Assembly: GCA_963830105.1 (NCBI GenBank)
Contig: CAWHLH010000003.1
Span: forward strand, 323,931 to 387,930
Length of the DNA stretch: 64,000 nt
Direction of reading: 5' to 3'
DNA from: an uncultured Gammaproteobacteria bacterium
GTDB lineage: Bacteria > Pseudomonadota > Gammaproteobacteria > DATFLG01
The notes under the pieces: generated by a model
Seen by the model: only the letters and a program-made list of their open reading frames with translations
What the model was told of the DNA's origin: nothing
The model's database searches: none
Part shown: positions 1-64,000 of the stretch, piece after piece
How the letters are laid out: every line of letters begins with the position of its first letter
How positions within the stretch are numbered: the first letter of the stretch is position 1
Program-made: the position numbers and the translations under genes

Positions 1-358
1 GCCTGCGGGGACCGACCCGCCCCTCACGCCGCCGCACCCGACGAAGGCGCAGGACCACCGGCTCCCCGCCCCGCGGGCTTTCGCGGCACTGTCGAGCCCG
101 GTTTTACTCCGCCCTTCGTTCCCGGCGCCTATACTGGATACATGAAAGCCGGCCCCGCGCTTGGCAGGGGTCCTGTCTCAGGGCTGGCACAGTTCTTGTT
201 AGCTACGCTGGAGCGTGGCTTTCGAGACCATCGCACCACCAGCCCGCTTTGCGCTGTGATCGAGGCGAACACAGAGCGACACCGGATGCGGGGAGTCATA
301 CGCACCCCCTGCGCAACGGCAAGCGCCGGAGTCTGCAACCTGCCTACGAGGTAACACC

Positions 359-748
359 ATGACGGATCGAATCAGCATCATGTGCGTCTCAGGTATGCAC
401 GAACGCATCCAGATGGCAGCCATGACCGCTGCAACAGGCTCGGTGAGCGGCATGGACATCAGCATCTTCCTGTCCATGAACGCCCTGCCCTACTTTGTCA
501 AAGGTCACGACATCAAGCCGCCCCACGAGGGCGAAATGGGCGAACTGATGGCGAAGAAGAACGTGCCTCCCTTCAAACAGCTGTTCGAGCAGGCCAAGGA
601 ACTGGGCGGCGCCAAAGTTTATGCGTGCTCCATGGCGATGGACGTACTGGAGGTTTCGGAAGACGACCTGGACGAAGTCCTGGACGGTCCTCTGGGGCTG
701 ACGCGTTTTCTGAGCGATGCCAGCGGCGGACAGATCCTGGTGTTCTGA
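359..748 (+). CDS. DsrE/DsrF-like sulfur-relay family protein
   Basis: 129 aa ORF; DsrE-fold-like sequence (MCVSG...[12 protein letters not shown]...YACSMAMD). RBS-like GAGG upstream of ATG. First gene of a DsrE-TusA-SQR-like cluster. Confidence 0.65.
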
Positions 749-788
749 TCGCGGGCTATTGACAAGTATTGGCTACGGGAAATCAAGC

Positions 789-1025
789 ATGAGCGAAGAG
801 AATGTGAAGATCGTCGATGCACGCGGGAGCTTCTGTCCCGGCCCACTGATGGAGCTGATCTCGAATATGAAACAGATCGAGGTCGGGGATGTGCTGGAGT
901 TGCTGTCCACCGACAAGGGCTCGGTGGCGGACGTGCCGGACTGGATCAACAAGGTAGGCCACGAGATGGTGGGCTCCGAAGAAAAGGACGGCGTCTGGCA
1001 TATCCGGGTACGCAAGACCAAGTAG
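789..1025 (+). CDS. tusA: TusA-family sulfurtransferase
   Basis: Internal ATG at 789 in ORF 717..1025. 78 aa product with conserved CPxP motif (SFCPGPLMEL) typical of TusA/SirA. Confidence 0.8.
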   Translation: MSEENVKIVDARGSFCPGPLMELISNMKQIEVGDVLELLSTDKGSVADVPDWINKVGHEMVGSEEKDGVWHIRVRKTK

Positions 1026-1130
1026 ACGCGCTACGACCGTCGACAGGGATTGGGCTCCCGATTCCCGGTCGTGCCGGGCCCCACCTCGGGGGAGCCATTG
1101 CTATCACCAACGCGGGACAGGAGGAGAACG

Positions 1131-2264
1131 ATGAAAATACTGATCGTAGGCGGCGGCATGGGTGGGACCATTCTGGCCAACAACCTCGCGCGCAGGCTGC
1201 ACGGCGAGATGAAGGCAGGCAAGGCGACAATCACCATGCTGTCGGCATCCGACAAGCATATGTATCAGCCTGGCCTGCTGTATGTTGCGGTCGGCCGCAT
1301 GGCCCCTGACGAACTTTACCGCGACCAGGCCGGCCTGCTGGAAGCCGGTATCAATTTTCACGTCGATCCGGTCGAGGAGTTCGATCTGGACAACAACAAG
1401 GTCAAGGCCAAATCCGGCAAGACCTATGACTACGACATCATCGCCATCGCCACCGGCTCGCGAATTCATCCCGAGGGTATACCGGGTCTCGCCGAGCATG
1501 CCGAGTACTTCTACACGGAGGAGTCGGCGGTCAAGATGTTCAAGAGCCTGAACGCATTTCAGGGCGGCAAGGTGGTGATCGCCGTCGGGGTACCCCACAA
1601 GTGCCCGATGGCGCCGCTGGAAATCACCTTCATGCTCCATGACTACTTCAAGGATCGCGGCATCCTGGACAAGGTGCAGCTGCACTATACTTATCCCATC
1701 GGCCGCACCCACAGCCTGGAGAACGTCGCCAAGTGGGCGACCCCGGAGTTCGAGCGCCTGGGGATCAGCTACGAAACGCTGTTCAACATGAAGGAGGTGG
1801 ACGGGGACAACAAGGTGCTGAAGAGCGAGGAAGGCACCGAGGTCAACTACGACATGCTGATCACCATCCCGGCCCACAAGGGCATGGAAGTGATCGAGAA
1901 GAACGGCCTGGGCGCAAGCGGCTGGATACCCACCGACCGGCACCGCCTGAACATGGAGGGCCGGGAGAACGTGTTCGTGCTGGGCGACACCACCAACCTG
2001 CCCATCAGCAAGGCCGGTTCCACCGCCCACTTCGAGGCCGATACGCTGGCGGAAAATATTGCCTCCATGGTGAAGATCGGGGTACCGGTGCGCGACTACG
2101 ACGGCAAGGTGTTCTGCTTCATCGAGGCCGGCAAGGATCGCGCCACCTATGCCATGTTCAACTACCAGAACCCGCCGGATCCAAAGCCGCCGACCAAAGC
2201 CGTGCATTGGTTCAAGATGGCCTATAACAAGCTGTACTGGGCTTCCGCCCGCGGCTTGCTGTAA
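1131..2264 (+). CDS. FAD-dependent pyridine nucleotide-disulfide oxidoreductase, sulfide:quinone oxidoreductase-like
   Basis: ATG at 1131 preceded by GGAGGAG. N-terminal Rossmann GxGxxG (KILIVGGGMGG). About 377 aa, typical of SQR-type flavoproteins. Followed immediately by a DUF1641 gene, a recurrent pairing. Confidence 0.75.
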   Translation: MKILIVGGGMGGTILANNLARRLHGEMKAGKATITMLSASDKHMYQPGLLYVAVGRMAPDELYRDQAGLLEAGINFHVDPVEEFDLDNNKVKAKSGKTYDYDIIAIATGSRIHPEGIPGLAEHAEYFYTEESAVKMFKSLNAFQGGKVVIAVGVPHKCPMAPLEITFMLHDYFKDRGILDKVQLHYTYPIGRTHSLENVAKWATPEFERLGISYETLFNMKEVDGDNKVLKSEEGTEVNYDMLITIPAHKGMEVIEKNGLGASGWIPTDRHRLNMEGRENVFVLGDTTNLPISKAGSTAHFEADTLAENIASMVKIGVPVRDYDGKVFCFIEAGKDRATYAMFNYQNPPDPKPPTKAVHWFKMAYNKLYWASARGLL

Positions 2265-2276
2265 AGGAGGTACATC

Positions 2277-3215
2277 ATGAGCCAGCCCAAGGAACAAGTG
2301 ACGTCCCCTCCGGGCGAGGGCTCGGCAGCCCCGGTGAGTGAGCTCGAACGGGTACTGGAAGGCGCGCGGGATGCCCTGACCGACGATATCGTCAACCGCC
2401 TGTCGGCTACCGTCGGCGACGGCCTGGACCTGCTGGACCGCATCAATCGCAGTGGCGTCGCCAATGCGTTGCCGGCCATCAGCCAACTGGTGGAAAACGG
2501 CGATCTGGAACGGCTGGTGGCTCTCGCGAGGGTGGTGGGCTCGGCCCAGGACGCCATGTCGGACGACATCGTGGGCCGCCTGTCGGCCACCCTGGGCGAC
2601 GGCATGGATCTGCTGGACCGGGTCAACCGCAGTCAGCTCGCCGCCGCCCTGCCGACCATCGACCGACTGGTGGAAAGCGGCGACCTGGAACGGGTCGCCA
2701 GCCTGGCGCGGGTGCTGGGCGCGGCCGAAGACGCCATGTCCGAGGAAATGGTCGGGCGCGTTGCCGGCACCATGACCGACGGCATGGACCTGCTGGACCG
2801 GGTCAACCGCAGCGGCGTGGTCAAGGCGCTGCCGGCGATTTCGGCCCTGGTGGAAAGCGGCGACCTGGACCGGATCGTGCAGCTCGCGCGGGTGATCGGC
2901 TCCGCCGAAGACGCCCTCAATGACGAGATGATCAGCCGTATGGCGTCCGTGTTCGGTGAGGGCATCTGCCTGATCGACCGTCTCACCCGCAACGGTGCGT
3001 TGGCCCAGGTGCTGGACCTGTTGCTGCGTGAAGAGGTGCAGGGTGTGCTGGTGCGCTTCGGAGAGGCTCTGCTGTCAGCCTCCGAGGAGTTCGAACGCGA
3101 ACCTCCACCGAAGGGGGGCATTGGCGGACTCTGGAAGATCATGTCGCAGCCGGGCAACCAACAAGCCCTGCAGTTCATGGGGCTGTTCGGCAAACACCTG
3201 CGGGGCCAGCGCTGA
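2277..3215 (+). CDS. DUF1641-repeat protein (four tandem ~60-aa repeats)
   Basis: 312 aa; GGAGG RBS. Four tandem repeats of the unit LSATxGDGxDLLDRxNRSxxxxALPxIxxLVExGDLERxxxLARVxGxAxDA, as found in DUF1641 proteins next to SQR-like flavoproteins. Confidence 0.75.
   Translation: MSQPKEQVTSPPGEGSAAPVSELERVLEGARDALTDDIVNRLSATVGDGLDLLDRINRSGVANALPAISQLVENGDLERLVALARVVGSAQDAMSDDIVGRLSATLGDGMDLLDRVNRSQLAAALPTIDRLVESGDLERVASLARVLGAAEDAMSEEMVGRVAGTMTDGMDLLDRVNRSGVVKALPAISALVESGDLDRIVQLARVIGSAEDALNDEMISRMASVFGEGICLIDRLTRNGALAQVLDLLLREEVQGVLVRFGEALLSASEEFEREPPPKGGIGGLWKIMSQPGNQQALQFMGLFGKHLRGQR
2376..3095 (+). repeat. 4 x ~180-bp in-frame tandem coding repeats inside the DUF1641 gene
   Basis: Four consecutive ~60-aa protein repeats with high identity. 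The alternative-frame ORF 2452..2775 is also periodic. Confidence 0.7.
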
Positions 3216-3226
3216 GACCGGCATAA

Positions 3227-3250
3227 GCGCCGGCTGACCCCGGCCGGCGC
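3227..3250. terminator. Candidate terminator hairpin (8-bp perfect stem GCGCCGGC/GCCGGCGC), no T-tract
   Basis: Inverted repeat immediately downstream of the DUF1641 stop and in front of the convergent TetR gene. Not followed by a U-tract, so weak. Confidence 0.3.
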
Positions 3251-3474
3251 AACGCCTCCGCCCCGAACCCCCGGGCGGGGGCACTCCATCCGGGCGCCCG
3301 GCGGGCCAACCGCCCAGCGCACCCGGGGCAGGTGCTCGCATGCCAGGAGGCGCTGCACCTGCGAATGCGGAGATCAACGGATTGAATGGATGCAGGGACT
3401 GAACGGACTTCCGGGCCACTCCTCCGCCCAAGCGTCGCGCGGCATCCGGCTTTCCAGGGTGCCGCGCTCTTTTC

Positions 3475-4134
3475 TTACGCCAGCCGGTGTGCGCCCGGCC
3501 GGGCATCCCCGGGGCTGAGCGAACGCAGGTAGTCCACCAGAGCCGCCGAGCATTCCGCAAGGCATTGCGGATTTTGGGCGTTTTTCGACAGCCCGATACC
3601 GCCCTCCAGAGCCGCTACCACAAAGGTCGCGGTCCGTTTACTGTCGACACCGGGTCGCACCCGGCCCTGAGCCTTGGCACGCTCCAATGCCCGCCCTACC
3701 GCGGACCGCCAGTTGGCGAACACCTGGTCGACGCGGCGCCGGAAGCCCTCATCCAGGGGCGACATCTCCTGGGCCAGATTGTTCAGCGGGCACCCGACCG
3801 TAACCAGCCGTTCACCCATGCTTTCACCGAGGCGCTGCAACAGGGCGATCAGCTCGACCAGCGGGTCGGCCGCCGCTTCCAGAGGCTGTATCCAGTTGGT
3901 CTCCACCATCTGCCGAATGACCTCGTCGACCACCGCATAGCCCAGCGCCTGCTTGTTGGTGAAGTGGTGATACAGAGCACCCTTGGTCAACCCGGTGGCC
4001 GTCAACAGCTCGTCCAGCCGCATCCCCTGAAAGCCCTTGCGGTAGATCCCCTCGAAAGCCGCTTCCAGGATACGTCGTCGGGTGGCGTCGGGGTTGCGCT
4101 CGCTGCGGGCGGCGGTCGTGACATCGGGCTTCAT
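3475..4134 (-). CDS. TetR/AcrR-family transcriptional regulator
   Basis: 219 aa. N-terminal HTH typical of TetR (RRRILEAAFEGIYRKGFQGMRLDELLTATGLTKGALYHHFTNKQAL). Divergent from the DsrE-like gene at 4370. Confidence 0.9.
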   Translation of the reverse strand: MKPDVTTAARSERNPDATRRRILEAAFEGIYRKGFQGMRLDELLTATGLTKGALYHHFTNKQALGYAVVDEVIRQMVETNWIQPLEAAADPLVELIALLQRLGESMGERLVTVGCPLNNLAQEMSPLDEGFRRRVDQVFANWRSAVGRALERAKAQGRVRPGVDSKRTATFVVAALEGGIGLSKNAQNPQCLAECSAALVDYLRSLSPGDARPGAHRLA

Positions 4135-4273
4135 GGCGGCACCTTCGGAACGGCAGAGCAGACCCCTGCTTCAGTGGCGTAGTCATATTACCACAGCGAT
4201 TTAGCGGAACGTTCCGGCCGCCATGCCGCTCCGGACCTGCTATACGTCTCTACTGGAGAGTCGACAGGGAGCC

Positions 4274-4304
4274 TTGACAAACCGCCTGGTTTGTCTTTAT
4301 TCTA
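4274..4304 (+). promoter_or_regulatory. Sigma70-like promoter (TTGACA-17-TTATTC) with an embedded perfect inverted repeat ACAAACC-N4-GGTTTGT, candidate TetR operator
   Basis: TTGACA at 4274-4279. 18-bp palindrome acaaaccgcctggtttgt at 4277-4294 overlapping the -35/spacer. -10-like TTATTC/TATTCT at ~4297-4304. Lies in the tetR/dsrE-like divergent intergenic region. Confidence 0.55.
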
Positions 4305-4369
4305 TGAAGAAACCAAGCGGTATGTAAAGTGGCTGCGCCACCCCGCACCAACCCGACCAGGAGACACCC

Positions 4370-4993
4370 ATGCCGACAGACACCCACGCCACCACGACGG
4401 CATCGGACAGCGGCCAGATGGACCAGTGGCTGAGCCAGAAGCTCGATGAGCTGCTGCCCACCAAGCTCAAGGAGATCGAGCAAAGCAGGACCCCGTCCAT
4501 GGCGATCATTGCCACCAAGGGCACCCTGGACTGGGCATACCCCCCCTTCATCCTGGCCTCCACCGCCGCCGCGCTGGGTTGGGACGCCACCATCTTCTTT
4601 ACCTTCTACGGCCTGCTGCTGCTGAAGAAGGAGCTCGGCTCCCAGGTCAGCCCGCTGGGCAACCCGTCCATGCCCATGAAGATGCCCTTCGGCCCGAAGT
4701 GGTTCCAGGGCATCAACTGGCCGATGCCCAATCTGCTGATGGGCAACGTGCCCGGCTTCGAGAAGCTGGCCACCTCGCTGATGAAGAAGACCTTCAAGAA
4801 CAAGGGCGTCGCGACGGTCGAAGAGCTGCGCGAGCTGTGCCTGGAGGCGGACGTCAAGATGGTCGCCTGCCAGATGACCGTGGATGTGTTCGGCTTCAAC
4901 AAGGACGAGTTCATTCCCGAAGTGACCGACTTCGTCGGTGCCACCTATTTCCTGCCGGTGGCCAAGGACTCCGACGTCTGCCTGTTCATCTGA
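4370..4993 (+). CDS. DsrE/DsrF/DrsH-like family protein (DsrE2-like, larger paralog)
   Basis: 207 aa; AGGAGA RBS. DsrE-like core with conserved Cys region (MVACQMTVDVFG). Membrane-like stretch (ILASTAAALGWDATIFFTFYGLLLL). Confidence 0.65.
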   Translation: MPTDTHATTTASDSGQMDQWLSQKLDELLPTKLKEIEQSRTPSMAIIATKGTLDWAYPPFILASTAAALGWDATIFFTFYGLLLLKKELGSQVSPLGNPSMPMKMPFGPKWFQGINWPMPNLLMGNVPGFEKLATSLMKKTFKNKGVATVEELRELCLEADVKMVACQMTVDVFGFNKDEFIPEVTDFVGATYFLPVAKDSDVCLFI

Positions 4994-5040
4994 CCGGCGC
5001 CGATTCCCCCCAAGGCGCGCATCCTCTTGCGCGCGCTGTT

Positions 5041-5081
5041 ACCGGACCCCGTCTTCCAACCCTCGGGATCCGGTTTTTTTT
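5041..5081 (+). terminator. Rho-independent terminator
   Basis: Stem ACCGGACCCC ... GGGATCCGGT (9/10 bp) followed by T8 at 5074-5081, about 50 nt after the DsrE-like stop. Confidence 0.7.
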
Positions 5082-5112
5082 GCCCGACCGGCGGGGTGCG
5101 TGATCGGCCCGC

Positions 5113-8100
5113 ATGTGGGAGAATACGCGCCGCGCGTCCATGCCGGCGCGGCACCCGCACCGCCCTCGACCCACGATGCCAAAACCAGCCAGCAATCTGA
5201 ACCGCGATAACACCGCCCGCAGCGCCCTGAACCCGGACGTTCCCAAGGCACGGGGCCAGCAGGTCTGGGGCCGGCTGTACGGCGACAGCCTTGCCCTCGT
5301 GATCCAGGCCGCGGCCCGCCGCCATGGGGGGCCGTCGCTGGTGATCACCCCCGACATGCAGCAGGCCGACCGCCTGCTGGGGGAATTGCGCTTCTTCGGC
5401 GCCCAAAGCGACCTGCCCATCCTTGGATTCCCTGACTGGGAAACGCTGCCCTACGACGCCTTTTCGCCCTACCAGGACATCGTTTCGGAACGCATAGAGG
5501 CCCTCTACCGCCTCCCGGATCTGGACCAGGGCATTCTGGTCGTGCCCGCCGCCACCCTGATGCAGCGGGTGGCGCCGCCATCCTATCTGCGGCAGACCGC
5601 CTTGATGCTCGATGCGGGCGACCGGCTCGACCTGGAAACGATGCGCACGCGCCTGGATGCGGCGGGCTACCGGTGCGTCGCCCAGGTCATGGAACATGGC
5701 GAATTCGCCGTACGAGGCTCCCTGCTGGATCTTTATCCCATGGGTAGCTCTCTGCCCTACCGCATCGATCTGTTCGATCAGGAAGTGGAGTCCATCCGTA
5801 CCTTCGATCCCGAGAACCAGCGCTCTCTGGACAGGGTCGACTCGATCCGGCTGTTGCCGGCGCGGGAATTCCCCCTGGACCCGGCGGCCATTACCCGTTT
5901 TCGCCAGGCTTACCGCGCCAACTTCGAAGGCGATCCCCAGAACAGCCCCGTATACCGCGACGTCAGCAACGGGCTGGCTCCCGGCGGCATCGAATACTAC
6001 CTGCCGCTGTTCTTCGACGACACCGCCACCCTGTTCGATTACCTGCCGGCCAGCGCCCTGATCCTGGATCTGCCGGGCACCCACGACGCAGCCGAGAGTT
6101 TCTGGCATCAGACCCAGGAACGTTTCGAACAGCGCCGACACAATATCGAACGCCCCCTGCTGCCGCCAACCCGCCTGTTCCTCCAGACCGAGGAGCTGAG
6201 CGCGGCACTGGGCCCGTTCCCGCGGGTACGACTGGAGCGCTTCGAACAGCACGAACCGTCTGCGGACGCCATCAACTACGCCACCCGCGCCCTGCCCGAT
6301 CTGGCGTTGAAGGCCCGCGCTCCGCGTCCGGCCGCGGCACTCGGCCAGTTTCTGGACGCGTTCCCGGGACGCGTGCTGTTGGTCACCGAATCCACCGGTC
6401 GGCGCGAGACTCTGCAGGACGTTTTGCGCGAGTACGGCGTCAAGCCGCAGCCCGTGGACGGCTGGCAGGCATTCCTCGACGGGGATCAACCCCTGGCCCT
6501 CACCGTCGGTCCTCTGGACCAGGGCCTGTGGCTCGATGAGCCGACCATCGCGGTCATCACCGAAACCCAGCTGTTCGGCGAGCGGGTCAAGCAGGCCCGC
6601 CGCCGCAAGCCCAGCCGGGATCCGGAAACCATCATCCGGGACCTCACCGACCTGTCACTGGGCGCGCCGGTGGTCCATGAAGATCACGGTGTGGGACGCT
6701 ATCTGGGCCTGCAGAAACTCACCGTCGGCGACATCGAAACAGAATTTCTGACCATCGAATATGCCGGCGGCGACAAGCTGTATGTGCCGGTCGGTTCGCT
6801 TGAACTGGTCAGCCGCTACAGCGGCACGTCGCCCGAAGGGGCCCCCCTGCACAAGCTCGGCAGCGAGCAGTGGCAGCGTGCGCGCCGCAAAGCCGCCGAA
6901 CGAATGCGCGACGTGGCCGCCGAGCTGCTGGAGGTGTACGCGCGGCGGGCGGCACGCCAGGGTTTCAGCTGCCACGTCCATCCCGACGAGTACACCGTGT
7001 TCGCCAGCACCTTTCCGTTCGAGGAAACCCCCGACCAGCAGACCGCCATCGAGGCGGTGGTGGAGGACATGGCATCGCCCCAACCCATGGACCGGGTGGT
7101 GTGCGGCGATGTCGGTTTCGGCAAGACCGAAGTGGCCATGCGGGCGGCTTTCGTCGCCGCCCAGGACGGCCGGCAGGTGGTCGTGCTGGTGCCGACCACC
7201 CTGCTGGCTCAACAGCACTACCAGAATTTCCGCGACCGATTCTCGGACTGGCCGGTGCGAATCGAAGTGCTGTCCAGGTTCCGATCCCGCAAGACCCAGG
7301 ATGCCGTGCTCAAGGGCCTCGCCGAAGGCGCTGTGGATATCGTGGTCGGCACCCACAAACTGCTCCAGGAAGGGGTCAAGTTCAAGAACCTCGGGCTGGT
7401 GATCATCGACGAGGAACACCGTTTCGGCGTGCGCCAGAAAGAGCGCCTGAAGGCTTTGCGCGCCGAGGTGGACCTGCTCACCCTCACCGCCACCCCGATA
7501 CCCCGCACGCTGAACATGTCGCTTTCGGGCCTGCGCGACCTGTCCATCATTGCCACCCCGCCGGCCCACCGGCTGCCGGTCAAGACATTCGTGAGCGAAT
7601 GGGACAACGCCACCGTGCGCGAGGCCTGCCTGCGCGAGATCAAGCGCGGTGGCCAGGTGTATTTCCTGCACAACGAGGTCGAATCCATCGAGCGTATCGC
7701 CCGCTCGCTGCGCGAGCTGGTTCCCGAGGCGACCGTGGAAGTCGCTCACGGACAGATGCGCGAACGCGAGCTCGAACAGGTGATGCTCGATTTCTATCAC
7801 CGGCGCTTCAATATTCTGGTGTGCACCACCATCATCGAGAGCGGCATCGACGTGCCCAGCGCCAATACCATCGTGATCAACCGTGCCGATCGCCTGGGGC
7901 TTGCCCAGCTGCACCAGTTGCGCGGTCGCGTGGGCCGCTCCCATCACCGCGCCTACGCCTATCTGCTGGTACCGTCGCGCGGTGCCATGACGCCGGACGC
8001 GGTCAAGCGTCTGGAAGCGATCGAGGCCCTGGAAGAGCTGGGCTCGGGGTTCACGCTGGCAACCCACGACCTGGAAATCCGCGGCGCCGGGGAGCTGCTG

Positions 8101-8673
8101 GGGGCCGAGCAAAGCGGCCAGATCCAGGAAATCGGCTTCACCCTCTACCGGGAATTGCTGGAGCGCACGGTGAAAGCGTTGAAGGAAGGCCGCGATCCGG
8201 CCCTCGAACAGCCCGTTGAGCACGGCCCGGAGATCGATCTGCGCATCCCCGCACTGATTCCCGATGACTACCTGCCGGACGTGCACACCCGTCTGATACT
8301 CTATAAACGTATTGCCAGCGCCGGCAACGAGGACGAACTGCGTGATCTGCAGGTGGAGATGATCGACCGGTTCGGGCTGCTCCCCCAGCAGACCAAGAAC
8401 CTGTTCCGCACGGCGGAACTGAAACTGCGCTCGGCGCCCCTCGGAATCACCAAGATCGAGGGCGGCGAACGTGGCGGTCGGCTGGTGTTCGCCCCGCACC
8501 CCCATGTGGACCCGGGTGCCGTCATCTCCCTCATCCAGAACCAACCCGAGCGCTACAAACTGGACGGCGCCGACAGGCTGCGCTTTACGGGCGACATGCC
8601 CGAAGCCGAGCAGCGCCTGGACGCTATCGCGACTCTGCTCGCCACGCTGGCCCCCGGAGGGCCCAATCCATGA
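5113..8673 (+). CDS. mfd: Transcription-repair coupling factor Mfd
   Basis: 1186-aa ORF with UvrB-homology N-terminus, RNAP-interacting domain, DEAD/helicase motifs (GDVGFGKTEVAMRAAF, DEEHRFG) and TRG motif. True start may be the internal ATG at ~5176. Confidence 0.95.
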   Translation: MWENTRRASMPARHPHRPRPTMPKPASNLNRDNTARSALNPDVPKARGQQVWGRLYGDSLALVIQAAARRHGGPSLVITPDMQQADRLLGELRFFGAQSDLPILGFPDWETLPYDAFSPYQDIVSERIEALYRLPDLDQGILVVPAATLMQRVAPPSYLRQTALMLDAGDRLDLETMRTRLDAAGYRCVAQVMEHGEFAVRGSLLDLYPMGSSLPYRIDLFDQEVESIRTFDPENQRSLDRVDSIRLLPAREFPLDPAAITRFRQAYRANFEGDPQNSPVYRDVSNGLAPGGIEYYLPLFFDDTATLFDYLPASALILDLPGTHDAAESFWHQTQERFEQRRHNIERPLLPPTRLFLQTEELSAALGPFPRVRLERFEQHEPSADAINYATRALPDLALKARAPRPAAALGQFLDAFPGRVLLVTESTGRRETLQDVLREYGVKPQPVDGWQAFLDGDQPLALTVGPLDQGLWLDEPTIAVITETQLFGERVKQARRRKPSRDPETIIRDLTDLSLGAPVVHEDHGVGRYLGLQKLTVGDIETEFLTIEYAGGDKLYVPVGSLELVSRYSGTSPEGAPLHKLGSEQWQRARRKAAERMRDVAAELLEVYARRAARQGFSCHVHPDEYTVFASTFPFEETPDQQTAIEAVVEDMASPQPMDRVVCGDVGFGKTEVAMRAAFVAAQDGRQVVVLVPTTLLAQQHYQNFRDRFSDWPVRIEVLSRFRSRKTQDAVLKGLAEGAVDIVVGTHKLLQEGVKFKNLGLVIIDEEHRFGVRQKERLKALRAEVDLLTLTATPIPRTLNMSLSGLRDLSIIATPPAHRLPVKTFVSEWDNATVREACLREIKRGGQVYFLHNEVESIERIARSLRELVPEATVEVAHGQMRERELEQVMLDFYHRRFNILVCTTIIESGIDVPSANTIVINRADRLGLAQLHQLRGRVGRSHHRAYAYLLVPSRGAMTPDAVKRLEAIEALEELGSGFTLATHDLEIRGAGELLGAEQSGQIQEIGFTLYRELLERTVKALKEGRDPALEQPVEHGPEIDLRIPALIPDDYLPDVHTRLILYKRIASAGNEDELRDLQVEMIDRFGLLPQQTKNLFRTAELKLRSAPLGITKIEGGERGGRLVFAPHPHVDPGAVISLIQNQPERYKLDGADRLRFTGDMPEAEQRLDAIATLLATLAPGGPNP

Positions 8674-9470
8674 AGCTTACCCGACATCCAAGGCGGCTGC
8701 TGAGCGCCCTGGCCCTGGCCCTGGGAGTCAGCCTGGCCGCGGCGCTGCCCGCACAGGCGGCAAAGGCCAGCCAGACCCAGCAATACGATGTGGAGATCCT
8801 GGTCTTCGCCAACACCAACCCGGACGATCAGGGCGAACAGTGGCCGACAGATCCGGGCGCCCCCGATCTGGGCGCCGCCAGCGAACTCGGGGCGCCGGAC
8901 GGTCCCACTCAGCTGGGTCCGCAGAACTATCGTCTGAGTGCAGACGACGGGGCGCTCAAGCGATCCGGGCGCTACCATCCGATATTGCATCTGGCATGGC
9001 GCCAGACTGCCGGCCCCCTGGACGCCAGCCACGGCGTACACATCCATGGCCCCGGCGCCAGCGACACGGTGGACGGCACCGTCAAGCTGTCCGTGGGCCG
9101 CTATCTGCACCTGGACCTGGATCTGCTGTACCGTCCGGCATCCAATCCCGCCGCCGACCCCGGCCCGACAAGCGCCAACGGGCCCGCCGCCGCGCCCGCA
9201 TCGGGCGAGGCGGGCAGCGACACTGCCGGCGACGGCCAGAGCCCGGTGCCGTTGCCGGCACAGTGGGTGTCCGATCCAGGCGTATTTCGCATGCAGCAGC
9301 ACCGCCGGCTGCGGAGCCGAGAAGTGCAGTATTTCGACCAACCCCACTTCGGCGTACTGGCGCTGGTCACCCCTTACACACCACCCGCGCCAAAGCCGGA
9401 GACGCCTCCGGACAGTGCTGCCGGCAACGCGCCGGACCACGGCACAAGTGCGCCCCAAGGCGGCCAATAG
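8670..9470 (+). CDS. Secreted protein with signal peptide (possibly CsiV-family periplasmic protein)
   Basis: 266 aa. N-terminal signal peptide (MKLTRHPRRLLSALALALGVSLAAALPAQA). Low-complexity Pro/Ala-rich C-terminus. Start overlaps the mfd stop (ATGA). The family assignment is a weak recollection. Confidence 0.5.
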   Translation: MKLTRHPRRLLSALALALGVSLAAALPAQAAKASQTQQYDVEILVFANTNPDDQGEQWPTDPGAPDLGAASELGAPDGPTQLGPQNYRLSADDGALKRSGRYHPILHLAWRQTAGPLDASHGVHIHGPGASDTVDGTVKLSVGRYLHLDLDLLYRPASNPAADPGPTSANGPAAAPASGEAGSDTAGDGQSPVPLPAQWVSDPGVFRMQQHRRLRSREVQYFDQPHFGVLALVTPYTPPAPKPETPPDSAAGNAPDHGTSAPQGGQ

Positions 9471-9536
9471 CAGGCAGCCACCGCCGGAAGCGGAGCAACA
9501 TGCTGCGGGGGGTTGGGATGAATCGGCGGCGCCGAT

Positions 9537-10277
9537 TCAAAGCGTGGCGACGACCTGTTCCAGCAGACGACGGACTTTTTCCATGCCCGCCGACAGGTGG
9601 CGATCGATATCCGCCATGGTGATGGTTCCGTTACTGCGCCCTGCCGCCCAGTTGGCAATCACCGCGCAGGTCCCATAGCAAAGCTCCGCTTCGCGGGCCA
9701 GGGCGGCTTCCGGCATGCCGGTCATGCCCACCATGTCGCAGCCGTCCCGCTCCATGCGATCCACCTCCGCCGCCGTCTCCAGCCGCGGTCCCTGGGTGGC
9801 GCCGTACACGCCGTCCTCAATGGCGCCCAACTCCGCTGCCCGGGACGAGCGCACGAGCGTTGCGCGCAAATCCTGACAGTAGGGCTCGGTGAAATCGATA
9901 TGGGTGACCTGACTGAGATCGCCCTGAAAATAGGTATGCTGGCGCCCAAATGTGTAATCGATGATCTGATGGGGGAAGGCGATCAGCCCGGGCGCCATAT
10001 CGGCGCGGATACCGCCCACCGCCGCCACCGCAACCACCTGTTCGGCGCCGGCCTGCTTCAGGGCCCAGATATTGGCGCGATAGTTGACCTCGTGAGGAGG
10101 AATGGTATGCCCGTAGCCATGGCGGGCGAGGAAAATCACTTCCCGGCCACCCAGCACGCCATGGATAAGCGGCCCCGATGGTTCACCGTAAGGCGTGTGC
10201 ACGACCTCGCGACGCTGAATCTCCAGGGTCTTGAGCTTGGTCAGCCCGGTGCCGCCAATGATCGCCAGTTGCGCCAT
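9537..10277 (-). CDS. mtnP: S-methyl-5'-thioadenosine phosphorylase
   Basis: 246 aa. PNP/MTAP family motifs (AIIGGTGL, EVIFLARHGYGHTIPPHEVNYRANIWALK). Confidence 0.9.
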   Translation of the reverse strand: MAQLAIIGGTGLTKLKTLEIQRREVVHTPYGEPSGPLIHGVLGGREVIFLARHGYGHTIPPHEVNYRANIWALKQAGAEQVVAVAAVGGIRADMAPGLIAFPHQIIDYTFGRQHTYFQGDLSQVTHIDFTEPYCQDLRATLVRSSRAAELGAIEDGVYGATQGPRLETAAEVDRMERDGCDMVGMTGMPEAALAREAELCYGTCAVIANWAAGRSNGTITMADIDRHLSAGMEKVRRLLEQVVATL

Positions 10278-10297
10278 GATGTCCTTTCCAAAGTCGG

Positions 10298-10852
10298 CTA
10301 AAGGCCGCGCACCGCAAAGATACCGGCAGCGTTACGCAGGTAGCCCTTGTAGTCCATACCGTAGCCGAACACGTAGCGGTCGCCGACCTCCACGCCCACA
10401 AAGTCGGCATGAATCGGTTCCGGGCGACGGTCGTGGTGCTTGTCGACCAGCACGGCACTGTAGACTTCCCTGGCACCCTCCTGCCGGCAAAAGCTCACAA
10501 TCGCACCCAGGGTGAGTCCCTCGTCGAGGATATCGTCGACCACCAGCACGCTGCGATCCTTCAGATCGAAAGTCGGCCGCGTGATCCAGTGCAGCTGCCC
10601 ACCGCTGGTCTCGCCGCGATAGCGGGTGGCATGCAGATAATCCAGTTGCAGGGGAAAGTCCAGACGGGTAATGAGATGACCGGCGGGCACCAGCCCGCCG
10701 GTCATCACGCATAGGACGATGGGATTGCGTTCACCCAGAGTACCGGTTATCTGCGCCGCCATACGATCCAGTGCAGCGTCGACTTCAGCCGCGGTATACA
10801 ACCGGTCCGCTTCGGAAAGAACGGTACGGACTTGATCGGCGGTGACCGTCAT
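10298..10852 (-). CDS. hpt: Hypoxanthine-guanine phosphoribosyltransferase
   Basis: 184 aa. PRTase PRPP-binding motif VLVVDDILDEGLTLG. Confidence 0.9.
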   Translation of the reverse strand: MTVTADQVRTVLSEADRLYTAAEVDAALDRMAAQITGTLGERNPIVLCVMTGGLVPAGHLITRLDFPLQLDYLHATRYRGETSGGQLHWITRPTFDLKDRSVLVVDDILDEGLTLGAIVSFCRQEGAREVYSAVLVDKHHDRRPEPIHADFVGVEVGDRYVFGYGMDYKGYLRNAAGIFAVRGL

Positions 10853-10872
10853 CCCCAGGGGATCGTCGCCGC

Positions 10873-11247
10873 TTAGTAGGTGAAGGTGACGGTGTCGTCG
10901 TCCATGGCCTCGCTGATCACGTAGGCCCCGCCGACGGTTTCCTCGATTTCGGGGATAAGATCGTCACCCCACAACTCCAGGGTAGGCGTGCAGACCTTGA
11001 ACTTCACACCCGCTTCGTGGGCATCCTTGATGAAGTCGTAGACGCTCTTGGGGCTGCCTTCCTGAACAAAGAGTTTTTCGGCCACACCCTTCTTGGCCAG
11101 TTCCCCGGAACGTCCGGTCATCACCACCTCCACGTCGTACTCCATGGCGGCGGCGACAGTGGCCTGAAAGAACGGCGCACCGAGCTCGGACCCATTGGAC
11201 GGGTCGGTGTTCACCATCACGATTAGAAGCTTGTCGGCCATACTCAA
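10873..11247 (-). CDS. DsrE/DsrF-like family protein
   Basis: 124 aa. DsrE-fold-like; third DsrE-family paralog in the window. Confidence 0.6.
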   Translation of the reverse strand: MSMADKLLIVMVNTDPSNGSELGAPFFQATVAAAMEYDVEVVMTGRSGELAKKGVAEKLFVQEGSPKSVYDFIKDAHEAGVKFKVCTPTLELWGDDLIPEIEETVGGAYVISEAMDDDTVTFTY

Positions 11248-11365
11248 CTTCTCCAGAGATAATGTATGTATCGGTTGGATTCACCTTGCGAAGACCGGCA
11301 ATTATAGAGATGTACCCCCCACAACACCACCCCGGCCCCGCCAATAACCCAGTGCCCATGGGGGT

Positions 11366-12313
11366 TTAACCGTCGACAGCCAACGCATTTTCGATGGCGG
11401 GCGCGGCGTTGACTGCACACTCCCTGCCGGCCGCGACAGCCTCGTGTCCCCGATGGAATTCCATCAGTCCGATCTGGCTCAACCGTGGAGTCAGCAGCAC
11501 GTCCGGCGGGTCGCCGGCCATGCGGCTGCGGCTGATCCGTACCTGCATGATGTGCACGCTGCGGGTCACGACATCCAGCAGCGACGGCCCTTCCTGCTTC
11601 TCGGTGGTACTGCCCCACCAGTCCTTCCACCGCCGGGTCTGGTCGCGCACTGCACTGACCACCAGTGCGCCCAGGCCTTCGGAGGGCTGTTCAGACGAGC
11701 CGGCCGAAAGCTCCGTTTCTTCGCTGTCGTCCTGCCCCCGGATCCGCGGGCCCAGGCGGTCCGCATTCAGATCCACCGCAATCACCACGTCTGCACCCAG
11801 GGCCCGGCACAGGGAAACCGGCACGGGATTGACCAGTCCGCCATCCACCAGCCAGCGCCCGTCGTGACGTATCGGGGTGAACAGGCCTGGCAGGGCCGCC
11901 GACGCCCTCACCGCGTCCAGCAAGTCGCCGGTGCGCAACCAGATCTCCTGGCCGGTTTCCAGATCGGTCGCCACGGCGCCGTAGGCACAGGCAAGTTCCT
12001 CGATGGAAGCGGCGGCGAAACGCGCCTGGAAGAAGTCGAACAGCTTCCGGCCGCGAATCAAACCGCCATCGAAGCTCACGTCCAGATAGCTCACCACATC
12101 CTGCCACTGCAGGCCCTCGACCCAGTCGTGCAGCCGCCGCAACTGGCCGACAGCCTGAGCGGCTCCCACCAGGGCACCGATGGATGTGCCGCATACGACA
12201 GTCGGCTCGACGCCGCGCTCGGCCAGCCACTGCAACACACCGATATGCGCCCAACCGCGGGCGGAACCGCCGCCCAGCGCAACGCCTATGCGTGGCAGGC
12301 GGGTATCGCTCAT
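11366..12313 (-). CDS. Patatin-like phospholipase family protein
   Basis: Internal ATG at 12313 (MSDTRLPRIGVALGGGSARGWAHIGV...GTSIGALVGA). GxSxG lipase motif and oxyanion GGG motif. Confidence 0.85.
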   Translation of the reverse strand: MSDTRLPRIGVALGGGSARGWAHIGVLQWLAERGVEPTVVCGTSIGALVGAAQAVGQLRRLHDWVEGLQWQDVVSYLDVSFDGGLIRGRKLFDFFQARFAAASIEELACAYGAVATDLETGQEIWLRTGDLLDAVRASAALPGLFTPIRHDGRWLVDGGLVNPVPVSLCRALGADVVIAVDLNADRLGPRIRGQDDSEETELSAGSSEQPSEGLGALVVSAVRDQTRRWKDWWGSTTEKQEGPSLLDVVTRSVHIMQVRISRSRMAGDPPDVLLTPRLSQIGLMEFHRGHEAVAAGRECAVNAAPAIENALAVDG

Positions 12314-12371
12314 CCCGGCTCGGCTCTGTCGCATGCCACCTCTCCACGGGCGGACCGTCCGCGCACGGCGC

Positions 12372-13532
12372 TCAGCCCGATCGCACCCGCGCAGCGGACG
12401 GCCCCGATACCGGACTCTCGGCGCCAACGCCGGACAGCTGCAGGCCTTCCGGCACATGCACCGTGGAGGTGGGGAAAGCGATCTCCGCGCCATGCTCACG
12501 AATGATGTTCTGTATCCGGACCAATACGTCCTGCTTCACGACGTGGTACTCGGTCCATACCGTGGTGCGGGTGAAGCAGTACACGAAAAAGTCCAGGGAC
12601 GATGGTCCGAACGCGTTGAAGTTGACCATCAGTGTCTGGGCCGAATCGATGTCCGCGTGGGACATCAGCATGTCCTTCACGTCCGCCACGATGCCTTCCA
12701 TCTGGTCGGCGTCGTCATAGCGGATGCCGATGGTCTCGTAGATACGCCGATGACTCATGCGCGAAGGATTCTCCACGGCGATGCTCATGAACGTAGAGTT
12801 GGGCACGTAGACGGGGCGCTTGTCGAAAGTCCGTATCCGGGTCAGACGCCAGCCGATATGTTCCACCGTTCCTTCGATGCTGCGGTCCGGGGAACGTATC
12901 CATTCGCCCATCTGGAAGGGTCTGTCCAGATACACCATCAGCCCGCCAAAGAAGTTGGCGAGCAGGTCCTTGGCCGCGAAGCCCACGGCGATGCCGCCGA
13001 TTCCGCCAAAGGCCAGTACGCCTGAAATACTGAATCCCAGGGTCTGCAGCACCACAAGGGAGGCGGTGATCAGTATCGAGGCCCGCACCAGCTTGCTGAG
13101 GGCGTCCACGGTAGTGGGATCGTAAGGGTCCCGCTCGGCTTCGTGGCGGGCGACGACGTTGTGCTGCACGTTGGTCACCAGCCGCAGCAGAAACCAGGCG
13201 ATGGTGGCGACCACGCCCACATCCCGCAAGGGGGGCACCGCCGCGAAAATGGCGGCAGCGGTCTCCTTGTGGACGATATCAGCCGCAAAGGCGATGCCCA
13301 CGATCCAGATCAGCACGCTCAGCGGCTTGCTCACCGCATCCACCAGCGCGTCATCCCAGGGCGTACGGGTGCGTTGCAGCTGGCGGTACAGCCGCGCCAC
13401 CACCAGCCGCTGCAGGAGATTCAGCAGCAGCACGCCGAATACCACCACGAACACCTGCACGATCCAGGTGTTGTCGCCACTCCAGCTGCGCAGCGCGCCG
13501 AATACGCTGTTCAAACTCGCGGGCAGGTCCAT
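12372..13532 (-). CDS. Mechanosensitive ion channel (MscS family)
   Basis: 386 aa. N-terminal TM helices followed by MscS beta-domain region (GGIGGIAVGFAAKDLLANFFGGLMVYLDRPFQMGEWI). Confidence 0.85.
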   Translation of the reverse strand: MDLPASLNSVFGALRSWSGDNTWIVQVFVVVFGVLLLNLLQRLVVARLYRQLQRTRTPWDDALVDAVSKPLSVLIWIVGIAFAADIVHKETAAAIFAAVPPLRDVGVVATIAWFLLRLVTNVQHNVVARHEAERDPYDPTTVDALSKLVRASILITASLVVLQTLGFSISGVLAFGGIGGIAVGFAAKDLLANFFGGLMVYLDRPFQMGEWIRSPDRSIEGTVEHIGWRLTRIRTFDKRPVYVPNSTFMSIAVENPSRMSHRRIYETIGIRYDDADQMEGIVADVKDMLMSHADIDSAQTLMVNFNAFGPSSLDFFVYCFTRTTVWTEYHVVKQDVLVRIQNIIREHGAEIAFPTSTVHVPEGLQLSGVGAESPVSGPSAARVRSG

Positions 13533-13598
13533 AGTCCACTCGTACGATAGTTGGAATCTACATCAACAAAAGCATGCAAGATAATGTCATTAATAGTA

Positions 13599-14645
13599 TT
13601 AAAGATCCATGTCAAGCAGGGGCGCATCATCGTAGCCATGCACCATGGCGACTGCGTCCTGCCACCGCTGCAGCGCGTGTAGCGTTTCCCAGTCCGGCCC
13701 GGCACGCCCGTGCATGCGGGCCAGCCGCGCATGGCTGGCAGGCTCATCATACCCGTCGAGCCCGTCCACCACAGCAGCCGCGTCGTCGGGGGCGTTGCAC
13801 ACCAGCACCATGTCGCAGCCGGCGCCCAGCGCCGCCCGCGCTCGACTGGTGCAGTCGCCCAGTCCGGCGGCCGCTCCCATGCTGAGGTCGTCGCTGAAGA
13901 TTGCGCCCTGAAAACCCAGGCGGCTGCGCAGCACCGACTGCAGCCATATGCGGGAAAACCCGGCCGGCGCGTCATCCACGCTCGCATACACCACATGGGC
14001 GGCCATCACACCCGCCATGCCCGCCTGTACCAGACGTTCGAAGGGCACCAGGTCTTCCAGCTCGATGTCGGCGTAGCTGCGATGATCCACGGGCAACGCC
14101 ACATGGGAATCCACATCGACGGCGCCGTGGCCCGGAAAGTGTTTGCCGGTGGCCTGCATCCCCGCCGCCAGCATGCCGGCCTGGTAGGCTCGTGCCAGAT
14201 CCGCCACCGCCTCCGGATCCCTGTGCAGGGCGCGATCCCCGATCACCGGGCACAATCCCCGATCCACATCCAGTACCGGCGCGAAGCTGATGTCCACCCC
14301 GGCCGCGCGCAGTTCAGCCGCCATCAGCCAGCCGGTCACCCGCGCCAGCTGGCGGGCCCGCTCCCGGTCGCGCTCGTAGACCAGCCCCAACTGACCCACC
14401 GGCGGCAGGCGCGTGAACCCGTCCCTGAAGCGCTGCACCCGGCCACCCTCCTGATCCACGGCGATCAGCAGCCGCGGCTGGCGGGCGGCGTGGATCTGGG
14501 CTGTCAGCTCGAGCAGCTGCGCCGGTGATTCGTAGTTGCGGGCGAAAAGGATCACGCCCCCCACCTGGGGATGGGCGAGCAGCTCGCGCTCCTCCGGCTG
14601 CAGGCCGGTGCCGCGCAGATCGACCATGACAGGACCCAATGACAT
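13599..14645 (-). CDS. nagZ: Beta-N-acetylhexosaminidase NagZ
   Basis: Internal ATG at 14645 (cat at 14643-14645). GH3 N-terminal domain motifs (LIAVDQEGGRVQRF, KHFPGHGAVDVDSH). Confidence 0.9.
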   Translation of the reverse strand: MSLGPVMVDLRGTGLQPEERELLAHPQVGGVILFARNYESPAQLLELTAQIHAARQPRLLIAVDQEGGRVQRFRDGFTRLPPVGQLGLVYERDRERARQLARVTGWLMAAELRAAGVDISFAPVLDVDRGLCPVIGDRALHRDPEAVADLARAYQAGMLAAGMQATGKHFPGHGAVDVDSHVALPVDHRSYADIELEDLVPFERLVQAGMAGVMAAHVVYASVDDAPAGFSRIWLQSVLRSRLGFQGAIFSDDLSMGAAAGLGDCTSRARAALGAGCDMVLVCNAPDDAAAVVDGLDGYDEPASHARLARMHGRAGPDWETLHALQRWQDAVAMVHGYDDAPLLDMDL

Positions 14646-14835
14646 AAGCAGCTCTCTCCCGGAATGTCGAAAAAGTCCGTCCACGGCCTTTCTCAACGTG
14701 CTACGCCGCACCCCATGGACGCGGCCCGCTCGGCCGATCACGCCTGTGCAAAGTGTGTCTGGGCACCGACAGGTCCGCTCCCTGGGTGCCGCGACCGACC
14801 ATTTTCCAACGGTGCGTCAAACCCACTGCAGGCCT

Positions 14836-15636
14836 TCACAGCCGGCGACGGCGCACATCCAGCCAGTCCCGCAGACGATCCCCCAACAGATTGATCGCGA
14901 GAATGACCAGCAGCATCGCGACGCCCGGCGCCAGCACCAGATGGGGCGCCACCAGCAGATAGCGGGTGCCATCCCGGATCATGCTACCCCATGAGGCGGC
15001 CGGCGGCTGTACTCCCAGGCCCAGAAAGGACAACCCGGCCTCGGCGATCACCACGCCGGCGACGCCGAAGGTGGCCTCCACGATGAGCGGAGCGCTGATC
15101 ATCGGCAGCAGATGCCGACGCATGATACGCCACTGGCCGGCGCCCAGCGCCTGGGCCGCCAGCACATGCTCCCGGTGTTGGACCGAAAGCACCTGGGCCC
15201 GCGCCAGGCGCGCATAACCCACCCAGCCGACCGCAGTCAGGGCCAGCACCACGTTGTCGCTACCGGGCCCCAGAATTCCGGCCAGAGCGATAGCCAGGAG
15301 GATACCCGGAAAGGCCAGGAAGACGTCCGTCACCAGCACCGTGACGCGATCCCACCAGCCGCCCAGGTAGCCGCTCACCGTGCCGACCAGTGTACCCATC
15401 ACCACCGACAGACCGACCACCCACACCGCCACCAGAAAAGACGTGCGGGCGCCAATGACCAGCCGGGTCGCCACCGACCGCCCCAAGTCGTCGGCGCCCA
15501 GCCACACCGCCGTCGACGGCGGGGCCAGGATACGCTGCAGGTGAATGGCATTGGGATGCGGCGCGAAACTCGGCCCCACCAGGGCCATGGCGGCCCAGGC
15601 CACCAGAACCAGCACGGGCAGCGCCGCGCCCCTCAT
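14836..15636 (-). CDS. ABC transporter permease (peptide/opine/nickel family, DppC/YejE-like)
   Basis: Internal ATG at 15636 overlapping the upstream permease stop (ATGA). ~267 aa with ABC-permease membrane domain. Confidence 0.85.
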   Translation of the reverse strand: MRGAALPVLVLVAWAAMALVGPSFAPHPNAIHLQRILAPPSTAVWLGADDLGRSVATRLVIGARTSFLVAVWVVGLSVVMGTLVGTVSGYLGGWWDRVTVLVTDVFLAFPGILLAIALAGILGPGSDNVVLALTAVGWVGYARLARAQVLSVQHREHVLAAQALGAGQWRIMRRHLLPMISAPLIVEATFGVAGVVIAEAGLSFLGLGVQPPAASWGSMIRDGTRYLLVAPHLVLAPGVAMLLVILAINLLGDRLRDWLDVRRRRL

Positions 15637-16562
15637 CCCCGTGCGCCCAGGCGGATGCGCGGGTCGGCCCAGGCATAGACCAGATCGGTGAGCAGATTGA
15701 CCACCACGTAGGTGAGGCTGATGACCAGCACGCAGGCCTGCACCACCGGATAGTCCCGCTGCTGGATGGCCTGCACCGTGAGCAGCCCGATACCGGGCCA
15801 GGAAAACACCGTCTCCGTGATGACCGCACCGGCCAGCAGGCCGCCCAATTGCAGGCCGAGCAGGGTGATCACCGGCAGCAGTGCGTTGCGCAATCCGTGA
15901 CCCAGCACCACGGCGAGCGGACCGAGGCCCTTGGCGCGGGCGGTGCGGATATAGTCCTCGCCCAGCACTTCCAGCAACGTACTGCGCACCATGCGCGAGA
16001 GGATCGCAGCCAACGCCGTGCCCAGGGTGAGCGCCGGCAGCACCACCGAACCGGGCGCCGAGCGGCCGCTCACCGGCAGCCACCCCAACCAGAGGGAGAA
16101 GACCAGGATCAACACCGGCCCCATCCAGAAATTTGGAATCGACACGCCCAACAGGGAAAAACCCATGGCGCCGTAATCCCACGCCGTGCCCTGGCGCACT
16201 GCGGCGACGATGCCCAGGGGAAACGCCAGCACCAGCGCTACCGCCAGGGACACCGCAGCCAGCTCCGCGGTGGCCGGCAGCCGTTCGCGCAACAACTCGG
16301 TGATGGGACGGTGGGACTGCAGGGAGCGGCCCAGGTCCAGATGCCCCAACCGGTCCAGGTAGTGCACCAGTTGCATGCCCACCGGCTGGTCCAGGCCCAG
16401 GGCGTGGCGAAGCGCCGCCCGGTCCGCCGGCTGCGCCGATTCCCCCAGCATGACGTCCACGGGATCCCCCGGCACCAGATGGATCAGCAGAAACACCAGG
16501 CAGGCAACGCCCAGCACCACCAGGGCGGCACTGAGCAGCCGCTGTCCCAACAGGCTCAGCAT
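15633..16562 (-). CDS. ABC transporter permease (DppB/YejB-like)
   Basis: 309 aa. Typical N-terminal anchor and EAA-like permease region. Confidence 0.85.
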   Translation of the reverse strand: MLSLLGQRLLSAALVVLGVACLVFLLIHLVPGDPVDVMLGESAQPADRAALRHALGLDQPVGMQLVHYLDRLGHLDLGRSLQSHRPITELLRERLPATAELAAVSLAVALVLAFPLGIVAAVRQGTAWDYGAMGFSLLGVSIPNFWMGPVLILVFSLWLGWLPVSGRSAPGSVVLPALTLGTALAAILSRMVRSTLLEVLGEDYIRTARAKGLGPLAVVLGHGLRNALLPVITLLGLQLGGLLAGAVITETVFSWPGIGLLTVQAIQQRDYPVVQACVLVISLTYVVVNLLTDLVYAWADPRIRLGARG

Positions 16563-16596
16563 GGCGCCACGGCTCCGGCGGGACGGCTGGACAGGC

Positions 16597-17127
16597 TCAC
16601 CGTCTCCCCCCTGCCTCGGCGATCCCCGCGCCCAGGGGAGCTTCCTGAATCAACACCCGGGTGCCGCTTGGGACGCGCTCGAACAGCTGAAGGACGTCGG
16701 CGTTGCGCATCTTGATGCAGCCGTGGGAACTGGGCACACCCATCTCATCCTGGTCCGGACAGCCGTGGATGTAGATATAGCGACGCATGGTGTCCACCAC
16801 GCCGAAGCGGTTGCGGCCGGGCTCAAGACCGCTCAACCAGAGAATGCGGGTGAGTATCCAGTCTCTGTGCGGCTGCTCGTTCTTCAGGCTCGGGCTGTAG
16901 ACTTCGCCCGTGGGCCGGCGCCCCACGAACACGGTATTCACCGCACAGCCCGCCCCGATTCTGGCCCTCACCTGATGCCAGCCGCGCGGCGTGCACTCGC
17001 TGCCGTTGCGCTCGCCCACGCCGTTGTGGGCGGTGGCGACCGGGCAGTCCATCAGCACCTCGCCGCCGCGCACCAGCTGCAGGCGCTGCTCGTCGGTGCT
17101 GATGCGTATCAGCAGGGAATCCGTCAT
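16597..17127 (-). CDS. L,D-transpeptidase family protein (YkuD domain)
   Basis: Internal ATG at 17127 gives 176 aa. Catalytic motif HGCPDQDEMGVPSSHGCIKM. Sits between the substrate-binding protein and the permeases of the ABC operon. Confidence 0.8.
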   Translation of the reverse strand: MTDSLLIRISTDEQRLQLVRGGEVLMDCPVATAHNGVGERNGSECTPRGWHQVRARIGAGCAVNTVFVGRRPTGEVYSPSLKNEQPHRDWILTRILWLSGLEPGRNRFGVVDTMRRYIYIHGCPDQDEMGVPSSHGCIKMRNADVLQLFERVPSGTRVLIQEAPLGAGIAEAGGRR

Positions 17128-17180
17128 TTGCGTCACTCGATATGTGCTGGCGGCCGCTGTCCGCCTGACTCGCCTGAGGG

Positions 17181-18749
17181 TCATTGTGCCGCAACAGCGC
17201 GCGCCGCGTCGCCTGCCGATACCGTGCGCCGGTGGACCCAGCGCAGGCCGTCGTAATTGCCGTCGTTCGCCAGCCGGTAGCCAGCGATGTCGGAGCGACA
17301 CACATAGATCTGGTCTTCGTACCACAACGGCACATAGGGCAGAACGGCCAGCAACCGCGCCTGCACCCGCTGATAATCCGCCGCCTGCTCGGCCAGACTG
17401 TCGGCCCGCCCGGCGGCGTCGATCAGGCGGTCCACCTGGGGGTCGTCGAAACGCCCCCGGTTTGCGCCCGCCGGAGGCACGGACGTGCTGTAGAAGACAT
17501 ACCGGAAGATATCCGGTGTCTTGATGCCTACCCAGGACAGGCTGTACATCTGGAAACGCCCGGCCTTGATATCGCCGTAGAACGTTCCCCAGTCGTAGCT
17601 CTGCAATCTCACATCGATCCCCACCTTGCCGAGCTCGCTTTGCAGCACGGTAGCAAGCCGCACCCGCAGCGGATCGCTGGAGGTCTTGTAGCTCAGGGCC
17701 AGACGATGGTCCGGCCCGTAGCCCGCCTGCCCGAGCAGCGCCCGGGCGCGCGCCGGATCGTACCGGTAGCCGCGCAGGCCCGGATCGCCCGCCCAATGTT
17801 CCGGCGGCAGCAGTGCGTTGGCCGGGCGGGCCGCGCCGGCCAGCACATAGCGTATGATCGCCCGACGGTCGATGGCGTGGGCAATGGCCTTGCGCACCGC
17901 CAGCTTGCGGGTCGCCGGATCTTTGAGGTTGAAACCCAGGTAGGTGAAATTGCTGCCGGGCCCCTCCTCGATGCGCACCCCGCGCTGGCCACGCAGGTAG
18001 GCGATCAACTCGGCCGGCATGTCGTTCTGCAGCATGTCGATCTCGCCGCGCAGCAGTTTGAGCGCCCGCACGGTCGGATCGCGCACTTCCAGAAATACGA
18101 AGCGCTGCCCGTCCGACAACCGCTGCAGTATCAGCCGGCTGGTCTGGGGCCAGGCGACGAAACGAAACGGCCCGCTGCCCAGGGGATGGTCCTGAAACTG
18201 GCGGCCGGCCGCGATGGCCCGCGCCGGCAGAATACCGATCACCAGATAACCGGGAAACTGCAGATCCGGATGGGACAGATAGAAATCGACTGTATCCGGA
18301 TCGACGACCTCGATGCGTTTGATCAGCGTCAGAGTCGATCGGTGGGGCGAGCCGTTGGCCGGATCCAGCACCGACTGGTAGGTCGCTTTGACGTCGCTGG
18401 CGTTGAGCCTGGAACCGTCGTGGAACCGGCGCCCTTCCCGCCCCAGACGGAAGCGGTAATGCACCGGGGTCAGGCGGGTCCAGGTCGCCAGCTCCGGTAC
18501 CGGGCGCTGCTGGGCATCGAAGCGCACCAGCCGCCGGTACAAGAGCCGGTTCACCCGGGCGGATGCCGCATCGGTGGCGTAGCGGGGATCGAGATTGACC
18601 GGCGCCTCGGATAGCCCGAAGCGCAGCGCGTTGTCCGGGGGCCGGCTGCAGGCTCCCAGCAACAGGCCCAGGACGACGAACAGCAGCCCCGTGCGCAGCA
18701 CGGCCCGCGCGCTACCAGTCCCGATACGGGTGCCGTACCAGCGATACAT
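17181..18749 (-). CDS. ABC transporter substrate-binding protein, family 5 (peptide/nickel type)
   Basis: 522 aa. Signal peptide with lipobox-like LLGAC. SBP family 5 features. Confidence 0.85.
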   Translation of the reverse strand: MYRWYGTRIGTGSARAVLRTGLLFVVLGLLLGACSRPPDNALRFGLSEAPVNLDPRYATDAASARVNRLLYRRLVRFDAQQRPVPELATWTRLTPVHYRFRLGREGRRFHDGSRLNASDVKATYQSVLDPANGSPHRSTLTLIKRIEVVDPDTVDFYLSHPDLQFPGYLVIGILPARAIAAGRQFQDHPLGSGPFRFVAWPQTSRLILQRLSDGQRFVFLEVRDPTVRALKLLRGEIDMLQNDMPAELIAYLRGQRGVRIEEGPGSNFTYLGFNLKDPATRKLAVRKAIAHAIDRRAIIRYVLAGAARPANALLPPEHWAGDPGLRGYRYDPARARALLGQAGYGPDHRLALSYKTSSDPLRVRLATVLQSELGKVGIDVRLQSYDWGTFYGDIKAGRFQMYSLSWVGIKTPDIFRYVFYSTSVPPAGANRGRFDDPQVDRLIDAAGRADSLAEQAADYQRVQARLLAVLPYVPLWYEDQIYVCRSDIAGYRLANDGNYDGLRWVHRRTVSAGDAARAVAAQ

Positions 18750-19179
18750 TGTAATAGCGCGGATCGTCGGATACCTCGTCGCCGATCCAGGGCGGGCGCT
18801 CGAACGGTTCGTCCTCCCGGGACAGTTCGATTTCGGCCACGATCAGTCCGGCGTTGTCGCCCTCGAACACATCCACTTCCCAGACATGGTCGCCATAGGG
18901 CACCAGGTAGCGGGTCTTCTCGATCAACGGCCCTTCGCGGAGGGTATCCAGCAGTTCATTGCCGTCTTCCAGGGGAATCGGATACTCGTACTCCTGGCGC
19001 TGGACGCCCAGGGTCGCGCTCTTGATGTTCAGCCGGGCCTGACCATTTCCGATCCGTACCCGCACCGAGCACGAAGGCGCGCTGGACAGATACCCCTGAC
19101 GGTAAGCCGTACCGGCGTTGGCGCCTGGCCGCCACTGGTCGCTGCACACCAGGAACTTGCGCTCGATCTCCGTTGCCAT
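18712..19179 (-). CDS. CYTH-domain protein (class IV adenylyl cyclase / triphosphatase-like)
   Basis: Internal ATG at 19179 (MATEIERKFLV...) gives 155 aa with the hallmark EIERKF N-terminus of CYTH. 3' end overlaps the SBP start by ~38 nt. Confidence 0.8.
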   Translation of the reverse strand: MATEIERKFLVCSDQWRPGANAGTAYRQGYLSSAPSCSVRVRIGNGQARLNIKSATLGVQRQEYEYPIPLEDGNELLDTLREGPLIEKTRYLVPYGDHVWEVDVFEGDNAGLIVAEIELSREDEPFERPPWIGDEVSDDPRYYNVSLVRHPYRDW

Positions 19180-19284
19180 AGCCAGTGATCCACTGCCGTT
19201 CGAGCCAGCATGGTATGCCAGCGGCTCCGGGTTGTGTAGGGTAGAGTGGTAGCGAGAGGCCCATCCAGCAAGGAGGCAAAGCGC

Positions 19285-20286
19285 ATGAAAGCGGTCATCA
19301 TGGACAGGCCCGGCGACGCGGACGTCCTGCACCTCGCCGAACTGCCCGATCCCGCCATCGCAGGCCCCGGCGACATGCTGGTGCGCCTGAAGGCCGCCGG
19401 CATCAATCCGGTGGACGCCAAGCTGCGGGCCAATGGCACCTATTATCCGGACCGCCTGCCGACGGTGCTCGGCTGCGACGGGGCCGGGGTGGTGGAAGCC
19501 GTCGGCGAGGGGGTGACCCGTTTCGCCCCCGGCGACGCCGTGTACTTCTGCAGCGGGGGAATCGGCGCCGAACCCGGCAACTACGCCGAGCTCACGGTGG
19601 TCAACGAGGCTTACGCCGCCCGCAAACCTGCATCTCTGAGTTTCCAGGAAGCCGCCGCCGTACCGCTGGCGCTGATCACGGCCTGGGAATCCCTGCACGA
19701 TCGCGCCAGCGTGCAGGCCGGCCAGCGGGTGTTGATTCACGCCGGCAGCGGCGGCGTCGGACATCTGGCCGTCCAGCTCGCCCACCTGGCCGGCGCCCGG
19801 GTGGCCAGCACGGTGGGCGATGAACAACGCGCCGACTGGCTGCGCGGCCTGGGGGTGGAATATCCCATCGTCTACAAGAAGACGGACTTCGTTGCAGCGG
19901 TGCGCGACTGGAGTGCCGGGGCCGGTGTGGCGCTCGCGCTGGACACCGTGGGCGGCGAGACGTTCGCCCGCACATTCGAGGCTATGGCCCACTATGGCGA
20001 TCTGGTGACCCTGTTGCAGCCGGATGCCGACGTGGACTGGAAACCGGCACGCCTGCGCAATCTGCGCATCGCCCTCGAGTTGATGCTCACCCCACAGCAC
20101 TATGATCTGCAGGACGTCCGCCGGCATCAGCGGGAAATTCTCGAGCACGGCGCCCCCCTGTTCGAGGACGGCCGGCTGAAGGTGGCCGTCCAGGCCACCT
20201 ACCCGCTGGAAAGGGCCGCCGACGCCCACCGGGATATCGCTGCCGGCAGCGCCCACGGCAAGCGGGTGCTGCTGGTGTCGGACTGA
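19285..20286 (+). CDS. Zinc-binding alcohol dehydrogenase / NADPH:quinone oxidoreductase (MDR superfamily)
   Basis: AGGAGG RBS and ATG at 19285. GroES-like and Rossmann regions (AGSGGVGHLAVQLA). Confidence 0.85.
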   Translation: MKAVIMDRPGDADVLHLAELPDPAIAGPGDMLVRLKAAGINPVDAKLRANGTYYPDRLPTVLGCDGAGVVEAVGEGVTRFAPGDAVYFCSGGIGAEPGNYAELTVVNEAYAARKPASLSFQEAAAVPLALITAWESLHDRASVQAGQRVLIHAGSGGVGHLAVQLAHLAGARVASTVGDEQRADWLRGLGVEYPIVYKKTDFVAAVRDWSAGAGVALALDTVGGETFARTFEAMAHYGDLVTLLQPDADVDWKPARLRNLRIALELMLTPQHYDLQDVRRHQREILEHGAPLFEDGRLKVAVQATYPLERAADAHRDIAAGSAHGKRVLLVSD

Positions 20287-20302
20287 CGGTCCGCCCGTAC
20301 AG

Positions 20303-20722
20303 ATGGCCAGCGACCTGATCTTCTTCTACGGCAGTCTGCTGGTGGGTCCGGCGGATACCGCAGTGCAACGCGCCCTCACTGCCTGTGAACCCATGGGACC
20401 GGCATGGATACAGGGCCGGCTCTACGACCTGGGCACCTATCCCGGCGCCGTGCCAAGCGTTGAGCGCGCCGACAGGATCCGGGGCGTCCTGTATCGACTC
20501 CACGACATGGGCCGCAGTCTGCGTCGGCTCGATCGCTTCGAGGACTACCACCGCGGCCACCCCGCTCCCAGCCTCTATCTGCGCCGGCGCGCGACCGCCT
20601 GGCGACAGGCGGACGGACATGCCCTGATCTGCTGGGTGTATTTCTACAACCGTGCGGTGCAAAGCCACCGTCGCATTGCCGACGGCGACTACCGCGGCTA
20701 CTTGAACAGGCGGCAGACCTGA
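20303..20722 (+). CDS. Gamma-glutamylcyclotransferase-like (AIG2/GGCT family) protein
   Basis: 139 aa. N-terminal FFYGSL motif characteristic of the GGCT/AIG2 fold. Confidence 0.75.
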   Translation: MASDLIFFYGSLLVGPADTAVQRALTACEPMGPAWIQGRLYDLGTYPGAVPSVERADRIRGVLYRLHDMGRSLRRLDRFEDYHRGHPAPSLYLRRRATAWRQADGHALICWVYFYNRAVQSHRRIADGDYRGYLNRRQT

Positions 20723-20804
20723 AACTGCAAGTCGAGGTCGCGTGCGGCTATGCTGTAACAGGACAACTGCACGAACGCTGTGACACCCACTCCAGGAGAC
20801 ACCC

Positions 20805-21386
20805 ATGGCCAAGAAGAAGATCCTGATGCTGGTCGGGGATTACGTCGAGGACTATGAAGTGATGGTCCCCTTCCAGGCCCTGCAGATGATCGGCCACACC
20901 GTCCACGCCGTCTGCCCCGGCAAGAAGGCCGGGGAAACGGTACGTACCGCGGTTCACGACTTCGAGGGCGACCAGACCTACAGCGAAAAGCCGGGCCACA
21001 ACTTTGCACTCAATGCCGACTTCAGCAAGGTACGCCCGTCAGCCTACGATGCCCTGTGCATCCCGGGCGGCCGTGCGCCCGAATACCTGCGTCTGAACAA
21101 CAAGGTCCTGAAAGTGGTCCGCCACTTCGCCGAAAAGGACAAGCCCATCGCATCCATCTGCCACGGCGCCCAGATACTGGCCGCCGCCGGCGTGCTCGGC
21201 AACCGCACCTGTTCGGCGTACCCGGCCGTAGGACCGGAGGTGAACGAGGCTGGCGGACGCTTCCAGGACATTCCCGTGGACCAGGCCCATGTGGACGGCA
21301 ACCTGGTCACCGCGCCCGCCTGGCCCGCCCACCCCGCCTGGCTGGCTGCCTTCCTCCATGTGCTCGGAACCAAGATCACGCTCTGA
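20805..21386 (+). CDS. DJ-1/PfpI family protein (type 1 glutamine amidotransferase-like)
   Basis: 193 aa. Nucleophile-elbow cysteine ICHGAQIL. PfpI-like length. Confidence 0.85.
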
Positions 21387-21399
21387 CCGCCTCCGTACA

Positions 21400-22509
21400 G
21401 TGGGAGCGCGCCGGCTTTGGCCGACGCTGCTGCTGGCCGCGACGCTGGGGTCCTCGGCGCCGGGCTGTGCCGCCCGCCCCCTTCCCCTGGATTCGCTACG
21501 TCTGCCGCCCGGCTTTCACATAGCCCTGTTCACCGACCGGGTCCCCGACGCCCGCTCCATGACCTTCGGTGCCGACGGCACGCTGTTCGTCGGCACCCGC
21601 AGTGCGGGCAAGGTCTATGCCGTGGTGGACCGCGACGAGGACGGCCGCGCCGAGCGGGTCTACACCCTGCTGGAAGGGCTGGACCTGCCCAACGGCGTGG
21701 CCTTCCGGGACGGAGCCCTGTACGTGGCCGAGGTGAACCGGGTGCTGCGCCTGGACCGCATCGAAAGCCGGCTGGACCATCCCCCGGCCCCGGTCGTGAT
21801 ACGGGACGACTTTCCCTCCGATCACCACCACGGCTGGAAATTCATCGCCTTCGGCCCGGACGGCTGGCTGTACGTGCCTGTGGGCGCACCCTGCAATGTC
21901 TGCGAGCGGCCCGGCTATGCCGCCATCTACCGCATGCGCCCCGACGGCAGCGACCGCCAGGTATTCGCCCGCGGGGTGCGCAACACGGTGGGATTCGACT
22001 GGCAGCCGGGCACCGACGCGCTGTGGTTCACCGACAACGGCCGCGACTGGCTCGGAAACGATCAGCCGCCGGACGAGCTCAACCGCGCGCCGCGGCCGGG
22101 GCTGCATTTCGGCTTTCCCTATTGCCACGGACGCAACCTGCCGGACCCCGACTATGGGAAAGGCCGCGACTGCAGCACTTTCACACCGCCAGCCGCCGAA
22201 CTGGGCGCCCATGTGGCCGCCCTGGGCATGCGGTTCTACACCGGTTCGTCGTTCCCGGCACCGTACCGGGGCCGGATTTTCATCGCCGAACACGGTTCCT
22301 GGAATCGCAGCACCAAGGTCGGCTACCGGGTAGTGGTAGCGAACCTGGACGGCAACCGGGTGGTAGACGTCAAACCCTTCGCCACCGGCTGGCTGCAACA
22401 TGGTCAAGCCTGGGGCAGACCCGTGGACGTCCAGGTAGCACCCAACGGCGACCTGCTGGTCTCCGACGACCGCGCCGGCGCCATCTACCGCATCCACTAC
22501 AGCCCCTGA
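21400..22509 (+). CDS. PQQ-dependent sugar dehydrogenase (glucose/sorbosone dehydrogenase family, beta-propeller)
   Basis: Probable GTG start at 21400 just after the PfpI stop, followed by a signal peptide (RRLWPTLLLAATLGSSAPGCAA). GSDH motifs (DGTLFVG, LPNGVAFRDGALYVAE). Confidence 0.7.
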   Translation: MGARRLWPTLLLAATLGSSAPGCAARPLPLDSLRLPPGFHIALFTDRVPDARSMTFGADGTLFVGTRSAGKVYAVVDRDEDGRAERVYTLLEGLDLPNGVAFRDGALYVAEVNRVLRLDRIESRLDHPPAPVVIRDDFPSDHHHGWKFIAFGPDGWLYVPVGAPCNVCERPGYAAIYRMRPDGSDRQVFARGVRNTVGFDWQPGTDALWFTDNGRDWLGNDQPPDELNRAPRPGLHFGFPYCHGRNLPDPDYGKGRDCSTFTPPAAELGAHVAALGMRFYTGSSFPAPYRGRIFIAEHGSWNRSTKVGYRVVVANLDGNRVVDVKPFATGWLQHGQAWGRPVDVQVAPNGDLLVSDDRAGAIYRIHYSP

Positions 22510-22950
22510 CTTCAACCAGGAGCCCGGCATGATAACTCCCCGACGGCAGAGCAAGGTTCTGGTCGTCCCGAATAGAGTCTAGGCGCCAACTCATAGCACG
22601 ATGCCCGGCCGTGACCCGTCGCATGCCGGTGTATTTTACGACGCGGTCATCCAACGCAACTTGAAAGGAACAGAAAGCATGCTTCGTCTGTACGCTGCCG
22701 AACATAGAAGCCGGTTCCTGGTCGTGGTAAGCGATATCTCTCAGCGCCCGCCAAGACTGCAGCAGGGGCGTACACACCGTGCTACCGAGATATACCCCAT
22801 TGCTCATGTCTTCGGCCAGGGGCAAGTGCACTGTTATGTACGATAGCGTACGGACTGTGCGTAATCATGCGACTAGCCTTCTCTCCAACAGTCGGAGTTC
22901 CACGTAATAGATTCAGACTGTCGCTGCACACAATGTAAAGGAGTATTGAC

Positions 22951-23511
22951 ATGTGCAAAATACGAAATCATATCAGCGCACTCATGTTCGCGGCGACCGC
23001 AATCGTCTCAATGAGTGTAATGAATCAGGCAACCGCGGCAACCGCTGCTGATCTGGATAAGGATTCCCAGCAGGCCTTGCAGACGCTTTACAAAGCCGAG
23101 CCGATCGCCGAGAAGCTGTCGCATACAGCCAAGGGTATTCTCATCTTTCCTAATATTGTAAAGGCTGGCCTGGTGTTCGGCGGCAGCTACGGCGAAGGCG
23201 AGTTAATACAGGGATCGAAAGTCGTCGATTATTACAACTCTGTCACGGGATCCTGGGGGCTGCAAATAGGTGCCCAGTCCTACGGATACGCCGTGTTTCT
23301 GATGACGGACAAGGCCGTCAGCTATCTCGAAAAGTCGAAAGGTTGGGAAATTGGCGTGGGTCCCACCGTTGTTGTGGTTAACGAAGGTATCGCGAAAAAC
23401 CTGTCCACATCCTCGTTGAAGGACGATGCCTACGCCTTCGTTTTCAGCCAACAGGGATTGATGGCAGGGGTCAGCATCGAGGGAACCAAAATTTCCCGTA
23501 TCAAGCGGTAA
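22951..23511 (+). CDS. SYLF-domain (Ysc84/DUF500-like, lipid-binding) secreted protein
   Basis: 186 aa. Signal peptide, then SYLF-like core (AKGILIFPNIVKAGLVFGGSYGEGEL...GAQSYGYAVFLMTDKAV). Located in an AT-richer islet. Confidence 0.65.
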   Translation: MCKIRNHISALMFAATAIVSMSVMNQATAATAADLDKDSQQALQTLYKAEPIAEKLSHTAKGILIFPNIVKAGLVFGGSYGEGELIQGSKVVDYYNSVTGSWGLQIGAQSYGYAVFLMTDKAVSYLEKSKGWEIGVGPTVVVVNEGIAKNLSTSSLKDDAYAFVFSQQGLMAGVSIEGTKISRIKR

Positions 23512-23520
23512 ACCAATAGA

Positions 23521-23541
23521 AAGGGCGGATGCGTCCGCCCT
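23521..23541 (+). terminator. Candidate terminator hairpin (AGGGCGGA-tgcg-TCCGCCCT)
   Basis: Perfect 8-bp stem with 4-nt loop, 10 nt after the SYLF gene stop. No strong T-tract. Confidence 0.45.
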
Positions 23542-23826
23542 GACTTGTCGCTTGCCATCAACCGCAGAGGGCCCGACAACAGCAGCAATGCGATAGCGTC
23601 AAGCCACAGCGGGCCGCCCGTCGGACTTAGGGGACCGTAGCGAGCGAAAGCCGGAGCGAGACGGAGTTTCGCTCGATTGTGGAGAGTGACGGACTCTATT
23701 TGACGACATCCATCGGAAACTCTGGACGCCATCCGATTTTCCGCAGTAGGTCATCCTACTTCCGACCGGCTGCTGGACTATTCATTCGCTGCCGTACACA
23801 CCTACTAAACCGCGTGGAGAACCGAC

Positions 23827-24018
23827 ATGCCGCTAATTAACTTGATCATTATCTTGATCGTGGTAGGCGTATTACTCTGGCTCGTCAATACCTATATACC
23901 CATGGACCGCAAGATCAAAAACATCCTGAATATCGTCGTCGTCATTGTCCTCGTCATATGGTTACTTCAAGTATTCGGCGTGTTGGGATCGCTGGACAAT
24001 ATACGTATCGGCCACTGA
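23827..24018 (+). CDS. Small two-TM membrane protein (Thivi_2564-like family)
   Basis: 63 aa, two hydrophobic helices (LINLIIILIVVGVLLWLV and ILNIVVVIVLVIWLLQVFGVL). AT-rich codon usage unlike the window background. Confidence 0.5.
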   Translation: MPLINLIIILIVVGVLLWLVNTYIPMDRKIKNILNIVVVIVLVIWLLQVFGVLGSLDNIRIGH

Positions 24019-24206
24019 CCAATGGCAGAAATATCACCGCTGCCAGCTCTCAGGGCGCTCTGTCCGCTCGCGTACGGAAGACCACCCACTTTTACTTCGT
24101 GCTGGTGAAAGACTTTTTGTGGGAAACAGTTCTCGCCCGGCCCCCATTCGCAGAATGATTGCGTCATCCTCTCGATGTGCTCTGCTTACCGGGCCTTTCC
24201 CACCAC

Positions 24207-25004
24207 ATGGAGAGTGATGTGCCGCACACCAAGCCCACTCAAGCTGACAATCTCCTGCTCGCCGCATTGCCGCGCAAACAGCGTCAGCGATTTCTGACAG
24301 GCTGTGAACCGGTTCAACTGGGGTTTTCCGAGGTTCTGGCGGAACCCGGCGAGCCTATTCGTCACGTTTACTTTCCCACGGAAAGCTTCATTTCCCTGGT
24401 AACACCGACCACCGACGGCCGTTCCAGCGTGGACGTGGCGTTGGTCGGCAATGAAGGCATGATCGGGATCCCCCTCATACTTGGCGTGGATGTGTCGCTG
24501 CTGCACGCCGTGGTGCAGGGCGCAGGCACGGCTCTGCGCATGGATGCTGCACCGTTTCGTCGCGAACTTGATCAGAGTCCGGCACTACAACGAGAACTGA
24601 AGCGTTACCTCTACGTGGTGATGGGTGAAATCGCGCAAACCGCCGCCTGCATCCGCTTCCATGTGGTGGAGGCACGTCTCGCCCGGTGGCTTCTGATGAC
24701 GCAGGACCGGGCACACTCGGACGCGTTTTATGTGACGCATGAATTCCTGGCCTACATGCTGGGCGTGCGCCGCGTCGGCGTCACCAAAGCCGCCTATTCA
24801 CTGCAACAGCGCAAACTGATCCGCTATAGCCGCGGGGACATCACGATTCTCGACCGCAGTGGCCTGGAAGCCGCGTCTTGCGGCTGTTACGCAGCTAACA
24901 TAGCGTCCTACGCCCGCATGATGGGTGAACGGGATAACGCCCGCAATCGCGCGTCGAACTCCTCGATACGTTCGAGCAGATCAAGCGCGAGGGCAGCACC
25001 CTAA
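24207..25004 (+). CDS. Crp/Fnr-family transcriptional regulator
   Basis: Internal ATG at 24207. cNMP-binding domain followed by C-terminal HTH ([31 protein letters not shown]). C-terminal extent uncertain. Confidence 0.8.
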
Positions 25005-25200
25005 AGGTCAACGCCAAGGTCGCGCTGCAGATGCAAAGTGATGCGCTGGCGTGGGCCGGAATCTTGAAGTCGATGCTCCCGGACGGGGTCGGCACCTTGA
25101 TGTTAGCACCGAGCGCGGCTTCCCAGGGCGCGCCCGGGACATCGAGGTAAATGCCCCCGCCATCGACGCGATACAGCGGATGGGCACAAAACTCCACCCC
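24950..25200 (-). pseudogene. Remnant of a DnaJ/CbpA-type C-terminal domain (gene fragment)
   Basis: Minus-strand translation ...DGGGIYLDVPGAPWEAALGANIKVPTPSGSIDFKIPA... matches the DnaJ C-terminal domain signature (DLY-x-V-I-EA-LG-x-I-VPT-x-G-x-V-x-LKIP). No J-domain or complete ORF; flanked by out-of-frame sequence. Confidence 0.5.
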
Positions 25201-25969
25201 AGATACATATCGCCGGGCTCGGCGCCTTCAGGTCCGGAACCTCCCTGGCCGGAACGGTCCCATAGACACACCCCCGGGCTGCAACCCGGACGGACGCGGC
25301 AGGGCAGCGGTTGGCTTGCCGAAGGAAGTTGGATGAAGAGGCGGAACGGGGTGTGACAACTGCCAAGTCACGGCTGTGGACCCGGTGAACGGCTGCCCGG
25401 CTATCTGGCCACTCCCTATGGAAACGCGATAAATGGGTGTCTATTCTTACCATAGGTACCAGTCGTTGGACGCCCAAGTCGCGCCAGTAGCGCTGGATTA
25501 TTCTGCGCTCCCCAGGCCCGGCCGCTTGGAGCGCTAAGAACGAGAATGAACGAGTCAATCATTCGGAATTTCGTGGCGACTTCCACGGTCAATGAGTCGG
25601 AGACGCGGCCCCCACTGAGCGTCCGGTGGCCCGACGGAGGGTTACGGGTTTTCCAACGATGCAAATGGATTTCTCGGTGCCCCTTCATTTTCCGCTGCAA
25701 GCTTCCGATTCGACGGGCGACTCCTGAACCTGACAACCAGCATGCATTATTGAGCGCTTGCTGGAGGAATACTGGCACCCGATATCATCGCCTCCCCATT
25801 TCCGCGCACCCGTCTTGCTTTCCGCCGCCGGAATGTCGCGAACAGGCAATGGAACACGCCGTCCGTGAGGCGGCTGTCGGTGTCGTGGACAATTTTCGCG
25901 CAGAACATCTGCAACGTGCCTTGCAAGAGAAGACAACTTTCGGACACTGTTCATTTCTGCGGGATCACA

Positions 25970-27138
25970 ATGAGCCACATGATTGAAGCGCCATTGGCAA
26001 GTCGCTACGACAAAATATTCCGGTCGATCCAAGACCGCGTAGCCGATCAGCTGCAAAGTCCGGTGGAGATTCAGTTGTGGGGAGAGCGCAGCTACCGCCT
26101 TGGTCAAGGAGAACCCCGGATCACGATCCTGGTCAACAATCGCGACGGATTGCGCGCCCTCAGCGGACTGGATGAACTGCGGATTTGCGAAGCTTACATG
26201 GCCGGCAACCTGGACGTGACGGGCGATATGTTGGGCTTCGCCGGCCTCCGCGGCGCCTTGAGCGACAATCATCCTTATGGACATGCTGTGGCGACGGATT
26301 GCACCCGTTTTCCTGGGTCGGGTGCGGACCGACCGTGAGGCTATCGCCGGCCACTATGACTTCGTACAACAAATTCTATCTCATGTTCATGGACCCAACG
26401 CGATGCTACTCGCAGGCGGTGTTTGAGCGGGACGATGAGCCCCTGGAAACGGCCCAGCACCGCAAGCTGGATTTTGCCATGGACGCTTGCGGCATGAACC
26501 CGGGGCATCGGGTCTTGGATGTCGGCGGCGGCTGGGGCACTTTCACCGAACATGCCGGACGGCGCGGCATAGAGGTCACTACGCTGACGATATCGAGCCA
26601 GTCGGAAAAATACTTGACGGACCTGATTCAGCGACTTCAACTCCCCGGCGAAGTGGTGAATCAGGACTTCATGGAATACACCGCGCCTGAACCTTACGAT
26701 GCCATCGTCATATTGGGGGTCATGGAGCATCTCCCCGATTATCCGGCCGTACTGCAACAGTTTCAGCGACTACTGAAACCGGGTGGACGTGTGTACCTCG
26801 ACGCCAGCGCCTTCCGCGAGAAGTATTCCAAACCGACGTTCATCTCCCGCTATGTCTTTCCGGGAGACCACGCCTACTTCTGCTTGCACGAGTTCCTCAC
26901 CGCCGTGGCCAGAACGCCACTGGAGGTCCTGTCGGTCTATAACGACCGCCACAACTACTTTCTCACCTGCAAGGCGTGGGCGGAACATCTCCAAGCGGCC
27001 CGGGATGAGATCATCAGCCGCTGGGGCGAGATGCTTTACCGGCGCTTTCGCCTCTATCTGTGGGGCTCGGCGCAGGCCTTTTTCAGCCGCGGGCTGGACG
27101 CATATCGGATGGTACTGCAACGCCCCGAGGATACCTGA
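25970..27138 (+). pseudogene. cfa: Cyclopropane-fatty-acyl-phospholipid synthase-like SAM methyltransferase, frameshifted
   Basis: CFA-synthase N-terminal region in ORF 25865..26338 (from ATG 25970: ...YRLGQGEPRITILVNNRDGLRALSG...). The remainder, with SAM-binding motif VLDVGGGWG, is in ORF 26185..27138 in a different frame. Frames meet around 26290-26340. Confidence 0.65.
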
Positions 27139-27443
27139 GCAGGGTTCGCTGCCAAGGTCGGCACTTGAAAGGCACCCTTTCACGTGGGGCTGTTCCCCTA
27201 CTGGAACAAAACGGCATGGTGGCCCCTGAAGAGGTCCCCAATGTGGCATTGCTTCTTCGTTTTGAGCCATATAGGCATCCTTATGCACTCCCCTATTGCA
27301 GGGGTTTTTCTTTGTATTCCCATGGCATGCAGAACTGCGGATGGGTCGATAACACTTGCAAGAACGGGGCAAACGAAGACGCAATTTCACAGATCGGGAA
27401 TCAATACCAAGCAGGGGGGAGCACTGGCAAATGGCGTGGGGCC

Positions 27444-27926
27444 TTAGCAGTACTGTTCCAACGCCCCGGTGTGCGGGTCCTGAACCAACGGTGCCGCCAG
27501 CCCTCCGGGGTAACGACGCCGCAGGCGGAACAGTTCCTCTCCCATGGCCGGTCGGCCCGCTCCGCCAGTGAGTACAGGGGCGAATAGCCCCGCCGCCCCG
27601 TCGGCAAGTCCGCGTAGCGCGTCGATTATGAGATCCGGAAATCCCTGAACACACGTCCCATGCGCAGGGAAGTGCAGTAGGGCAAGTTCCCAGATCCCGG
27701 AAACGCCGAAGCTTTGCCGGATGAAGCAACCTTTGTCCCAGTCTTGCTCTGGAGGCGGAACCAACGTGGTGGGGATGCGTAACAGTGTGTTCGACTCGAT
27801 CCAGACACCGTGTAGCACTTGAGCAGCCGGCGACGGCTGCCTGTTCTGAAAGGCGAAGAACTCGCTGACTTCCTGACAGACGCGCTCCATGTCGGCAACA
27901 GAGCGTACGAACAGCAGGTAGCCCAC
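27444..27926 (-). CDS. Hypothetical protein
   Basis: 160-aa ORF immediately downstream of the aldolase-Dabb gene on the same strand. No recognisable motif. Confidence 0.35.
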   Translation of the reverse strand: MGYLLFVRSVADMERVCQEVSEFFAFQNRQPSPAAQVLHGVWIESNTLLRIPTTLVPPPEQDWDKGCFIRQSFGVSGIWELALLHFPAHGTCVQGFPDLIIDALRGLADGAAGLFAPVLTGGAGRPAMGEELFRLRRRYPGGLAAPLVQDPHTGALEQYC

Positions 27927-27941
27927 TTCGCCTCCTCCGCG

Positions 27942-29180
27942 TCAGCCCCGCGGAGCCTGGGACACCCAGCCAAGATACATGCCGGCAGCGTCTGCGGTAC
28001 CGCGTCCCGGGGAGGTCAGATACGGATCGGCACTGACGCGCTGGACCGGGCGAAATCGTTGTTTGGAGAGCGCGACATAGGCCGGGTGTTCATGATAGTT
28101 GTCGACCGCCGCCGAGTGACAAAAGCGGACCAGCCAGCTGTATCGACACAACGCATCGTCTCTCACTGCTTTGCCTGAATGTACCGCTCGCACGCCAGGA
28201 ATCGTGGTGAGAACACGCCGTCCCTCAGCCATGACTGTTTCAACCGCGCTGTCATCCAGCCCTTCGACATCGAGGGTAACGACATGTTCCACCGGCACCC
28301 AATGTCTGCATTGCTCCAACACCTCGGCTGCGCGGCCCGCCGCACCCCAGAGTCTGAGGCAGCGCTCGGTCTGCTGTTCCACCACCTCCTGTACAGCGCG
28401 CATGGCAGTGGTGTAGCGACCTTTCCCGTTACCCTTGGCGCTCGCCCGCACTTGCTCGAACGCCGCATCCGCAAGTCCAGTAAAATAGTTGATTTTGGCG
28501 ATGCCGTTATCGATCAACCGCCGAACCTGGCTGTTGTTGAGACCAGTGCCCCCATAGACGGCCAGCGGTATTCCCAGCGCTTCGTTGATCTGTTTAAGCC
28601 GCTGCCAATCGAGCTTTGGCTTTGCCTTCGTGCGACCGCGCACAGTCCCGATGGATACGGCCAGCAAGTCGACTCCGGTCCTGTCCACGTAGCCGCGGGC
28701 TTCGGCCACCGATGTATACACAAGCTGACTCGGATCCGGCGGTGCAGCGTCTCCTTCGGCCTCCGGCACATATCCCAGCGTGCCTTCCACGGGTACGCCG
28801 CAACTGCGGGCCATGGCAACCACCTCCCCGGTAAGGGCGATGTCTTCTCCCAACTCGCTATGGGAGGCGTCGACCATGACACCGTTACAACCTGCGTTGA
28901 TGGCGCGCACAGCGGACTGAAGATCACGGCCATGGTGCAAATGGATCGCCACCGGGACAGAGGCACGCTGTGCCGCGCACTCCACGGCCGCGACCAAAAG
29001 GTCGAACTCCAGGGACTCGAAATGCGGCTCCGCCAGACTCAGGATCACCGGCGCCCGACAGCGCTCCGCCGCCGCCATAACCCCCTGCAGGAACTCCAGA
29101 TTGACCAGTTCGAATGCCCCCACCGCGTAACTGTGCCGGTAGGCGTGGTCAACCATGTCCTTCATGTTTACCAGTGGCAT
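27942..29180 (-). CDS. Class II (ketose-bisphosphate) aldolase-like domain fused to a C-terminal Dabb (stress-responsive alpha/beta-barrel) domain
   Basis: 412 aa. N-terminal ~285 aa resemble FbaA/GatY-type class II aldolase (AVGAFELVNLEFLQGVMAAAE..., HLHHG, VMVDAS, LAVSIGTVRG, LAVYGGTGL), with some metal-ligand His positions substituted. C-terminal ~100 aa Dabb-like (VEHVVTLDVEGLDDSAVETVMAEGRRVLTTIPGVRAVHSGKAV...YSWLVRFCHSAAVDNYHEHPAY). Divergent from cbbR. Confidence 0.7.
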   Translation of the reverse strand: MPLVNMKDMVDHAYRHSYAVGAFELVNLEFLQGVMAAAERCRAPVILSLAEPHFESLEFDLLVAAVECAAQRASVPVAIHLHHGRDLQSAVRAINAGCNGVMVDASHSELGEDIALTGEVVAMARSCGVPVEGTLGYVPEAEGDAAPPDPSQLVYTSVAEARGYVDRTGVDLLAVSIGTVRGRTKAKPKLDWQRLKQINEALGIPLAVYGGTGLNNSQVRRLIDNGIAKINYFTGLADAAFEQVRASAKGNGKGRYTTAMRAVQEVVEQQTERCLRLWGAAGRAAEVLEQCRHWVPVEHVVTLDVEGLDDSAVETVMAEGRRVLTTIPGVRAVHSGKAVRDDALCRYSWLVRFCHSAAVDNYHEHPAYVALSKQRFRPVQRVSADPYLTSPGRGTADAAGMYLGWVSQAPRG

Positions 29181-29348
29181 TTTGGTCGTTGCTCCAGACG
29201 GTGATCCCGTTGCCGAATCGGGTGCCGTTCGCCCCCGAGGCCCGGCAACCGCGATTCTTGCGATCCATCCTTGGAGAAGGTGACGTCAGTGGGCCGCTAT
29301 TCCCGACCTCCCCGGTCGGGATCAGGTTGAGTCTATGGAGAGAAGCTG

Positions 29349-29399
29349 ATAAATTAAAGTTTAAGTTTTTAACTCTTTTCTTTATTGATCATTTAATCG
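29349..29399 (+). promoter_or_regulatory. ~50-bp AT-rich conserved element, copy C (candidate CbbR operator / cbb promoter element)
   Basis: ATAAATTAAAGTTTAAGTTTTTAACTCTTTTCTTTATTGATCATTTAATCG, 13 nt upstream of the cbbR ATG. Closely similar to two copies upstream of cbbL. Confidence 0.55.
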
Positions 29400-29411
29400 A
29401 CGATGTAGACG

Positions 29412-30326
29412 ATGCCCATTCGACGCGCGACCCTGCATCAGCTCCGGATCTTCGATGCCTTGGCCCAGCACATGAGCATCACCCGCACTGCGCAGATGCT
29501 CCACCTGACACCGCCGGCCGTTTCCATTCAGGTCAAACAGTTAGCCGAGGCGGCAGGTCAGCCACTGGTGGAACAGGTAGGGAAAAAGCTCTATCTCACG
29601 GAAGCGGGCGAAGCCGTCGCTTCGGCCTGCCGCGACGTCTCGGCGCGCATGGAACGGCTTGTCCAGGAGCTGGCTGCGATCCAGGGGCTCGAGAAAGGCA
29701 CCCTCAGCGTTTCCATTCTCACCACCGCCAAGTACTTTGTGCCGCAACTGCTGGGCCAACTGAGCGCGCAGCATCCCGGCATCGAGGTCTCACTTTTCGT
29801 TGGCAACCGCAAGGCGATTCTCGATCGGCTCGCCCACAATCAGGATGATCTGTACATCCTCGGTCAGCCTCCCGAGAACCTGGGCGTCGTCACCCTGCCC
29901 TTCGCGCCGAATCCCCTGGTCGCTATTGCCCACCCGGAACACCCGTTGGCCGGAAAGAAGAATATTCCGCCGCAGCGCTTGGCCGAAGAGCCGTTCATTG
30001 CACGGGAACAGGGCTCGGGTACCCGCCTGGGGTGCGAGGCCTTCTTCCGGCGCCATGACACTACACCACGGGTGCGAATGGAGCTTGGCAGCAACGAAGC
30101 CATCAAACAGACGGTGGCGGGGCGACTGGGCATTTCCATCATCGCAAAGATCACTGTTGAAGCGGAGATCGCCCGAGGCAACCTCGCCATTCTGGACGTT
30201 GAAGGCCTACCCCTCGAACGCCAGTGGCACCTGGTCCATCCCGAGCACAAAATCCTGGCGCCGGCGGCGCTAGCGTTCAAGGACTTCCTTCTGTCCCAGC
30301 ACATCGGCGAGGACGCTCAAGCATAG
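29412..30326 (+). CDS. cbbR: LysR-family transcriptional regulator, probable RuBisCO operon regulator CbbR
   Basis: 304 aa. N-terminal LysR HTH (LHQLRIFDALAQHMSITRTAQMLHLTPPAVSIQVKQLAE). Bounds the carboxysome supraoperon and is divergent from a Calvin-cycle-type aldolase gene. Confidence 0.8.
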   Translation: MPIRRATLHQLRIFDALAQHMSITRTAQMLHLTPPAVSIQVKQLAEAAGQPLVEQVGKKLYLTEAGEAVASACRDVSARMERLVQELAAIQGLEKGTLSVSILTTAKYFVPQLLGQLSAQHPGIEVSLFVGNRKAILDRLAHNQDDLYILGQPPENLGVVTLPFAPNPLVAIAHPEHPLAGKKNIPPQRLAEEPFIAREQGSGTRLGCEAFFRRHDTTPRVRMELGSNEAIKQTVAGRLGISIIAKITVEAEIARGNLAILDVEGLPLERQWHLVHPEHKILAPAALAFKDFLLSQHIGEDAQA

Positions 30327-30883
30327 GCGCACCGTGGCCGCAGTCGGCGGGTCTTTTGCACCATGCGATACGTCGAGCGGTTATTGTTGAATCGCGAAAC
30401 CTGCCCCAGCGGTACCCATCGAACATCATGGGACTCGTCACTGCCCGGCACGGGCAGCCGGTCGTCGATCTCCACGAGAAAACGGACATCGATATGATCA
30501 TGCTCCGGACCCCGATGGCTGGCCGGGATACGATGGATATCGAGATCGAAGATCGGGCCGTCCACCAGGCGGAGTTGGTCCGCATCGATCCCGCTCTCCT
30601 CTGCGGTTTCACGCAGGGCGACCGCCACGATATCGGCCTCGCCGTCGGCGTGTCCTCCCGGCTGAAACCACTGGTCGTGTTTGCGGTGGTGCACCAGGAG
30701 CACCCGTGAGCGATCCGGGTTGACCACCCAGGCGGACCCCGTCACATGGGCCGGCCACAGATCGCAGCGAAAACAATCCGGATGCAGCTCCACAAATGCC
30801 CGCGACCGGTCGATATAGGCCGCCTCCTCCATGAACGGCGTGCGGTGCCGAGCCAATAAGCCGAGTAGTTTCTGGCGATGCAT
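30317..30883 (-). CDS. NUDIX hydrolase
   Basis: Internal ATG at 30883. Nudix box GGHADGEADIVAVALRETAEESG. Last gene of the minus-strand carboxysome-associated string. Confidence 0.8.
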   Translation of the reverse strand: MHRQKLLGLLARHRTPFMEEAAYIDRSRAFVELHPDCFRCDLWPAHVTGSAWVVNPDRSRVLLVHHRKHDQWFQPGGHADGEADIVAVALRETAEESGIDADQLRLVDGPIFDLDIHRIPASHRGPEHDHIDVRFLVEIDDRLPVPGSDESHDVRWVPLGQVSRFNNNRSTYRMVQKTRRLRPRCAYA

Positions 30884-30887
30884 GGCT

Positions 30888-31502
30888 TCACGTACCCGAT
30901 GGGTTGTTGACCGCCGCGATGGCCGCGGCCGCAGCCTCGTCGACGTCCGCCTCACGGCCGGACAGAGTCAGGCGCCCATAGGCACCGACGGCACGCACGT
31001 CGATGAGGGTGATGTTGGCGGCCTTCTCCGCCTGGTTGGCGGCATATACGATGTAGCCGGCCGGTTCGGTTTCCAGGATGAACATGCTCTGTTCGGGCAG
31101 GATCATCGAACCGCGACGGTTCTGCCGGTTGATCAGCACCGTGTGATCCGGCGTCATGCCCCGAATCACCTCCTGCCACGCGATCTGGCAAGGCCGTCGA
31201 TTGCGCACCTGGGCGCCCAGATGCTGGAGTATGACTCCGCCCGCCTCCTGCACGTCGCTCTGATCGCGATGGTGAATGACCATCGAACCGTACGCCCGCT
31301 CAACCACCTGCTGCGCCAGATTCACCCGCGTGGCCTTGAGCGCAATATCGGTCAGCCGATGGATCGCCATACCGGGCGACACCTCCACCCACAGACAAGC
31401 GTCGCCCGGTACGGGCAGGAAACCCTGCGACACCGTGGCCATGTACTCGGCAAGCTGCGGCTGCAACGAGTCGATATAGACGTATGTTCGAAGCTCTATC
31501 AT
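30888..31502 (-). CDS. csoS1D: Carboxysome shell protein CsoS1D (tandem BMC-domain pseudohexamer)
   Basis: ATG at 31502 with GGAAGAG RBS. ~204 aa with two BMC-like halves ([40 protein letters not shown]... and ...[48 protein letters not shown]), closely resembling CsoS1D. Confidence 0.8.
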
Positions 31503-31592
31503 CGAAAAAGCTGCTCTTCCAGAAATCCACAACCAGCCCCTGAGCGCGGCTTCGTGTCAATCGGCGATGGCGGTATGAACCCCCGGGGGCAA

Positions 31593-31919
31593 TCAGCCGC
31601 TGAATTTCACCAACCGGGTGATCTGAATATCGGAGATGAATACCACACCGGAATGTTCGTTATAGAAAGGCGCAAGACCCTCCAGGATCGGCTTGACCAA
31701 CTCTTCCGGGACTGCCGCAATGATCATGACCAGCACGTCGTCCTCATTGAACATGAGGTGGCCTTCGTGAAATCCGTGACTGCCCTTGCCCGAAAGATTA
31801 TTGATGATCGTATAACCCTTGACCCCCGCCCGGTCCAGGATGTCGGTGGCAAACCCCTGGTGTTCGCCACCCAGAATGATTTCAAGCTTCTTGAGCGGGC
31901 TGAAATTCAGATTGTGCAT
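31593..31919 (-). CDS. P-II-like signal-transduction family protein (SbtB/DAB-associated type)
   Basis: 108 aa. AGGAGA RBS. PII-fold length and sequence ([12 protein letters not shown]..., T-loop region [10 protein letters not shown]). Sits directly downstream of the dabA remnant, as in DAB operons. Confidence 0.65.
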
Positions 31920-34900
31920 GATTCGGTCTTCTCCTCGACGAAAGCCGGTTCGGGGCGCCCCACATGCGGGGCTTGGTCCACTGACCTTCCTCGTACACCT
32001 TCACGTCCCCCTGTTCCGGGTCGATGATCACCAGCCGGATCCAACCGTTGCGGACCAGCGCTTTCACGGCGGGCACACTCTCCACCGCCCGCCAGGCATG
32101 CTCAAACGGCGCCTCGATCACCGTGATCAGACGCAGCGGCTCATGGTAGGGGAGTCCACCGTCGAGAACGGTCTGCGCCGGCAGGCCGGTGCGCAGGTCG
32201 CTCAGATTCCCCGTCATCACACCGAAGCGACCGGCCACGTTGTGGTAGACCTTGCTGCCGCTGCCGAAACGCTCGTTGTCAACGGTGGAAAAGTAGTGCT
32301 CCATGTTGATCCATTGGCCGACCACCAACGGACCGGTAAGTATGTTCTCCAGCAACCTGCGCTTGGGATCGACGCGATAGTCGTAGGAATGCAGAAACGC
32401 ACGGCCCTCCAATGACATCGACTGGGTCAGGGCTCGACGGCCGATGACGAAGTACGCGTTGCCCGCCAGGCCCCATTCCGGACGCACCTGAGACCAGTCC
32501 ATGGCGTTGCGCTGGGCGTCCTTGAATGCTTCGCCCGGCTCCGGCGAACCTGCGTCCATCTGCAGAGCTGGCATGCGCTCCTGTGTGCAAAGACGGGACG
32601 CTGCCGTAAAACCCTTGCGCAGCCGATCCATGTACAGCACGTGGGACGGGGGCATCCTGTCCAGGTCGAACAGTTGCAGGCCGTCGGTCGTGGTGTCGTG
32701 GAGGGCGGGTACGAACGATGCATCGTCGGGGATATCAATGCCCTGTTCGCGCAGCCTGTGGCGCACCTCCGCCTTGTTCGCCATCTGCGCAAGAGCCCGG
32801 GCGTTGACCAGTCCGTGGTTACCTCCGCAGGCGCCGCAATCGAGTGCCGATTCGTAGGGATTGTTCTCGGAGGTGCTGCCATGCCCGACCAACAGGATGA
32901 ATCGGGAGAAGCCCGCCGTCAAACCTATGGAACGCAGCGCCTGTCCGACGAAACCGACCTGTTCGTCGAGGCTGAAACCCAGTCGCGCAAGCCGTTCCAT
33001 CTGTAGCTGGGCAAAGGACTGATCGATGCGATAGACCCGTCGCAGGCGCTCGATGAATGCCCGCTCTGCCGCTCGTCCACGTCGAGCGATTTCGCCAGCG
33101 CCGGGGCCCTGGCCGATTGCCCAGGGCCGATTCGCGAAATTCGCGGACGAGTGCATCGTTGATCCCTTCGGCCTCAAGGCCGAATTCTTGCTCCACCGCC
33201 TTGACGATCACGGCCCTTTGGACGGCGCGCACGATCGAATCCGCCTGCTCCCGGGTGAGCTTGTCGAGCAGCAGACGGGTAAGCGGCTTGCTCCATGCAG
33301 ACGCTGACGCCAGCGGTTGTAGCGGGCGGGATCAGGTCTTGCCGACCAGATCCAGACCAAACAACAAACCAATGGCCTCGACGGTGACAAACGGAGTGAG
33401 CACGGATTCCTTGAGCTCGTGCAAGACTTCTCCAGAGCGGTAAGGCGCCGGCATCCGCTTTACCTCCGAGATGGCCATTTCCAGAACGAGATTCTTAGGC
33501 GTCAGCAATACCGGGCAGAGATGGATCTCACTGCCCTTGCCCAATTCCATGAAGCTCACCGGCACGCCGAAAAAGCCCGCGATACCGTAGGTCTGGTAAT
33601 CGCCCACATTCTCCAGATGCCGACGGATTCTCTCGGAGCGGGTATCGATGCAAAACAGGGCCTGCGCGAACGGGCGCTTCTCCCGCGCAACGGCTGGCTG
33701 GTAACTGACACCATTGAGCAGGCGGTGCATCGCGCTCTGTTCCAGGGCCCGCAGCCAGATCATGCCTTCGCCTTGCTCGAATTCGCGAAGCGTGTCCAAT
33801 AGCCTGCGCAGCCCCTCCGTGGACAGATGCTGAAGCGCCTCGGGTTGACCCGCCTTGCGCGCCAGTTCCGCAAGCCGCCGCCCCTGGCATTCGGCCTCAT
33901 CAGAGCCGCTTCTGCGCTACATACTCGGAAAATAGCCGTTGAATTGTCCGAGGCCGACCGCCTGCCAGTGTCTGCTGACCCCGAGCGGCCAGGGCCGGCG
34001 ACGCCGAACCGCCATGCAGTTCGTGGCGAAGGTAGGTTTCCCTGGGCCGTTGCTCGATAGCTGCCATCACACTGGCTGCGCTGGCGGCGATTCCCTTGCG
34101 TCCCCGCTCGCTCGACGGCGCGACAGCAAGGGTCAGTCGCACTGCCATCAGGTCACCAGGTCCACCGGATAGCGCTCCGCCCGATGATAGTGCTTGGCGT
34201 TGGCCCGCCAGCGGATGAACCCCGCCCAACCATGCAGGCGTGCAAGCTCCCGTGCGAAGTAAGTCACCCACTGATCCTCGGGCACTCCGAGCATCTGCAT
34301 CGGCTGGGAGATGACCGCCTCGGGGCTATCTTCCTTACCGGCGACACGATTGATGTGCAGGCCCCGCAGATACAGACGGCCGTTGCGACTGGCGACATCG
34401 CGCCACGCTGCAAAGAAGCCCTGATTGCGCCCGGGCATACCCCATACGGACTGACCTTCGTCGAAGAAATCCAGGCAACTCTTGATCACCAGCTCGTCTA
34501 GCTCGGAGCCGATTTCAGTGCCATAAAGCGCATAACCGCTTCGTATACCGGGCGGGGCCCAACAACTAGCAGCGCAGCCGATCGGCCAGCGCCTCGCCGT
34601 CGAGCTGCGACGACACGTCCGGGCGGCCGTTCAGGGCGCTGTGTCATCGGGGATCTGCGCCAACGTATTGGCTTGAACGACGGGTAGTCCATCCCTGTCA
34701 GCAAGACTGACAACCAGGTGCGCAAGTCCACCTCGGGCAGCGCCTCCCGGTCCTCCATAAAGCGATTTACGGTGGCCACCAGCTCCGCCTGATCGACCTT
34801 CCCCTGGACCAGGTAACGCTGATAATCGGCCCGTTCAGGAAGCCCTTCGCATGGAACATCCGCCTGCCTTCCTCAACCGCCTCGGAGAATGGCGGATGCT

Positions 34901-34983
34901 CCAAACCGTGAAGCGGATTGTGGTGAATGAACGACCGCATGGGCCAGAAGTACGGAATGGGTTCTCCGGCCAAGTAGATCATG
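31882..34983 (-). pseudogene. dabA: DabA (DUF2309/PF10070, DAB CO2-uptake complex subunit A), fragmented by multiple frameshifts/stop
   Basis: DabA homology spread over at least 5 ORFs in three frames: 34767..35597 (N-terminus IYLAGEPIPYFWPMRSFIHHNPLHGLEHPPF), 34498..34779, 34148..34489, 33332..33799 (ALFCIDTRSE) and 31882..33177 ([22 protein letters not shown]). Frames switch in the order 2, 0, 1, 1 (separated by an in-frame stop), 0. Confidence 0.75.
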
Positions 34984-34999
34984 GCGCAGAACCGACTCT

Positions 35000-35773
35000 T
35001 TGGCCGAGTGGGAGCGTCATACCAGATCCCCCGTGAGCAGGAACCCGCTGACGAGCAGAATGACCAGCACCGCGGTGTAAGCCCAGGTGAAGCCACACTG
35101 AGATCCGGTGCTTCGCTACCGTTGGCCGGACCCACGATCAGTCCTTGAAGCAGGCGCGTTCCCGCCCAGCTCCAGAGCAGCCATACGCCCGCCACGGTCA
35201 GCGCAGCCAACGGCATCGTCGGCGTTATAGCAACGACGGTTGCCAGCATGGCGAAAAAGGTGGGGAACGACGGAGCGGCCACGATCGCCAGTACCACGCC
35301 CACCAGCACGCCGGACATCCGCGGGAGCGTCTGTGCCAGGCCGCCGTACAGACCCGTATAGGCGGCACCGAAACGCTCTTCCAGACGAGCGCCAAGCAGG
35401 GCGAGCAGCATCAGCGGCAGACTGAACCCGAGTGCGTACAAGCGCACCCGGGAAAGGTCCGTGTGAGCAAAGAGCGCAACCCACAGAGCGCCCACGCCGA
35501 GGTGGCCAGGTAGCCGATCCACTGACCCACTTCCCGCAGCCCAATGGCCCGAAAGGCATACAGGGCCGAGGTAAACAAAGCCAGGAACACACACCAATGG
35601 GGAATCGGTCGATTGACCGCATGCACCAGGCTCAAACCGAGTTGGGGCCAGACCAACAGCAGTACGACGCGCAGCGTGGCATTGCGTACCCGACTGAAAA
35701 GCACATTAAAGCCCATGCTCAACGGGAACAACGGCAGAAACAAGCCACCAAACCAGTAGGTCAACGTACTCAT
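35000..35773 (-). pseudogene. Frameshifted gene for a polytopic membrane protein between dabB and dabA
   Basis: Hydrophobic ORF 35411..35773 (MSTLTYWFGGLFLPLFPL...) continues in another frame in the 5' part of ORF 34767..35597 (...LPLMLLALLGARLEE...VLVGVVLAIVAAPSFPTFFAMLATVVAITPTMPLAALTVAGVWLLWSW...). Together ~240 aa, interrupted by a frame change near 35410-35600. Confidence 0.45.
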
Positions 35774-35774
35774 G

Positions 35775-37460
35775 TCAGACCCATCCCAACCAGACGTTCA
35801 GTCGTGTTGCCAGCGCCAACAGCGCCCGGGCGAAGCGGGTAAAGACGTCGGTCAGATAGAACTCCCGAGAAACCAGTGCATAGAAGGCCAGCCACAGTCG
35901 ACCGTGATGCTCGCCTTGGCGGCTTCCGTTCTGTTCCGAATAGTAGGTCAGCACCCAACCCGCCACGATCAACACCGTAACCAGGCCCACCAGGATGTCG
36001 AAGCGCAGCACGCCGATATTGGCCGCCGCATAGATCTGCTGACGGAACGCCTCGTCCGGATAGAGGAACAGATCGAAGGCGTGGCTGATGAGGGTGTAAC
36101 CGAGCACCACGATCGTGAAGGAAAGGATGCTCAGCGTCACCAGTCGCCAGAGGTTTCCGGCCTGCATACGATAGGTGGCGAAGATCAACTGGGCCCCGGT
36201 GACCCAGCCGAAAAACAACAGCACCACGGCGCCCTGTTCCTGGAAATAGTCCTGGCCGACCAGTGAATGGGCCACTATGAGTATGGTCACGGGCACCGCC
36301 AGGGTGATCGCCGCCATCAGCACCCAGGGCCGGCGAACCCTTGCGGGACGTCTCTCCACCACAAAGGTGTAGAGTTCGTCCTTCGGCAACCCGTCGTCCT
36401 TGCGGGCCGCACCGATCGCGCCGCCGGCGCCCAGAAAGAGCGTCCCTTTGAACAAGCCATGGGAAATGAGGTGAAAAATCGCGAGAGAAAATGCCCCCAC
36501 TCCGCATTCCATGATCATGAAGCCCATTTGCCCCATGGTCGAGTAGCCGAGCGACTTCTTGATGTCGTTTTGGGTAAGCATGAGGGTCGACCCGATGAGA
36601 GCGGTGACAAGACCAACGATGAACACCCAAGGCAGCACACCTTCCGTATGGGCGAACACGGGTGCGAAGCGGTTGATCAGAAATCCCCCCGCATTGACGA
36701 TCCCGGCATGCATCAAGGCCGACACGGGGGTGGGCCCGGCCATGGTGTAGGGAAGCCAGGTATGGAGCAGAAACTGCGCCGAGCGCGCAAAGGCGGCCAC
36801 CGCTACCAGACTGGCGACCAAGCCCGTCAATGGCAGTCCGAAAAAGCTGTAGATAACCGGGCCGTGGGCGATGTGAACGAATATCTCAGGCAAGGACCAT
36901 GTACCGAAGGCGTGATAAAGCAGACCTGCGGCGAGCACCAGAGGCAGGTCCCCGAAGCGATAGGTGATAAGCGTCCAGAAGGCATATCGGTGTGCGGCGT
37001 GACTGCGGGTATCCTGCCCCAGCAGAAAGTAGAGCAGGACCCCGATCAAATGCCAGGCGATCAACAGGGTGATCAGGTCCCCGGCGCAAACCATCACCAA
37101 CAGCGTCGCGGTCATGATGTCCAGCAGCACGAAGAAACGTCCATAACCGGCTTCCTCGGCCATGTAGCGCACGGAATAGATGTGCACGATCAGGCTTATG
37201 CCGGCGATAACCGTCGCCATCAGGGAGCTCAGGGGATCGAACAGGAATATGCCCCACGAACCCGCCAGGGAAATCTGACCCGAAGCCCCGTGGGCGACCG
37301 CCGTTGCCAGAACCACGACCGCAAGAGAAAAGGTGACGGCCGCGACAGTAACACTCACACGGGCGACCCGGCGCCCGAGCCGGGCGGACAACAGCTGTAC
37401 CAGCACAGCCGACACCAGGGGCAAAAGCGCGACCATTACGACGAGCTTTTCCATGGTCAT
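35775..37460 (-). CDS. dabB: DabB (NuoL/Mrp-antiporter-like, PF00361) subunit of the DAB CO2-uptake complex
   Basis: 561 aa polytopic membrane protein with complex-I antiporter-like subunit (NuoL/MnhA) features. Encoded directly after mcdB and before the dabA remnant within the cso supraoperon. Confidence 0.8.
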   Translation of the reverse strand: MTMEKLVVMVALLPLVSAVLVQLLSARLGRRVARVSVTVAAVTFSLAVVVLATAVAHGASGQISLAGSWGIFLFDPLSSLMATVIAGISLIVHIYSVRYMAEEAGYGRFFVLLDIMTATLLVMVCAGDLITLLIAWHLIGVLLYFLLGQDTRSHAAHRYAFWTLITYRFGDLPLVLAAGLLYHAFGTWSLPEIFVHIAHGPVIYSFFGLPLTGLVASLVAVAAFARSAQFLLHTWLPYTMAGPTPVSALMHAGIVNAGGFLINRFAPVFAHTEGVLPWVFIVGLVTALIGSTLMLTQNDIKKSLGYSTMGQMGFMIMECGVGAFSLAIFHLISHGLFKGTLFLGAGGAIGAARKDDGLPKDELYTFVVERRPARVRRPWVLMAAITLAVPVTILIVAHSLVGQDYFQEQGAVVLLFFGWVTGAQLIFATYRMQAGNLWRLVTLSILSFTIVVLGYTLISHAFDLFLYPDEAFRQQIYAAANIGVLRFDILVGLVTVLIVAGWVLTYYSEQNGSRQGEHHGRLWLAFYALVSREFYLTDVFTRFARALLALATRLNVWLGWV

Positions 37461-37499
37461 AGATCCCCTCCCCTCAGGTAGCGGTATACAATGACGCCC

Positions 37500-37727
37500 T
37501 CAGTCGGGCCACACGCGGCGCCCGCTCTGGTAAGGATCGCCGCGCTGCTCTCTGGTCCCCTGTGACGACCCCCGGCTCGCGGCCTTCTTTCGGGTGCGCG
37601 GCTGGGGCTTTTGAGCTCGGGGCTGCTTCTGCACGCTTTGTGGTGCCTCGGCCTTGGTTGCCGCAGCCGCCTTGGTCTTGCGCATGGAGTCCACCAGTTT
37701 CTCACCGGTTTTGTCGTTCGCAGTCAT
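37500..37727 (-). CDS. mcdB: Small basic disordered protein, candidate McdB (carboxysome positioning adaptor)
   Basis: 75 aa, Lys/Ala/Gln/Pro-rich low complexity, ends ...RRVWPD with a C-terminal tryptophan. Start overlaps the mcdA stop (ATGA). Position immediately downstream of the ParA-like McdA. Confidence 0.5.
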   Translation of the reverse strand: MTANDKTGEKLVDSMRKTKAAAATKAEAPQSVQKQPRAQKPQPRTRKKAASRGSSQGTREQRGDPYQSGRRVWPD

Positions 37728-38350
37728 TGTGTGACTACCTCATTGATCAGGTTACGGATCTCGGCGGCAGCGGCAGCGCCGCTGCGCCCCATATCCAGCA
37801 CGCTCTTGCCTTCCAGCACACTGGCGCGATAGACGGCCCGTCGGCGAATCGCGGTATCCGCAGCAGGAAACTCCAGTTCGGCGAGGGCTTCCCGAATCAG
37901 GCGGGATAGCCGCGTACGCGGCTCCAGCTGATTGATCACGAGCAGCGCCCTGAGCCCAGGGTTGCTACCGCGCGCTGTCGCCACGGCCTGTTCGATGTGT
38001 ACCGTGGCCCACAGGTCGAGCGGCGAAGGCTGCACCGGTATCAGCGCGATATCGCTGACCGCGAGGGCCACATGAGTCTGGGCTGCGTGTACCGATGGCG
38101 GGCAATCGATAACCACATGCTCATAGAGAACGGCGGTGTCCGCGAAGATGTCTTCGAGGCCGCTTGCGGTATCAATTACCTTTGGTTCCCTGCCGGGCGC
38201 TGCGATGCTTTGCCATTGCAGCGCAGATCCCTGCGGGTCGGCGTCCAACACCACCGTGCGGCCGTTCGTCGCCAGCGTGGCGGCAAGATTGACGGCGAGG
38301 GTCGTCTTACCTGCCCCTCCCTTGTTGCCCACCAATGCAATCACGGCCAT
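37724..38350 (-). CDS. mcdA: ParA/MinD-family ATPase, McdA-type (maintenance of carboxysome distribution)
   Basis: ATG at 38350 with GAGG RBS. Deviant Walker A with signature lysine (LVGNKGGAGKTTLA). ~208 aa. Embedded in the alpha-carboxysome operon. Confidence 0.75.
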   Translation of the reverse strand: MAVIALVGNKGGAGKTTLAVNLAATLATNGRTVVLDADPQGSALQWQSIAAPGREPKVIDTASGLEDIFADTAVLYEHVVIDCPPSVHAAQTHVALAVSDIALIPVQPSPLDLWATVHIEQAVATARGSNPGLRALLVINQLEPRTRLSRLIREALAELEFPAADTAIRRRAVYRASVLEGKSVLDMGRSGAAAAAEIRNLINEVVTQ

Positions 38351-38361
38351 GGGGCGAGGCC

Positions 38362-38625
38362 TCAACCGGTCCCGGCGCCGCGATACAGCTCGTCGAGTTG
38401 CTCGGCGAAACGACGCTGCGTCTCTCCCAGTTCATCCGCGCCTTCTTCGGCGTGAATGGTGAAGTTCGCGTAGTCGCGACCGAATCCGATGTCCGGATAC
38501 AACCCTTCGCGCTCGGACAGGTCCGCTGCACGATCCAGGAAATCACGCAGGGTGGAATAATCCGGAAATCCGTAGCGGCGTTCCAAGCGATTAGGACGTT
38601 TGCGTTCCTGCCATTGGTCACTCAT
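38362..38625 (-). CDS. Pterin-4a-carbinolamine dehydratase-like protein (alpha-carboxysome RuBisCO assembly factor acRAF-like)
   Basis: 87 aa. PCD/DCoH-like (RLERRYGFPDYSTLRDFLDRAADLSEREGLYPDIGFGRDYANFTIH). Canonical position after the bfr-like gene in cso operons. Confidence 0.65.
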   Translation of the reverse strand: MSDQWQERKRPNRLERRYGFPDYSTLRDFLDRAADLSEREGLYPDIGFGRDYANFTIHAEEGADELGETQRRFAEQLDELYRGAGTG

Positions 38626-38637
38626 GGCGCATCTTCT

Positions 38638-39117
38638 CTAAAAGGTGGCGCGCGGCTTTCCACGAACAGGGGCATCGGGCCGCTCCAGGCCTTCGAGCCA
38701 ACCGGCCAGCTCGCGTCCATGAGCCATTTCCTCCTCGAGAAGCGTCGCGAAGAACAGGCGGTTGTCATGATCGCCCTGACGGGCACAGTAGCGGGTGGCA
38801 TCGTCGTACAGCCGCACGAGTTCGTGCTCCAGCATCTGGTCGTGCCGCAACAGCGCCTGCAGGTCGTGTCCAAGCTGCACTGGACGCAGTTGGGATGCGC
38901 TGGGTGCCACACCCACGGCCAACATGCGTGCGATGACCCTGTCCACATGCCCCATCTCTTCGGTTGCTTCGTCGCGCAGTCGGTTGGCCGGTTCGGCCAG
39001 CCCCCAGGTCGCCACCAGTCGCGCCTGGGTGCTGTACTGCTGAACCGCGCTGAACTCGAGGCTCAGCGCTCTGCCGAGATAACCGAGAACACGCTGATCG
39101 GAAAGCCCCTGAATCAT
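38638..39117 (-). CDS. Bacterioferritin-like (ferritin/rubrerythrin-like) domain protein, carboxysome-operon associated
   Basis: 159 aa. Ferritin-like four-helix pattern with E...E..H motifs (EFSAVQQY...EATEEMGHVDR...EHELV...EEEMAHGRE). Confidence 0.7.
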   Translation of the reverse strand: MIQGLSDQRVLGYLGRALSLEFSAVQQYSTQARLVATWGLAEPANRLRDEATEEMGHVDRVIARMLAVGVAPSASQLRPVQLGHDLQALLRHDQMLEHELVRLYDDATRYCARQGDHDNRLFFATLLEEEMAHGRELAGWLEGLERPDAPVRGKPRATF

Positions 39118-39157
39118 GACGACGTATCCGTCAGTTGATCTGTACGCGTGGGCCTAC

Positions 39158-39481
39158 TCAGCTGCGAGCTGGGCGATTGCCGGCCATGGCGTTCTCGCCG
39201 TCGAGCACCGGTTCGACTTCCCGGTGCGGGCGGGCGATGATATGCGCCGCGACCAGACCGTCACCCACGCGTTCGCAGGCGTCGGCCCCGGCACGCACGG
39301 CCGCGTTTATCGCCCCCGTCTCACCACGCACCAGCACGGTGACGTAGCCGCCGCCCACGAACTCGCGTCCGATCAGACGCACCTCGGCGGCCTTGGTCAT
39401 GGCGTCCGCCGCCTCAATGGCGGGCACCAGCCCGCGGGTTTCAATCATGCCGAGCGCAATACCGTAGGTATTGTTGGCCAT
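39158..39481 (-). CDS. csoS1: Carboxysome shell hexamer protein CsoS1 (BMC domain), copy 3
   Basis: ATG at 39481 (MANNTYGIALGMIETRGLVPAIEAADAMTKAAEVRLIGREFVGGGYVTVLVRGETGAINAAVRAGAD...). Canonical BMC-H. Confidence 0.93.
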   Translation of the reverse strand: MANNTYGIALGMIETRGLVPAIEAADAMTKAAEVRLIGREFVGGGYVTVLVRGETGAINAAVRAGADACERVGDGLVAAHIIARPHREVEPVLDGENAMAGNRPARS

Positions 39482-39523
39482 GGCTGGAATCTCCTGTCGC
39501 ACGTAGAGTTTCTAGTAGGTTAC

Positions 39524-39841
39524 TCAGGCCGCCGCGGAAGCGGACTGATCGCCGCCGGTCGGCAGCACCGGTTCCACTTCGCGATGCGGACGCGCAATGA
39601 TGTGTGCCGCGACCAGACCGTCGCCAACACGCTCGCAGGCATCGGCTCCGGCACGCACCGCCGCGTTGACCGCACCGGTTTCACCGCGCACCAGCACGGT
39701 CACATAGCCGCCGCCCACGAATTCGCGCCCGATCAGACGCACCTCAGCGGCCTTGGTCATCGCGTCTGCCGCTTCGATGGCGGGCACCAGTCCGCGTGTC
39801 TCGATCATCCCCAATGCGATACCGTAATTGTCATTTGCCAT
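39524..39841 (-). CDS. csoS1: Carboxysome shell hexamer protein CsoS1 (BMC domain), copy 2
   Basis: 105 aa. Near-identical BMC-H core to the neighbouring copies, with a short divergent C-terminal tail. Confidence 0.93.
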   Translation of the reverse strand: MANDNYGIALGMIETRGLVPAIEAADAMTKAAEVRLIGREFVGGGYVTVLVRGETGAVNAAVRAGADACERVGDGLVAAHIIARPHREVEPVLPTGGDQSASAAA

Positions 39842-39883
39842 CGTTGGATCTCCGTCTTCGGAATTAAGAGAACATACAGCGTC

Positions 39884-40174
39884 TTACGTGTTACCCAATA
39901 CCGGCTCGACCTCGCGGTGCGGACGGGCAATGATGTGTGCGGCGACCAGGCCGTCACCCACGCGCTCGCAGGCATCCGCCCCGGCACGCACCGCCGCGTT
40001 GACCGCACCGGTTTCGCCGCGCACCAGTATGGTGACGTAGCCGCCGCCCACGAATTCACGCCCGATGAGACGCACCTCGGCGGCCTTGGTCATGGCATCC
40101 GCCGCTTCGATGGCGGGCACCAGTCCGCGTGTCTCGATCATGCCCAGTGCGATACCGTAACTTTCATCTGCCAT
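39884..40174 (-). CDS. csoS1: Carboxysome shell hexamer protein CsoS1 (BMC domain), copy 1
   Basis: 96 aa (MADESYGIALGMIETRGLVPAIEAADAMTKAAEV...). Canonical BMC-H. Confidence 0.93.
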   Translation of the reverse strand: MADESYGIALGMIETRGLVPAIEAADAMTKAAEVRLIGREFVGGGYVTILVRGETGAVNAAVRAGADACERVGDGLVAAHIIARPHREVEPVLGNT

Positions 40175-40189
40175 CTTCGTGTCTCCTGC

Positions 40190-40510
40190 TTACGTTGTTT
40201 CCCGTTCCAGGGCCCTCTTGCCCCGCCTGTTTCTGTCACTGTCGCGGCCGCCCGGCGTTGCGGTTTCGACCTCCCAGTAATCGATAATGCCGCCGATGGT
40301 GAGATCGGTGAGAACCCCGAAGTCACCGCAGGCGTATCGCGCGGCCGAGCCGCTGACGGTAAACACCCAGTTGCCCTCGCACGCACCCACTGGATCGACG
40401 GCCACATGCCGCCCGCCCTTTGAGTCTCGCAAGACCCGCAGGCTGGTGTGTTGCAGGCCCTGTATCCTGCGAGTGCAGACCAGCGGCGCTTCGACTTGGA
40501 GAATATCCAT
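40190..40510 (-). CDS. csoS4B: Carboxysome vertex (pentamer) protein CsoS4B (EutN/CcmL family)
   Basis: ATG at 40510 (MDILQVEAPLVCTRRIQGLQHTSLRVLRD...). BMC-P fold pattern. C-terminal extent uncertain. Confidence 0.8.
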   Translation of the reverse strand: MDILQVEAPLVCTRRIQGLQHTSLRVLRDSKGGRHVAVDPVGACEGNWVFTVSGSAARYACGDFGVLTDLTIGGIIDYWEVETATPGGRDSDRNRRGKRALERETT

Positions 40511-40519
40511 CGATCTGTC

Positions 40520-40777
40520 TCAGCCCTGCGCCTCTTCCGGGGGCCAGTGGTCAATTATTCCGACGATGGTCAAATCGCTCGGATATTCCTTGCTGCCTGC
40601 CGCTTCACGGGCGGCCGAACTGCCCACGCAGACCACCCAGTCGCCGGGAATGCAGCCCACAGCATCCACCGCCACCAGCATCGCACTGCCGTCACGCACC
40701 ACCTGCATGTGCCTGTGCTCCAGGCCAGGAATGCGATTGGTGGCAACCAGCGGCCGCTCCACCTGACAGATCTTCAT
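40520..40777 (-). CDS. csoS4A: Carboxysome vertex (pentamer) protein CsoS4A (EutN/CcmL family)
   Basis: Internal ATG at 40777 overlapping the csoSCA stop (TGATG). 85 aa (MKICQVERPLVATNRIPGLEHRHMQVVRDGSAMLVAVDAVGC...). Confidence 0.85.
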   Translation of the reverse strand: MKICQVERPLVATNRIPGLEHRHMQVVRDGSAMLVAVDAVGCIPGDWVVCVGSSAAREAAGSKEYPSDLTIVGIIDHWPPEEAQG

Positions 40778-42297
40778 CAGTGCGCTTCCCCTGTGGCATC
40801 GCCGTTGACAGAACAACCCAGCACTTCAATGCCGCCATGGGACGCGTGGTCGCGGACCAGCATCAGCGTGTACAGCAGACCGCCGTTGACAAGATCCGCA
40901 TAGCGTGCAGCGATGGCCTGCGCCACCCGCTGGCAGCGGCCTACCGCCCGTTCGCGCGCGCCCGGCACATGCCCCTGGTAGTCGTATCGCACTACCACCG
41001 GGATGGGCAGACCGTGGGCCACATTCAACCGGGAGAAGATCTTCACACCGACATCCAGGTCGGGAGCGGCCTCCTCGACTGTGTCGAGATAAGCGAAATA
41101 GGTGAGGTTGCGAAGCTGCACTTCCTCGAAACCCTTGCCCGCGCCGATGAAACGCTCGGCGTGCCCGATGTCCTGGTAGCGCCCGCCGTGATGGGCGCCC
41201 ACGTACTCGATCTGGGACAGGTTGTTTTCCAGCAGGCGTGAAATCAGCCGCCGCATACCTGCGGGCATATCGGGCGCTGCCTCGCGCATCCGCGCCTCGA
41301 TGCATTCCTTTGCCTGGTATTGCGACAACCGCTGGGTCGCCTCGTACAGTTCGTGCGCATCGACATACTGGTCCAGAGCGATGGCGCCATCGCCGTCCGC
41401 CACGTGCACGCGAATGGCATCGGTATCGGTGTCCAGTCCGATCAGCATGAGATCTATGGAAGCGCCGCAGCAGTGCGTGTTCTGCACCGCCTGCTGGAAG
41501 CTGCACAGCCGTTCCAGCCCGGCACGCGCCGCCGCCCCCGCGTCGGAGCCGTGGGCCGCACAGCCTTCACGGGCCGGGTCACCCGAACTGTAGTGGTAAA
41601 CCACCGCCTTCAGGTAGCGGGTGGGCGCATCGGCCGTGTTGGGGCGACCCTCGCGAAACCGCATCAGTTCGGTTTCGGTCCACTTTTCAAGACTGTCGTC
41701 GATGTCGAACAGCGCGCCCGCATAGGACTTGCGTCGTACCGCGCGGTAGGGCAGCCGGAGCACAAACCGTATGACGTGGGCCAGCCGGCCGTCGGCGCAG
41801 GGGGAGACATCCAGGGTATGGAAACCGCATTCCTGCAGAAATGCATCGAAGGCGTCTTCGTCGTGCGAGCCCAACGGGTCGTTGGCGAAGAAGTCATCGC
41901 AAAAGCGGCGATAAGTCTCGAATACACACCAGGCGAACAGGCGGCGCATGTCCAACTGCTCCACCCAGGCGTCGGCCAGAATATGCGCTGGCAGCTCAAA
42001 GCCCAGGCGTTCACGCGCCATGCGCTGCGCGCGAACCTCGAAATGCTCTTCGTGCTGCAGAGCGGAAATGCGCTTGAGGGTCGGCACGATACCGTCGAAG
42101 GCGGACTTGACCCGCTGTTCGTAGTCGAACAGTCGTGCGTTCTCCCCGACCCGCACCAGCGGCTGGCGAATCCGGTGCCCCGCCCCATCGGCGCGCAGCG
42201 CCGGCGGGCGCCCGCCAGCCACCGCCCCCGGACGCCGCCGAGGGGCGGCCGGCTGGGGCGCGGGCCTTTCAGGGGATGATTGCGGTAGTTGCAACAT
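40777..42297 (-). CDS. csoSCA: Carboxysome shell carbonic anhydrase CsoSCA (CsoS3)
   Basis: 506 aa. Characteristic CsoSCA sequence (FETYRRFCDDFF...HTLDVSPCADGRL...HCCGASIDLMLIGLDTDTD...). Canonical position between csoS2 and csoS4A. Confidence 0.9.
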   Translation of the reverse strand: MLQLPQSSPERPAPQPAAPRRRPGAVAGGRPPALRADGAGHRIRQPLVRVGENARLFDYEQRVKSAFDGIVPTLKRISALQHEEHFEVRAQRMARERLGFELPAHILADAWVEQLDMRRLFAWCVFETYRRFCDDFFANDPLGSHDEDAFDAFLQECGFHTLDVSPCADGRLAHVIRFVLRLPYRAVRRKSYAGALFDIDDSLEKWTETELMRFREGRPNTADAPTRYLKAVVYHYSSGDPAREGCAAHGSDAGAAARAGLERLCSFQQAVQNTHCCGASIDLMLIGLDTDTDAIRVHVADGDGAIALDQYVDAHELYEATQRLSQYQAKECIEARMREAAPDMPAGMRRLISRLLENNLSQIEYVGAHHGGRYQDIGHAERFIGAGKGFEEVQLRNLTYFAYLDTVEEAAPDLDVGVKIFSRLNVAHGLPIPVVVRYDYQGHVPGARERAVGRCQRVAQAIAARYADLVNGGLLYTLMLVRDHASHGGIEVLGCSVNGDATGEAH

Positions 42298-42433
42298 GCC
42301 TGTATCCGGAATCTCGCCAATCCAACGTTAACCGGTTCAGCCCCGGGCTCCACCGGAATAGGTCACCAGTGCGCCGCGGTCGGTATTGCCGCTACCGCCC
42401 GTGACTTTGCTCACGGGCTCCGGCACCTGGTCG

Positions 42434-44691
42434 TTACGCTCCCGCGTTGGAGAACGCGGGCATGGCGCTCACGGGACCGCCGCGGCGCGTCGGGTTGCGC
42501 CCCATGGACGAGGTCCCTTCGGTTCCCGTCACCCGGTCGCCGCGCTCCCAGTCGTCACCGGTAATCTTCTGACCCGCATCCATGCCTTCTCCGGTGATGC
42601 GCGACTTGATCCGCCCGTTGATGTCGTCGGAGGTAGGTGACGACGCGACGTCCTCTGTCAAGGCTGGGCGAGTGCCATGTCCGAAGCGTGCCTCCTCGGT
42701 CCCCGTGACCTTGCCGGCGGCCATTCCGAACGGTCCGGTAATCTGCCCCTGCTCATAGCTCGAACCGGTGACCCCGCCCTTGCGCGCCTCGACCTGCGCG
42801 GCCTGCGAGGGCGCCGTGACACTGAACCGCCCCCAGGGGGTTTCACCCAGCGGCTGAGGAAAATCGGGACTGCCGGGCTCTGCCGGAGTGGCAGGACAGG
42901 CGGCGGCGAACTGATCGGCACCCACGTACGGGGTCCCGCTGACGGGCTCGCAGGCGCCCTTGTCTGCACCGGTCAACGTTCCGCCGATTCCCGGCTGCTG
43001 GCCGGTCATGACGGAACCTGGCGTGCTGCGCTGCGCCCGGGTACGTGCCGCGGCCGATTGAGCCTGCTCCGGCTCGCAGTAGCTGCGGTATTGTTCCGCC
43101 CCGGCATAGGGCGTGCCGGTGATCGCCTTGCAGGTGCCGGGCTCGTCCCCCGTGACCTTGCCGGAGCGTCCAGTGAGCGTACCGCTGACGGCCTTGCCCT
43201 TCTGGGTCCGCGACACACCGACCTTGAAGTCGTCGGGCTCGGGCGTGGCGGCGCAGAACTTGCTGTACTGCTCCTTGCCGATGTAGTCATCGCCGGTGAT
43301 GTTGCGGCAGCTGCCGGGCTCGTCGCCGGTCACCCGTTCGCTGCGCCCTACCTGGGTGCCGGTCATGGAACCACCCCGCAAGGTCTGACTTCTGCCGACT
43401 TTGGACGGTACTTTGCCGTTGCCCGCCTGCATGTACTGGGTCCCCGTCAATTCACGCCCGGCACCTGCTTCGTCGCCGGTCACCCGGCTGGAGCGGCCCA
43501 CGTTGTTACCCGTTACCGTCTTATCCGTACGGGTTTGGGCACTGCTGATCTTCATCGGGCCGGGCTCGTTGGGAGTCCCACAGAAGGCTTCGGACTGATC
43601 GGCACCCACATACTGGGACCCGGTCACGCGCTTGCAGGTGCCCGGCTCGTCCCCGGTCACACTTCGGCTGCGGCCGACCTCGTTGCCGGTGACGCGGTTG
43701 CCGTGTCCCGTGGGACTGACACCGACTTTGCGCACCGACTTGCCGGGCTCGGTCTGGCAGAACTGCCGGAATATGTCGGCACCCAGATACTCGGTGCCGG
43801 TCACGTTCCGGCAGGTGCTGGCCTCGTCACCCGTGGTCCGGACACTGCGCCCGACCTGGGTGCCGGTCACGGTCTGGCCGTAGGCGGTTTCACCGGCACC
43901 GACCTTCCAGGGCGCATCCTGCGCAGCGCCTGGGCCGCTGCCCCCTTCCGGAGTCCGACGAGCGCGTTTGCGGCCACAGGGCTCGGACTTCTTCTGGCCG
44001 GATCCACCCTTTTGACTGCGCTGGGCGCGCAGGGCACGGGCGAGTTCACGGCTGGATAAGTTCGGGTTGGCGGCCCGCGCGGTCTGCGCCTGGCTCGGGC
44101 CGTTGCCCCGCAGTCCCGCTTTGCCCCGCGCGGACATGGCATGACGCCGAGCCAGGGCCGCAGCCCGCCCGACGCTCATGGAGGCGGCCCTGGTGATATT
44201 GCGGTTCACGGTGTGCTTCTTGGCCAAAGAACGGGACGGCGTGGAAGCCGCACCGCCACCGCTGTACTGGCCATGACGCTGTTCAGAACCATGATCGGCA
44301 TTCTGTTCCGGACGCTGATCGGCACGTCCCCGCTCACCCTTGCAGCCACAACCACAGCCGGATGTTTCCCGACCGGGTGCCGCACTCCCCGACTGCACCG
44401 CTCCAGCCGAATCCGCACGGGTGCGGTCCGGGGTGCTCATCCCGGCTTTCCCGCGGCTGGACATGGCTCTGCGCCGCGCCCGCGAGGCAGCTCGCCCTGG
44501 CGAGCTCACGGCTCCGGCGCCGAGAGCGGCCCAGGGGCACGGGATACAGCAGGCGCCGTCGTCTTGGGCTTGCTGCCCGAGGCACTCGTTGCGGCACCGA
44601 GACCGGCCTTGCCCTTGACGGACATGGCGCGGCGCCGGGCGCGTGATGCCTCACGACCACTGGAGTTGGGAGTGTTTGGAGTCTGTGCCAT
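42434..44691 (-). CDS. csoS2: Carboxysome scaffold protein CsoS2, annotated across an N-terminal frame break near 44506-44509
   Basis: ORF 42434..44509 (691 aa) has two further N-type repeats (GRAASRARRRAMSSRGKAG, ARRHAMSARGKAG), a weaker fourth, and many M-region repeats (VTG(D/N)E-x-G-x-C-x-x-(V/I)TG(T/S)-x-Y). The first N-repeat (GREASRARRRAMSVKGKAG) and a canonical N-terminus lie in ORF 44506..44691, offset by one base, with stop and GTG overlapping (GTGA). Confidence 0.85.
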
Positions 44692-44733
44692 CTCTTACCC
44701 CGTCGCGTCGATGTTTACCTTCCGTTACCGGGT

Positions 44734-45078
44734 TCAGCCGCGTCCTTCGAAGACGACGAACGCCAGACCCTGGCTCTGGGTGTAGTTGTCGTAACCGATC
44801 AGGCGAACGTGGTGATCCGGGTACGCGCGGTGGCAAGCCTCCAGTTCGTTGATCACGTTGGACAGGTTGGTCTCACCGAAGAAGGGCAGCTTCCACATGG
44901 TCCAGTAGTGGTTGGTGGCCCTGGAGGGATGCTCGTGCTCGATGGCCGGCGTCCAGCCCTGGGCGAGCAGGTAGACGATCTGCTCGTGTATCTCATCCTG
45001 GGTCATGGGCGGCAGGAAGCCGAAGGTCTCAAGGGTGTGGGCGGTCTGGTAGTCACCCATCTCGTACATGCTTGGCAT
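44734..45078 (-). CDS. cbbS: RuBisCO small subunit (form IA)
   Basis: 114 aa (MPSMYEMGDYQTAHTLETFGFLPPMTQDEI...YWTMWKLPFFGET...). Classic CbbS. Confidence 0.95.
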   Translation of the reverse strand: MPSMYEMGDYQTAHTLETFGFLPPMTQDEIHEQIVYLLAQGWTPAIEHEHPSRATNHYWTMWKLPFFGETNLSNVINELEACHRAYPDHHVRLIGYDNYTQSQGLAFVVFEGRG

Positions 45079-45133
45079 GGTCGTATTCCTCGCTTCAGTT
45101 CAGTCTCGGGTTCGCAGGGAGCGTGCCGTGCGA

Positions 45134-46546
45134 TCAGGCGACGTCCAGCTTGTCCACGGTTTCGAACTCGAACTTGATTTCTTTCCAGGTTTCCATCGCC
45201 ATGGCGAGCTCGGGGCTGTTGGCGGCGGCCTCGGTGAGGACGTCGCGCGCCTCCTTCTCCAGTTCGCGGCCCTGGTTGCGTGCCTTCACGCAGGCCTCGA
45301 GCGCCACCCGGTTGGCCGCCGCGCCGGCCGCGTTGCCCCACGGATGACCCTGGGTGCCGCCGCCGAACTGCAGGCAGGAGTCGTCGCCGAAGATGGTAAC
45401 CAGTGCGGGCATGTGCCAGACGTGGATACCGCCGGAGGCCACCGGGAACACGCCAGGCATGGAGCCCCAGTCCTGATCGAAGAACACGCCGCGCGAGCGG
45501 TCCTCCGGCACGAAGGATTCGCGCAGTTGGTCAACGAAGCCCAGAGTGGAGGCGCGGTCGCCTTCGAGCTTGCCCACCACCGTGCCGGAGTGCAGGTGGT
45601 CGCCGCCGGACAGGCGCAGGCACTTGGCCAGCACGCGGAAGTGAATACCGTGCTTGGGATGGCGGTCGATCACCGCGTGCATGGCACGGTGGATGTGCAG
45701 CAGCATGCTGTTCTTGCGGCACCACTTGGCCAGACTGGTGTTGGCCGTGAAGCCGCCGGTCAGAAAGTCGTGCATGATGATCGGCATGCCCAGTTCCTTG
45801 GCGAACTCGGCGCGCTCGTACATCTGCTCGGCATCCGGGGCGGTGACGTTCAGGTAATGACCCTTGCGTTCCCCGGTCTCGGCCTGGGCCTTGAGCACGG
45901 CCTCGGCCACGAACTCGAACCGGTTCTGCCAGCGCATGAACGGCTGGGAGTTGACGTTCTCGTCGTCCTTGGTCAGATCCAGACCGCCGCGCAGGCATTC
46001 GTACACGGCGCGGCCGTAGTTCTTGGCCGACAGGCCCAGCTTGGGCTTGATGGTGCAGCCCAGCAGCGGACGGCCGTACTTGTTGAGCCTGTCGCGCTCC
46101 ACCTGAATACCGTTCGGTGGCCCCAGGCAGGTCTTGATGTAGGCGATGGGGAAACGGATGTCCTCCAGGCGCAGGTGCTTGAGTGCCTTGAAACCGAACA
46201 CGTTACCGACCAGCGAGGTCAGCACGTTGACGATGGAGCCCTCCTCGAACAGGTCGATTGGATAGGCGACGAAGGCATAGAAGGACTCGGAATCCCCCGG
46301 CACGTCTTCAATGCGGTAGGCGCGACCCTTGTAGTACTCGAGATCGGTCAGCAGCTCGGACCACACGGTGCTCCAGGTACCGGTGGAAGACTCCGCGGCG
46401 ACGGCGGCGGCGACCTCTTCACGGGGCACGCCCGGCTGGCCGGTGCACTTGAAGCAGGCCAGCAGGTCCGTATCAAGCGGCACATAGTCCGGGGTCCAGT
46501 ACATCTCGCGGTACTCTTTCACGCCCGCTTGGTAATTCGCGCTCAT
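45134..46546 (-). CDS. cbbL: RuBisCO large subunit (form IA, carboxysomal)
   Basis: 470 aa with all hallmark motifs ([23 protein letters not shown], GGLDFTKDDE-like, active-site K in [13 protein letters not shown]..., YxKTFxGPxxG-like). AGGAGG RBS. Confidence 0.97.
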
Positions 46547-46653
46547 TGAGGAGTCCTCCTGTTTGCGATACTGAGTGTTAATCGATGGCTCCGCTTTGCG
46601 GCTGCGCAGCCCAAGCCTCCAGAAATTGGCGGCAGTTTATGGGGAAGGAATGA

Positions 46654-46703
46654 TTAATTACAGTTTAACTTTCTTACGTTCGCGTTTATGGATCGTTTAA
46701 TCC
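46654..46703 (-). promoter_or_regulatory. ~50-bp AT-rich conserved element, copy A (upstream of cbbL)
   Basis: ATTAATTACAGTTTAACTTTCTTACGTTCGCGTTTATGGATCGTTTAATCC, about 110 bp upstream of the cbbL start. Confidence 0.5.
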
Positions 46704-46753
46704 TTGGACGCATCGACCCGTCGTTGGAGCGGAGTGTACGGAGCAGCTGCGGA

Positions 46754-46803
46754 TAAATGACAGTTTAATTTTCTAACGATATTCTTTACTGATCCTCTAA
46801 TGT
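46754..46803 (-). promoter_or_regulatory. ~50-bp AT-rich conserved element, copy B (upstream of cbbL)
   Basis: ATAAATGACAGTTTAATTTTCTAACGATATTCTTTACTGATCCTCTAATG. Direct repeat of copy A, 100 bp further upstream. Confidence 0.5.
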
Positions 46804-46901
46804 TCCACAGGGCAGTGGACCGGCGAGGCGCCGTTCGGCCACGGGTGAGCAAGCGGCCGTATGCGACGCAATAAACGAGAAATTCCCCACTGCGCCGGTG
46901 C

Positions 46902-46930
46902 TTTACAGCCTGGTCAAGGCACCCTAAAGT
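46902..46930 (+). promoter_or_regulatory. Sigma70-like promoter (TTTACA-17-TAAAGT) facing away from cbbL
   Basis: TTTACA 46902-46907, 17-nt spacer, TAAAGT 46925-46930. About 70 nt upstream of a small + strand ORF. Confidence 0.4.
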
Positions 46931-46999
46931 ATCCTGCGCTATGCTTGTTTACGCACTGCCACTCCCCCACGCGATGTGACCAACCACGAGGGCACCGGC

Positions 47000-47203
47000 A
47001 TGACTGACGAGTTGGAAGAGGCACACAAGCCGCAATTTGAATCGGCGCCGGGCCAGGCCCGCAAGGCGGCAACCGTAGAGGATTCCCTGGCCGCTGCGGC
47101 AGAGCTGAAACCGATGGTGGGAGCCGTCCGGCGGCTGGCCCGCGAACGGCGTGCCGCCATCGGCAAGACAGGCAAGATGGCACTGCCTCCGGAGGAACGT
47201 TGA
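47000..47203 (+). CDS. Small hypothetical protein (68 aa) divergent from cbbL
   Basis: Internal ATG at 47000 of ORF 46976..47203, with GAGGG 9 nt upstream. Acidic N-terminus and basic C-terminus. No recognisable family. Confidence 0.3.
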   Translation: MTDELEEAHKPQFESAPGQARKAATVEDSLAAAAELKPMVGAVRRLARERRAAIGKTGKMALPPEER

Positions 47204-47405
47204 CTGGCCGTTGCCGTTCAGCTGGCAAACCTGCAACGCCTCTCTGAGCCGGGCATTTCAGCGGACCAAGCAGCACTAGAGCCGGATCCCACCTGAGTCC
47301 CCTATCAGGCGATCCAGGTCTTGAGTGAGCCCGAGAATCTGTAAAGCTTCACAGGAAACGACGCCAAGGATGGCCAAGCCGCATGGGCCAATCAACCCGG
47401 TCACC

Positions 47406-47912
47406 TTAGGGCACGTCCCAAACGCAGTTCTTCCTTCGCCCAGAGATAGCCCACTCCAAGCGCATCTGATAATCCCCGCGCTCTATGTTCAGTAGCGGTG
47501 ACAGCGAGCGCACATTTGGGTCGGTATGGGAAGTGGATGGATTTGAGCGTTCCTTCAGGCTCGTATGTACCACTGAATGACCGAACGAATGGATTAACTG
47601 CGCGAGTTTCCACGTGGGGTGATCGACTGCACCGTAACAACAGATCTGATCCTTCAGGCTTGAAATCACTGCCCGGTTGGGGCAGTCCGCAGCGAACAGC
47701 GCTGCGTCGCCACTCCGTGTGTTCTTACGCACGACTGCATCCGGTATCGGAAATAGCATGACTTCGTGCTGCTGCTCGCGAAGCGGCCGCCGCTGGCCGA
47801 ATACGCGCATGCACGCACGTTCAAGCCCGTGCTGCGGGGCAGAAATTCGGTCTTCATGCCATATGCCTAATACGCACCCGCAACCGCCGATAGCTATCGA
47901 CGTCGACCGCAT
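47406..47912 (-). CDS. Hypothetical protein
   Basis: 168-aa ORF downstream of ygfX with lower GC than neighbours. No recognisable motif. Confidence 0.35.
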   Translation of the reverse strand: MRSTSIAIGGCGCVLGIWHEDRISAPQHGLERACMRVFGQRRPLREQQHEVMLFPIPDAVVRKNTRSGDAALFAADCPNRAVISSLKDQICCYGAVDHPTWKLAQLIHSFGHSVVHTSLKERSNPSTSHTDPNVRSLSPLLNIERGDYQMRLEWAISGRRKNCVWDVP

Positions 47913-48285
47913 CCGGAGGGATCACGACCCGATGGACACGGCCGTCTTCAGTGCGCAGAGGCAGGACGACCAGCAACGGGTGTTCATGGACGGTGCGCTC
48001 CAGATGTGCCGATTGCCAGCGCCCGCCCGAATGGACACTCCAGATTCCGTCGGCTCCCCATACGATCACCGAAGGCTTCCCGGCACGGATGCCCCGTTGC
48101 CGACGCAGCTCGTGCCAGCCGCTGGCCAGGATTACCGCGGTCAGCAGCACGCGCAGCGGCAAGGAAAGCGCGGCTGCCCACGCGGCCAACAGCGCCAGGG
48201 CATGACCGCAGCACAAGAACCGGGTCAGTAACCGGGAGGGTTGTAGCTCAAGGCGCAGCGGCGCTGCGAATGGCGTCGACGACAT
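47854..48285 (-). CDS. ygfX: Inner-membrane protein YgfX/CptA family (SdhE-associated toxin-like)
   Basis: 143 aa with two N-terminal TM segments (LLCCGHALALLAAWAAALSLPLRVLLTAVILASGW). Immediately follows sdhE, the canonical pairing. Confidence 0.75.
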   Translation of the reverse strand: MSSTPFAAPLRLELQPSRLLTRFLCCGHALALLAAWAAALSLPLRVLLTAVILASGWHELRRQRGIRAGKPSVIVWGADGIWSVHSGGRWQSAHLERTVHEHPLLVVLPLRTEDGRVHRVVIPPDAVDVDSYRRLRVRIRHMA

Positions 48286-48502
48286 GACCGACCTCCTTGT
48301 CGGTGGGAATCATGCGGCCCATGAGGCACTCCAGCAGGACCGCATCCGGATATTCCAGCAGGGCGACGAAAGCACGTCTGCCATCCGCGTCCAGGCGTTC
48401 GTAACCCCGGTCGAGGAAAGCCAGCAACAGTTCATCCAGCTCCCGCATGCCGCGACGGCATTGCCATTGGAGCCTGTTGCGTTCGGCCAGCCTATCGGAC
48501 AT
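48248..48502 (-). CDS. sdhE: FAD assembly factor SdhE (YgfY/CptB, succinate dehydrogenase assembly factor 2)
   Basis: 84 aa (RLQWQCRRGMRELDELLLAFLDR...AFVALLEYPDAVLLECL). Conserved RGxxE motif. Confidence 0.9.
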   Translation of the reverse strand: MSDRLAERNRLQWQCRRGMRELDELLLAFLDRGYERLDADGRRAFVALLEYPDAVLLECLMGRMIPTDKEVGHVVDAIRSAAAP

Positions 48503-48562
48503 GGCCCTTGCAGGTACAGAGTCCGCCGCCGGTGCGCCATCCGAGGATACGAACGGCGGCGC

Positions 48563-49264
48563 TCACAGGGAATGCTTCACCATCAGCTCCTTGATACGGC
48601 CGATGGCCCGGGTGGGATTGAGTCCCTTGGGGCACACTTCCACGCAGTTCATGATGGTGTGGCAGCGAAACAGCTTGAACGGTCCGTCCAGGTCCGCAAG
48701 CCGCTCCTCGGTGGCCTGATCCCGGCTGTCGGCCAGGAAGCGCCAGGCCTGCAGCAGCGCCGCAGGCCCCCTGAACTTGTCCGGGTTCCACCAGAACGAC
48801 GGGCATGACGTCGAACAGCAGGCGCACAGGATGCACTCATAGAGCCCATCCAACTCGGCGCGCTCGGCGGGCGACTGCAGATGTTCCACCTCCGGCTCCG
48901 GGTCACGATTGATCAGATAAGGCTTCACGGCCCGGTACTGGTCATAGAACTGCGTCAGGTCCACCACCAGGTCGCGGATCACCGGCAGGCCGGGCAGCGG
49001 CCGTATGCGCACCGGCTCCTTGAGCTGCGACAGCGGCGTAATGCAGGCCAGACCGTTGCGTCCGTTGATGTTCATTCCGTCGGAACCGCACACGCCTTCG
49101 GCGCAGGAGCGGCGGAAACTCAAGGTCTCGTCGCGGGCCTTCAGGCACAACAGGGCATCCAACAGCATCATGCCAGGACGAATGTCTTCGGCAGGCAGTT
49201 CAAGGTCCTGCATGTAGGGCTTGGCGTCGGTTTCCGGGTTGTAACGATAGATGGAGAATCGCAC
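48563..49264 (-). CDS. sdhB: Succinate dehydrogenase iron-sulfur subunit
   Basis: Probable GTG start at 49264 (VRFSIYRYNPETD...). 2Fe-2S, 4Fe-4S and 3Fe-4S cysteine clusters (CAEGVCGSDGMNING, CILCACCSTSCP, CHTIMNCVEVCP). Confidence 0.92.
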   Translation of the reverse strand: MRFSIYRYNPETDAKPYMQDLELPAEDIRPGMMLLDALLCLKARDETLSFRRSCAEGVCGSDGMNINGRNGLACITPLSQLKEPVRIRPLPGLPVIRDLVVDLTQFYDQYRAVKPYLINRDPEPEVEHLQSPAERAELDGLYECILCACCSTSCPSFWWNPDKFRGPAALLQAWRFLADSRDQATEERLADLDGPFKLFRCHTIMNCVEVCPKGLNPTRAIGRIKELMVKHSL

Positions 49265-49275
49265 GGCGATACCCT

Positions 49276-51090
49276 TTAGTAGACCCGCGGCTTGGGTGGA
49301 AACGAATCCACCGTCAGGGGTTTGATGCGCACAGGCTTGTAGTCCATGCGGCGGCCCTGTTTGAAATACAGACTGTGGCGCAGCCAACGGACATCGTCTC
49401 GTTCAGGATAATCGATGCGCGAATGAGCGCCGCGGCTCTCGCGCCGCTCCAGTGCCGAGCGCACCGTCCCCACCGCGATGTCCATCAGGTTCTCCAGTTC
49501 CATGGCCTCGATGCGTGCGGTGTTGAATACCTTGCTGTGGTCCCGCAGCCGGGCATGCGCCAGACGTTCTTCCAACGCAATGACCCGTTCCAGGCCCTCC
49601 TCCAGAACCGCCTCGGTGCGGAACACGCCGCAGTAGTGTTCCATGGTCTGCTGCAATTCTGCGCGCAGCGCATCCACCGATTCACCGTCACCGTCTTCTT
49701 CCCAACGGACCAGACGGGCCATGGCCCGATCCACCCCGTCCTGGGAAAGCGCCCGGTGATACCGGTTCTCCTGCAGGTATTCGATAATGTGATTGGCGGC
49801 CGCACGACCGAACACCAGAATGTCCAGCAGTGAATTGCCTCCCAGGCGGTTGCCGCCATGGACGGATACGCACGCGCACTCGCCGGCAGCATACAGTCCG
49901 GGAATCACCTCCTCGGGGCCGTTCTGCTCGGGCACCACGACCTGTGCATGGCGGTTGGTGGGAATGCCGCCCATGGTGTAGTGGGCTGTCGGATAGACCG
50001 GAATGGGCGTGTCGATGGGATCGATGTGCAGGAAGGTCAGCACCGTGTCGCGAATGCCGGGCAGTCGCGAGCGGATCACGTCCGCACCCAGGTGGTCCAC
50101 CTTGAGCAGCACGTAATCCTTGTTTGGACCGCAGCCGCGTCCGTCGCGCACTTCCGTGGCGATGGCCCGGCTGACCACGTCCCGGCTGGCGAGGTCTTTC
50201 ACATGGGGCGCATAACGCTCCATGAATCGCTCGCCTTCGCTATTGATCAGGTAGCCGCCCTCGCCGCGGGCGCCTTCGGTCATGAGCATGCCCTTGCCGG
50301 CGATGCCGGTGGGGTGGAACTGGAAGAATTCCAGATCCTGCAGGGGAATGCCGGCCCGCAGCGCCATGGCCATGCCGTCACCGGTGTTGATCAGGGCATT
50401 GGTGTTGGTGCGATACAGCTGGCCCGCCCCGCCGGTAGCCAGCAGGGTGGTCTTGGCCTCGATGATCATGGGCTCGCCGCTGGCGATATCCAGCACCAGG
50501 GCCCCCAGAATGTAGCCTTCCTCGTCCCGGATCAGGTCGACGGAGAAGTACTCGTCGAAGAAGTGCGTGCGGGCACGGATATTCTGCTGATAGAGCGAAT
50601 GCAGGATGGCGTGCCCGGTACGATCGGCCGCCGCGCAGGTACGGGCCGCCTGCTCTCCACCGAAGTCCCGACTCTGGCCGCCGAAAGGACGCTGATAGAT
50701 GCGCCCGTTGTCCAGGCGCGAGAACGGCACGCCAATATGCTCCAACTCGTAGACCAGCCTGGAGGCGGCCCGGCACATATACTCGATGGCGTCCTGGTCG
50801 CCCAGGTAATCGCTGCCCTTGACCGTGTCGAACATATGCCAATGCCAGTTGTCCGGCAGCACGTTGCCCAGCGCCGCGTTGACGCCACCCTGGGCGGCGA
50901 CGGTGTGCGAACGGGTGGGAAACACCTTGGAAACCACGGCCACCCTGGCTTCGGCCTGGGCGAGTTGCAGGGCGGCGCGCAAACCGGCGCCACCGGCTCC
51001 AATGATCAGGGTGTCGAACTTGCGCCGTGGCACAGGGGTCCCGCCGCCCCCGCGGGGTGCTCTGCGTCGGTCGCCCCAGTCGTCCATCAT
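49276..51090 (-). CDS. sdhA: Succinate dehydrogenase flavoprotein subunit
   Basis: Internal ATG at 51090 gives ~604 aa. FAD-binding GAGGAG ([16 protein letters not shown]) and the covalent-FAD His region [10 protein letters not shown]. Confidence 0.95.
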
Positions 51091-51434
51091 GCCTTCACCG
51101 TCACCAGAAACAACACCCGCAGCGCCCAGGCCGCGCAGGCGATCAACGCCAGCGCCGCGGCCGCCAACACGGCAACCCGCAGGCCGCTGGGTCGCACGTA
51201 ATCCATGATCACATCCCGTATGCCGACCCAGGCATGACCGATCACCGACAGCATGAACAGCCCGGTGGCCATATTGATGATCGGCTCGGCCAGCCAGGCG
51301 TGCCATGCGTGGTAGCCCACAGGGGCGCCCAGAATACCGAAACGCACCACCAGAAAGAGCAGGAACCCAATGAGATAGATGGCCGTGAACCGCTGCAGCA
51401 GCCACGCCCGCAGCCCGTGAGCCGCCCCGGTCAC
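51087..51434 (-). CDS. sdhD: Succinate dehydrogenase hydrophobic membrane anchor subunit
   Basis: GTG at 51434 overlapping the sdhC stop (GTGA) gives 115 aa with three TM helices, matching the E. coli SdhD length. Confidence 0.8.
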
Positions 51435-51811
51435 AACAGCACCCCCACGTAGGCCAGCGCCGCCACCACGGCGGCCAGGTTCACCACCCATGCACTGCGC
51501 TGGGCGCTGCGCCGGTCAACACCCACATCAAGGTCGATGAGCAGAAAGCGTAGGCCGGCGAACAGATGATGGGCGAGAGACCACACGACAACGATGGAAA
51601 GAAGCTGCACGGGCATCGAGTGCCACAGCCCCGCCGCGCGGTCAAACCCCGCCGGCCCCTGCACCGACAGGTCCAGCAGATAGATCCCGAACGGTACGTT
51701 GAAAAACAGGAAAACGCCCGAAAGCCGGTGACCGAACGAGGCGACGGCCCCCACGGGCATACGGATGCGGAGCAGATTGAGGAACTTGGGAGGTGCCTGA
51801 TGCTCGGTCAT
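51431..51811 (-). CDS. sdhC: Succinate dehydrogenase cytochrome b556 subunit
   Basis: 126 aa (RPLSPHLQ-like region [19 protein letters not shown]..., three TM helices with heme-ligand His). Confidence 0.88.
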
Positions 51812-51939
51812 CTATGACTCATGCGCGTTTTTGCATTTATAGCATTCTACCAACCGCAAACGCCAGCCCACAGGCCGGTTGCTGACAGAATCGCACAGAT
51901 TGTCTACCATTTGGCCCTGCGATCTCTGGGGCGTGAGCG

Positions 51940-53004
51940 ATGAAAGCTGAGTGGAAGGAATTTCTCGAGAACACCGGCGCGGAATTGTGCGACGGCGAAG
52001 TGGCCACCTACGGCAATCCCGAGCAGGAGCTGAGCATTGCGCTCACCGGCAATGTGTTCGCCGATCTCTCCCATCAGGGCCTGATCGCCGTCCACGGCGC
52101 CGATGCCCAGGCCTTCCTGCAGGGACAGGTGAGCAGCGACATTCGTCAGGTCGACGACCGGCACAGTCAGCTCAGCAGCTACTGCAGCCCCAAGGGCCGC
52201 ATGCTCGCCAGCTTCCGCGTATTCCAGCGCGGCGATACCTATTACCTGCGCATGCCCGCTTTACTGCTGGACGCAACCCTCAAGCGCCTGCGCATGTTCG
52301 TGCTGCGCGCCCAGGTCACCCTGGACGACGCCAGCAACAGTTTCGTGCAGATCGGCGTCACCGGTCCCGGCGCGGCCGAGCAGCTGGAGGGGTTTTTCGG
52401 CTCGGCACCGGGAGCGGTGGACGAAGCGGTCCAGGCAAAGGACTGCACGCTCATCCGGGTTGCGGGCGGACACCCACGCTTCGAAGTGTATGGGCCGCTG
52501 GAAGCCATGCGCAAACTATGGGAAACGCTCAATGTGCGCAGTGCGCCCATCGGCTCCACGGCGTGGGCGCTGCTGGACATCATGGCCGGTATCCCGGTGA
52601 TCTATCCGGCGACCGCCGATGCATTCGTGCCCCAGATGGCGAATATGCAGCTGGTGGGCGCCTTGAATTTCAAGAAGGGCTGTTACCCCGGTCAGGAAGT
52701 GGTAGCCCGCACCCAGTACCTGGGCAAGCTCAAGCGCCGCATGTATCTGGGCCGGGTACGCAGCGAGCAGATGCCCGCCCCCGGCGACGAACTGTTCGCC
52801 CGCGGCGGCGGACAGGAACAGAATGTGGGCCGCATCGTGGATGCTCGCCCCCATCCCGATGGCGGTTACGCCCTGCTGGCCGTGGTGCAGATCGCCAGTG
52901 CCGAAGGTGACAGCCTGCACTACGGGGCGCTGGACGGCCCTGCTGTGGAGCTTCAGCCCCTGCCCTATCCGTTCCAGGAATCGGAGAGCGGCACCGCACC
53001 GTGA
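51940..53004 (+). CDS. ygfZ: tRNA-modifying folate-binding protein YgfZ (CAF17 family)
   Basis: 354 aa. GcvT-like fold. Conserved C-terminal KGCYxGQE motif (KKGCYPGQEVVARTQYLGKLKRRM). Confidence 0.9.
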   Translation: MKAEWKEFLENTGAELCDGEVATYGNPEQELSIALTGNVFADLSHQGLIAVHGADAQAFLQGQVSSDIRQVDDRHSQLSSYCSPKGRMLASFRVFQRGDTYYLRMPALLLDATLKRLRMFVLRAQVTLDDASNSFVQIGVTGPGAAEQLEGFFGSAPGAVDEAVQAKDCTLIRVAGGHPRFEVYGPLEAMRKLWETLNVRSAPIGSTAWALLDIMAGIPVIYPATADAFVPQMANMQLVGALNFKKGCYPGQEVVARTQYLGKLKRRMYLGRVRSEQMPAPGDELFARGGGQEQNVGRIVDARPHPDGGYALLAVVQIASAEGDSLHYGALDGPAVELQPLPYPFQESESGTAP

Positions 53005-53011
53005 TCGACGG

Positions 53012-53030
53012 GCGGCCCGCTCAGGGCCGC
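53012..53030. terminator. Bidirectional terminator hairpin (GCGGCCC-gctca-GGGCCGC) between convergent ygfZ and lysS
   Basis: Perfect 7-bp GC stem with 5-nt loop, spanning the ygfZ/lysS stop codons. No strong T-tract. Confidence 0.4.
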
Positions 53031-54505
53031 ATATGGGGGAACAGCAGCACGTCCCGGATCGACGGCGAATCGGTGAACAACATCACCAGCCGGTCGATGC
53101 CGATACCCTCACCGGCGGTGGGCGGCATGCCGTGCTCCAGAGCGGTAATGTAGTCCGCGTCGAAGTGCATCGCCTCCTCATCGCCCGCCTCCTTCTCCTG
53201 CACCTGGCGCTGAAAGCGCTCGGCCTGATCCTCGGCGTCGTTCAACTCCGAGAAACCATTGGCAATTTCCCGGCCGCCCACGAAGAACTCGAACCGATCG
53301 GTGACGAACGAGTCGTCGTCATTGAGCCGCGCCAGCGGCGACACCTCGGTGGGATAGGCGGTAATGAAGGTCGGGTGCTTGAGCTGCGCCTCCACCGTCT
53401 TCTCGAAGATTTCGATCTGCACCTTGCCCAGTCCCCAGGAAGCCTTGAGCGGAATCCCGATGTGGCTGGCCAACGCGCGTGCGGCATCAAGATCCTCCAA
53501 CTGCACCGCTTTCACGTCGGGATTGAAGCGCAGGATCGATTCCTTGACCGTCATGCGGTCGAACGGCTTGCCGAAGTCGTATTCCTCGCCCTGCCAGGTC
53601 AGGGTGGTGGAACCGACCAGATCGCCCGCCATCCCGCGCAACAGCGCCTCGGTGAGATCCATCAGGTCCCGGTAGTCCGCGTACGCCTCATAGAACTCCA
53701 GCATGGTGAATTCGGGATTGTGGCGTGTGGAAAGTCCCTCGTTGCGGAAATTGCGGTTGATCTCGTAAACCTTCTCGATGCCGCCCACCACCAGGCGCTT
53801 GAGGTACAGTTCGGGAGCAATGCGCAAAAACAGCTGCATGTCCAGAGCATGATGGTGCGTGATGAACGGACGCGCCGTCGCTCCGCCGGGAATCATCTGC
53901 ATCATCGGCGTTTCCACTTCCATGTAGTCGCGGGCATTGAGAAACTCGCGGATGTACTGAACGATGCGCGTGCGCATCTGGAAGGTGCGCCGGGTCACGT
54001 CGTTCATGATCAGATCGAGGTAGCGCTGTCGGTAACGCGCCTCCTGATCCGTCAATCCGTGAAACTTGTCAGGCAGCGGGCGCAGCGACTTGGTGAGCAG
54101 GCGCACGTCTTCGACCTTGACAGTAAGCTCGCCGGTCTTGGTCTTGAACAGCGTGCCTTCGGCACCCAGGATGTCGCCGATGTCCCAGCTCTTGAACTGC
54201 TGGTAGCGCCCTTCGGGCAGCGAGTCGCGCTGCAGGAAAAGCTGAATCCTGCCGGCCATGTCCTGCAGCTGGGCAAAGCTCGCCTTGCCCATCACCCGTT
54301 TGGCCATCAAACGCCCGGCGATTCGCACCCGCTGCGGGCTGGCCTCCAGCTCTTCGTTGTCCTTGTCGCCGTACTCGGCATGCAGCTCGCCGGCCACCAC
54401 GTTGCGTCGAAAGTCGTTGGGGAACGCGATACCCCGCTCGCGCAGGGCCGCCAGCTTGGCTCGGCGTTCGGCAATCAGGCGGTGCTCGTCTTGGTTGTCG
54501 GTCAT
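53021..54505 (-). CDS. lysS: Lysine--tRNA ligase (class II)
   Basis: Internal ATG at 54505 gives 495 aa. Class II aaRS motifs ([13 protein letters not shown]..., GIDRLVM). The upstream in-frame extension to 54841 is unlikely to be coding. Confidence 0.93.
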
Positions 54506-54561
54506 CGGTGGGTCGCTTGGCTCGCTTGAGTATTCCGGAATAGGGGCGTGGCGGTGCCGGC

Positions 54562-55660
54562 TCAGAGGCCGGCCTTCAGGCTGGCTTCGATGAAGTCGTC
54601 CAGGTCGCCGTCCAGCACCGCCTGTGTGTTGCCGACTTCGATGCCCGTACGCAGGTCCTTGATGCGGGACTGGTCCAGCACGTAGGAACGGATCTGGCTG
54701 CCCCAGCCGATATCCGACTTGGTCTCTTCCAGGGCCTGCTGCTCGCTGCGCCGCTTGTGCATCTCGAGCTCGTAGAGCTTGGCCTTGAGCTGCTTCATGG
54801 CGGTGGCGCGGTTCTTGTGCTGGGAACGGTCGTTCTGGCACTGGACCACGATACCGCTGGGAATGTGGGTGATGCGCACCGCCGATTCCGTGCGGTTCAC
54901 GTGCTGACCGCCGGCGCCGCTGGCGCGGTATACGTCCACACGCAGATCCGCGGGGTTGATCTCGATATCGATATCGTCATCCACCTCAGGGGACACGAAC
55001 ACTGCCGCAAAGGACGTGTGGCGGCGATTGCCCGAGTCGAACGGCGACTTGCGGACCAGGCGGTGCACGCCGGTTTCGGTGCGCAGCCAGCCAAACGCAT
55101 AGCTGCCCTCCACCTTCACGGTCGCGCTCTTGATGCCGGCCACTTCCCCGGGGGACACCTCGATCAGCTCCGCCTTGAAGTCGTGGCGCTCCGCCCAGCG
55201 CAGGTACATGCGCAACAGCATCTCGGCCCAATCCTGGGCCTCCGTCCCGCCGGAACCGGCCTGGACATCGAGAAACGCATTGGACGGGTCCATCTCTCCC
55301 GCGAACATGCGGCGAAATTCCAGCGCGGCGATCTCCGACTCCAGCCGGGCAAGATCGCCAACGACGGACTCGGCGGTATCCTCGTCGTCCTCCTCGCGGG
55401 CGATCTCGATCAGGTCGCCGGCGTCCGCCAGCGCCTGTTCCATCTTCTCCAGGGTCCCCACCACCTCTTCCAGGCGGGCCCGTTCGCGGCCCAGCTCCTG
55501 GGCGCGTTCCGGGTGGTTCCAGACGTCGGGCTGTTCCAGCTCGCGGGTGACCTCGGTCAGGCGTTCGCGTTTGGCATCGAAGTCAAAGATACCCCCTCAG
55601 GGACTGGGAACGCCCTTGCAGGTCTTTGATCTGACTAACGATCGGATTGATTTCAAGCAT
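54562..55660 (-). CDS. prfB: Peptide chain release factor 2, with programmed +1 ribosomal frameshift
   Basis: ORF1: ATG 55660 .. [25 protein letters not shown] then in-frame TGA within CTT TGA C (minus strand ~55588-55582), preceded by the SD-like AGGGGG. +1 frame continues DFDAKRERL... through [16 protein letters not shown] (GGQ motif) and SPF tripeptide ([11 protein letters not shown]). Coordinates join(55660..55586, 55584..54562). Confidence 0.9.
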
Positions 55661-55815
55661 GATGTCGAATGCGCTTGTAGGGTTGATGACAAGCGGGCAA
55701 TGATACTACCTGGACCCGATGGATGTCACCCGTTGTGGTGGGAAAACTCTGCCGGCTCAGCCTGTTAGAAAGGGCCTCCGAAGCACTCCGCACCATGGCC
55801 GCGCGCAGGCGCACG

Positions 55816-56172
55816 CTAATGACGATGGACCGCCTTCAGGTAGTGAGCCAACGCCACCGCATTGTTGTGCTCGCGGTCCCTGGCACCGAACAGCAACGTG
55901 AGCCGCGCTTTGCCGGCTCGTTGCAGCAGGCCGGCCACCACGTCCGATTTCTCGTCCAGCTCCTGGAAGTAGCGCCGCTTGAATTCCTCCCACTTGCTTT
56001 CGTCGTGGCCAAACCACTTGCGCAGCGCGCTGCTGGGGGCGATTTCCTTCAGCCATTGATCCAATCGGGCGTCCGCCTTGCGCATCCCACGGGGCCACAC
56101 CCGATCGACCAGAATCCGTTCGCCGTCGCCACGGCTGGGCGCGTCGTAGACCCGCTTCACGTCGATGTCCAT
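55816..56172 (-). CDS. DUF488 (YeaO-like) family protein
   Basis: Internal ATG at 56172 (MDIDVKRVYDAPSRGDGERILVDRVWPRGMRKADARLDQWLKEIAPS). Matches DUF488 N-terminal consensus. Confidence 0.75.
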   Translation of the reverse strand: MDIDVKRVYDAPSRGDGERILVDRVWPRGMRKADARLDQWLKEIAPSSALRKWFGHDESKWEEFKRRYFQELDEKSDVVAGLLQRAGKARLTLLFGARDREHNNAVALAHYLKAVHRH

Positions 56173-56261
56173 GAGCCGCTCTCCTGCCGTCCGGGGACCG
56201 TCGCCCCAAGGATGGACAACGGGCTCACCGCGGGCGAAAACCATTCCTCTCGGAACCGTCC

Positions 56262-57989
56262 TCAAGGCGGGGCGATGTGCTCGACCACCAGCTGCAGACC
56301 GCGCACGCCGCGAAACACGTTCACATCCAGGCGGTATGCCAGGCGCACCGTGGAACCCACCCCGGCGAGCCCGTCGTCGACCTGATTGAAGGCGATGGCA
56401 TCCAGCGCAATACCATCCCCCTGCGGACTGAGCGACAGTTTCAGGTGACGCTCGCCCACCACCCGCCGGCTGCGGACGCGGAACAGCCCGTCGAAAACCG
56501 GCTCCGGAAAGCCCTGACCCCAGGGACCCGCGTTGCGCAACCGCTCGGCCAGTTCCAGGGAGAAGTCGGCGCCGGTCAGTTCCCCATCGCTGTGGATGAC
56601 TCCGCGCAGCGCGTCACCGTCCACCCGTTCGCACACCACCTCGTCGAACGCCGCCTGGAACCGCTCCAGATGGGCCTGCGGTAGCGACAGCCCGGCGGCC
56701 ATGGCATGACCGCCGAACCGGGTGATCAAGCCCGGATGTCGGACCGCCACCGCATCCAGTGCATCGCGGATATGCAAACCGGACACCGATCGTGCCGAGC
56801 CCTTGAGTTCGCCCTCACCGGTTTGCGCAAACGCGATTACCGGGCGATGCAGAAGCTCCTTGATGCGCGACGCCAGAATGCCGATGACGCCCTGATGCCA
56901 GCGTTCGTCGAACAGGCACAACCCGGTGGGCAGGCCGTCGCCGTCCAGATGCAGGCGCTCGAGCTCTTCCAGTGCCTGGTCCTGCATCTGCGCTTCGATG
57001 CTGCGCCGCTCGCGGTTGAGGTCGTCCAACTGCGCCGCCATGGCCCGGGCCCGGACCGGGTCGTCGGTGAGCAGACACTCGATACCCAGGGACATGTCCT
57101 GCAGGCGGCCGGCGGCGTTCAGCCGCGGCCCCACCGCAAACCCCAGATCGGCGGCCGTGATGCGGCTGCGGTCCCTGCCCGCCGCCTCCAGCAGCGCAGC
57201 GATACCCGGGACGCAGCGCCCGGCCCGAATCCGACACAGACCCTGGTGCACCAGAATGCGGTTGTTGTGGTCCAGCGGCACCACATCCGCCACCGTCCCC
57301 AGGGCGACCAGGTCGAGCAGTTCCGCCAGATTGGGCTCGCCGCCCGCACGACCGCCAAACCAGCCGCTGTCACGCAGCCTGGCACGCAACGCGAGCAGCA
57401 CATAGAATGCGACCCCGACCCCCGCGAGATGCTTGCTCGGAAAGCCATCCCCCGGCAGGTTGGGATTGACGATGGCATCGGCCGCCGGCAGCCGCTCTCC
57501 GGCCAGGTGATGGTCGGTCACCAGTACCCGGATACCACGGGACCGGGCTGCTTCCACGCCCTCGATGCTGGAAATGCCGTTGTCCACCGTCACGATCAAC
57601 TCGGGCCGCTGAGCGGCGGCGACCGCGACGATCTCGGGCGTCAGACCGTAGCCGTACTCGAAGCGGTTGGGGACCAGATAGCGAACGTCCGCTGTCCCCA
57701 GCGCGCGCAGCCCGCGCACCACCAGGGCCGAACTGGTGGCGCCGTCGGCATCGAAGTCGCCCACCACCACCACACGCCAACCGTCCCGCAACGCGGTCTC
57801 CAGCAGATCCACCGCCCGTCCCAGTCCGTCGAGACGGTCCATGGGGCAAAGGTGCTGAAAGCCGGTCTCCAGCTCATGGGACGAACGGACGTTGCGCGCG
57901 GCATAGATGCGACGGAGCAAGGGATCCAGATCCGCGCCCAGCGCCTCGACGGCACCGCTCGGCTGGCGACGAACGATCATCGGCGCCAC
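56262..57989 (-). CDS. recJ: Single-stranded-DNA-specific exonuclease RecJ
   Basis: 575 aa. DHH motifs (VVVGDFDADGATS, VTVDNG, LVTDHH), DHHA1, and OB-fold C-terminus. Confidence 0.93.
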   Translation of the reverse strand: MAPMIVRRQPSGAVEALGADLDPLLRRIYAARNVRSSHELETGFQHLCPMDRLDGLGRAVDLLETALRDGWRVVVVGDFDADGATSSALVVRGLRALGTADVRYLVPNRFEYGYGLTPEIVAVAAAQRPELIVTVDNGISSIEGVEAARSRGIRVLVTDHHLAGERLPAADAIVNPNLPGDGFPSKHLAGVGVAFYVLLALRARLRDSGWFGGRAGGEPNLAELLDLVALGTVADVVPLDHNNRILVHQGLCRIRAGRCVPGIAALLEAAGRDRSRITAADLGFAVGPRLNAAGRLQDMSLGIECLLTDDPVRARAMAAQLDDLNRERRSIEAQMQDQALEELERLHLDGDGLPTGLCLFDERWHQGVIGILASRIKELLHRPVIAFAQTGEGELKGSARSVSGLHIRDALDAVAVRHPGLITRFGGHAMAAGLSLPQAHLERFQAAFDEVVCERVDGDALRGVIHSDGELTGADFSLELAERLRNAGPWGQGFPEPVFDGLFRVRSRRVVGERHLKLSLSPQGDGIALDAIAFNQVDDGLAGVGSTVRLAYRLDVNVFRGVRGLQLVVEHIAPP

Positions 57990-57993
57990 CGGC

Positions 57994-59031
57994 TCAGCCC
58001 CGTGCCGCCAGTGGGCGCGGGCGATGCCACAGCCGCCAGGCGCTCAGCCGGCCGGCACGGTAGCGTCGACCGTTGCAGGGGAGAATCTCCAAGCAGGTCA
58101 GTCGGCCCCGCGCCAGAGCCTCGGCCAGCGGTGCCAGCCAGGTACGCTCGAGCGCCTCGACCGCCTGCACCCAGCCATCCAGGTCGTCATACAGAACCTT
58201 GCTGTGCAACTGGTCCAGCACCACCAGGTGCGCACCGGGTTCGGCCCGTGCCAGCCAGTCCCGGGCGCCCGCCGGCCGATCCGAGCGCTCAACGCCGGCC
58301 AGAGTCGCCAGTCCCATCGCCAGAGGATCGTCGCTCCAGACCCGCCGCCAGGATGCCGCCGGGAGCTGCGGCAGGCGCCCTCCACCCCAGAACCAGACGC
58401 TGTTGATGGTCGGTCGCCCCTGGGAGTCCCGGGCAGCATTGACGGGCTGATCATGGAACAACATCTGCACTTCGTTCAACACCCGGTGCCAGTGGGTGCC
58501 ATCCTTCCCGGCAGGCAGGTAGGGGTCGATGTGGTGGCCGATCACGCGCGTCACCGGGGTCGTCTGCACGCCCACAGCCTGCTCGGTACGCACATACCAG
58601 CGGCCTGGCACCGGCGCCTCCAGGCGCCAGCCGTCGTCCGCTTCGTACAATGCCCTCAGCTGAGTCAGCAGGGCATCGGCCTCGTCCGGCTCGATGTCCA
58701 GGGCGCGGCTGTCGAACAGAACCAGACGGCTCTGGTCGGCCCGCAGATGAACGGGATCGACCCGCAGCCACCAGCCGCGATCGCGCTCACCGGTATCGGC
58801 CAACCGGGTAATGGCCGCAAGCGGCAAAGCGGCCTCCGGGCCCTGCAATCCGAACAGCTCGCACAGCGTGGCCTCGAAGCCCTCTGCGAGCCCGTCGTCC
58901 CGGTGGGCACGCGCCAGCAGGCGTTCGGTCGCCGGCGCCGCCGGCCGCGGGAATCCGGGCAACCCCATGCCCTGCAGTGGCCCCAGCAGGCCCGGCACCA
59001 CCACGGTCAATGTACGCATGGCTCTGCCCAT
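57994..59031 (-). CDS. Conserved hypothetical protein
   Basis: 345-aa ORF immediately downstream of recJ (4-nt gap). No family confidently recognised. Confidence 0.45.
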   Translation of the reverse strand: MGRAMRTLTVVVPGLLGPLQGMGLPGFPRPAAPATERLLARAHRDDGLAEGFEATLCELFGLQGPEAALPLAAITRLADTGERDRGWWLRVDPVHLRADQSRLVLFDSRALDIEPDEADALLTQLRALYEADDGWRLEAPVPGRWYVRTEQAVGVQTTPVTRVIGHHIDPYLPAGKDGTHWHRVLNEVQMLFHDQPVNAARDSQGRPTINSVWFWGGGRLPQLPAASWRRVWSDDPLAMGLATLAGVERSDRPAGARDWLARAEPGAHLVVLDQLHSKVLYDDLDGWVQAVEALERTWLAPLAEALARGRLTCLEILPCNGRRYRAGRLSAWRLWHRPRPLAARG

Positions 59032-59048
59032 CTCTCGGACCTATAAAT

Positions 59049-59110
59049 AACAGCAAATAACATATGTAACTCATTGTTATTATTATTGTTACTGTTACTG
59101 TTACTTATAC
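59049..59110. repeat. AT-rich stretch with imperfect tandem hexamers (GTTATT/GTTACT x ~5)
   Basis: ...taacatatgtaactcattgttattattattgttactgttactgttacttatac... in the intergenic region upstream of the 57994..59031 gene. Strongly AT-rich relative to the window. Confidence 0.5.
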
Positions 59111-59248
59111 TAGCACAAATAAGCCGTGCTTAAGGTTCCCCTCGGCAGCTGACTCGGGTACCCGGCCAACACCCGCCGCTCGCGCCGGATGCCGACCCCG
59201 ACCGCCCTCCTCCGTCAACGACACGGGACGTCCCGCGGAGGGCGCTCA

Positions 59249-60394
59249 TCAATCCGGCAGATTGCTCAGGATCGCCGCTTTCACGGCGCCCAGCTCGGCG
59301 TCGACGGTCTGCATCGCGCCGGCGCTCTGCTGGATAGCCGTATCGGGATCCTTCAGACCATGGCCGGTCAGGGTGCAGACCACGCTGCTGCCTTCGGGAA
59401 TCCGTCCGGACTGGATGTCCCGCAGCGCCCCCGCCAGGGAAGTGGCCGATGCCGGCTCGCAGAATACGCCCTCGGACCGGGCCAGCAGCTTCTGGGCGGC
59501 GAGAATCTCTTCATCGCTGCACTCGTCGAACCAGCCCCCGGACTCTTCCTTCACCTTCCACGCGTAGTCCCAGGACTGGGGGTGGCCGATGCGGATGGCG
59601 GTGGCGACGGTTTCCGGGTTGTCCACCATATGGCCGCGCAGGAAGGGGGCGCTGCCGGCCGCCTGGTAACCCACCATGGTGGGTCGGTTGCCGACCACGG
59701 CGCCGCCGGCATACATGCAATGTCCCTTGCAGAAAGCACAGGCACCGGTGACATGGTCTCCCGAGGCGGACGAGTACTCGCAATAGCCGATCCAGTGGGC
59801 GGTGATGTTGCCGGCATTGCCCACCGGCAGGCAGTGGTAGTCCGGCGCCCGCCCCAGCTCTTCGACGATTTCGAAGGCGGCCGTCTTCTGACCCTGCAAC
59901 CGGAACGGATTGATGGAATTGACGATGGTCACCGGCGCCTCTTCGGCCACTTCCTTGACCAGCTGCATACCGGCGTCGAAGTTGCCGCGGATCTGCAGCA
60001 CCACGGCACCGTGCATCATCGCCTGAGCCAGCTTGCCCAGGGCGATCTTGCCTTCGGGAATCAACACGAAGGCGGTGATCCCGGCGCGTGCCGCATAGGC
60101 GGCCGCCGACGCGGAGGTGTTGCCGGTGGAGGCACAGATCACCGCCCGGCTGCCCTCTTCGACAGCCTTGGTGACCGCCATGGTCATGCCCCGGTCCTTG
60201 AACGATCCGGTGGGGTTGAGGCCTTCGAACTTCACGTAGATGTCCACGTCCTTGCCCAGCCGGCGCGGTATGTTGTTCAGCCGGATCAGTGGCGTATTGC
60301 CTTCCCCGAGACTGATGATGCGCGTGTCATCGTGGACCGGCAGCCGGTCCCGGTATTTGTCGATCAGGCCGGTGTAGCGGGGTCGGAATGGCAT
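59249..60394 (-). CDS. thrC: Threonine synthase
   Basis: 381 aa. PLP-lysine motif ([16 protein letters not shown]) and Thr synthase family similarity throughout. Confidence 0.95.
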
Positions 60395-60483
60395 CGGACG
60401 GATTCCCTTTCTGAGGCTATATATAGATTAATATATCAGTGCATTAAAGCATGTATTTCATGCTTTGAATGCGGTTTTGGCGG

Positions 60484-61803
60484 TCAATTGCCGCTGAGCG
60501 GTTCCATGCGGATGCGGGTGATCGTACCCTGCACCGCGTCCAGCACCTCCATGCGGGCGATGGCCTGATTCATCTGCCGCTCCTTCACCGCCCGCGTAAG
60601 CAGGATGATGGGCACGTCGTTGGCACCGGGCGCCGGCTCTTTCTGGAGGATAGCCTCGATACTGATCTCCAACTCCCCGAGGATGCGGGTGATCTCGGCC
60701 AGTACGCCGGGCCTGTCGTCCACCTGCATGCGCAGGTAATACGCCGTCTCCACCTCGTCGATGGGCAGGATGGGCAGATCCGAAAGGGCGTCGGACTGGA
60801 AGGCGAGGTGCGGCACCCGGTTCCCGGGATCCACGGTCAGCGCACGCACCACGTCCACCAGGTCCGCCACCACCGAGGAGGCCGTTGGCTCGGCGCCGGC
60901 GCCGGGGCCGTAGTAGAGGGTCGGGCCGACCGCATCGCCCATCACCAGCACGGCGTTCATGACGCCGTCCACATTGGCAATCAGCCGCCGGTAGGGAATC
61001 AGCGTGGGGTGCACCCGCACTTCCACCCCTTCCGGGGTGTGCCGTGCCATGCCCAAGTGCTTGATGCGATAGCCGAGCTGGTCGGCATAGCTCACATCGT
61101 CGCGGGTGATATGACTGATCCCTTCGGTGTAGATCTTTTCGAACTGCAGAGGAATCCCGAAAGCGATGGAGGCCAGAATGGTCAACTTGTGGGCCGCATC
61201 GATGCCCTCCACGTCGAAGGTGGGGTCCGCCTCGGCGTAGCCGAGGCGCTGGGCCTCGTCCAGTACGTCCTCGAAGGTCCGGCCCTTGTCCCGCATCTCC
61301 GTGAGGATGAAGTTGCCGGTGCCGTTGATGATGCCCGCCAGCCATTCGATCTGGTTGCCGGTCAGCCCTTCGCGGATCGCCTTGATGATGGGCACCCCGC
61401 CGGCAACCGCCGCCTCGAAGGCCACCACCACCCCTTTTTCCTGGGCAGCGGCGAAAATCTCGTTGCCGTAGAGCGCGATCAGGTGCTTGTTGGCGGTAAC
61501 CACATGCTTGCCGTTTTCGATCGCGCGCATCACCAGCTCGCGGGCCGGTTCGGTCCCGCCGATCAGTTCCAAAATGATCTGCACGTCCGGCTGGTCCACC
61601 ACCGCGAAGGGGTCATCAGTCAGCTCGATGCCGCTGGTGTCGCAGATGCGCGAGCGTTCCAGGTCACGGGCCGCGGCGTGGGTCACATGGATCGCGCGCC
61701 CGGCCCGCCGGGTAATCTCCTCGGCGTTGCGGCGCAGCACGTTGATGGTGCCGCCACCGACGGTACCCACTCCCAGCAGACCCACCTTTACCGGCTTCAA
61801 CAA
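60484..61803 (-). CDS. hom: Homoserine dehydrogenase
   Basis: 439 aa. N-terminal NAD-binding GLLGVGTVGGG, catalytic domain, C-terminal ACT domain. Confidence 0.95.
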   Translation of the reverse strand: MLKPVKVGLLGVGTVGGGTINVLRRNAEEITRRAGRAIHVTHAAARDLERSRICDTSGIELTDDPFAVVDQPDVQIILELIGGTEPARELVMRAIENGKHVVTANKHLIALYGNEIFAAAQEKGVVVAFEAAVAGGVPIIKAIREGLTGNQIEWLAGIINGTGNFILTEMRDKGRTFEDVLDEAQRLGYAEADPTFDVEGIDAAHKLTILASIAFGIPLQFEKIYTEGISHITRDDVSYADQLGYRIKHLGMARHTPEGVEVRVHPTLIPYRRLIANVDGVMNAVLVMGDAVGPTLYYGPGAGAEPTASSVVADLVDVVRALTVDPGNRVPHLAFQSDALSDLPILPIDEVETAYYLRMQVDDRPGVLAEITRILGELEISIEAILQKEPAPGANDVPIILLTRAVKERQMNQAIARMEVLDAVQGTITRIRMEPLSGN

Positions 61804-61805
61804 GT

Positions 61806-63060
61806 CTATTCCCCCATCCCAGCAGCCTGTTTCTGATCCCGGCGGAACATGTCGCGGATACCGCGAATCGCCTGCCGGGTGCGGTGTTCGTTTTCGATCA
61901 GGCCGAACCGCACGTGGTCGTCACCGTAGGCGCCGAACCCGATACCCGGGGACACGGCCACCTTGGCGTCGGCCAGCAACTTCTTGGAGAACTCCAGGGA
62001 GCCCAGGTGACGGTAGGGCTCCGGAATCGGCGCCCACACGAACATGGTGGCCTTGGGCTTGTCCACCGCCCAGCCAATGGCGTTGAGCCCGTCGCACAAG
62101 GTATCACGGCGGCTGCGGTAGTTGGCCACGATGCTCGAAACGCAGTCCTGCGGTCCTTCCAGGGCGGTGATGGCAGCCACCTGAATCGGTGTGAACATGC
62201 CGTAATCCAGATAAGACTTCATGCGCGCCAGGGCCGCCACCAGGGTCTGATTCCCGCACATGAACCCCACCCGCCAGCCGGGCATGTTGTAGCTCTTGGA
62301 CAGGGAGTAGAACTCCACCGCCACATCGGTGGCGCCGGGCACCTGCAGGATCGACGGCGCGGTGTAACCATCGAACACCAGGTCGGCGTATGCCAGATCG
62401 TGCACCACCCAGATCTCGTTCTCCCGGGCGATGGCTATCACCTTCTCGAAGAACTCCAGATCCACGCACTGGGTGGTGGGATTGGCCGGAAAATTGAGCA
62501 CCAGCATCTTGGGACGCGGCCAGGAGTCCTTGATCGCCTTGTCCAGTTCGGCGAAGAAGTCCACGTCCGGCGTAAGCGGCACGTGGCGGATGTCGGCTCC
62601 CGCAATCACGAACCCGTAGGGATGGATCGGGTAGGCCGGGTTGGGCACCAGCACTGCGTCACCGGGACCCATGGTGGCCAGCGCCAGGTGCGCCAGCCCC
62701 TCCTTGGAGCCGATGGTCACGATAGCCTGGGTCTCGGGATCCAGCGTCACATCGTAACGGCGCTTGTACCACTGGCAGATGGCCCGGCGCAGGCGCGGAA
62801 TGCCCCGCGACAGGGAATAACGGTGGGTATCGTTGCGCTGGGCCGCTTCGACCAGCTTATCGACGATATGGGCCGGCGTCGGCTGATCCGGATTGCCCAT
62901 ACCGAAATCGATGATGTCCTCCCCGCGGGCACGGGCCTTGGCCTTCAACTCGTTGACGATATTGAAGACATAGGGAGGAAGACGTTTGATGCGTGGAAAT
63001 TCGTCGAACAAGTTGGCGATCGCCCATCTAGTAAGATCCAGACCGAAGGGCGGAACGCAT
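61806..63060 (-). CDS. PLP-dependent aminotransferase (AlaC-like alanine/glutamate-pyruvate transaminase)
   Basis: Strong similarity to AlaC-type aminotransferases ([17 protein letters not shown]...[13 protein letters not shown]...[15 protein letters not shown]). Start uncertain: possible GTG/TTG near 63040-63110 (GGAG 13 nt upstream of a GTG); the ORF track extends to 63197. Confidence 0.85.
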
Positions 63061-63332
63061 CCCGCCACCCGAGCCGCACGGTCCACGATAAAGGGAGGCT
63101 CCGGAACCAGTCCCTTCGAACCGACTGACCGGGACACCTCGCAGCCCCGGGAACACCGGCTGACCGGCGACCCAGACACCCCATCCGACCATGCCACCCT
63201 TGCGGGTTTACCGGCACCGCCCGACCCTTTATGGAATATGCAGGCTAAACCTCGAAACCTTACTGGGGGCGCGTTTTACTGTCAATTGGTGGCCGCTGTA
63301 CGGTCGCCGGATGATGGGCTATCTTACCCCAC

Positions 63333-63704
63333 ATGCGATTTGCCCAGGATACCGTCAGCGGCGCGAATATCGTTCGCGCCTACACCGAAGGCGAGCTCAC
63401 CATCAACCAGGAGGTGGTGCGCAGCAGCGTGGTGGTCATGCCCGAGCGCCTGATCCGGGACTGGGCGCCGGAATCAGTCGACGACCTGGAGGAAGACCAT
63501 GTGGCGGAACTGGCGGCGCTGGGGGTAGAGATCGTGCTGATCGGCACCGGTCGACATCAGCGCTTTCCCCCACTCCGGCTTATCGCGCCCCTGACGGCGC
63601 AAGGCATCGGTGTGGAGGTCATGGATACGGCCGCCGCCTGCCGGACCTACAACATCCTGTTGTCCGAGGATCGCAGCGTCGCCGCCGCTTTGTTCATGAT
63701 CTGA
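63333..63704 (+). CDS. Mth938-like domain protein (DUF498/NDUFAF3-like)
   Basis: 123 aa; sequence consistent with Mth938-like proteins (EVVRSSVVVMPE...VEIVLIGTG). Confidence 0.7.
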   Translation: MRFAQDTVSGANIVRAYTEGELTINQEVVRSSVVVMPERLIRDWAPESVDDLEEDHVAELAALGVEIVLIGTGRHQRFPPLRLIAPLTAQGIGVEVMDTAAACRTYNILLSEDRSVAAALFMI

Positions 63705-63719
63705 GCGGCGCCAGCTGAC

Positions 63720-64000
63720 TCACTTGAACAGCGAGTCGGGCGAGAACCCTTCGCTCTCCAGTATCTGCCGCAGCCGCCGCAGCGCGTCCATCTGGATCTG
63801 GCGCACACGCTCGCGGGTCACACCGATTTCGTTGCCCACCTCTTCCAGGGTGGAGATCTTGTGGCCGTGCAGCCCGAAGCGACGTTCCACCACCTCGCGC
63901 TGCTTGTCGTTGAGCTTGACCAGCCATTCCTCCAAGTTTGAGTAGACGTCATCATCCTGGAGCACTTCCGAAGGATCTGGATTGTTCTCGTCGGGAATCG
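63720..64000 (-). CDS. rpoS: RNA polymerase sigma factor RpoS (sigma-38), C-terminal part; gene continues beyond the window end
   Basis: Sigma-70 region 4 and C-terminus ([64 protein letters not shown]) closely parallel the E. coli RpoS C-terminus (...[44 protein letters not shown]). 5' end is outside the window. Confidence 0.75.
   Translation of the reverse strand, partial: [92 protein letters not shown]

Follow-up and report, generated by a model that had tools for sequence, protein, structure and literature searches.

The reverse-strand gene at positions 27942-29180 of the window (the complete 64,000-nucleotide stretch of DNA from an uncultured gammaproteobacterium that was analysed) is a diverged member of the CbbA family of Rubisco and carboxysome operons, in which both the fold and the protein have been kept. 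Its product, a class II aldolase-like barrel fused to a Dabb domain, probably assists the CO2-concentrating machinery in a non-catalytic role, and on balance it is best regarded as a pseudo-aldolase, under the control of a CbbR-type regulator, that would work through a bound ligand or partner. The fusion of aldolase and Dabb domains is itself an already known 'cbbA' type of protein; the loss of catalytic residues is the feature of a distinct clade.

Domain organisation and predicted structure

The pseudo-CbbA gene begins with an ATG start codon, is preceded by a GGAG sequence 11-14 nucleotides 5' of that codon, and encodes a protein of 412 amino acids (the coordinates given above include the stop codon). 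An earlier note on this DNA had proposed, from the letters alone, that an aldolase barrel is followed in this protein by a Dabb domain, and Pfam searches bear out that architecture: PF01116 (F_bP_aldolase) matches residues 4-283 over its full profile (E 9.4e-73), and PF07876 (Dabb) matches residues 297-380 (E 2.5e-6) with a score of 28.5 bits against a gathering cutoff of 25, as compared with 37-42 bits for canonical relatives. The protein scores below the cutoff of all 19 NCBIfam aldolase equivalog models, the best being NF005284 (242 versus 406 bits). The aldolase-like TIM barrel corresponds to residues 1-285 (28326-29180, reverse strand), as delimited by alignments to aldolases in the PDB, Foldseek and residue conservation; the Dabb domain (dimeric alpha/beta barrel) to residues 297-380 (28041-28292, reverse strand), from the Pfam match and predicted secondary structure; and a C-terminal tail, predicted to be disordered from pLDDT values below 50, to residues 377-412 (27945-28052, reverse strand). 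The possibility that two open reading frames had been merged by a frameshift was rejected, as the gene displays no frameshift between the domains and relatives of 57-92% identity are collinear with it over the full length.

Structure prediction, which the earlier note had suggested as a check, yielded an AlphaFold2 model with a pLDDT of 85 and a pTM of 0.85, the predicted barrel of which superposes on class II aldolases with a TM-score of 0.93, normalised to the target (Foldseek, versus 3Q94 and 8Q57). A fold search with the full model against the PDB returned aldolase barrels only, among them the aldolase variants 5UD2 (H180Q) and 3GB6 (D83A), with no structure that spans the Dabb part or the fusion. 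Within the Dabb region, residues 297-375 are predicted to form a strand-helix-strand-strand-helix arrangement; the last strand of the complete beta-alpha-beta-beta-alpha-beta fold (which reads 'ISIDY' in canonical members) appears to be missing, and the corresponding region from residue 377 onward has a pLDDT below 50. The Dabb hallmark Y362-x-x-H365-P366-x-H368 reads Y..HP.Y in the window protein, so that Y362, H365 and P366 are present, and the chain ends in a clade-specific motif, S-Q-A-P-R-G-COOH.

Replacement of the catalytic residues

The window protein shares its TIM-barrel fold and 30-37% sequence identity with the class IIb aldolases of known structure (7NCC, 3Q94, 4TO8, 8Q57, 1GVF and 6OFU), and has in common with them a glycine-rich phosphate-binding turn and Lys229; unlike those enzymes, it has a single metal ligand left out of three, lacks the general acid aspartate, and carries the additional Dabb domain and tail. 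The substitutions, read from HMMER alignments to the solved structures 7NCC, 8Q57 and 4TO8, substantiate the suggestion of the earlier note that metal-ligand positions had been altered. Two of the three histidines that bind zinc (H110, H226 and H264 in the Escherichia coli enzyme) are replaced, the equivalent of H226 being Arg181 (GSVHG to GTVRG; codon CGC, 28638-28640) and that of H264 being Tyr209 (LVLHGGTG to LAVYGGTG; codon TAT, 28554-28556), and His83 is the only one left. The general acid Asp82 is a histidine (HLDHG to HLHHG, with H83 retained; codon CAC, 28935-28937) and Glu134 is a threonine (VEAELG to VEGTLG; codon ACG, 28779-28781). Asn231, which binds DHAP, is still an asparagine in the window protein, and a partial phosphate pocket persists, comprising G182, K185, G210-G211-[TS]212-G213 and K229. 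Sequencing error was rejected as a source of these substitutions because 22 independent assemblies agree, with R181 found in 22 of 22 relatives and Y209 in 21 of 22.

A known family and a diverged clade

Hydrogenophilus thermoluteolus CbbA, which we take to be the protein cited in the Pfam Dabb entry, reportedly requires its C-terminal extension for aldolase activity. The earlier note had regarded the fusion as unfamiliar, and in this respect it did not hold: the cbbA gene of Acidithiobacillus ferrooxidans (AFE_1676, ACK80290.1) closes the carboxysome operon cbb1 and encodes a protein with both Pfam01116 and Pfam07876 (PMC2942843), and the family was found at 315 loci in the species genomes that were scanned. 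A literature search on the fusion, on a carboxysome pseudo-aldolase and on the Hydrogenophilus protein returned nothing beyond the papers on the A. ferrooxidans operon, and a metagenome scan with an alignment of seven degenerate sequences returned loci that are mostly canonical family members. Among the best 80 of the 315 loci, most adjoin Rubisco, CbbQO, carboxysome or CbbR-like genes, which answers the question, raised in the earlier note, of whether the fusion recurs near cbbR elsewhere; and most members among the same 80 retain all catalytic residues, so that the substitutions are a trait of one clade and not of the fusion.

The A. ferrooxidans and H. thermoluteolus proteins display the same two-domain architecture as the window protein, and the family resembles the window gene in the kind of place it occupies: its genes either close a Rubisco or carboxysome operon or are transcribed divergently from cbbR. 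Unlike canonical members, to which it is 54-62% identical, the window protein has replaced H181, H209, Asp82 and Glu134, has a tyrosine in place of His368 and appears to have lost the last Dabb strand; its clade, moreover, conserves neither the catalytic loop nor Asn231, and has gained a new S-Q-x-x-R-G tail. In a midpoint-rooted neighbour-joining tree, constructed without an outgroup, the window group forms a distinct, long-branched clade within the sampled family. When 22 protein clusters of this clade were compared with 78 canonical members, the latter displayed D82, H83, E134, H181, H209 and N231 at about 100%, along with a mobile catalytic loop (residues 140-151) of sequence GVEGEDAERHPG. 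Within the clade, by comparison, H83 is retained in 21 of 22 members and position 82 is histidine in 16 of 22, position 134 is occupied by eight different residues, position 231 is divided among aspartate (8), asparagine (7), serine (3), histidine (2) and glycine (2), and the loop is variable. The remnants of the phosphate pocket are more uniform (G182 22/22, K/R185 19/22, G210 21/22, S/T212 20/22 and K229 22/22). Position 368 is tyrosine or phenylalanine in 21 of 22 clade members and histidine in all 78 canonical ones, and an x-x-R-G-like ending, judged from tails compared by eye, is found in about 16 of the 22 and is absent from 13 aligned canonical sequences.

The reading frame is intact and full length in all 22 clusters (65-96% identity), and comparison of the gene with its clade relatives gives dN/dS values of 0.06-0.18. 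When the domains are considered separately, the barrel has values of 0.05-0.16 and the Dabb domain values of 0.10-0.28, as compared with 0.07-0.16 for canonical pairs; purifying selection on the protein is as strong in the window clade as it is on its catalytic relatives. The barrel is the more conserved of the two domains (dN of 0.03-0.20 versus 0.06-0.38 for Dabb) and is therefore no mere scaffold, and the C-terminal tail evolves fast (dN/dS 0.2-1.4). A pseudogene was rejected on these dN/dS values, and a decaying relic without function, which the missing catalytic residues and the fast-evolving tail might bring to mind, is the most improbable of the explanations considered, given that the reading frames are intact, that the values of 0.06-0.18 contradict decay, that synteny and an upstream operator-like element are conserved, and that the replacement residues are themselves invariant.

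Genomic context and regulation

The gene lies beside an alpha-carboxysome and DAB super-operon (30317-46546, reverse strand; identified from Pfam, tblastn and translations), in which cbbL (45134-46546, reverse strand) is followed by cbbS, csoS2, csoSCA, csoS4AB, three BMC-H genes, a ferritin gene and the gene for acRAF (38362-38625), and then by accessory genes encoding ParA, a small ORF, DabB, a 252-residue ORF, DabA (which is frameshifted in the window), P-II, CsoS1D and a NUDIX hydrolase. The segment from ferritin to NUDIX, which is the stretch that the loci of relatives reach, has an identical gene order in those loci, and all clade loci with enough flanking sequence display a single synteny, in which carboxysome, DabBA, P-II, CsoS1D, NUDIX and LysR genes lead to the pseudo-CbbA gene. 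A catalytic partner aldolase is not encoded adjacent to the window gene.

As the earlier note described, the gene is paired head to head with one for a regulator of the CbbR kind: a LysR-type gene (29412-30326, forward strand; Pfam HTH_1 and LysR_substrate, and NCBIfam) diverges from the aldolase-like gene across 231 bp and converges on the end of the carboxysome and DAB operon. The best NCBIfam match of the regulator is CbbR, at 277 bits and under the cutoff of 450, and it is present in all clade loci at 85-96% identity and in an unchanged position. The shared upstream element noted previously is likewise real. Within the spacer between the two genes, a conserved, A/T-rich, operator-like element (29329-29398, forward strand; identified by BLAST, motif count and footprint) matches two segments upstream of cbbL, at 46732-46801 (E 1e-5) and 46651-46702. 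Its core at 29348-29373, GATAAATTAAAGTTTAAGTTTTTAAC, includes the palindrome TTAAAGTTTAA, and the two further copies of this 26-nucleotide motif (46652-46677 and 46752-46777, within 46652-46777, forward strand) lie 106-231 nucleotides upstream of cbbL; these three occurrences compare with zero expected by chance. The element is footprinted in eight of eight clade loci, and the remainder of the spacer diverges. A consensus-based promoter scan of 27200-29500 found no sigma-70-like site, and terminator-like sites in the same interval were no commoner than chance.

The sharing of this motif suggests that the LysR-type protein regulates the pseudo-CbbA gene, the promoter of which would be under the control of this divergent regulator. 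The pseudo-CbbA protein would probably be made together with the carboxysome and the DAB pump for inorganic carbon at limiting CO2, because the operator-like motif is also found twice before cbbL.

The 160-residue ORF that the earlier note had placed downstream in the same operon also proved to be genuine. It lies 15 nucleotides downstream of the pseudo-CbbA gene (27444-27926, reverse strand), has a ribosome-binding site (GGAGGAGG), and is conserved in just four homologous protein clusters, all of the same lineage, with a dN/dS of 0.27. It follows the aldolase-like gene in loci L005, L006 and L010 and in L008 and L012, and is absent from L001 and L011 and from L007, L013 and L079. Neither Pfam nor NCBIfam returned a match for it, and an AlphaFold2 model built from an alignment of four sequences reached a pLDDT of 46; it is a probable operon partner of the pseudo-CbbA gene. 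In a separate comparison of the termini of the locus proteins with the tail motif, in search of a possible partner, only CbbS matched, with an ending of ...GRG that is probably a coincidence.

Catalytic residues in other carboxysome-linked lineages

At least two further carboxysome-linked lineages are also without the catalytic residues. In the second lineage (P0125-P0131; loci L071, L090, L092 and L102), the gene lies directly after CsoS1D and NUDIX genes in a complete carboxysome operon, and its product displays N82, a deletion of residue 181 and Q or R at position 209, together with an almost invariant Dabb domain; the loss in this lineage was independent, since the neighbour-joining tree separates it from the window clade. 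A third member, P0182 (locus L173), which is not among the sequences of the tree, follows ferritin, acRAF, ParA, LysR and NUDIX genes and has lost all barrel motifs. In an alignment of 55 sequences, which combined the window protein and a canonical reference with 53 others that each represent a cluster at 50% identity, the D/H/H/H set is missing in 46, of which 32 retain an intact Dabb hallmark (Y-x-x-H-P-x-H). Pairwise identity among the degenerate representatives is 0.43 in the Dabb domain versus 0.30 in the barrel, and the corresponding dN/dS values in a vent lineage are 0.16 versus 0.39.

Competing explanations for the function of the protein

The gene sits where cbbA lies in other cbb loci, and its best Pfam and NCBIfam matches are aldolase models, so that an ordinary Calvin-cycle FBP/SBP aldolase that tolerates its substitutions must be considered. 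Single His-to-Gln or Asp-to-Ala substitutions at these positions of class II aldolases cripple the enzyme, however, and the window protein keeps one of three zinc ligands, has replaced the general acid aspartate and Glu134 as well, and falls far below the NF005284 cutoff; this explanation is very improbable, if marginally less so than decay. A more substantial argument can be made for a metal-independent enzyme, in which Arg181, Tyr209 and His83 (and His82) would take over from zinc the stabilisation of an enediolate, much as lysine and histidine serve this purpose in triose-phosphate isomerase, and which might act, together with the neighbouring NUDIX hydrolase, on a phospho-sugar linked to Rubisco, such as the misfire product xylulose-1,5-bisphosphate. 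The conservation of those residues and of the phosphate pocket, the strong purifying selection on the barrel, and the repeated juxtaposition with NUDIX genes (and, for canonical relatives, with the CbbQ and CbbO Rubisco activase genes) all agree with such an activity. Against it, the ketose-positioning Asn231, Glu134, position 82 and the mobile glutamate loop are unconserved in the clade, and no PF01116 enzyme that works without a metal is known to us; furthermore, a role common to the lineages cannot depend on this active site, because other carboxysome-linked lineages have lost all of these motifs, residue 181 and GG[ST]G among them. We consider it unlikely. The same variability of the loop, Glu134 and Asn231, added to the replacement of two zinc ligands, makes the non-canonical aldolase or decarboxylase envisaged in the earlier note less likely than a non-catalytic protein.

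The Dabb domain might instead be the functional unit and serve as a small enzyme or a binding module, in which case the barrel would be no more than an oligomerisation platform that was free to lose its chemistry. Dabb-fold proteins can catalyse reactions via tyrosine and histidine residues, as olivetolic acid cyclase does, and the intact hallmark, higher identity and lower dN/dS of this domain among the degenerate and vent sequences would fit such a role. The pattern is reversed in the window clade, however, where the barrel is the more conserved domain, His368 is tyrosine or phenylalanine in 21 of 22 members, and the last Dabb strand appears to be missing, its region being predicted as disordered; this explanation appears slightly less likely again than a metal-independent enzyme.

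The favoured reading, in which the protein is a non-catalytic pseudo-aldolase, would have aldolase chemistry given up and the protein retained, with binding rather than catalysis as its mode of action. What remains of the phosphate pocket may bind a sugar phosphate, and the Dabb domain and the disordered S-Q-x-x-R-G tail may contact a protein partner; the most likely part for Arg181 and Tyr209 is to occupy the vacated metal site and keep it stable. This reading is deduced from the missing catalytic residues, and a new active site may have arisen: the invariance of Arg181 and Tyr209 is stricter than a relaxed site would display, and these residues could therefore do chemistry.

Two systems provide parallels. 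GatZ and KbaZ accompany the class II aldolases GatY and KbaY without being catalytic themselves, and are similar in concept, in that an aldolase-related, non-catalytic barrel is kept as an accessory protein; the likeness is functional only, as they belong to a different Pfam family (PF08013), to which the window protein has no Pfam match at E <= 0.01. The pterin-dehydratase-like acRAF, a Rubisco assembly factor found in alpha-carboxysome loci, derives from an enzyme but performs no ancestral chemistry, and its gene belongs to the accessory part of the window locus, as the pseudo-CbbA gene does; its fold is unrelated to that of the window protein, and its function is known from experiment, whereas that of the window protein is putative.

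Implications for carboxysome loci and their annotation

Wherever it is annotated, this probable non-aldolase is labelled 'fructose-bisphosphate aldolase', which misleads reconstructions of metabolism in uncultured sulfur oxidisers: they are credited with an aldolase for the Calvin cycle that may in fact be missing. The carboxysome loci of chemoautotrophs still hold accessory genes without an assigned role, and a full parts list is needed if crops and industrial hosts are to be equipped with CO2-concentrating mechanisms. A broader proposal, which we put forward only tentatively and hold to be rather doubtful, is that the aldolase-like and Dabb proteins as a whole serve alpha-carboxysomes and Rubisco operons as an accessory factor that has so far been overlooked, the conserved role of which is non-catalytic. 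Such a factor might bind Rubisco, its sugar-bisphosphate ligands or a shell or scaffold protein, or might signal a metabolite to CbbR; aldolase chemistry would then be ancestral or optional, and would have been lost repeatedly (in the window clade, the vent clade, P0182 and most of the 50%-identity representatives), with the window clade gaining S-Q-x-x-R-G as a tethering tail. The coexistence of catalytic and non-catalytic orthologues, three or four active-site point mutations apart, makes this a clean and testable case, and if catalysis has indeed been lost repeatedly and binding linked to Rubisco or CbbR retained, the family would represent a new regulatory or assembly component.

Architecture and active site of the window protein

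The gene at 27942-29180 (minus strand) is a real open reading frame of 412 amino acids, and its proposed two-domain architecture was confirmed by Pfam, which assigns residues 4-283 of the product to a complete class II aldolase domain (E 9.4e-73) and residues 297-380 to a Dabb domain (28.5 bits, narrowly over the cutoff of 25). All NCBIfam aldolase models score far under their cutoffs, the best of them reaching 242 against a curated cutoff of 406. An AlphaFold2 model of this window protein, built on an alignment of 101 relatives, is of high confidence (pLDDT 85.3, pTM 0.85), and predicts a TIM barrel at residues 1-285, a linker helix, a strand-helix-strand-strand-helix arrangement at 297-375 and a disordered tail from 377. 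When folds were compared with solved structures, the predicted barrel superposed on class II aldolases (TM-score 0.93, target-normalised), and the Dabb domain was covered by no solved structure.

An earlier note on this DNA had described substituted metal-ligand positions in the barrel; alignment to three solved aldolases, read residue by residue and with codons checked, agrees and adds two further changes. HLDHG is altered to HLHHG (the catalytic Asp becomes His82, with His83 retained), VEAELG to VEGTLG (Glu134 becomes Thr), GSVHG to GTVRG (the second zinc ligand becomes Arg181) and LVLHGGTG to LAVYGGTG (the third becomes Tyr209). The window protein has lost two of three metal ligands, together with the acid/base residues.

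These changes were followed through 22 protein clusters that share 65-96% identity with the window protein and form a separate long-branch clade in a neighbour-joining tree without an outgroup root, and were compared with 78 canonical relatives. Position 181 is Arg in 22/22 clade members, versus His in 78/78 canonical proteins; position 209 is Tyr in 21/22 (canonical His 78/78), position 82 is His in 16/22 (canonical Asp 78/78), and position 83 is His in 21/22 and in 78/78. Position 134, Glu in 75/78 canonical proteins, is occupied by eight different residues in the clade; the DHAP-binding Asn231 (77/78) is there D8, N7, S3, H2 or G2; and loop 140-151, conserved as GVEGEDAERHPG in canonical members, is variable. 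The phosphate pocket is partly retained (G182 22/22, K/R185 19/22, G210 21/22, S/T212 20/22, K229 22/22). In the second domain, 21/22 clade members have Tyr or Phe in place of the Dabb hallmark His368, and the final Dabb strand, 'ISIDY' in canonical proteins, has been lost.

Following a variable disordered linker, about 16 of the 22 clade members, their tails read by eye, end in a short motif resembling S-Q-x-x-R-G, which is absent from 13 canonical sequences aligned; the tail looks like a candidate short linear binding motif. Many relatives (P0002-P0021) also carry, within this clade-specific tail (27945-28052 in the window), an S-W-G motif about 25 residues upstream of the S-Q-x-x-R-G-COOH-like end, and the window's Rubisco small subunit likewise ends in ...EGRG.

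Pairwise dN/dS, calculated over residues 1-376 (barrel plus Dabb) with the tail scored on its own, is 0.06-0.18 in the clade (barrel 0.05-0.16, Dabb 0.10-0.28). Catalytic relatives occupy the same range (0.07-0.16), and the protein is therefore kept by selection, with no decay; that the gene is a dead relic is contradicted by these values and is scarcely credible.

Genomic setting and a shared upstream element

The head-to-head pairing with cbbR was borne out: the divergent LysR-type regulator (29412-30326, plus strand), 231 bp away, has CbbR as its best NCBIfam match. It converges with the far end of a long minus-strand carboxysome/DAB locus (DAB denotes the DabB/DabA carbon pump), which begins with cbbL (45134-46546) and continues through cbbS, csoS2, csoSCA, csoS4AB and three BMC-H shell genes, then ferritin, acRAF (a pterin-dehydratase-like Rubisco assembly factor), ParA and a small ORF, and finally DabB, a 252-aa ORF, DabA, P-II, CsoS1D and NUDIX. 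Every clade locus with enough flank displays one synteny, in which DabB, DabA, P-II, CsoS1D, NUDIX and LysR are followed by the divergent aldolase-Dabb gene.

An unbiased BLAST search of the 231-bp spacer against the window returned two matches, both upstream of cbbL (46732-46801, E 1e-5, and 46651-46702), in keeping with the claim of an element common to the two upstream regions. Three sites in the window share a 26-nt core, GATWAATKAMAGTTTAANTTTYTWAC, against an expectation of none; the BLAST result is the independent evidence, because the 26-nt pattern was built from those same three sites. Across the clade's eight loci the element beside the LysR start is near invariant and the remaining spacer has diverged, which is the footprint that an operator or promoter leaves in a phylogenetic comparison. 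The two copies upstream of cbbL (46652-46677 and 46752-46777) share one orientation and are spaced by exactly 100 bp, and a second conserved box (TTTAYKGATC.TYTAAT) follows each; this duplicated layout resembles the recognition and activation sites of LysR regulators.

The 160-aa ORF noted after the gene begins 15 nt downstream, with a GGAGGAGG ribosome-binding site. It has only four homologous clusters, all of one lineage, with a dN/dS of 0.27, and is therefore real but a lineage-restricted orphan; several clade members are without it.

Several further features of the region were recorded. DabA (31948-34985, minus strand), the carbonic-anhydrase-like subunit of the DAB pump, gives matches in three frames here, with at least three switches between them, and every relative has it whole, at about 1040 aa; DabB, P-II, CsoS2, LysR and the aldolase-like gene nearby are intact, and the break is either a genuine dabA pseudogene or locally poor assembly. 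The DAB part also contains two conserved, uncharacterised ORFs, of about 252 aa between DabB and DabA (34767-35597; 3398-4156 in relative locus L005) and of about 75 aa between ParA and DabB (37500-37727; 1443-1670 in L005), for which no Pfam family was found in any relative. Directly downstream of the aldolase-Dabb operon, at about 22000-28000, GC falls to 0.57-0.59 in a variable island. Its genes include a Ysc84-like one, a Crp-like regulator (24159-25004) and a methyltransferase resembling cyclopropane-fatty-acid synthase (26185-27138); in the 92%-identical L005 an HD-GYP protein and pirin occupy this position. Just upstream of the carboxysome promoter region, and with no relation to the aldolase-Dabb finding, a CptA-type membrane toxin gene (47854-48285) and a succinate dehydrogenase/fumarate reductase flavoprotein gene (49276-51405) lie a few genes apart.

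A known fusion family with recurrent loss of the catalytic site

The C-terminal extension of Hydrogenophilus thermoluteolus CbbA, cited by the Pfam Dabb entry, is reportedly needed for aldolase activity. The aldolase-Dabb fusion, which the earlier note had regarded as unfamiliar, proved to be a known family, represented by cbbA of A. ferrooxidans (PMC2942843) and by 315 loci in a scan of one genome per species. In the A. ferrooxidans operon cbb1, a divergent cbbR precedes cbbL1S1-cso-bfrA-parA-hyp2-cbbQ1-cbbO1-cbbA (PMC2942843; PMC6458275); the last gene, cbbA (AFE_1676 / ACK80290.1), is listed with Pfam01116 and Pfam07876 (PMC2942843), the same pair as in the window protein, and shares a transcript with the carboxysome genes (PMC2942843; PMC6458275). 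Both the fusion and its place in cbb/carboxysome operons are thus already known.

Hosts of the 315 loci are mostly sulfur-oxidising Gammaproteobacteria (Thiodiazotropha, Sedimenticola, Thiogranum, Thiohalobacter, Sulfuricaulis, Acidiferrobacterales, Ferrovum). Among the best 80 of the 315, about a dozen loci follow form IA cbbLS at a distance of 4-6 kb (L015, checked in full, reads cbbL-cbbS-cbbQ-cbbO-aldolase-Dabb), and five have more distant cbbLS genes nearby. In twelve the gene is divergent from a LysR gene that shares 52-63% identity with the window's, and the A/T-rich operator is similar. Some, such as L024 (Thiogranum) and L060 (Ferrovum), hold the gene within an alpha-carboxysome operon, and others adjoin hibernation-factor, Bax1-I and Usp genes. 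D82, H83, E134, H181 and H209 are all retained in about 68 of 81 distinct proteins. At 8922-14780 of a Candidatus Thiodiazotropha endolucinida locus, a canonical aldolase-Dabb gene is divergent from a CbbR-like LysR and is followed by a two-subunit pyruvate carboxylase, another CO2/bicarbonate-consuming enzyme.

Catalytic residues were lost independently in a second carboxysome-linked lineage, from hydrothermal-vent bacteria (P0125-P0131; loci L071, L087, L090, L092, L102), which branches beside canonical cbbLSQO-linked members and apart from the window clade (neighbour-joining, no outgroup). Its gene comes directly after CsoS1D-NUDIX, where a complete alpha-carboxysome operon ends; the residues are Asn82, 181 deleted or retained, and Gln/Arg209, and the Dabb domain is near invariant (dN/dS 0.16, versus 0.39 for the barrel). 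A third carboxysome-linked protein, P0182, has lost every barrel motif, its gene lying after ferritin-acRAF-ParA-LysR-NUDIX.

In an alignment of 55 full-length two-domain sequences (53 representatives at 50% identity, the window protein and one canonical reference), only 9/55 keep all of D82, H83, H181 and H209, the 46/55 that do not overstating the abundance of degenerate forms because fast-evolving sequences split into more clusters. The Dabb hallmark is kept in 32 of these 46, in which Dabb is better conserved than the barrel (pairwise identity 0.43 versus 0.30); the degenerate forms are nonetheless shown to be diverse. A reciprocal pattern was seen among the representatives (P0174-P0277), where C-terminal domains are poorly conserved among the nine that retain the full catalytic set (0.22 versus 0.44). 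In a JGI metagenome sample 59/82 loci are canonical and nine carry H181Q, some within cbbLSQO loci. This H181Q sub-family (L112, L152, L123, L126 and five other metagenome loci) has all other catalytic residues intact, lies either in cbbL-cbbS-cbbQ-cbbO loci or head-to-head with a LysR gene, and may represent an intermediate step toward loss of metal binding.

Proposed function

The favoured reading, which we consider somewhat better than an even chance, is that the window protein is a non-catalytic, carboxysome-co-regulated binding protein; it draws on the loss of catalytic residues in the window clade and in other carboxysome-linked members, the fixed synteny with a CbbR-like regulator and the carboxysome/DAB locus, the operator-like motif shared with the cbbL promoter, and purifying selection. 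The protein would no longer cleave sugar bisphosphates, would be co-regulated with the carboxysome, and might act through binding, with either a phosphorylated ligand occupying the remnant pocket or a partner protein contacted via Dabb and tail, and with Arg181 and Tyr209 perhaps standing in structurally for the metal.

Its main rival, a new enzyme that works without metal through the invariant Arg/Tyr/His, appears unlikely, as Asn231, Glu134, position 82 and the loop are all variable in the clade. A function centred on Dabb, with the barrel as platform, suits the wider family but is rather improbable for the window clade, which it fits less well because the barrel there is the better-conserved half. 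An ordinary aldolase is contradicted by both the substitutions relative to solved aldolases and the clade residue counts, and is very improbable.

Family members are annotated as 'fructose-bisphosphate aldolase' or 'ketose-bisphosphate aldolase', and a literature search found no paper remarking on the absence of the catalytic site in many of them or in the window clade. That loss has practical consequences for annotation of the aldolase-Dabb family, and the protein provides a testable lead to an unrecognised accessory factor of the CO2-concentrating mechanism.

Follow-up and report, generated by a model that had tools for sequence, protein, structure and literature searches.

AT-rich repeats at cbbL and cbbR of a gammaproteobacterial carboxysome locus are probable CbbR operator-promoter modules

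Three related AT-rich elements lie at the two ends of a RubisCO-carboxysome locus from an uncultured gammaproteobacterium, copies A and B in tandem upstream of cbbL and copy C next to cbbR, which encodes a LysR-type regulator. We consider it probable, at roughly three chances in four, that the copies form the operator halves of LysR-type promoters of about 75 bp, and that CbbR would activate the genes served by A, B and C and repress its own gene. The modules are most likely ordinary binding sites and promoters for this regulator of CO2 fixation. The evidence that ties the modules to CbbR is circumstantial, yet it hangs together; where transcription starts, which protein binds and in which direction it regulates are what we infer from sequence patterns.

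Results

In the window (the whole stretch of 64,000 nucleotides that was analyzed, GC content 63.7%), a repeat search grouped 29348-29397, 46652-46701 and 46752-46801 into one family, with all members in the same orientation on the plus strand. The corresponding operators, read on the minus strand, are the cbbL-proximal copy A (46652..46703, core GATTAATTACAGTTTAACTTTCTTAC), the cbbL-distal copy B (46752..46803, GATAAATGACAGTTTAATTTTCTAAC...TTTACTGATCCTCTAAT) and copy C (29348..29399), a conserved block within the otherwise diverged intergenic region between an aldolase-Dabb gene and cbbR. Ungapped identity over 52 nt amounts to 37 positions for A/B, 38 for A/C and 40 for B/C, compared to a mean of 20.9 (sd 1.8) and a maximum of 31 of 52 in 20,000 composition-preserving shuffles with offsets of +/-5 allowed. 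The initial annotation had described three conserved AT-rich copies, with A and B as direct repeats 100 bp apart, and both statements are borne out: the spacing is exactly 100 bp, in one orientation. No fourth copy was found within the window, either with a PWM built from the three copies or with an HMM built from 22 orthologous sites. The distance from the cbbL ATG (46546) to the start of copy A is 106 nt, and 12 nt separate the end of copy C from the cbbR ATG (29412). The layout is unusual, with modules in tandem at cbbL and split off at cbbR. The likeness of the copies reaches about 25 nt further to the left, up to a conserved AGTnTA box, and is due to shared functional constraint on an old module rather than to recent duplication.

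The minus-strand gene calls were confirmed for cbbL, cbbS, csoS2, csoSCA, csoS4AB and three csoS1 genes. cbbL (45134..46546, minus strand) is the first gene of a cbbLS-cso-dab string that ends with a NUDIX gene (30317). cbbR (29412..30326, plus strand) is found 17 kb from cbbL, tail-to-tail with the end of this string and head-to-head with a gene for a class II ketose-bisphosphate aldolase fused to a Dabb domain (27942..29180, minus strand), which is the predicted target of module C. The cbbR product (304 aa, Pfam HTH_1 and LysR_substrate) has CbbR as its top NCBIfam match (277 bits, next family 163 bits) and is 61% identical to Acidithiobacillus CbbR, with a single residue difference in the LHLTPPA-SIQVKQLA stretch. 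The aldolase-Dabb protein is not of the canonical Calvin-cycle aldolase subtype (only 89 bits for TIGR01521). The synteny of its gene with cbbR is kept in relatives.

The AGTnTA box to the left of each copy reads TAnACT on the minus strand. Among 37 unique sites, 36 have an AG(T/G)nTA box at a fixed distance of 12-13 nt from the operator; the gap is 13 nt for module B, as for nearly all distal modules. Because the box is conserved beside each copy, each unit has the appearance of an entire activator-dependent promoter read on the minus strand; cbbL would have two and the aldolase-Dabb gene one. The -10-like hexamers would be TAAACT for the proximal cbbL promoter (46634..46639, minus strand; AGTTTA on the plus strand), TACACT for the distal one, which is a candidate promoter (46733..46738, minus strand; AGTGTA on the plus strand), and TAGACT for the aldolase-Dabb gene (29330..29335, minus strand; AGTCTA on the plus strand). 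No match to a -35 hexamer was found at the proximal cbbL promoter, and the modules are generally devoid of this element. With all promoter coordinates dependent on the putative -10 box, cbbL transcription from the proximal promoter would start near 46627 (5' UTR of about 81 nt), and aldolase-Dabb transcription near 29323 (5' UTR of about 143 nt).

Dyads across the module follow the patterns TTTA-N6-TAAA, TTnA-N3-AT-N3-TnAA and TTA-N8-TTA, the last containing T-N11-A. Provided that transcription starts 7 nt after the TAnACT box, as we presume, the dyad axes fall at about -65.5, -43.5 and -36. Module A has a TTTA-N6-T(T)AC dyad at 46664-46677 and the RBS-like dyad TTTATGGATCGTTTAA at 46685-46700, and module C a TTTA-N6-TAAC dyad at 29360-29373 and the RBS-like dyad TTTATTGATCATTTAA at 29381-29396. 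In some sites, the -43.5 dyad widens to ACAGTTTAA-N4-TTAAACTGT. Dyad spacings are even-numbered, and T-N11-A and TNA-N7/8-TNA motifs come nearly free in AT-rich DNA. An earlier argument from T-N11-A half-sites is therefore low in information, and TTTA-N6-TAAA and TTnA-N3-AT-N3-TnAA are the real dyads. Near-invariance extends to about 20 positions in the 37 unique sites, G and C positions (ACAG, GAT) included. The promoter-proximal half of the module is far better conserved than the RBS-like dyad, which is the opposite of the situation in most LTTR operators.

For cbbR itself, class-specific conservation suggests a plus-strand promoter at 29327..29355, with a -35 element TTGAGT (29327-29332), a 17-nt spacer and an extended -10 element TG-A-TAAATT (29347-29355). 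TGATAAA is present in all 12 cbbR-adjacent sites versus 3 of 24 cbbL-linked sites, and TTG in 10 of 12 versus 1 of 24. This putative promoter has 8 of 12 consensus positions and is below the scan threshold, so that the promoter scan missed it. It overlaps the minus-strand -10 box and the operator edge, and a protein bound to the operator would thus cover about +1 to +40 of cbbR. Retention of TTGAGT-17-TGATAAATT only in the cbbR-adjacent copies fits an autorepression signal. The earlier assignment of C as an operator for cbbR autoregulation is supported by these promoter signals, but incomplete, as C faces the aldolase-Dabb gene. It is probably the activation site of this second target besides being the site of cbbR autoregulation.

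Exact-pattern scans were run on 185,579 genomes and on metagenomes, with strict patterns only, which weaker sites at other genes may escape. The matches listed comprise 13 GC-rich genome loci and at least 16 GC-rich metagenome loci (at least 29 together), all of them either in front of cbbL or next to cbbR; the other matches listed are in DNA of 15-53% GC and have no HMM match. Related genomes gave two or three matches each, all of them next to cbbL or cbbR. Two of the findings named in the initial annotation as refuting it, abundance as a generic repeat and absence from the cbb promoters of close relatives, do not apply. With three copies in the window and this restriction at the GC-rich loci, the motif does not behave as a generic repeat, and in each close relative analyzed the module was found at the cbb promoters, as well as at cbbL of Nitrococcus mobilis.

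A tandem pair is found upstream of cbbL in 7 of 7 aligned genomes, N. mobilis included, with the distal module 95-101 bp from the proximal one, and a cbbL-upstream module is present at no fewer than nine metagenome loci besides. The proximal module starts 103-106 nt from the cbbL ATG in 12 unique orthologous sites, and 118 nt from it in Nitrococcus. A module adjoins cbbR in 12 of 12 lineages, ending 5-36 nt before the gene. Two relatives with the classical arrangement of divergent cbbL and cbbR have a single module between these genes: L052, where CbbR is 78% identical and the cbbL and cbbR ATGs are 109 nt and 8 nt away, respectively, and L026. Thiogranum and Thiohalobacter have motif variants of their own, each as a pair of a cbbL-upstream and a cbbR-adjacent site (48 of 64 positions identical within the Thiogranum pair). 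The view of the initial annotation that the copies are CbbR operators is indirectly supported by the constant vicinity of cbbR, the LysR-type geometry and the intergenic modules of L052 and L026.

The copies are AT-rich islands with many A/T tracts, located upstream of promoters in a 64% GC genome, and could in principle be generic promoter DNA (UP elements, curved DNA, or H-NS, IHF or Fis targets), alike by composition only. We regard this as very improbable, since composition-matched shuffles do not reach the identity of A, B and C, the four other AT-rich patches of the window match any of them at 25 of 52 positions at most, and the near-invariant positions include G and C. Still less credible is a dispersed repeat of the REP or MITE-like type, or a plus-strand transcript with a structured RNA motif, which weak terminal inverted symmetry of the three copies (GATTAA...TTAATC) and the location of C, in what would be the cbbR 5' UTR, might suggest. 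The low copy number and confinement to cbbL and cbbR argue against it, a covariance-model search of the elements gave no Rfam family at E <= 1, no nearby plus-strand gene without a promoter of its own lies downstream of A or B, and the conservation follows DNA dyads and a hexamer, not helices.

The main rival reading takes the core palindrome around -43.5 as a class II site at which a regulator of the Crp/Fnr family, or another dimeric one, would bind, with CbbR at most on the distal dyad. Class II Crp/Fnr sites are symmetric 5-N4/6-5 palindromes centred near -41.5. The core palindrome sits where such sites lie, in a promoter devoid of a -35 hexamer, its conservation exceeds that of the RBS-like dyad, and it forms a 22-bp palindrome with an N4 centre that is perfect at three loci (L010, L018 and L019). 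In Halothiobacillus neapolitanus, a regulator of the crp/fnr type has been associated with a high-CO2-requiring phenotype (bioRxiv 10.1101/476713), which also favors this reading. However, neither the window nor any linked locus fetched contains a Crp/Fnr gene, whereas cbbR abuts the module in all 12 lineages. Moreover, past TAAA only about 40% of the sites keep a complementary right arm of the palindrome, in Thiogranum and Thiohalobacter the motif drifts along with the cbbR next to it, and one site followed by two overlapping ones is a known CbbR pattern, as far as it is relayed in PMC5506194. A Crp/Fnr-type factor is thus unlikely, and CbbR the preferred candidate.

Discussion

If the modules are CbbR promoters, each would comprise, in the direction of the regulated gene, the RBS-like dyad TTnA-N3-AT-N3-TnAA (axis at about -65.5), two overlapping AT-rich dyads, TTTA-N6-TAAA (about -43.5) and AA.TTA.A-G-T.TAA.TT (about -36), no -35 element, and the -10 box TAnACT. 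The binding protein would most likely be the CbbR encoded at 29412-30326, a tetramer of which, on the RBS and one ABS sub-site, may recruit RNA polymerase. Modules A and B would act as two tandem promoters that switch on the cbbLS-cso-dab string, and module C would switch on the aldolase-Dabb gene. CbbR bound at C would occupy about +1 to +40 of the divergent sigma-70 promoter of cbbR and so repress its own gene. A separation of 17 kb between cbbR and cbbL could leave the CbbR regulon intact, as the two genes carry copies of the operator-promoter module instead of sharing one.

A more far-reaching proposal is tentative and rather doubtful: the module might be a portable and self-contained CbbR promoter cassette (operator plus -10 box) kept by this clade in three roles since before the Nitrococcus split. 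The tandem cbbL promoters would then be anciently distinct, with 12-nt and 13-nt spacer classes, 95-101 bp apart, and would exert two-tier control of the carboxysome, whose expression they drive; the third copy would bring the non-canonical aldolase-Dabb gene into the regulon and permit the uncoupling of cbbR from cbbL.

Knowledge of LysR-type regulation is not changed by these modules. They do provide a testable model, at the level of sequence, for the activation of carboxysome, RubisCO and DAB carbon-pump genes in an uncultivated, sulfur-oxidizer-like clade of Gammaproteobacteria and in Nitrococcus, which includes a motif of 37 sites, predictions of start sites and one further predicted regulon member, the aldolase-Dabb fusion.

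The RbcR/CbbR operator of Acidithiobacillus ferrooxidans, which has been footprinted (PMC2942843), is also AT-rich with TTA/TAA-type half-sites and also controls a cbbLS-cso operon. Its boxes are of the TNA-N7-TNA type, in contrast to TTTA-N6-TAAA and TTnA-N8-TnAA here, its layout is single and divergent, and the module HMM does not detect the footprinted Acidithiobacillus operators. In Cupriavidus necator and C. metallidurans, with a CbbR R-site and A-site upstream of cbbL, an AT-rich operator immediately preceding a promoter with a weak or absent -35 element and a CbbR-type regulator are found as in our case, but one operator lies between divergent cbbR and cbbL, instead of two tandem modules at cbbL and a third at a distant cbbR. 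The C. metallidurans cbbR-cbbL control region has been used for CbbR-site logos (PMC2942843, suppl. 3). It contains TTAAAGTTTAAATTA 29 nt from CATACT, and module C has TTAAACTTTAATTTA 29 nt from TAGACT (13 of 15 positions identical); over its full length, this region shows marginal likeness (E = 0.018 with nhmmer, eight sequences searched).

In the Xanthobacter flavus cbb promoter, CbbR sites IR1, IR2 and IR3, one and then two overlapping, are flanked by the genes for the regulator and for RubisCO (PMC5506194, relaying van Keulen et al.). To the extent of that account, the layout matches the three dyad axes described here, of which the latter two are at distances of 22 bp and 29.5 bp to the distal dyad; the sequences differ, the likeness is architectural only, and our sub-sites derive from symmetry, not from footprints. 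More generally, LTTR promoters have an RBS near -65 plus two ABS sub-sites nearer to the promoter (PMC4730206). The proposed module axes resemble the "sliding dimer" arrangement of RBS, ABS' and ABS'' at BenM, DntR and OccR promoters, and a divergent regulator gene, here putatively autoregulated, with a predicted promoter overlapping the operator is likewise shared with these systems (PMC4730206). The modules differ from them in that the ABS region, and not the RBS, is best conserved, and in that the module, -10 box included, is reused at three promoters.

Three related elements at the ends of the cbb/cso locus

Gene calls agree with the gene map of the cbb/cso locus in the initial annotation. 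On the minus strand, cbbL (46546-45134) is followed by cbbS, csoS2, csoSCA, csoS4A/B, three csoS1 genes, genes for ferritin-like, pterin-dehydratase-like and ParA-like proteins, and then dabB, dabA, P-II, csoS1D and a NUDIX gene that ends at 30317. The cbbR gene (29412-30326, plus strand, 304 aa) is convergent with the end of this string. Divergent from cbbR lies a minus-strand gene (29180-27942) for a class II ketose-bisphosphate aldolase with a C-terminal fusion to a Dabb (stress-responsive alpha/beta-barrel) domain. It was ruled out as canonical CbbA, not being of the Calvin-cycle subtype. In the relative L001, the aldolase gene was called at just 341 aa, and Dabb is absent from the listed Pfam matches. 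The only other gene found in the window in a search for further regulators or Calvin-cycle genes was a distant TetR gene. The reading frame of dabA and the preceding 252-aa gene (31942-35773, minus strand) is broken at several points, in all three reading frames. In relatives DabA is intact, at 1039 aa, and in the window the genes that flank the broken region are intact as well. The breaks may represent either a decaying DAB pump in this genome or local insertion/deletion assembly errors.

Inspection of the sequence placed the three AT-rich elements where the initial annotation had them: A (46652-46703) and B (46752-46803) upstream of cbbL, and C (29348-29399) beside cbbR. A repeat search of the window (63.7% GC) grouped them as a single three-member family, in identical orientation on the plus strand. 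Over 52 ungapped positions, A and B match at 37, A and C at 38, and B and C at 40, compared with a mean of 20.9 (sd 1.8, maximum 31) in 20,000 composition-preserving shuffles with small offsets allowed. Against a PWM derived from A, B and C themselves, these copies scored 81-90 bits and the rest of the window at most 20; neither the PWM nor an HMM revealed additional copies in the window. The four remaining AT-rich intergenic patches (13538-13630, 22921-22988, 59023-59138 and 60387-60482) match the copies at no more than 25 of 52 positions and are unrelated to the cbb module. One of them (about 59045-59110) contains short tandem GTTAC/TTATT repeats upstream of a gene for a PLP-dependent enzyme.

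Anatomy of the module

Alignment of 100-nt stretches revealed that every copy has an additional conserved box on its left, at a distance of 12-13 nt: AGTTTA in A, AGTGTA in B and AGTCTA in C. Read on the minus strand, this AGTnTA box is TAnACT, which has the form of a sigma-70-type -10 hexamer. Since box and operator are conserved together, the unit is about 75 bp long and would comprise an operator and a -10 box, without a -35 hexamer. All three units face minus-strand genes, A and B toward cbbL and C toward the aldolase-Dabb gene, not cbbR. A sigma-70 consensus scan found no minus-strand promoter above threshold on either the cbbL or the cbbR side, an outcome that is compatible with activator dependence without proving it.

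Among 37 unique sites, the plus-strand consensus is agt.ta-N12/13-tgATAAATtACAGTTTAAgTTTcTAAA-N7-TTTA...ATc.TTTAA, with the agt.ta box in 36. Complementarity analysis of these sites identified three dyad axes. One dyad, TTTA-N6-TAAA, extends to a perfect ACAGTTTAA-N4-TTAAACTGT in three loci from other genomes (L010, L018 and L019). It is overlapped by an odd-length dyad, AA.TTA.A-G-T.TAA.TT, 7.5 bp promoter-ward, and a third dyad, TTnA-N3-AT-N3-TnAA, lies 22 bp farther from the promoter. Assuming a start 7 nt past the TAnACT box, the axes would fall at -43.5, -36 and -65.5, respectively, and the predicted minus-strand starts would be near 46627 for A, 46726 for B and 29323 for C. A role for Dam methylation was discarded: A, B and C all contain GATC, yet it occurs in only about 15 of the 37 unique sites, and at the dyad centre only A-T is conserved, not the whole GATC.

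Tandem modules upstream of cbbL

In alignments of 450 nt upstream of cbbL, both modules, each with its own TAnACT box, were present in 7/7 genomes, including Nitrococcus. The cbbL ATG is 103-106 nt away from the start of the proximal module, or 118 nt in Nitrococcus. The gap between box and GAT is 12 nt in proximal and cbbR-adjacent modules and 13 nt in almost all distal ones. The invariable presence of the pair and these gap classes indicate that A and B are two long-standing classes and not a recent duplication; that A, B and C agree position by position reflects shared functional constraint. An arrangement of A and B in helical phase, or a loop joining them, was also considered; strict phasing is not supported, because the distance between proximal and distal modules differs among genomes (95-101 bp).

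The roughly 80-nt leader of cbbL (46547-46627, minus strand) is strongly conserved in the clade and in Nitrococcus, with the pattern TTTCTGGAGGCT..GGCTGCG..CGCGAAGCC..CGAT..GCAAACAGGAGGACTCC. In L026, a relative in which cbbL and cbbR have the classical layout, some 70 bp of the leader between module and cbbL are directly duplicated (cattgatgaatgaacgatgaataacaaacc..., positions 9672-9812 of that locus), so that 175 nt rather than about 105 nt separate the module from the cbbL ATG. The inferred 5' UTRs did not fold better than shuffled sequences (z = -0.14 and +0.39), and a 5' hairpin at 29296-29320 was therefore set aside as evidence.

Divergent from cbbL is a conserved 67-aa ORF (47000-47203, plus strand; MTDELEEAHKPQFESAPGQARKAATVED...ALPPEER), preceded by a promoter-like site on the same strand (46902-46930) with a conserved TTTACA-17-TAAAGT. 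It has no match in Pfam or NCBIfam, is 78-98% identical in each clade locus that extends that far, and belongs with 137 homologue clusters, for which all source names listed are "hypothetical protein". In Thiohalorhabdus methylotrophus and another MAG, its homologue lies directly 3' of dabB-(252 aa)-dabA-P-II on the same strand. From this position, the ORF seems to encode a small uncharacterised protein connected with the CO2-concentrating machinery. The following 650 bp or so (47200-47850), up to cptA/sdhE-like genes, contain no convincing ORF, and Rfam gave no significant match there.

The module in other genomes

The identity of CbbR homologues declines gradually, from 99% to about 60%, through a series of uncultivated Gammaproteobacteria that includes "Chromatiales bacterium 21-64-14", Thiogranum, Thiohalobacter and Acidithiobacillus. 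Three relatives (CbbR 90%, 85% and 81% identical) retain the aldolase/cbbR/NUDIX...cso synteny; their aldolase-cbbR intergenic region is otherwise poorly conserved, and the module forms a conserved island within it.

An exact-pattern scan of one genome per species (185,579 species) yielded 19 loci. Six are chance matches in genomes of 29-37% GC; the other 13, in related MAGs and the cultivable Nitrococcus mobilis Nb-231, lie just upstream of cbbL (six) or in the cbbR/aldolase intergenic region (seven). A looser exact pattern gave at least 120 matches in metagenome contigs, mostly AT-rich chance ones. Among those listed, at least 16 loci had a locus GC of at least 58% and an HMM match; the 16 are upstream of cbbL in eight cases, cbbR-adjacent in seven, and both in one (L052). 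All GC-rich exact-pattern loci listed are thus at cbbL or cbbR, and among these matches the module is exclusive to cbb loci. Given its recurrence there in several genomes, the motif is neither a generic repeat nor limited to the genome of the window, the two findings that, according to the initial annotation, would have refuted its proposal of operators.

Candidate regulator and rival explanations

Several observations connect the module to cbbR. The best NCBIfam match of the window regulator is CbbR. In 12/12 lineages, 5-36 nt separate the end of the module from the start codon of cbbR. In L052 and L026 (CbbR 78% and 71% identical), cbbL and cbbR have the classical divergent layout with a single module between them, which in L052 is 109 nt away from the ATG of cbbL and 8 nt away from that of cbbR; all studied CbbR proteins bind the cbbL/cbbR intergenic region (PMC2942843). 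Diverged forms of the motif occur in Thiogranum and Thiohalobacter, in both cases as a pair with one copy upstream of cbbL and one beside cbbR (identical at 48/64 positions in Thiogranum). Such paired drift is as predicted by co-evolution with the neighbouring regulator.

We consider it probable, at roughly three in four, that CbbR acts through these modules. In each module, a CbbR tetramer would occupy the distal dyad together with either of the two proximal ones. It would activate two cbbL promoters about 100 bp apart and the aldolase-Dabb promoter, all lacking a -35 element, and would repress cbbR at module C. For the last step, cbbR-adjacent copies have signals of their own: TTGAGT is kept in 10/12 of them versus 1/24 cbbL-linked copies, and TGATAAA in 12/12 versus 3/24. 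The putative plus-strand cbbR promoter has its -35 TTGAGT at 29327-29332 and, after a spacer of 17 nt, an extended -10 element, TG-A-TAAATT, at 29347-29355. Transcription would start near 29362, within the module C operator, and a bound protein would thus block it. These class-specific signals give concrete form to the autoregulation suggested in the initial annotation, as a proposal.

In the most serious rival, which we regard as improbable, a Crp/Fnr-type factor would use the core palindrome as a class II site. The palindrome is indeed conserved better than the dyad resembling an LTTR recognition site (RBS), and in H. neapolitanus the CO2-concentrating mechanism requires a Crp/Fnr-type regulator (10.1101/476713). 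This rival is rated low because no such gene was found in the window or the linked loci examined, and because the motif co-varies with cbbR. Simpler explanations are contradicted by the data: generic AT-rich DNA by copy identities (37-40 of 52) above the shuffle maximum and the poor match of the other AT-rich patches, a dispersed repeat by the placement of GC-rich loci in the genome scan, and an RNA motif by an Rfam search in which the elements had no match.

Comparison with known CbbR and LysR-type systems

The window CbbR is 61% identical to Acidithiobacillus CbbR, with one residue different in the stretch LHLTPPA-SIQVKQLA. Direct similarity of the module to published CbbR operators is weak: its HMM did not match the footprinted A. 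ferrooxidans operator, and matched only the C. metallidurans region, marginally (E = 0.018). There, TTAAAGTTTAAATTA lies 29 nt from CATACT, as TTAAACTTTAATTTA lies 29 nt from TAGACT in module C. To find CbbR operators in front of cbbL and cbbR is in itself expected. Three features are mildly unusual: the tandem modules are conserved, the whole promoter module is used again at an aldolase-Dabb gene that is not canonical, and cbbR stands apart from cbbL. The inferred axes would match the textbook LysR-type arrangement, an RBS near -65 and two activation sub-sites (PMC4730206), and likewise appear to match the layout for Xanthobacter flavus CbbR, one site followed by two overlapping sites, as cited in PMC5506194.

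Follow-up and report, generated by a model that had tools for sequence, protein, structure and literature searches.

The csoS2 gene in the 64,000-nucleotide stretch of DNA analysed here (the window) is split near its 5' end into two overlapping reading frames, and we conclude, with a probability of roughly 0.9, that this break arose when a single base was wrongly left out of the assembly consensus. One C would have been dropped from a CCC run of the coding strand at 44528-44529, and the real csoS2 would be a single 785-codon gene, with its ATG at 44691, encoding four N-terminal repeats, the M repeats and a shell-binding C-terminal peptide. An assembly error is favoured because the gene is intact in an independent assembly (L148), because orthologues carry the first repeat in frame, because many other deletions are clustered in the same locus, and because a related contig (L149) possesses the bases that the window lacks.

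Layout of csoS2 in the window

The 61-aa and 691-aa ORFs (Table 1) are almost certainly pieces of one csoS2, and the GTGA overlap between them, formed by the TGA of the former (44508-44506) and the GTG of the latter (44509-44507), would be incidental. The complete translation of the 61-aa ORF (44691..44506, minus strand) is MAQTPNTPNSSGREASRARRRAMSVKGKAGLGAATSASGSKPKTTAPAVSRAPGPLSAPEP followed by the stop, in which residues 1-54 (to ~44530) are authentic CsoS2 and the last seven or so (LSAPEP and the stop) are an out-of-frame read-through past the missing base. These 54 residues are 100% identical to the intact CsoS2 of L148 and 87% identical to that of L003 (tblastn E = 7e-9), and for this reason the likeness of the short ORF to CsoS2 is not a matter of chance. 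The frame of the 691-aa ORF is offset by -1 (equivalently, +2) relative to the 61-aa ORF. Both elements of the original prediction, namely that the short ORF is a CsoS2 N-terminus with the first N-repeat and that the remaining 691 aa, with the second N-repeat, follow at a one-base offset across a GTGA overlap, were confirmed.

The closest full-length homologue, P0003 (90% identity), reads ...AVSRASVPAAGAGAVSSPGRAAS..., and it is matched by the window as ...AVSRAPGP in frame 1 and as ...AALGAGAVSSPGRAAS in frame 3, so that the frame switch falls within GTGCCCCTGGGCCGC, at ~44527-44540. The missing single base was placed at 44522-44531 both by a MAFFT alignment of the DNA with L001 and by a frameshift-aware protein-to-DNA alignment (a purpose-written program, run for csoS2 with five orthologues).

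Table 1. Positions of csoS2, its fragments and other features in the window.
Feature	Position	Strand	Remarks
csoS2, extent after repair	42337..44691	minus	785 aa once three missing bases are repaired
5' fragment ORF, 61 aa	44506..44691	minus	starts MAQTPNTPNSSGREASRARRRAMSVKGKAG, ends APEP and stop
N-repeat 1, GREASRARRRAMSVKGKAG	44602..44658	minus	putative Rubisco-binding-type motif
Missing-base site	44528..44529 (44527/8 in one listing)	minus	window GGGCCGCT (CC), L148 GGGCCCGCT (CCC)
Main fragment ORF, 691 aa	42434..44509	minus	GTG start, begins MSSPGRAASRARRRAMSSRGKAG, premature TAA
N-repeat 2, GRAASRARRRAMSSRGKAG	44441..44497	minus	first element of the 691-aa ORF
Second csoS2 break	42440..42448	minus	window TCCAACGCGGGAGCG, L148 TCCCACGCGGAGAAGCG
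CsoS2 C-terminal peptide, RNDQVPEPVSKVTGGSGNTDRGALVTYSGGARG and stop (also quoted ...PEPVSKVTGGSGNTDRGALVTYSGGARG and stop)	42337..42438	minus	in another frame; consensus of 35 homologues
csoSCA start, compensated indel pair	42261..42291	minus	extra C at 42291, missing T at 42261
Dense single-base indel patch, dabA with its upstream 252-aa neighbour	33067..35487	minus	~19 events, nearly all deletions
prfB (RF2), classical programmed +1 frameshift	54562-55665, site ~55588	minus	SD-like AGGGGG, CTT TGA C
cbbL	45134..46546		
cbbS	44734..45078		flanks csoS2
csoSCA	40777..42297		flanks csoS2 on the other side
dabB	35775..37460		intact
P-II gene	31593..31919		
CsoS1D gene	30888..31502		
LysR gene	29412..30326	plus	
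Class II FBP aldolase gene	27942..29180		fused to Dabb domain
Ysc84-domain ORF	22939..23508		match only to profile positions 2-86 of 127, at the C-terminal end of the ORF

A second break lies at the 3' end of the gene, where a pair of A bases is absent (42440-42441) close to a C>A substitution at 42448. Because of this break, the 691-aa ORF runs into its premature TAA and has the C-terminus ...SAMPAFSNAGA, and the conserved C-terminal peptide ...VTYSGGARG, which is in frame in L148, is left out of frame in the window.

The identity of the gene is clear from several features. With the conceptually fused CsoS2 as the query, 3212 CsoS2 homologues were found, and PF12288.14 (CsoS2_M) is on record for all of the best 120, which were listed, and for P0001, the 668-aa protein called in the source genome itself, whose sequence equals that of residues 24-691 in the window ORF (100% identity). 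The repaired protein contains three full copies of the N-type repeat (at residues 12, 66 and 175; scored by the pattern G/S-R-x-x-S/A-x-A-R-R-x-A-x-S-x-x-G-K) and a degenerate fourth at residue 215. These repeats, recognized here as a sequence motif, presumably bind Rubisco, as we take from the literature on CsoS2 N-peptides. The M region of the repaired protein has 20 V/I/L/M-T/S-G motifs and five Cys pairs (294/312, 353/371, 462/480, 521/539 and 581/599), and the cso operon, on the minus strand, has the order cbbL, cbbS, csoS2, csoSCA and csoS4A/B, followed by three csoS1 copies. In its position between cbbS and csoSCA, the PF12288 domain, the four N-type repeats, the VTG and Cys-pair M repeats and the C-terminal peptide, the gene agrees with the CsoS2 family, the protein being 75-90% identical to its orthologues. 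It differs only in that, as assembled, it is spread over three frames, and after three bases are restored there is no biological difference.

The independent assembly and the orthologues

The independent assembly L148 (GCA_049581805.1, contig JBAUSR010000093.1) was found by an exact look-up of the CbbL of the window and has the gene order sdhCDAB, sdhE, cbbL, cbbS and csoS2 in common with it. In blastn, L148 and the window (42225-52546) are 99.93% identical over 10,326 nt, with two substitutions and five single-base gaps. Its csoS2 is one ATG-started 785-aa ORF (7856..10213) with 99.9% DNA identity to the window gene, one of the five gaps being the extra C that closes the N-terminal frame, and its CsoS2 holds repeat 1, ...AVSRAPGPALGAGAVSSPGRAAS..., and the C-terminal peptide in a single frame. 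At all four differing indel sites the L148 version is in frame and orthologue-like, whereas the window version is broken or aberrant. The T/C difference at 42932 is synonymous. The same population is also present in the short-read runs SRR28003197 and ERR11523667, whose Logan contigs are 99.9% identical to the window at 31072-32203.

L148 may stem from another sample, and the difference could then be natural variation. On such an account the one-base deletion would be real and recent, and CsoS2 would be made without repeat 1 from the GTG at 44509 or the ATG at 44440, or not at all, csoS2 and dabA being decaying pseudogenes in an organism that is losing its CO2-concentrating mechanism (CCM) while keeping Rubisco. 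A restart codon is indeed available downstream of the break. However, each of these genes is intact in L148 as far as the two assemblies overlap, and a protein made from the restart codon would have two defects, since the frame of the C-terminal peptide, which is required for attachment to the shell, is lost as well. Furthermore, five indel bases against two substitutions in the shared 10.3 kb is the reverse of what natural variation produces, and for this reason an artefact is favoured over a real mutation. Together with the character of the other indels described below, these points make a real deletion quite improbable.

The orthologues lead to the same result. The genome set comprised 84 loci (from a scan of GTDB species representatives and exact look-ups), 77 of them complete, and the metagenome set comprised 63 loci, 48 of them complete. 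Repeat 1 is in frame and free of stops in all of the ~125 complete csoS2 loci (77/77 from genomes and 48/48 from metagenomes), and the two-frame layout was found in none of them (0/77 and 0/48). Among the surveyed loci, csoS2 is otherwise broken only at the C-termini of L005 (shifted at ~6200-6373) and L053 (~5836-5844), both of which are Microflora Danica (MFD) long-read MAGs. In the JGI metagenomes, an exact-pattern scan for the break region gave no match, and a protein-based scan gave no relative closer than 86%.

Of the 120 best homologues in the database, about 30% have their start called at the 'MSxRGKAG' of repeat 2; entries starting at an internal Met include P0009, P0011, P0017, P0019, P0022, P0026 and P0035. 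A recurrent or conserved N-terminal frameshift was considered and rejected, as the reading frame of L002 (P0009), L004 (P0017) and L148 (a 624-aa call) extends upstream without interruption through repeat 1 to an ATG. To judge from the sequences, the repeat-2 starts in the database are start choices of the gene callers and not breaks.

The one-base indel regarded from the outset as the most likely cause is thus borne out, one C being missing relative to the 99.93%-identical assembly, in which the gene is a single 785-aa ORF; comparison with the csoS2 of relatives, suggested at the same time, effectively yielded in L148 a frame continuous from 44691. The other proposal, that translation starts at the downstream GTG and CsoS2 is truly shorter, finds no support, repeat 1 being in frame in every complete locus surveyed.

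Clustered indels in the CCM locus

The original prediction was silent on the choice between sequencing error and real mutation, on the second break of csoS2, and on the approximately two dozen indels of the locus. Downstream of csoS2 and csoSCA, an extended CCM locus (27942-40825) contains csoS4A/B, three csoS1 copies, bacterioferritin-like, PCD-like and ParA/McdA-like genes, a small basic McdB-like gene, dabB, the 252-aa gene and dabA, and further on the genes for P-II, CsoS1D, NUDIX and LysR and for a class II FBP aldolase fused to a Dabb domain.

At the start of csoSCA, the compensated indel pair turns MLNYRNHPLKGPAPQP into MLQLPQSSPERPAPQP; the ORF remains open, and residues 3-11 read QLPQSSPER in the window instead of the conserved NYRNHPLKG. 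A dense patch is that of dabA (DUF2309, ~1040 aa in relatives), which is split into at least five ORF fragments while the adjoining dabB is intact. Frameshift-aware alignment against the proteins of L003 and L004 identified 13 events of one base each in dabA (12 deletions and one insertion, from 35001 to 33067), and the same kind of alignment found two deletions, at 35487 and 35089, in the upstream gene of 252 aa. Comparison with the contig L149 (~93% identity) brought to light three more deletions at 33427-33462, which together leave the frame unchanged, and showed the event near 35487 to be an insertion/deletion pair. Wherever a deletion was predicted in the window, L149 possesses the 'missing' base, with deletions of its own elsewhere. 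In total, the locus has ~24 single-base events between 33067 and 44528, of which ~20 are deletions. Many of them are in G/C runs of three or more, and several neighbouring events are outside homopolymers altogether.

The frameshift-aware alignments revealed no indel events in cbbL, cbbS, csoS4A/B, bfr, the PCD, McdA-like and McdB-like genes or dabB, and each of the three csoS1 copies gave a single full-length match. Mostly full-length Pfam matches were obtained for the 20 ORFs scanned from 5.1 to 29.3 kb, including that of the 1189-aa Mfd; the exceptions are Ysc84, whose match breaks off at profile position 86 of 127, and Glyco_hydro_3, whose match covers 16-298 of 316. A uniformly error-prone assembly was rejected on the basis of these matches, and the errors are therefore patchy. 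The confinement of the indels to three patches is unlike uniform random error and calls for a further assumption, such as a local drop in coverage, the collapse of strains or a failure of polishing.

The part of the window at ~22000-32000, in which the Ysc84-domain ORF lies, has a G+C content of 0.57-0.61, compared with 0.63-0.68 elsewhere, and weak codon-usage scores; this stretch may have a different origin or a lower consensus quality. Three regions suspected from GC3 and codon usage to be split genes (260-2264, 49276-51811 and 53021-55596) were rejected as such, being separate normal genes: DsrE-like, TusA-like and SQR-like genes in the first (named by eye from the translations), sdhCDA in the second (from the Pfam annotation of L148, 99.9% identical) and lysS and prfB in the third (by eye).

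CCWGG (Dcm-type) motifs lie a few to ~12 bases from both csoS2 breaks (CCTGG and CCAGG, at 44533-44537 and 42424-42428, minus strand). Methylation-linked basecalling error at CCWGG was considered as a cause and is unproven, most of the dabA events being without the motif.

The clustering of the breaks in CCM genes (csoS2, the csoSCA start, dabA and its neighbour), while the housekeeping genes of 5.1-29.3 kb look intact, is what gene decay could produce. If all of the indels were real, the population would be losing its CCM, with a csoS2 broken near either terminus and a dabA frameshifted many times over but with the Form IA Rubisco, shell and carbonic anhydrase kept, L148 being an intact sister sub-population. 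We consider this very improbable. The scored events are all of a single base and biased to deletions; no multi-base deletions were seen against L148 or in the frameshift-aware alignments, and no frame-corrected stops or nonsense substitutions were noticed, neither observation coming from a systematic search. Every 'mutation' would moreover be disruptive in an otherwise conserved gene. The corrected DabA, with an identity to its orthologues of 0.75-0.77, is no more divergent than its neighbours (0.74-0.84). Related Nanopore contigs, finally, have similar breaks at other positions.

These sibling long-read contigs belong to the MFD and ERZ250395xx sets. In L003, cbbL is split into 342 + 148 aa (8139-9552), and in L149 (contig_56933) dabB is shattered at 2700-5100 while dabA is nearly whole. 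The nearest genomes are MFD long-read MAGs, such as MFD02923.bin.2.11 and MFD01721.bin.1.106, and the relatives with the provenance pattern of P0001 (NCBI+ENA) are Nanopore-only MFD MAGs. The source assembly, whose origin and technology we infer, is most likely a Nanopore-only MAG with local patches of raw-read-like consensus. Nanopore-only metagenome assemblies (Flye + Medaka) are known to retain residual indel errors, often in homopolymers (PMC12313526; PMC9262707). The events in the window resemble the errors of Nanopore-only assemblies (the MFD MAG catalogue) in being of a single base, deletion-biased, in many cases situated in short G/C runs, and patchy, in splitting conserved genes, and in their absence from an independent assembly, with sibling MAGs hit at other positions. 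The likeness is limited in that the literature stresses homopolymers of more than six bases, whereas the csoS2 run has only three, and in that the technology of the window assembly is itself deduced.

Frameshifting alternatives and implications

The two csoS2 frames might also be joined by programmed -1 frameshifting or transcriptional slippage, the 61-aa peptide being a regulated by-product, and the direction of the shift, the short C/G runs at the site and the programmed frameshifting reported for csoS2 of Halothiobacillus neapolitanus are compatible with this. In that organism, csoS2 (CsoS2A/CsoS2B) reportedly undergoes a programmed -1 frameshift in the M region, at a slippery sequence with a downstream structure, yielding a truncated isoform. 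The gene family and the shift direction are the same, but the present break separates N-repeat 1 from N-repeat 2, is not conserved, and lacks both a heptamer and a significant structure. No X_XXY_YYZ heptamer occurs in the zero frame from 44691 to 44480, the overlap zone included, and the downstream RNA fold is unremarkable: in a pseudoknot-free model, the minimum free energy (MFE) of the 116 nt from the break is -63 kcal/mol, shuffled sequences have a mean of -57.9 (z = -1.38), and 18 of 200 shuffles fold as well. A real programmed site in the same window, that of prfB (AGGGGGTATCTTTGAC at 55588), looks quite different. As the layout is also missing from all of the ~125 orthologous loci and the L148 frame is continuous, programmed frameshifting or slippage is extremely improbable. 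We agree in this with the original prediction, which held programmed frameshifting to be less likely and had seen, by eye, no obvious slippery-sequence or pseudoknot features.

That the window is correct and L148 carries the errors is scarcely conceivable, for although either assembly could in principle err at each differing site, AVSRAPGPALGAGAVSS in L148 has the same length as AVSRASVPAAGAGAVSS in P0003, its SHAEKRND matches SHADKRND, MLNYRNHPLKGPAPQP is common to L148, L001, L010 and others, and chance errors would not restore three conserved proteins.

With a consensus error as the preferred reading, findings of split genes, pseudogenes or frameshifts in the poor-consensus patches of the window (33.0-35.5 kb, 42.26-42.45 kb and 44.53 kb) are to be discounted. 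For the family as a whole, CsoS2 entries in the databases are often N-terminally truncated for technical reasons, namely frameshift errors and the choice of start, and a systematic start error of the gene callers undercounts the Rubisco-binding repeats. In short, the break is almost certainly no biological feature, and the CsoS2 of this organism is in all likelihood an ordinary protein of full length.
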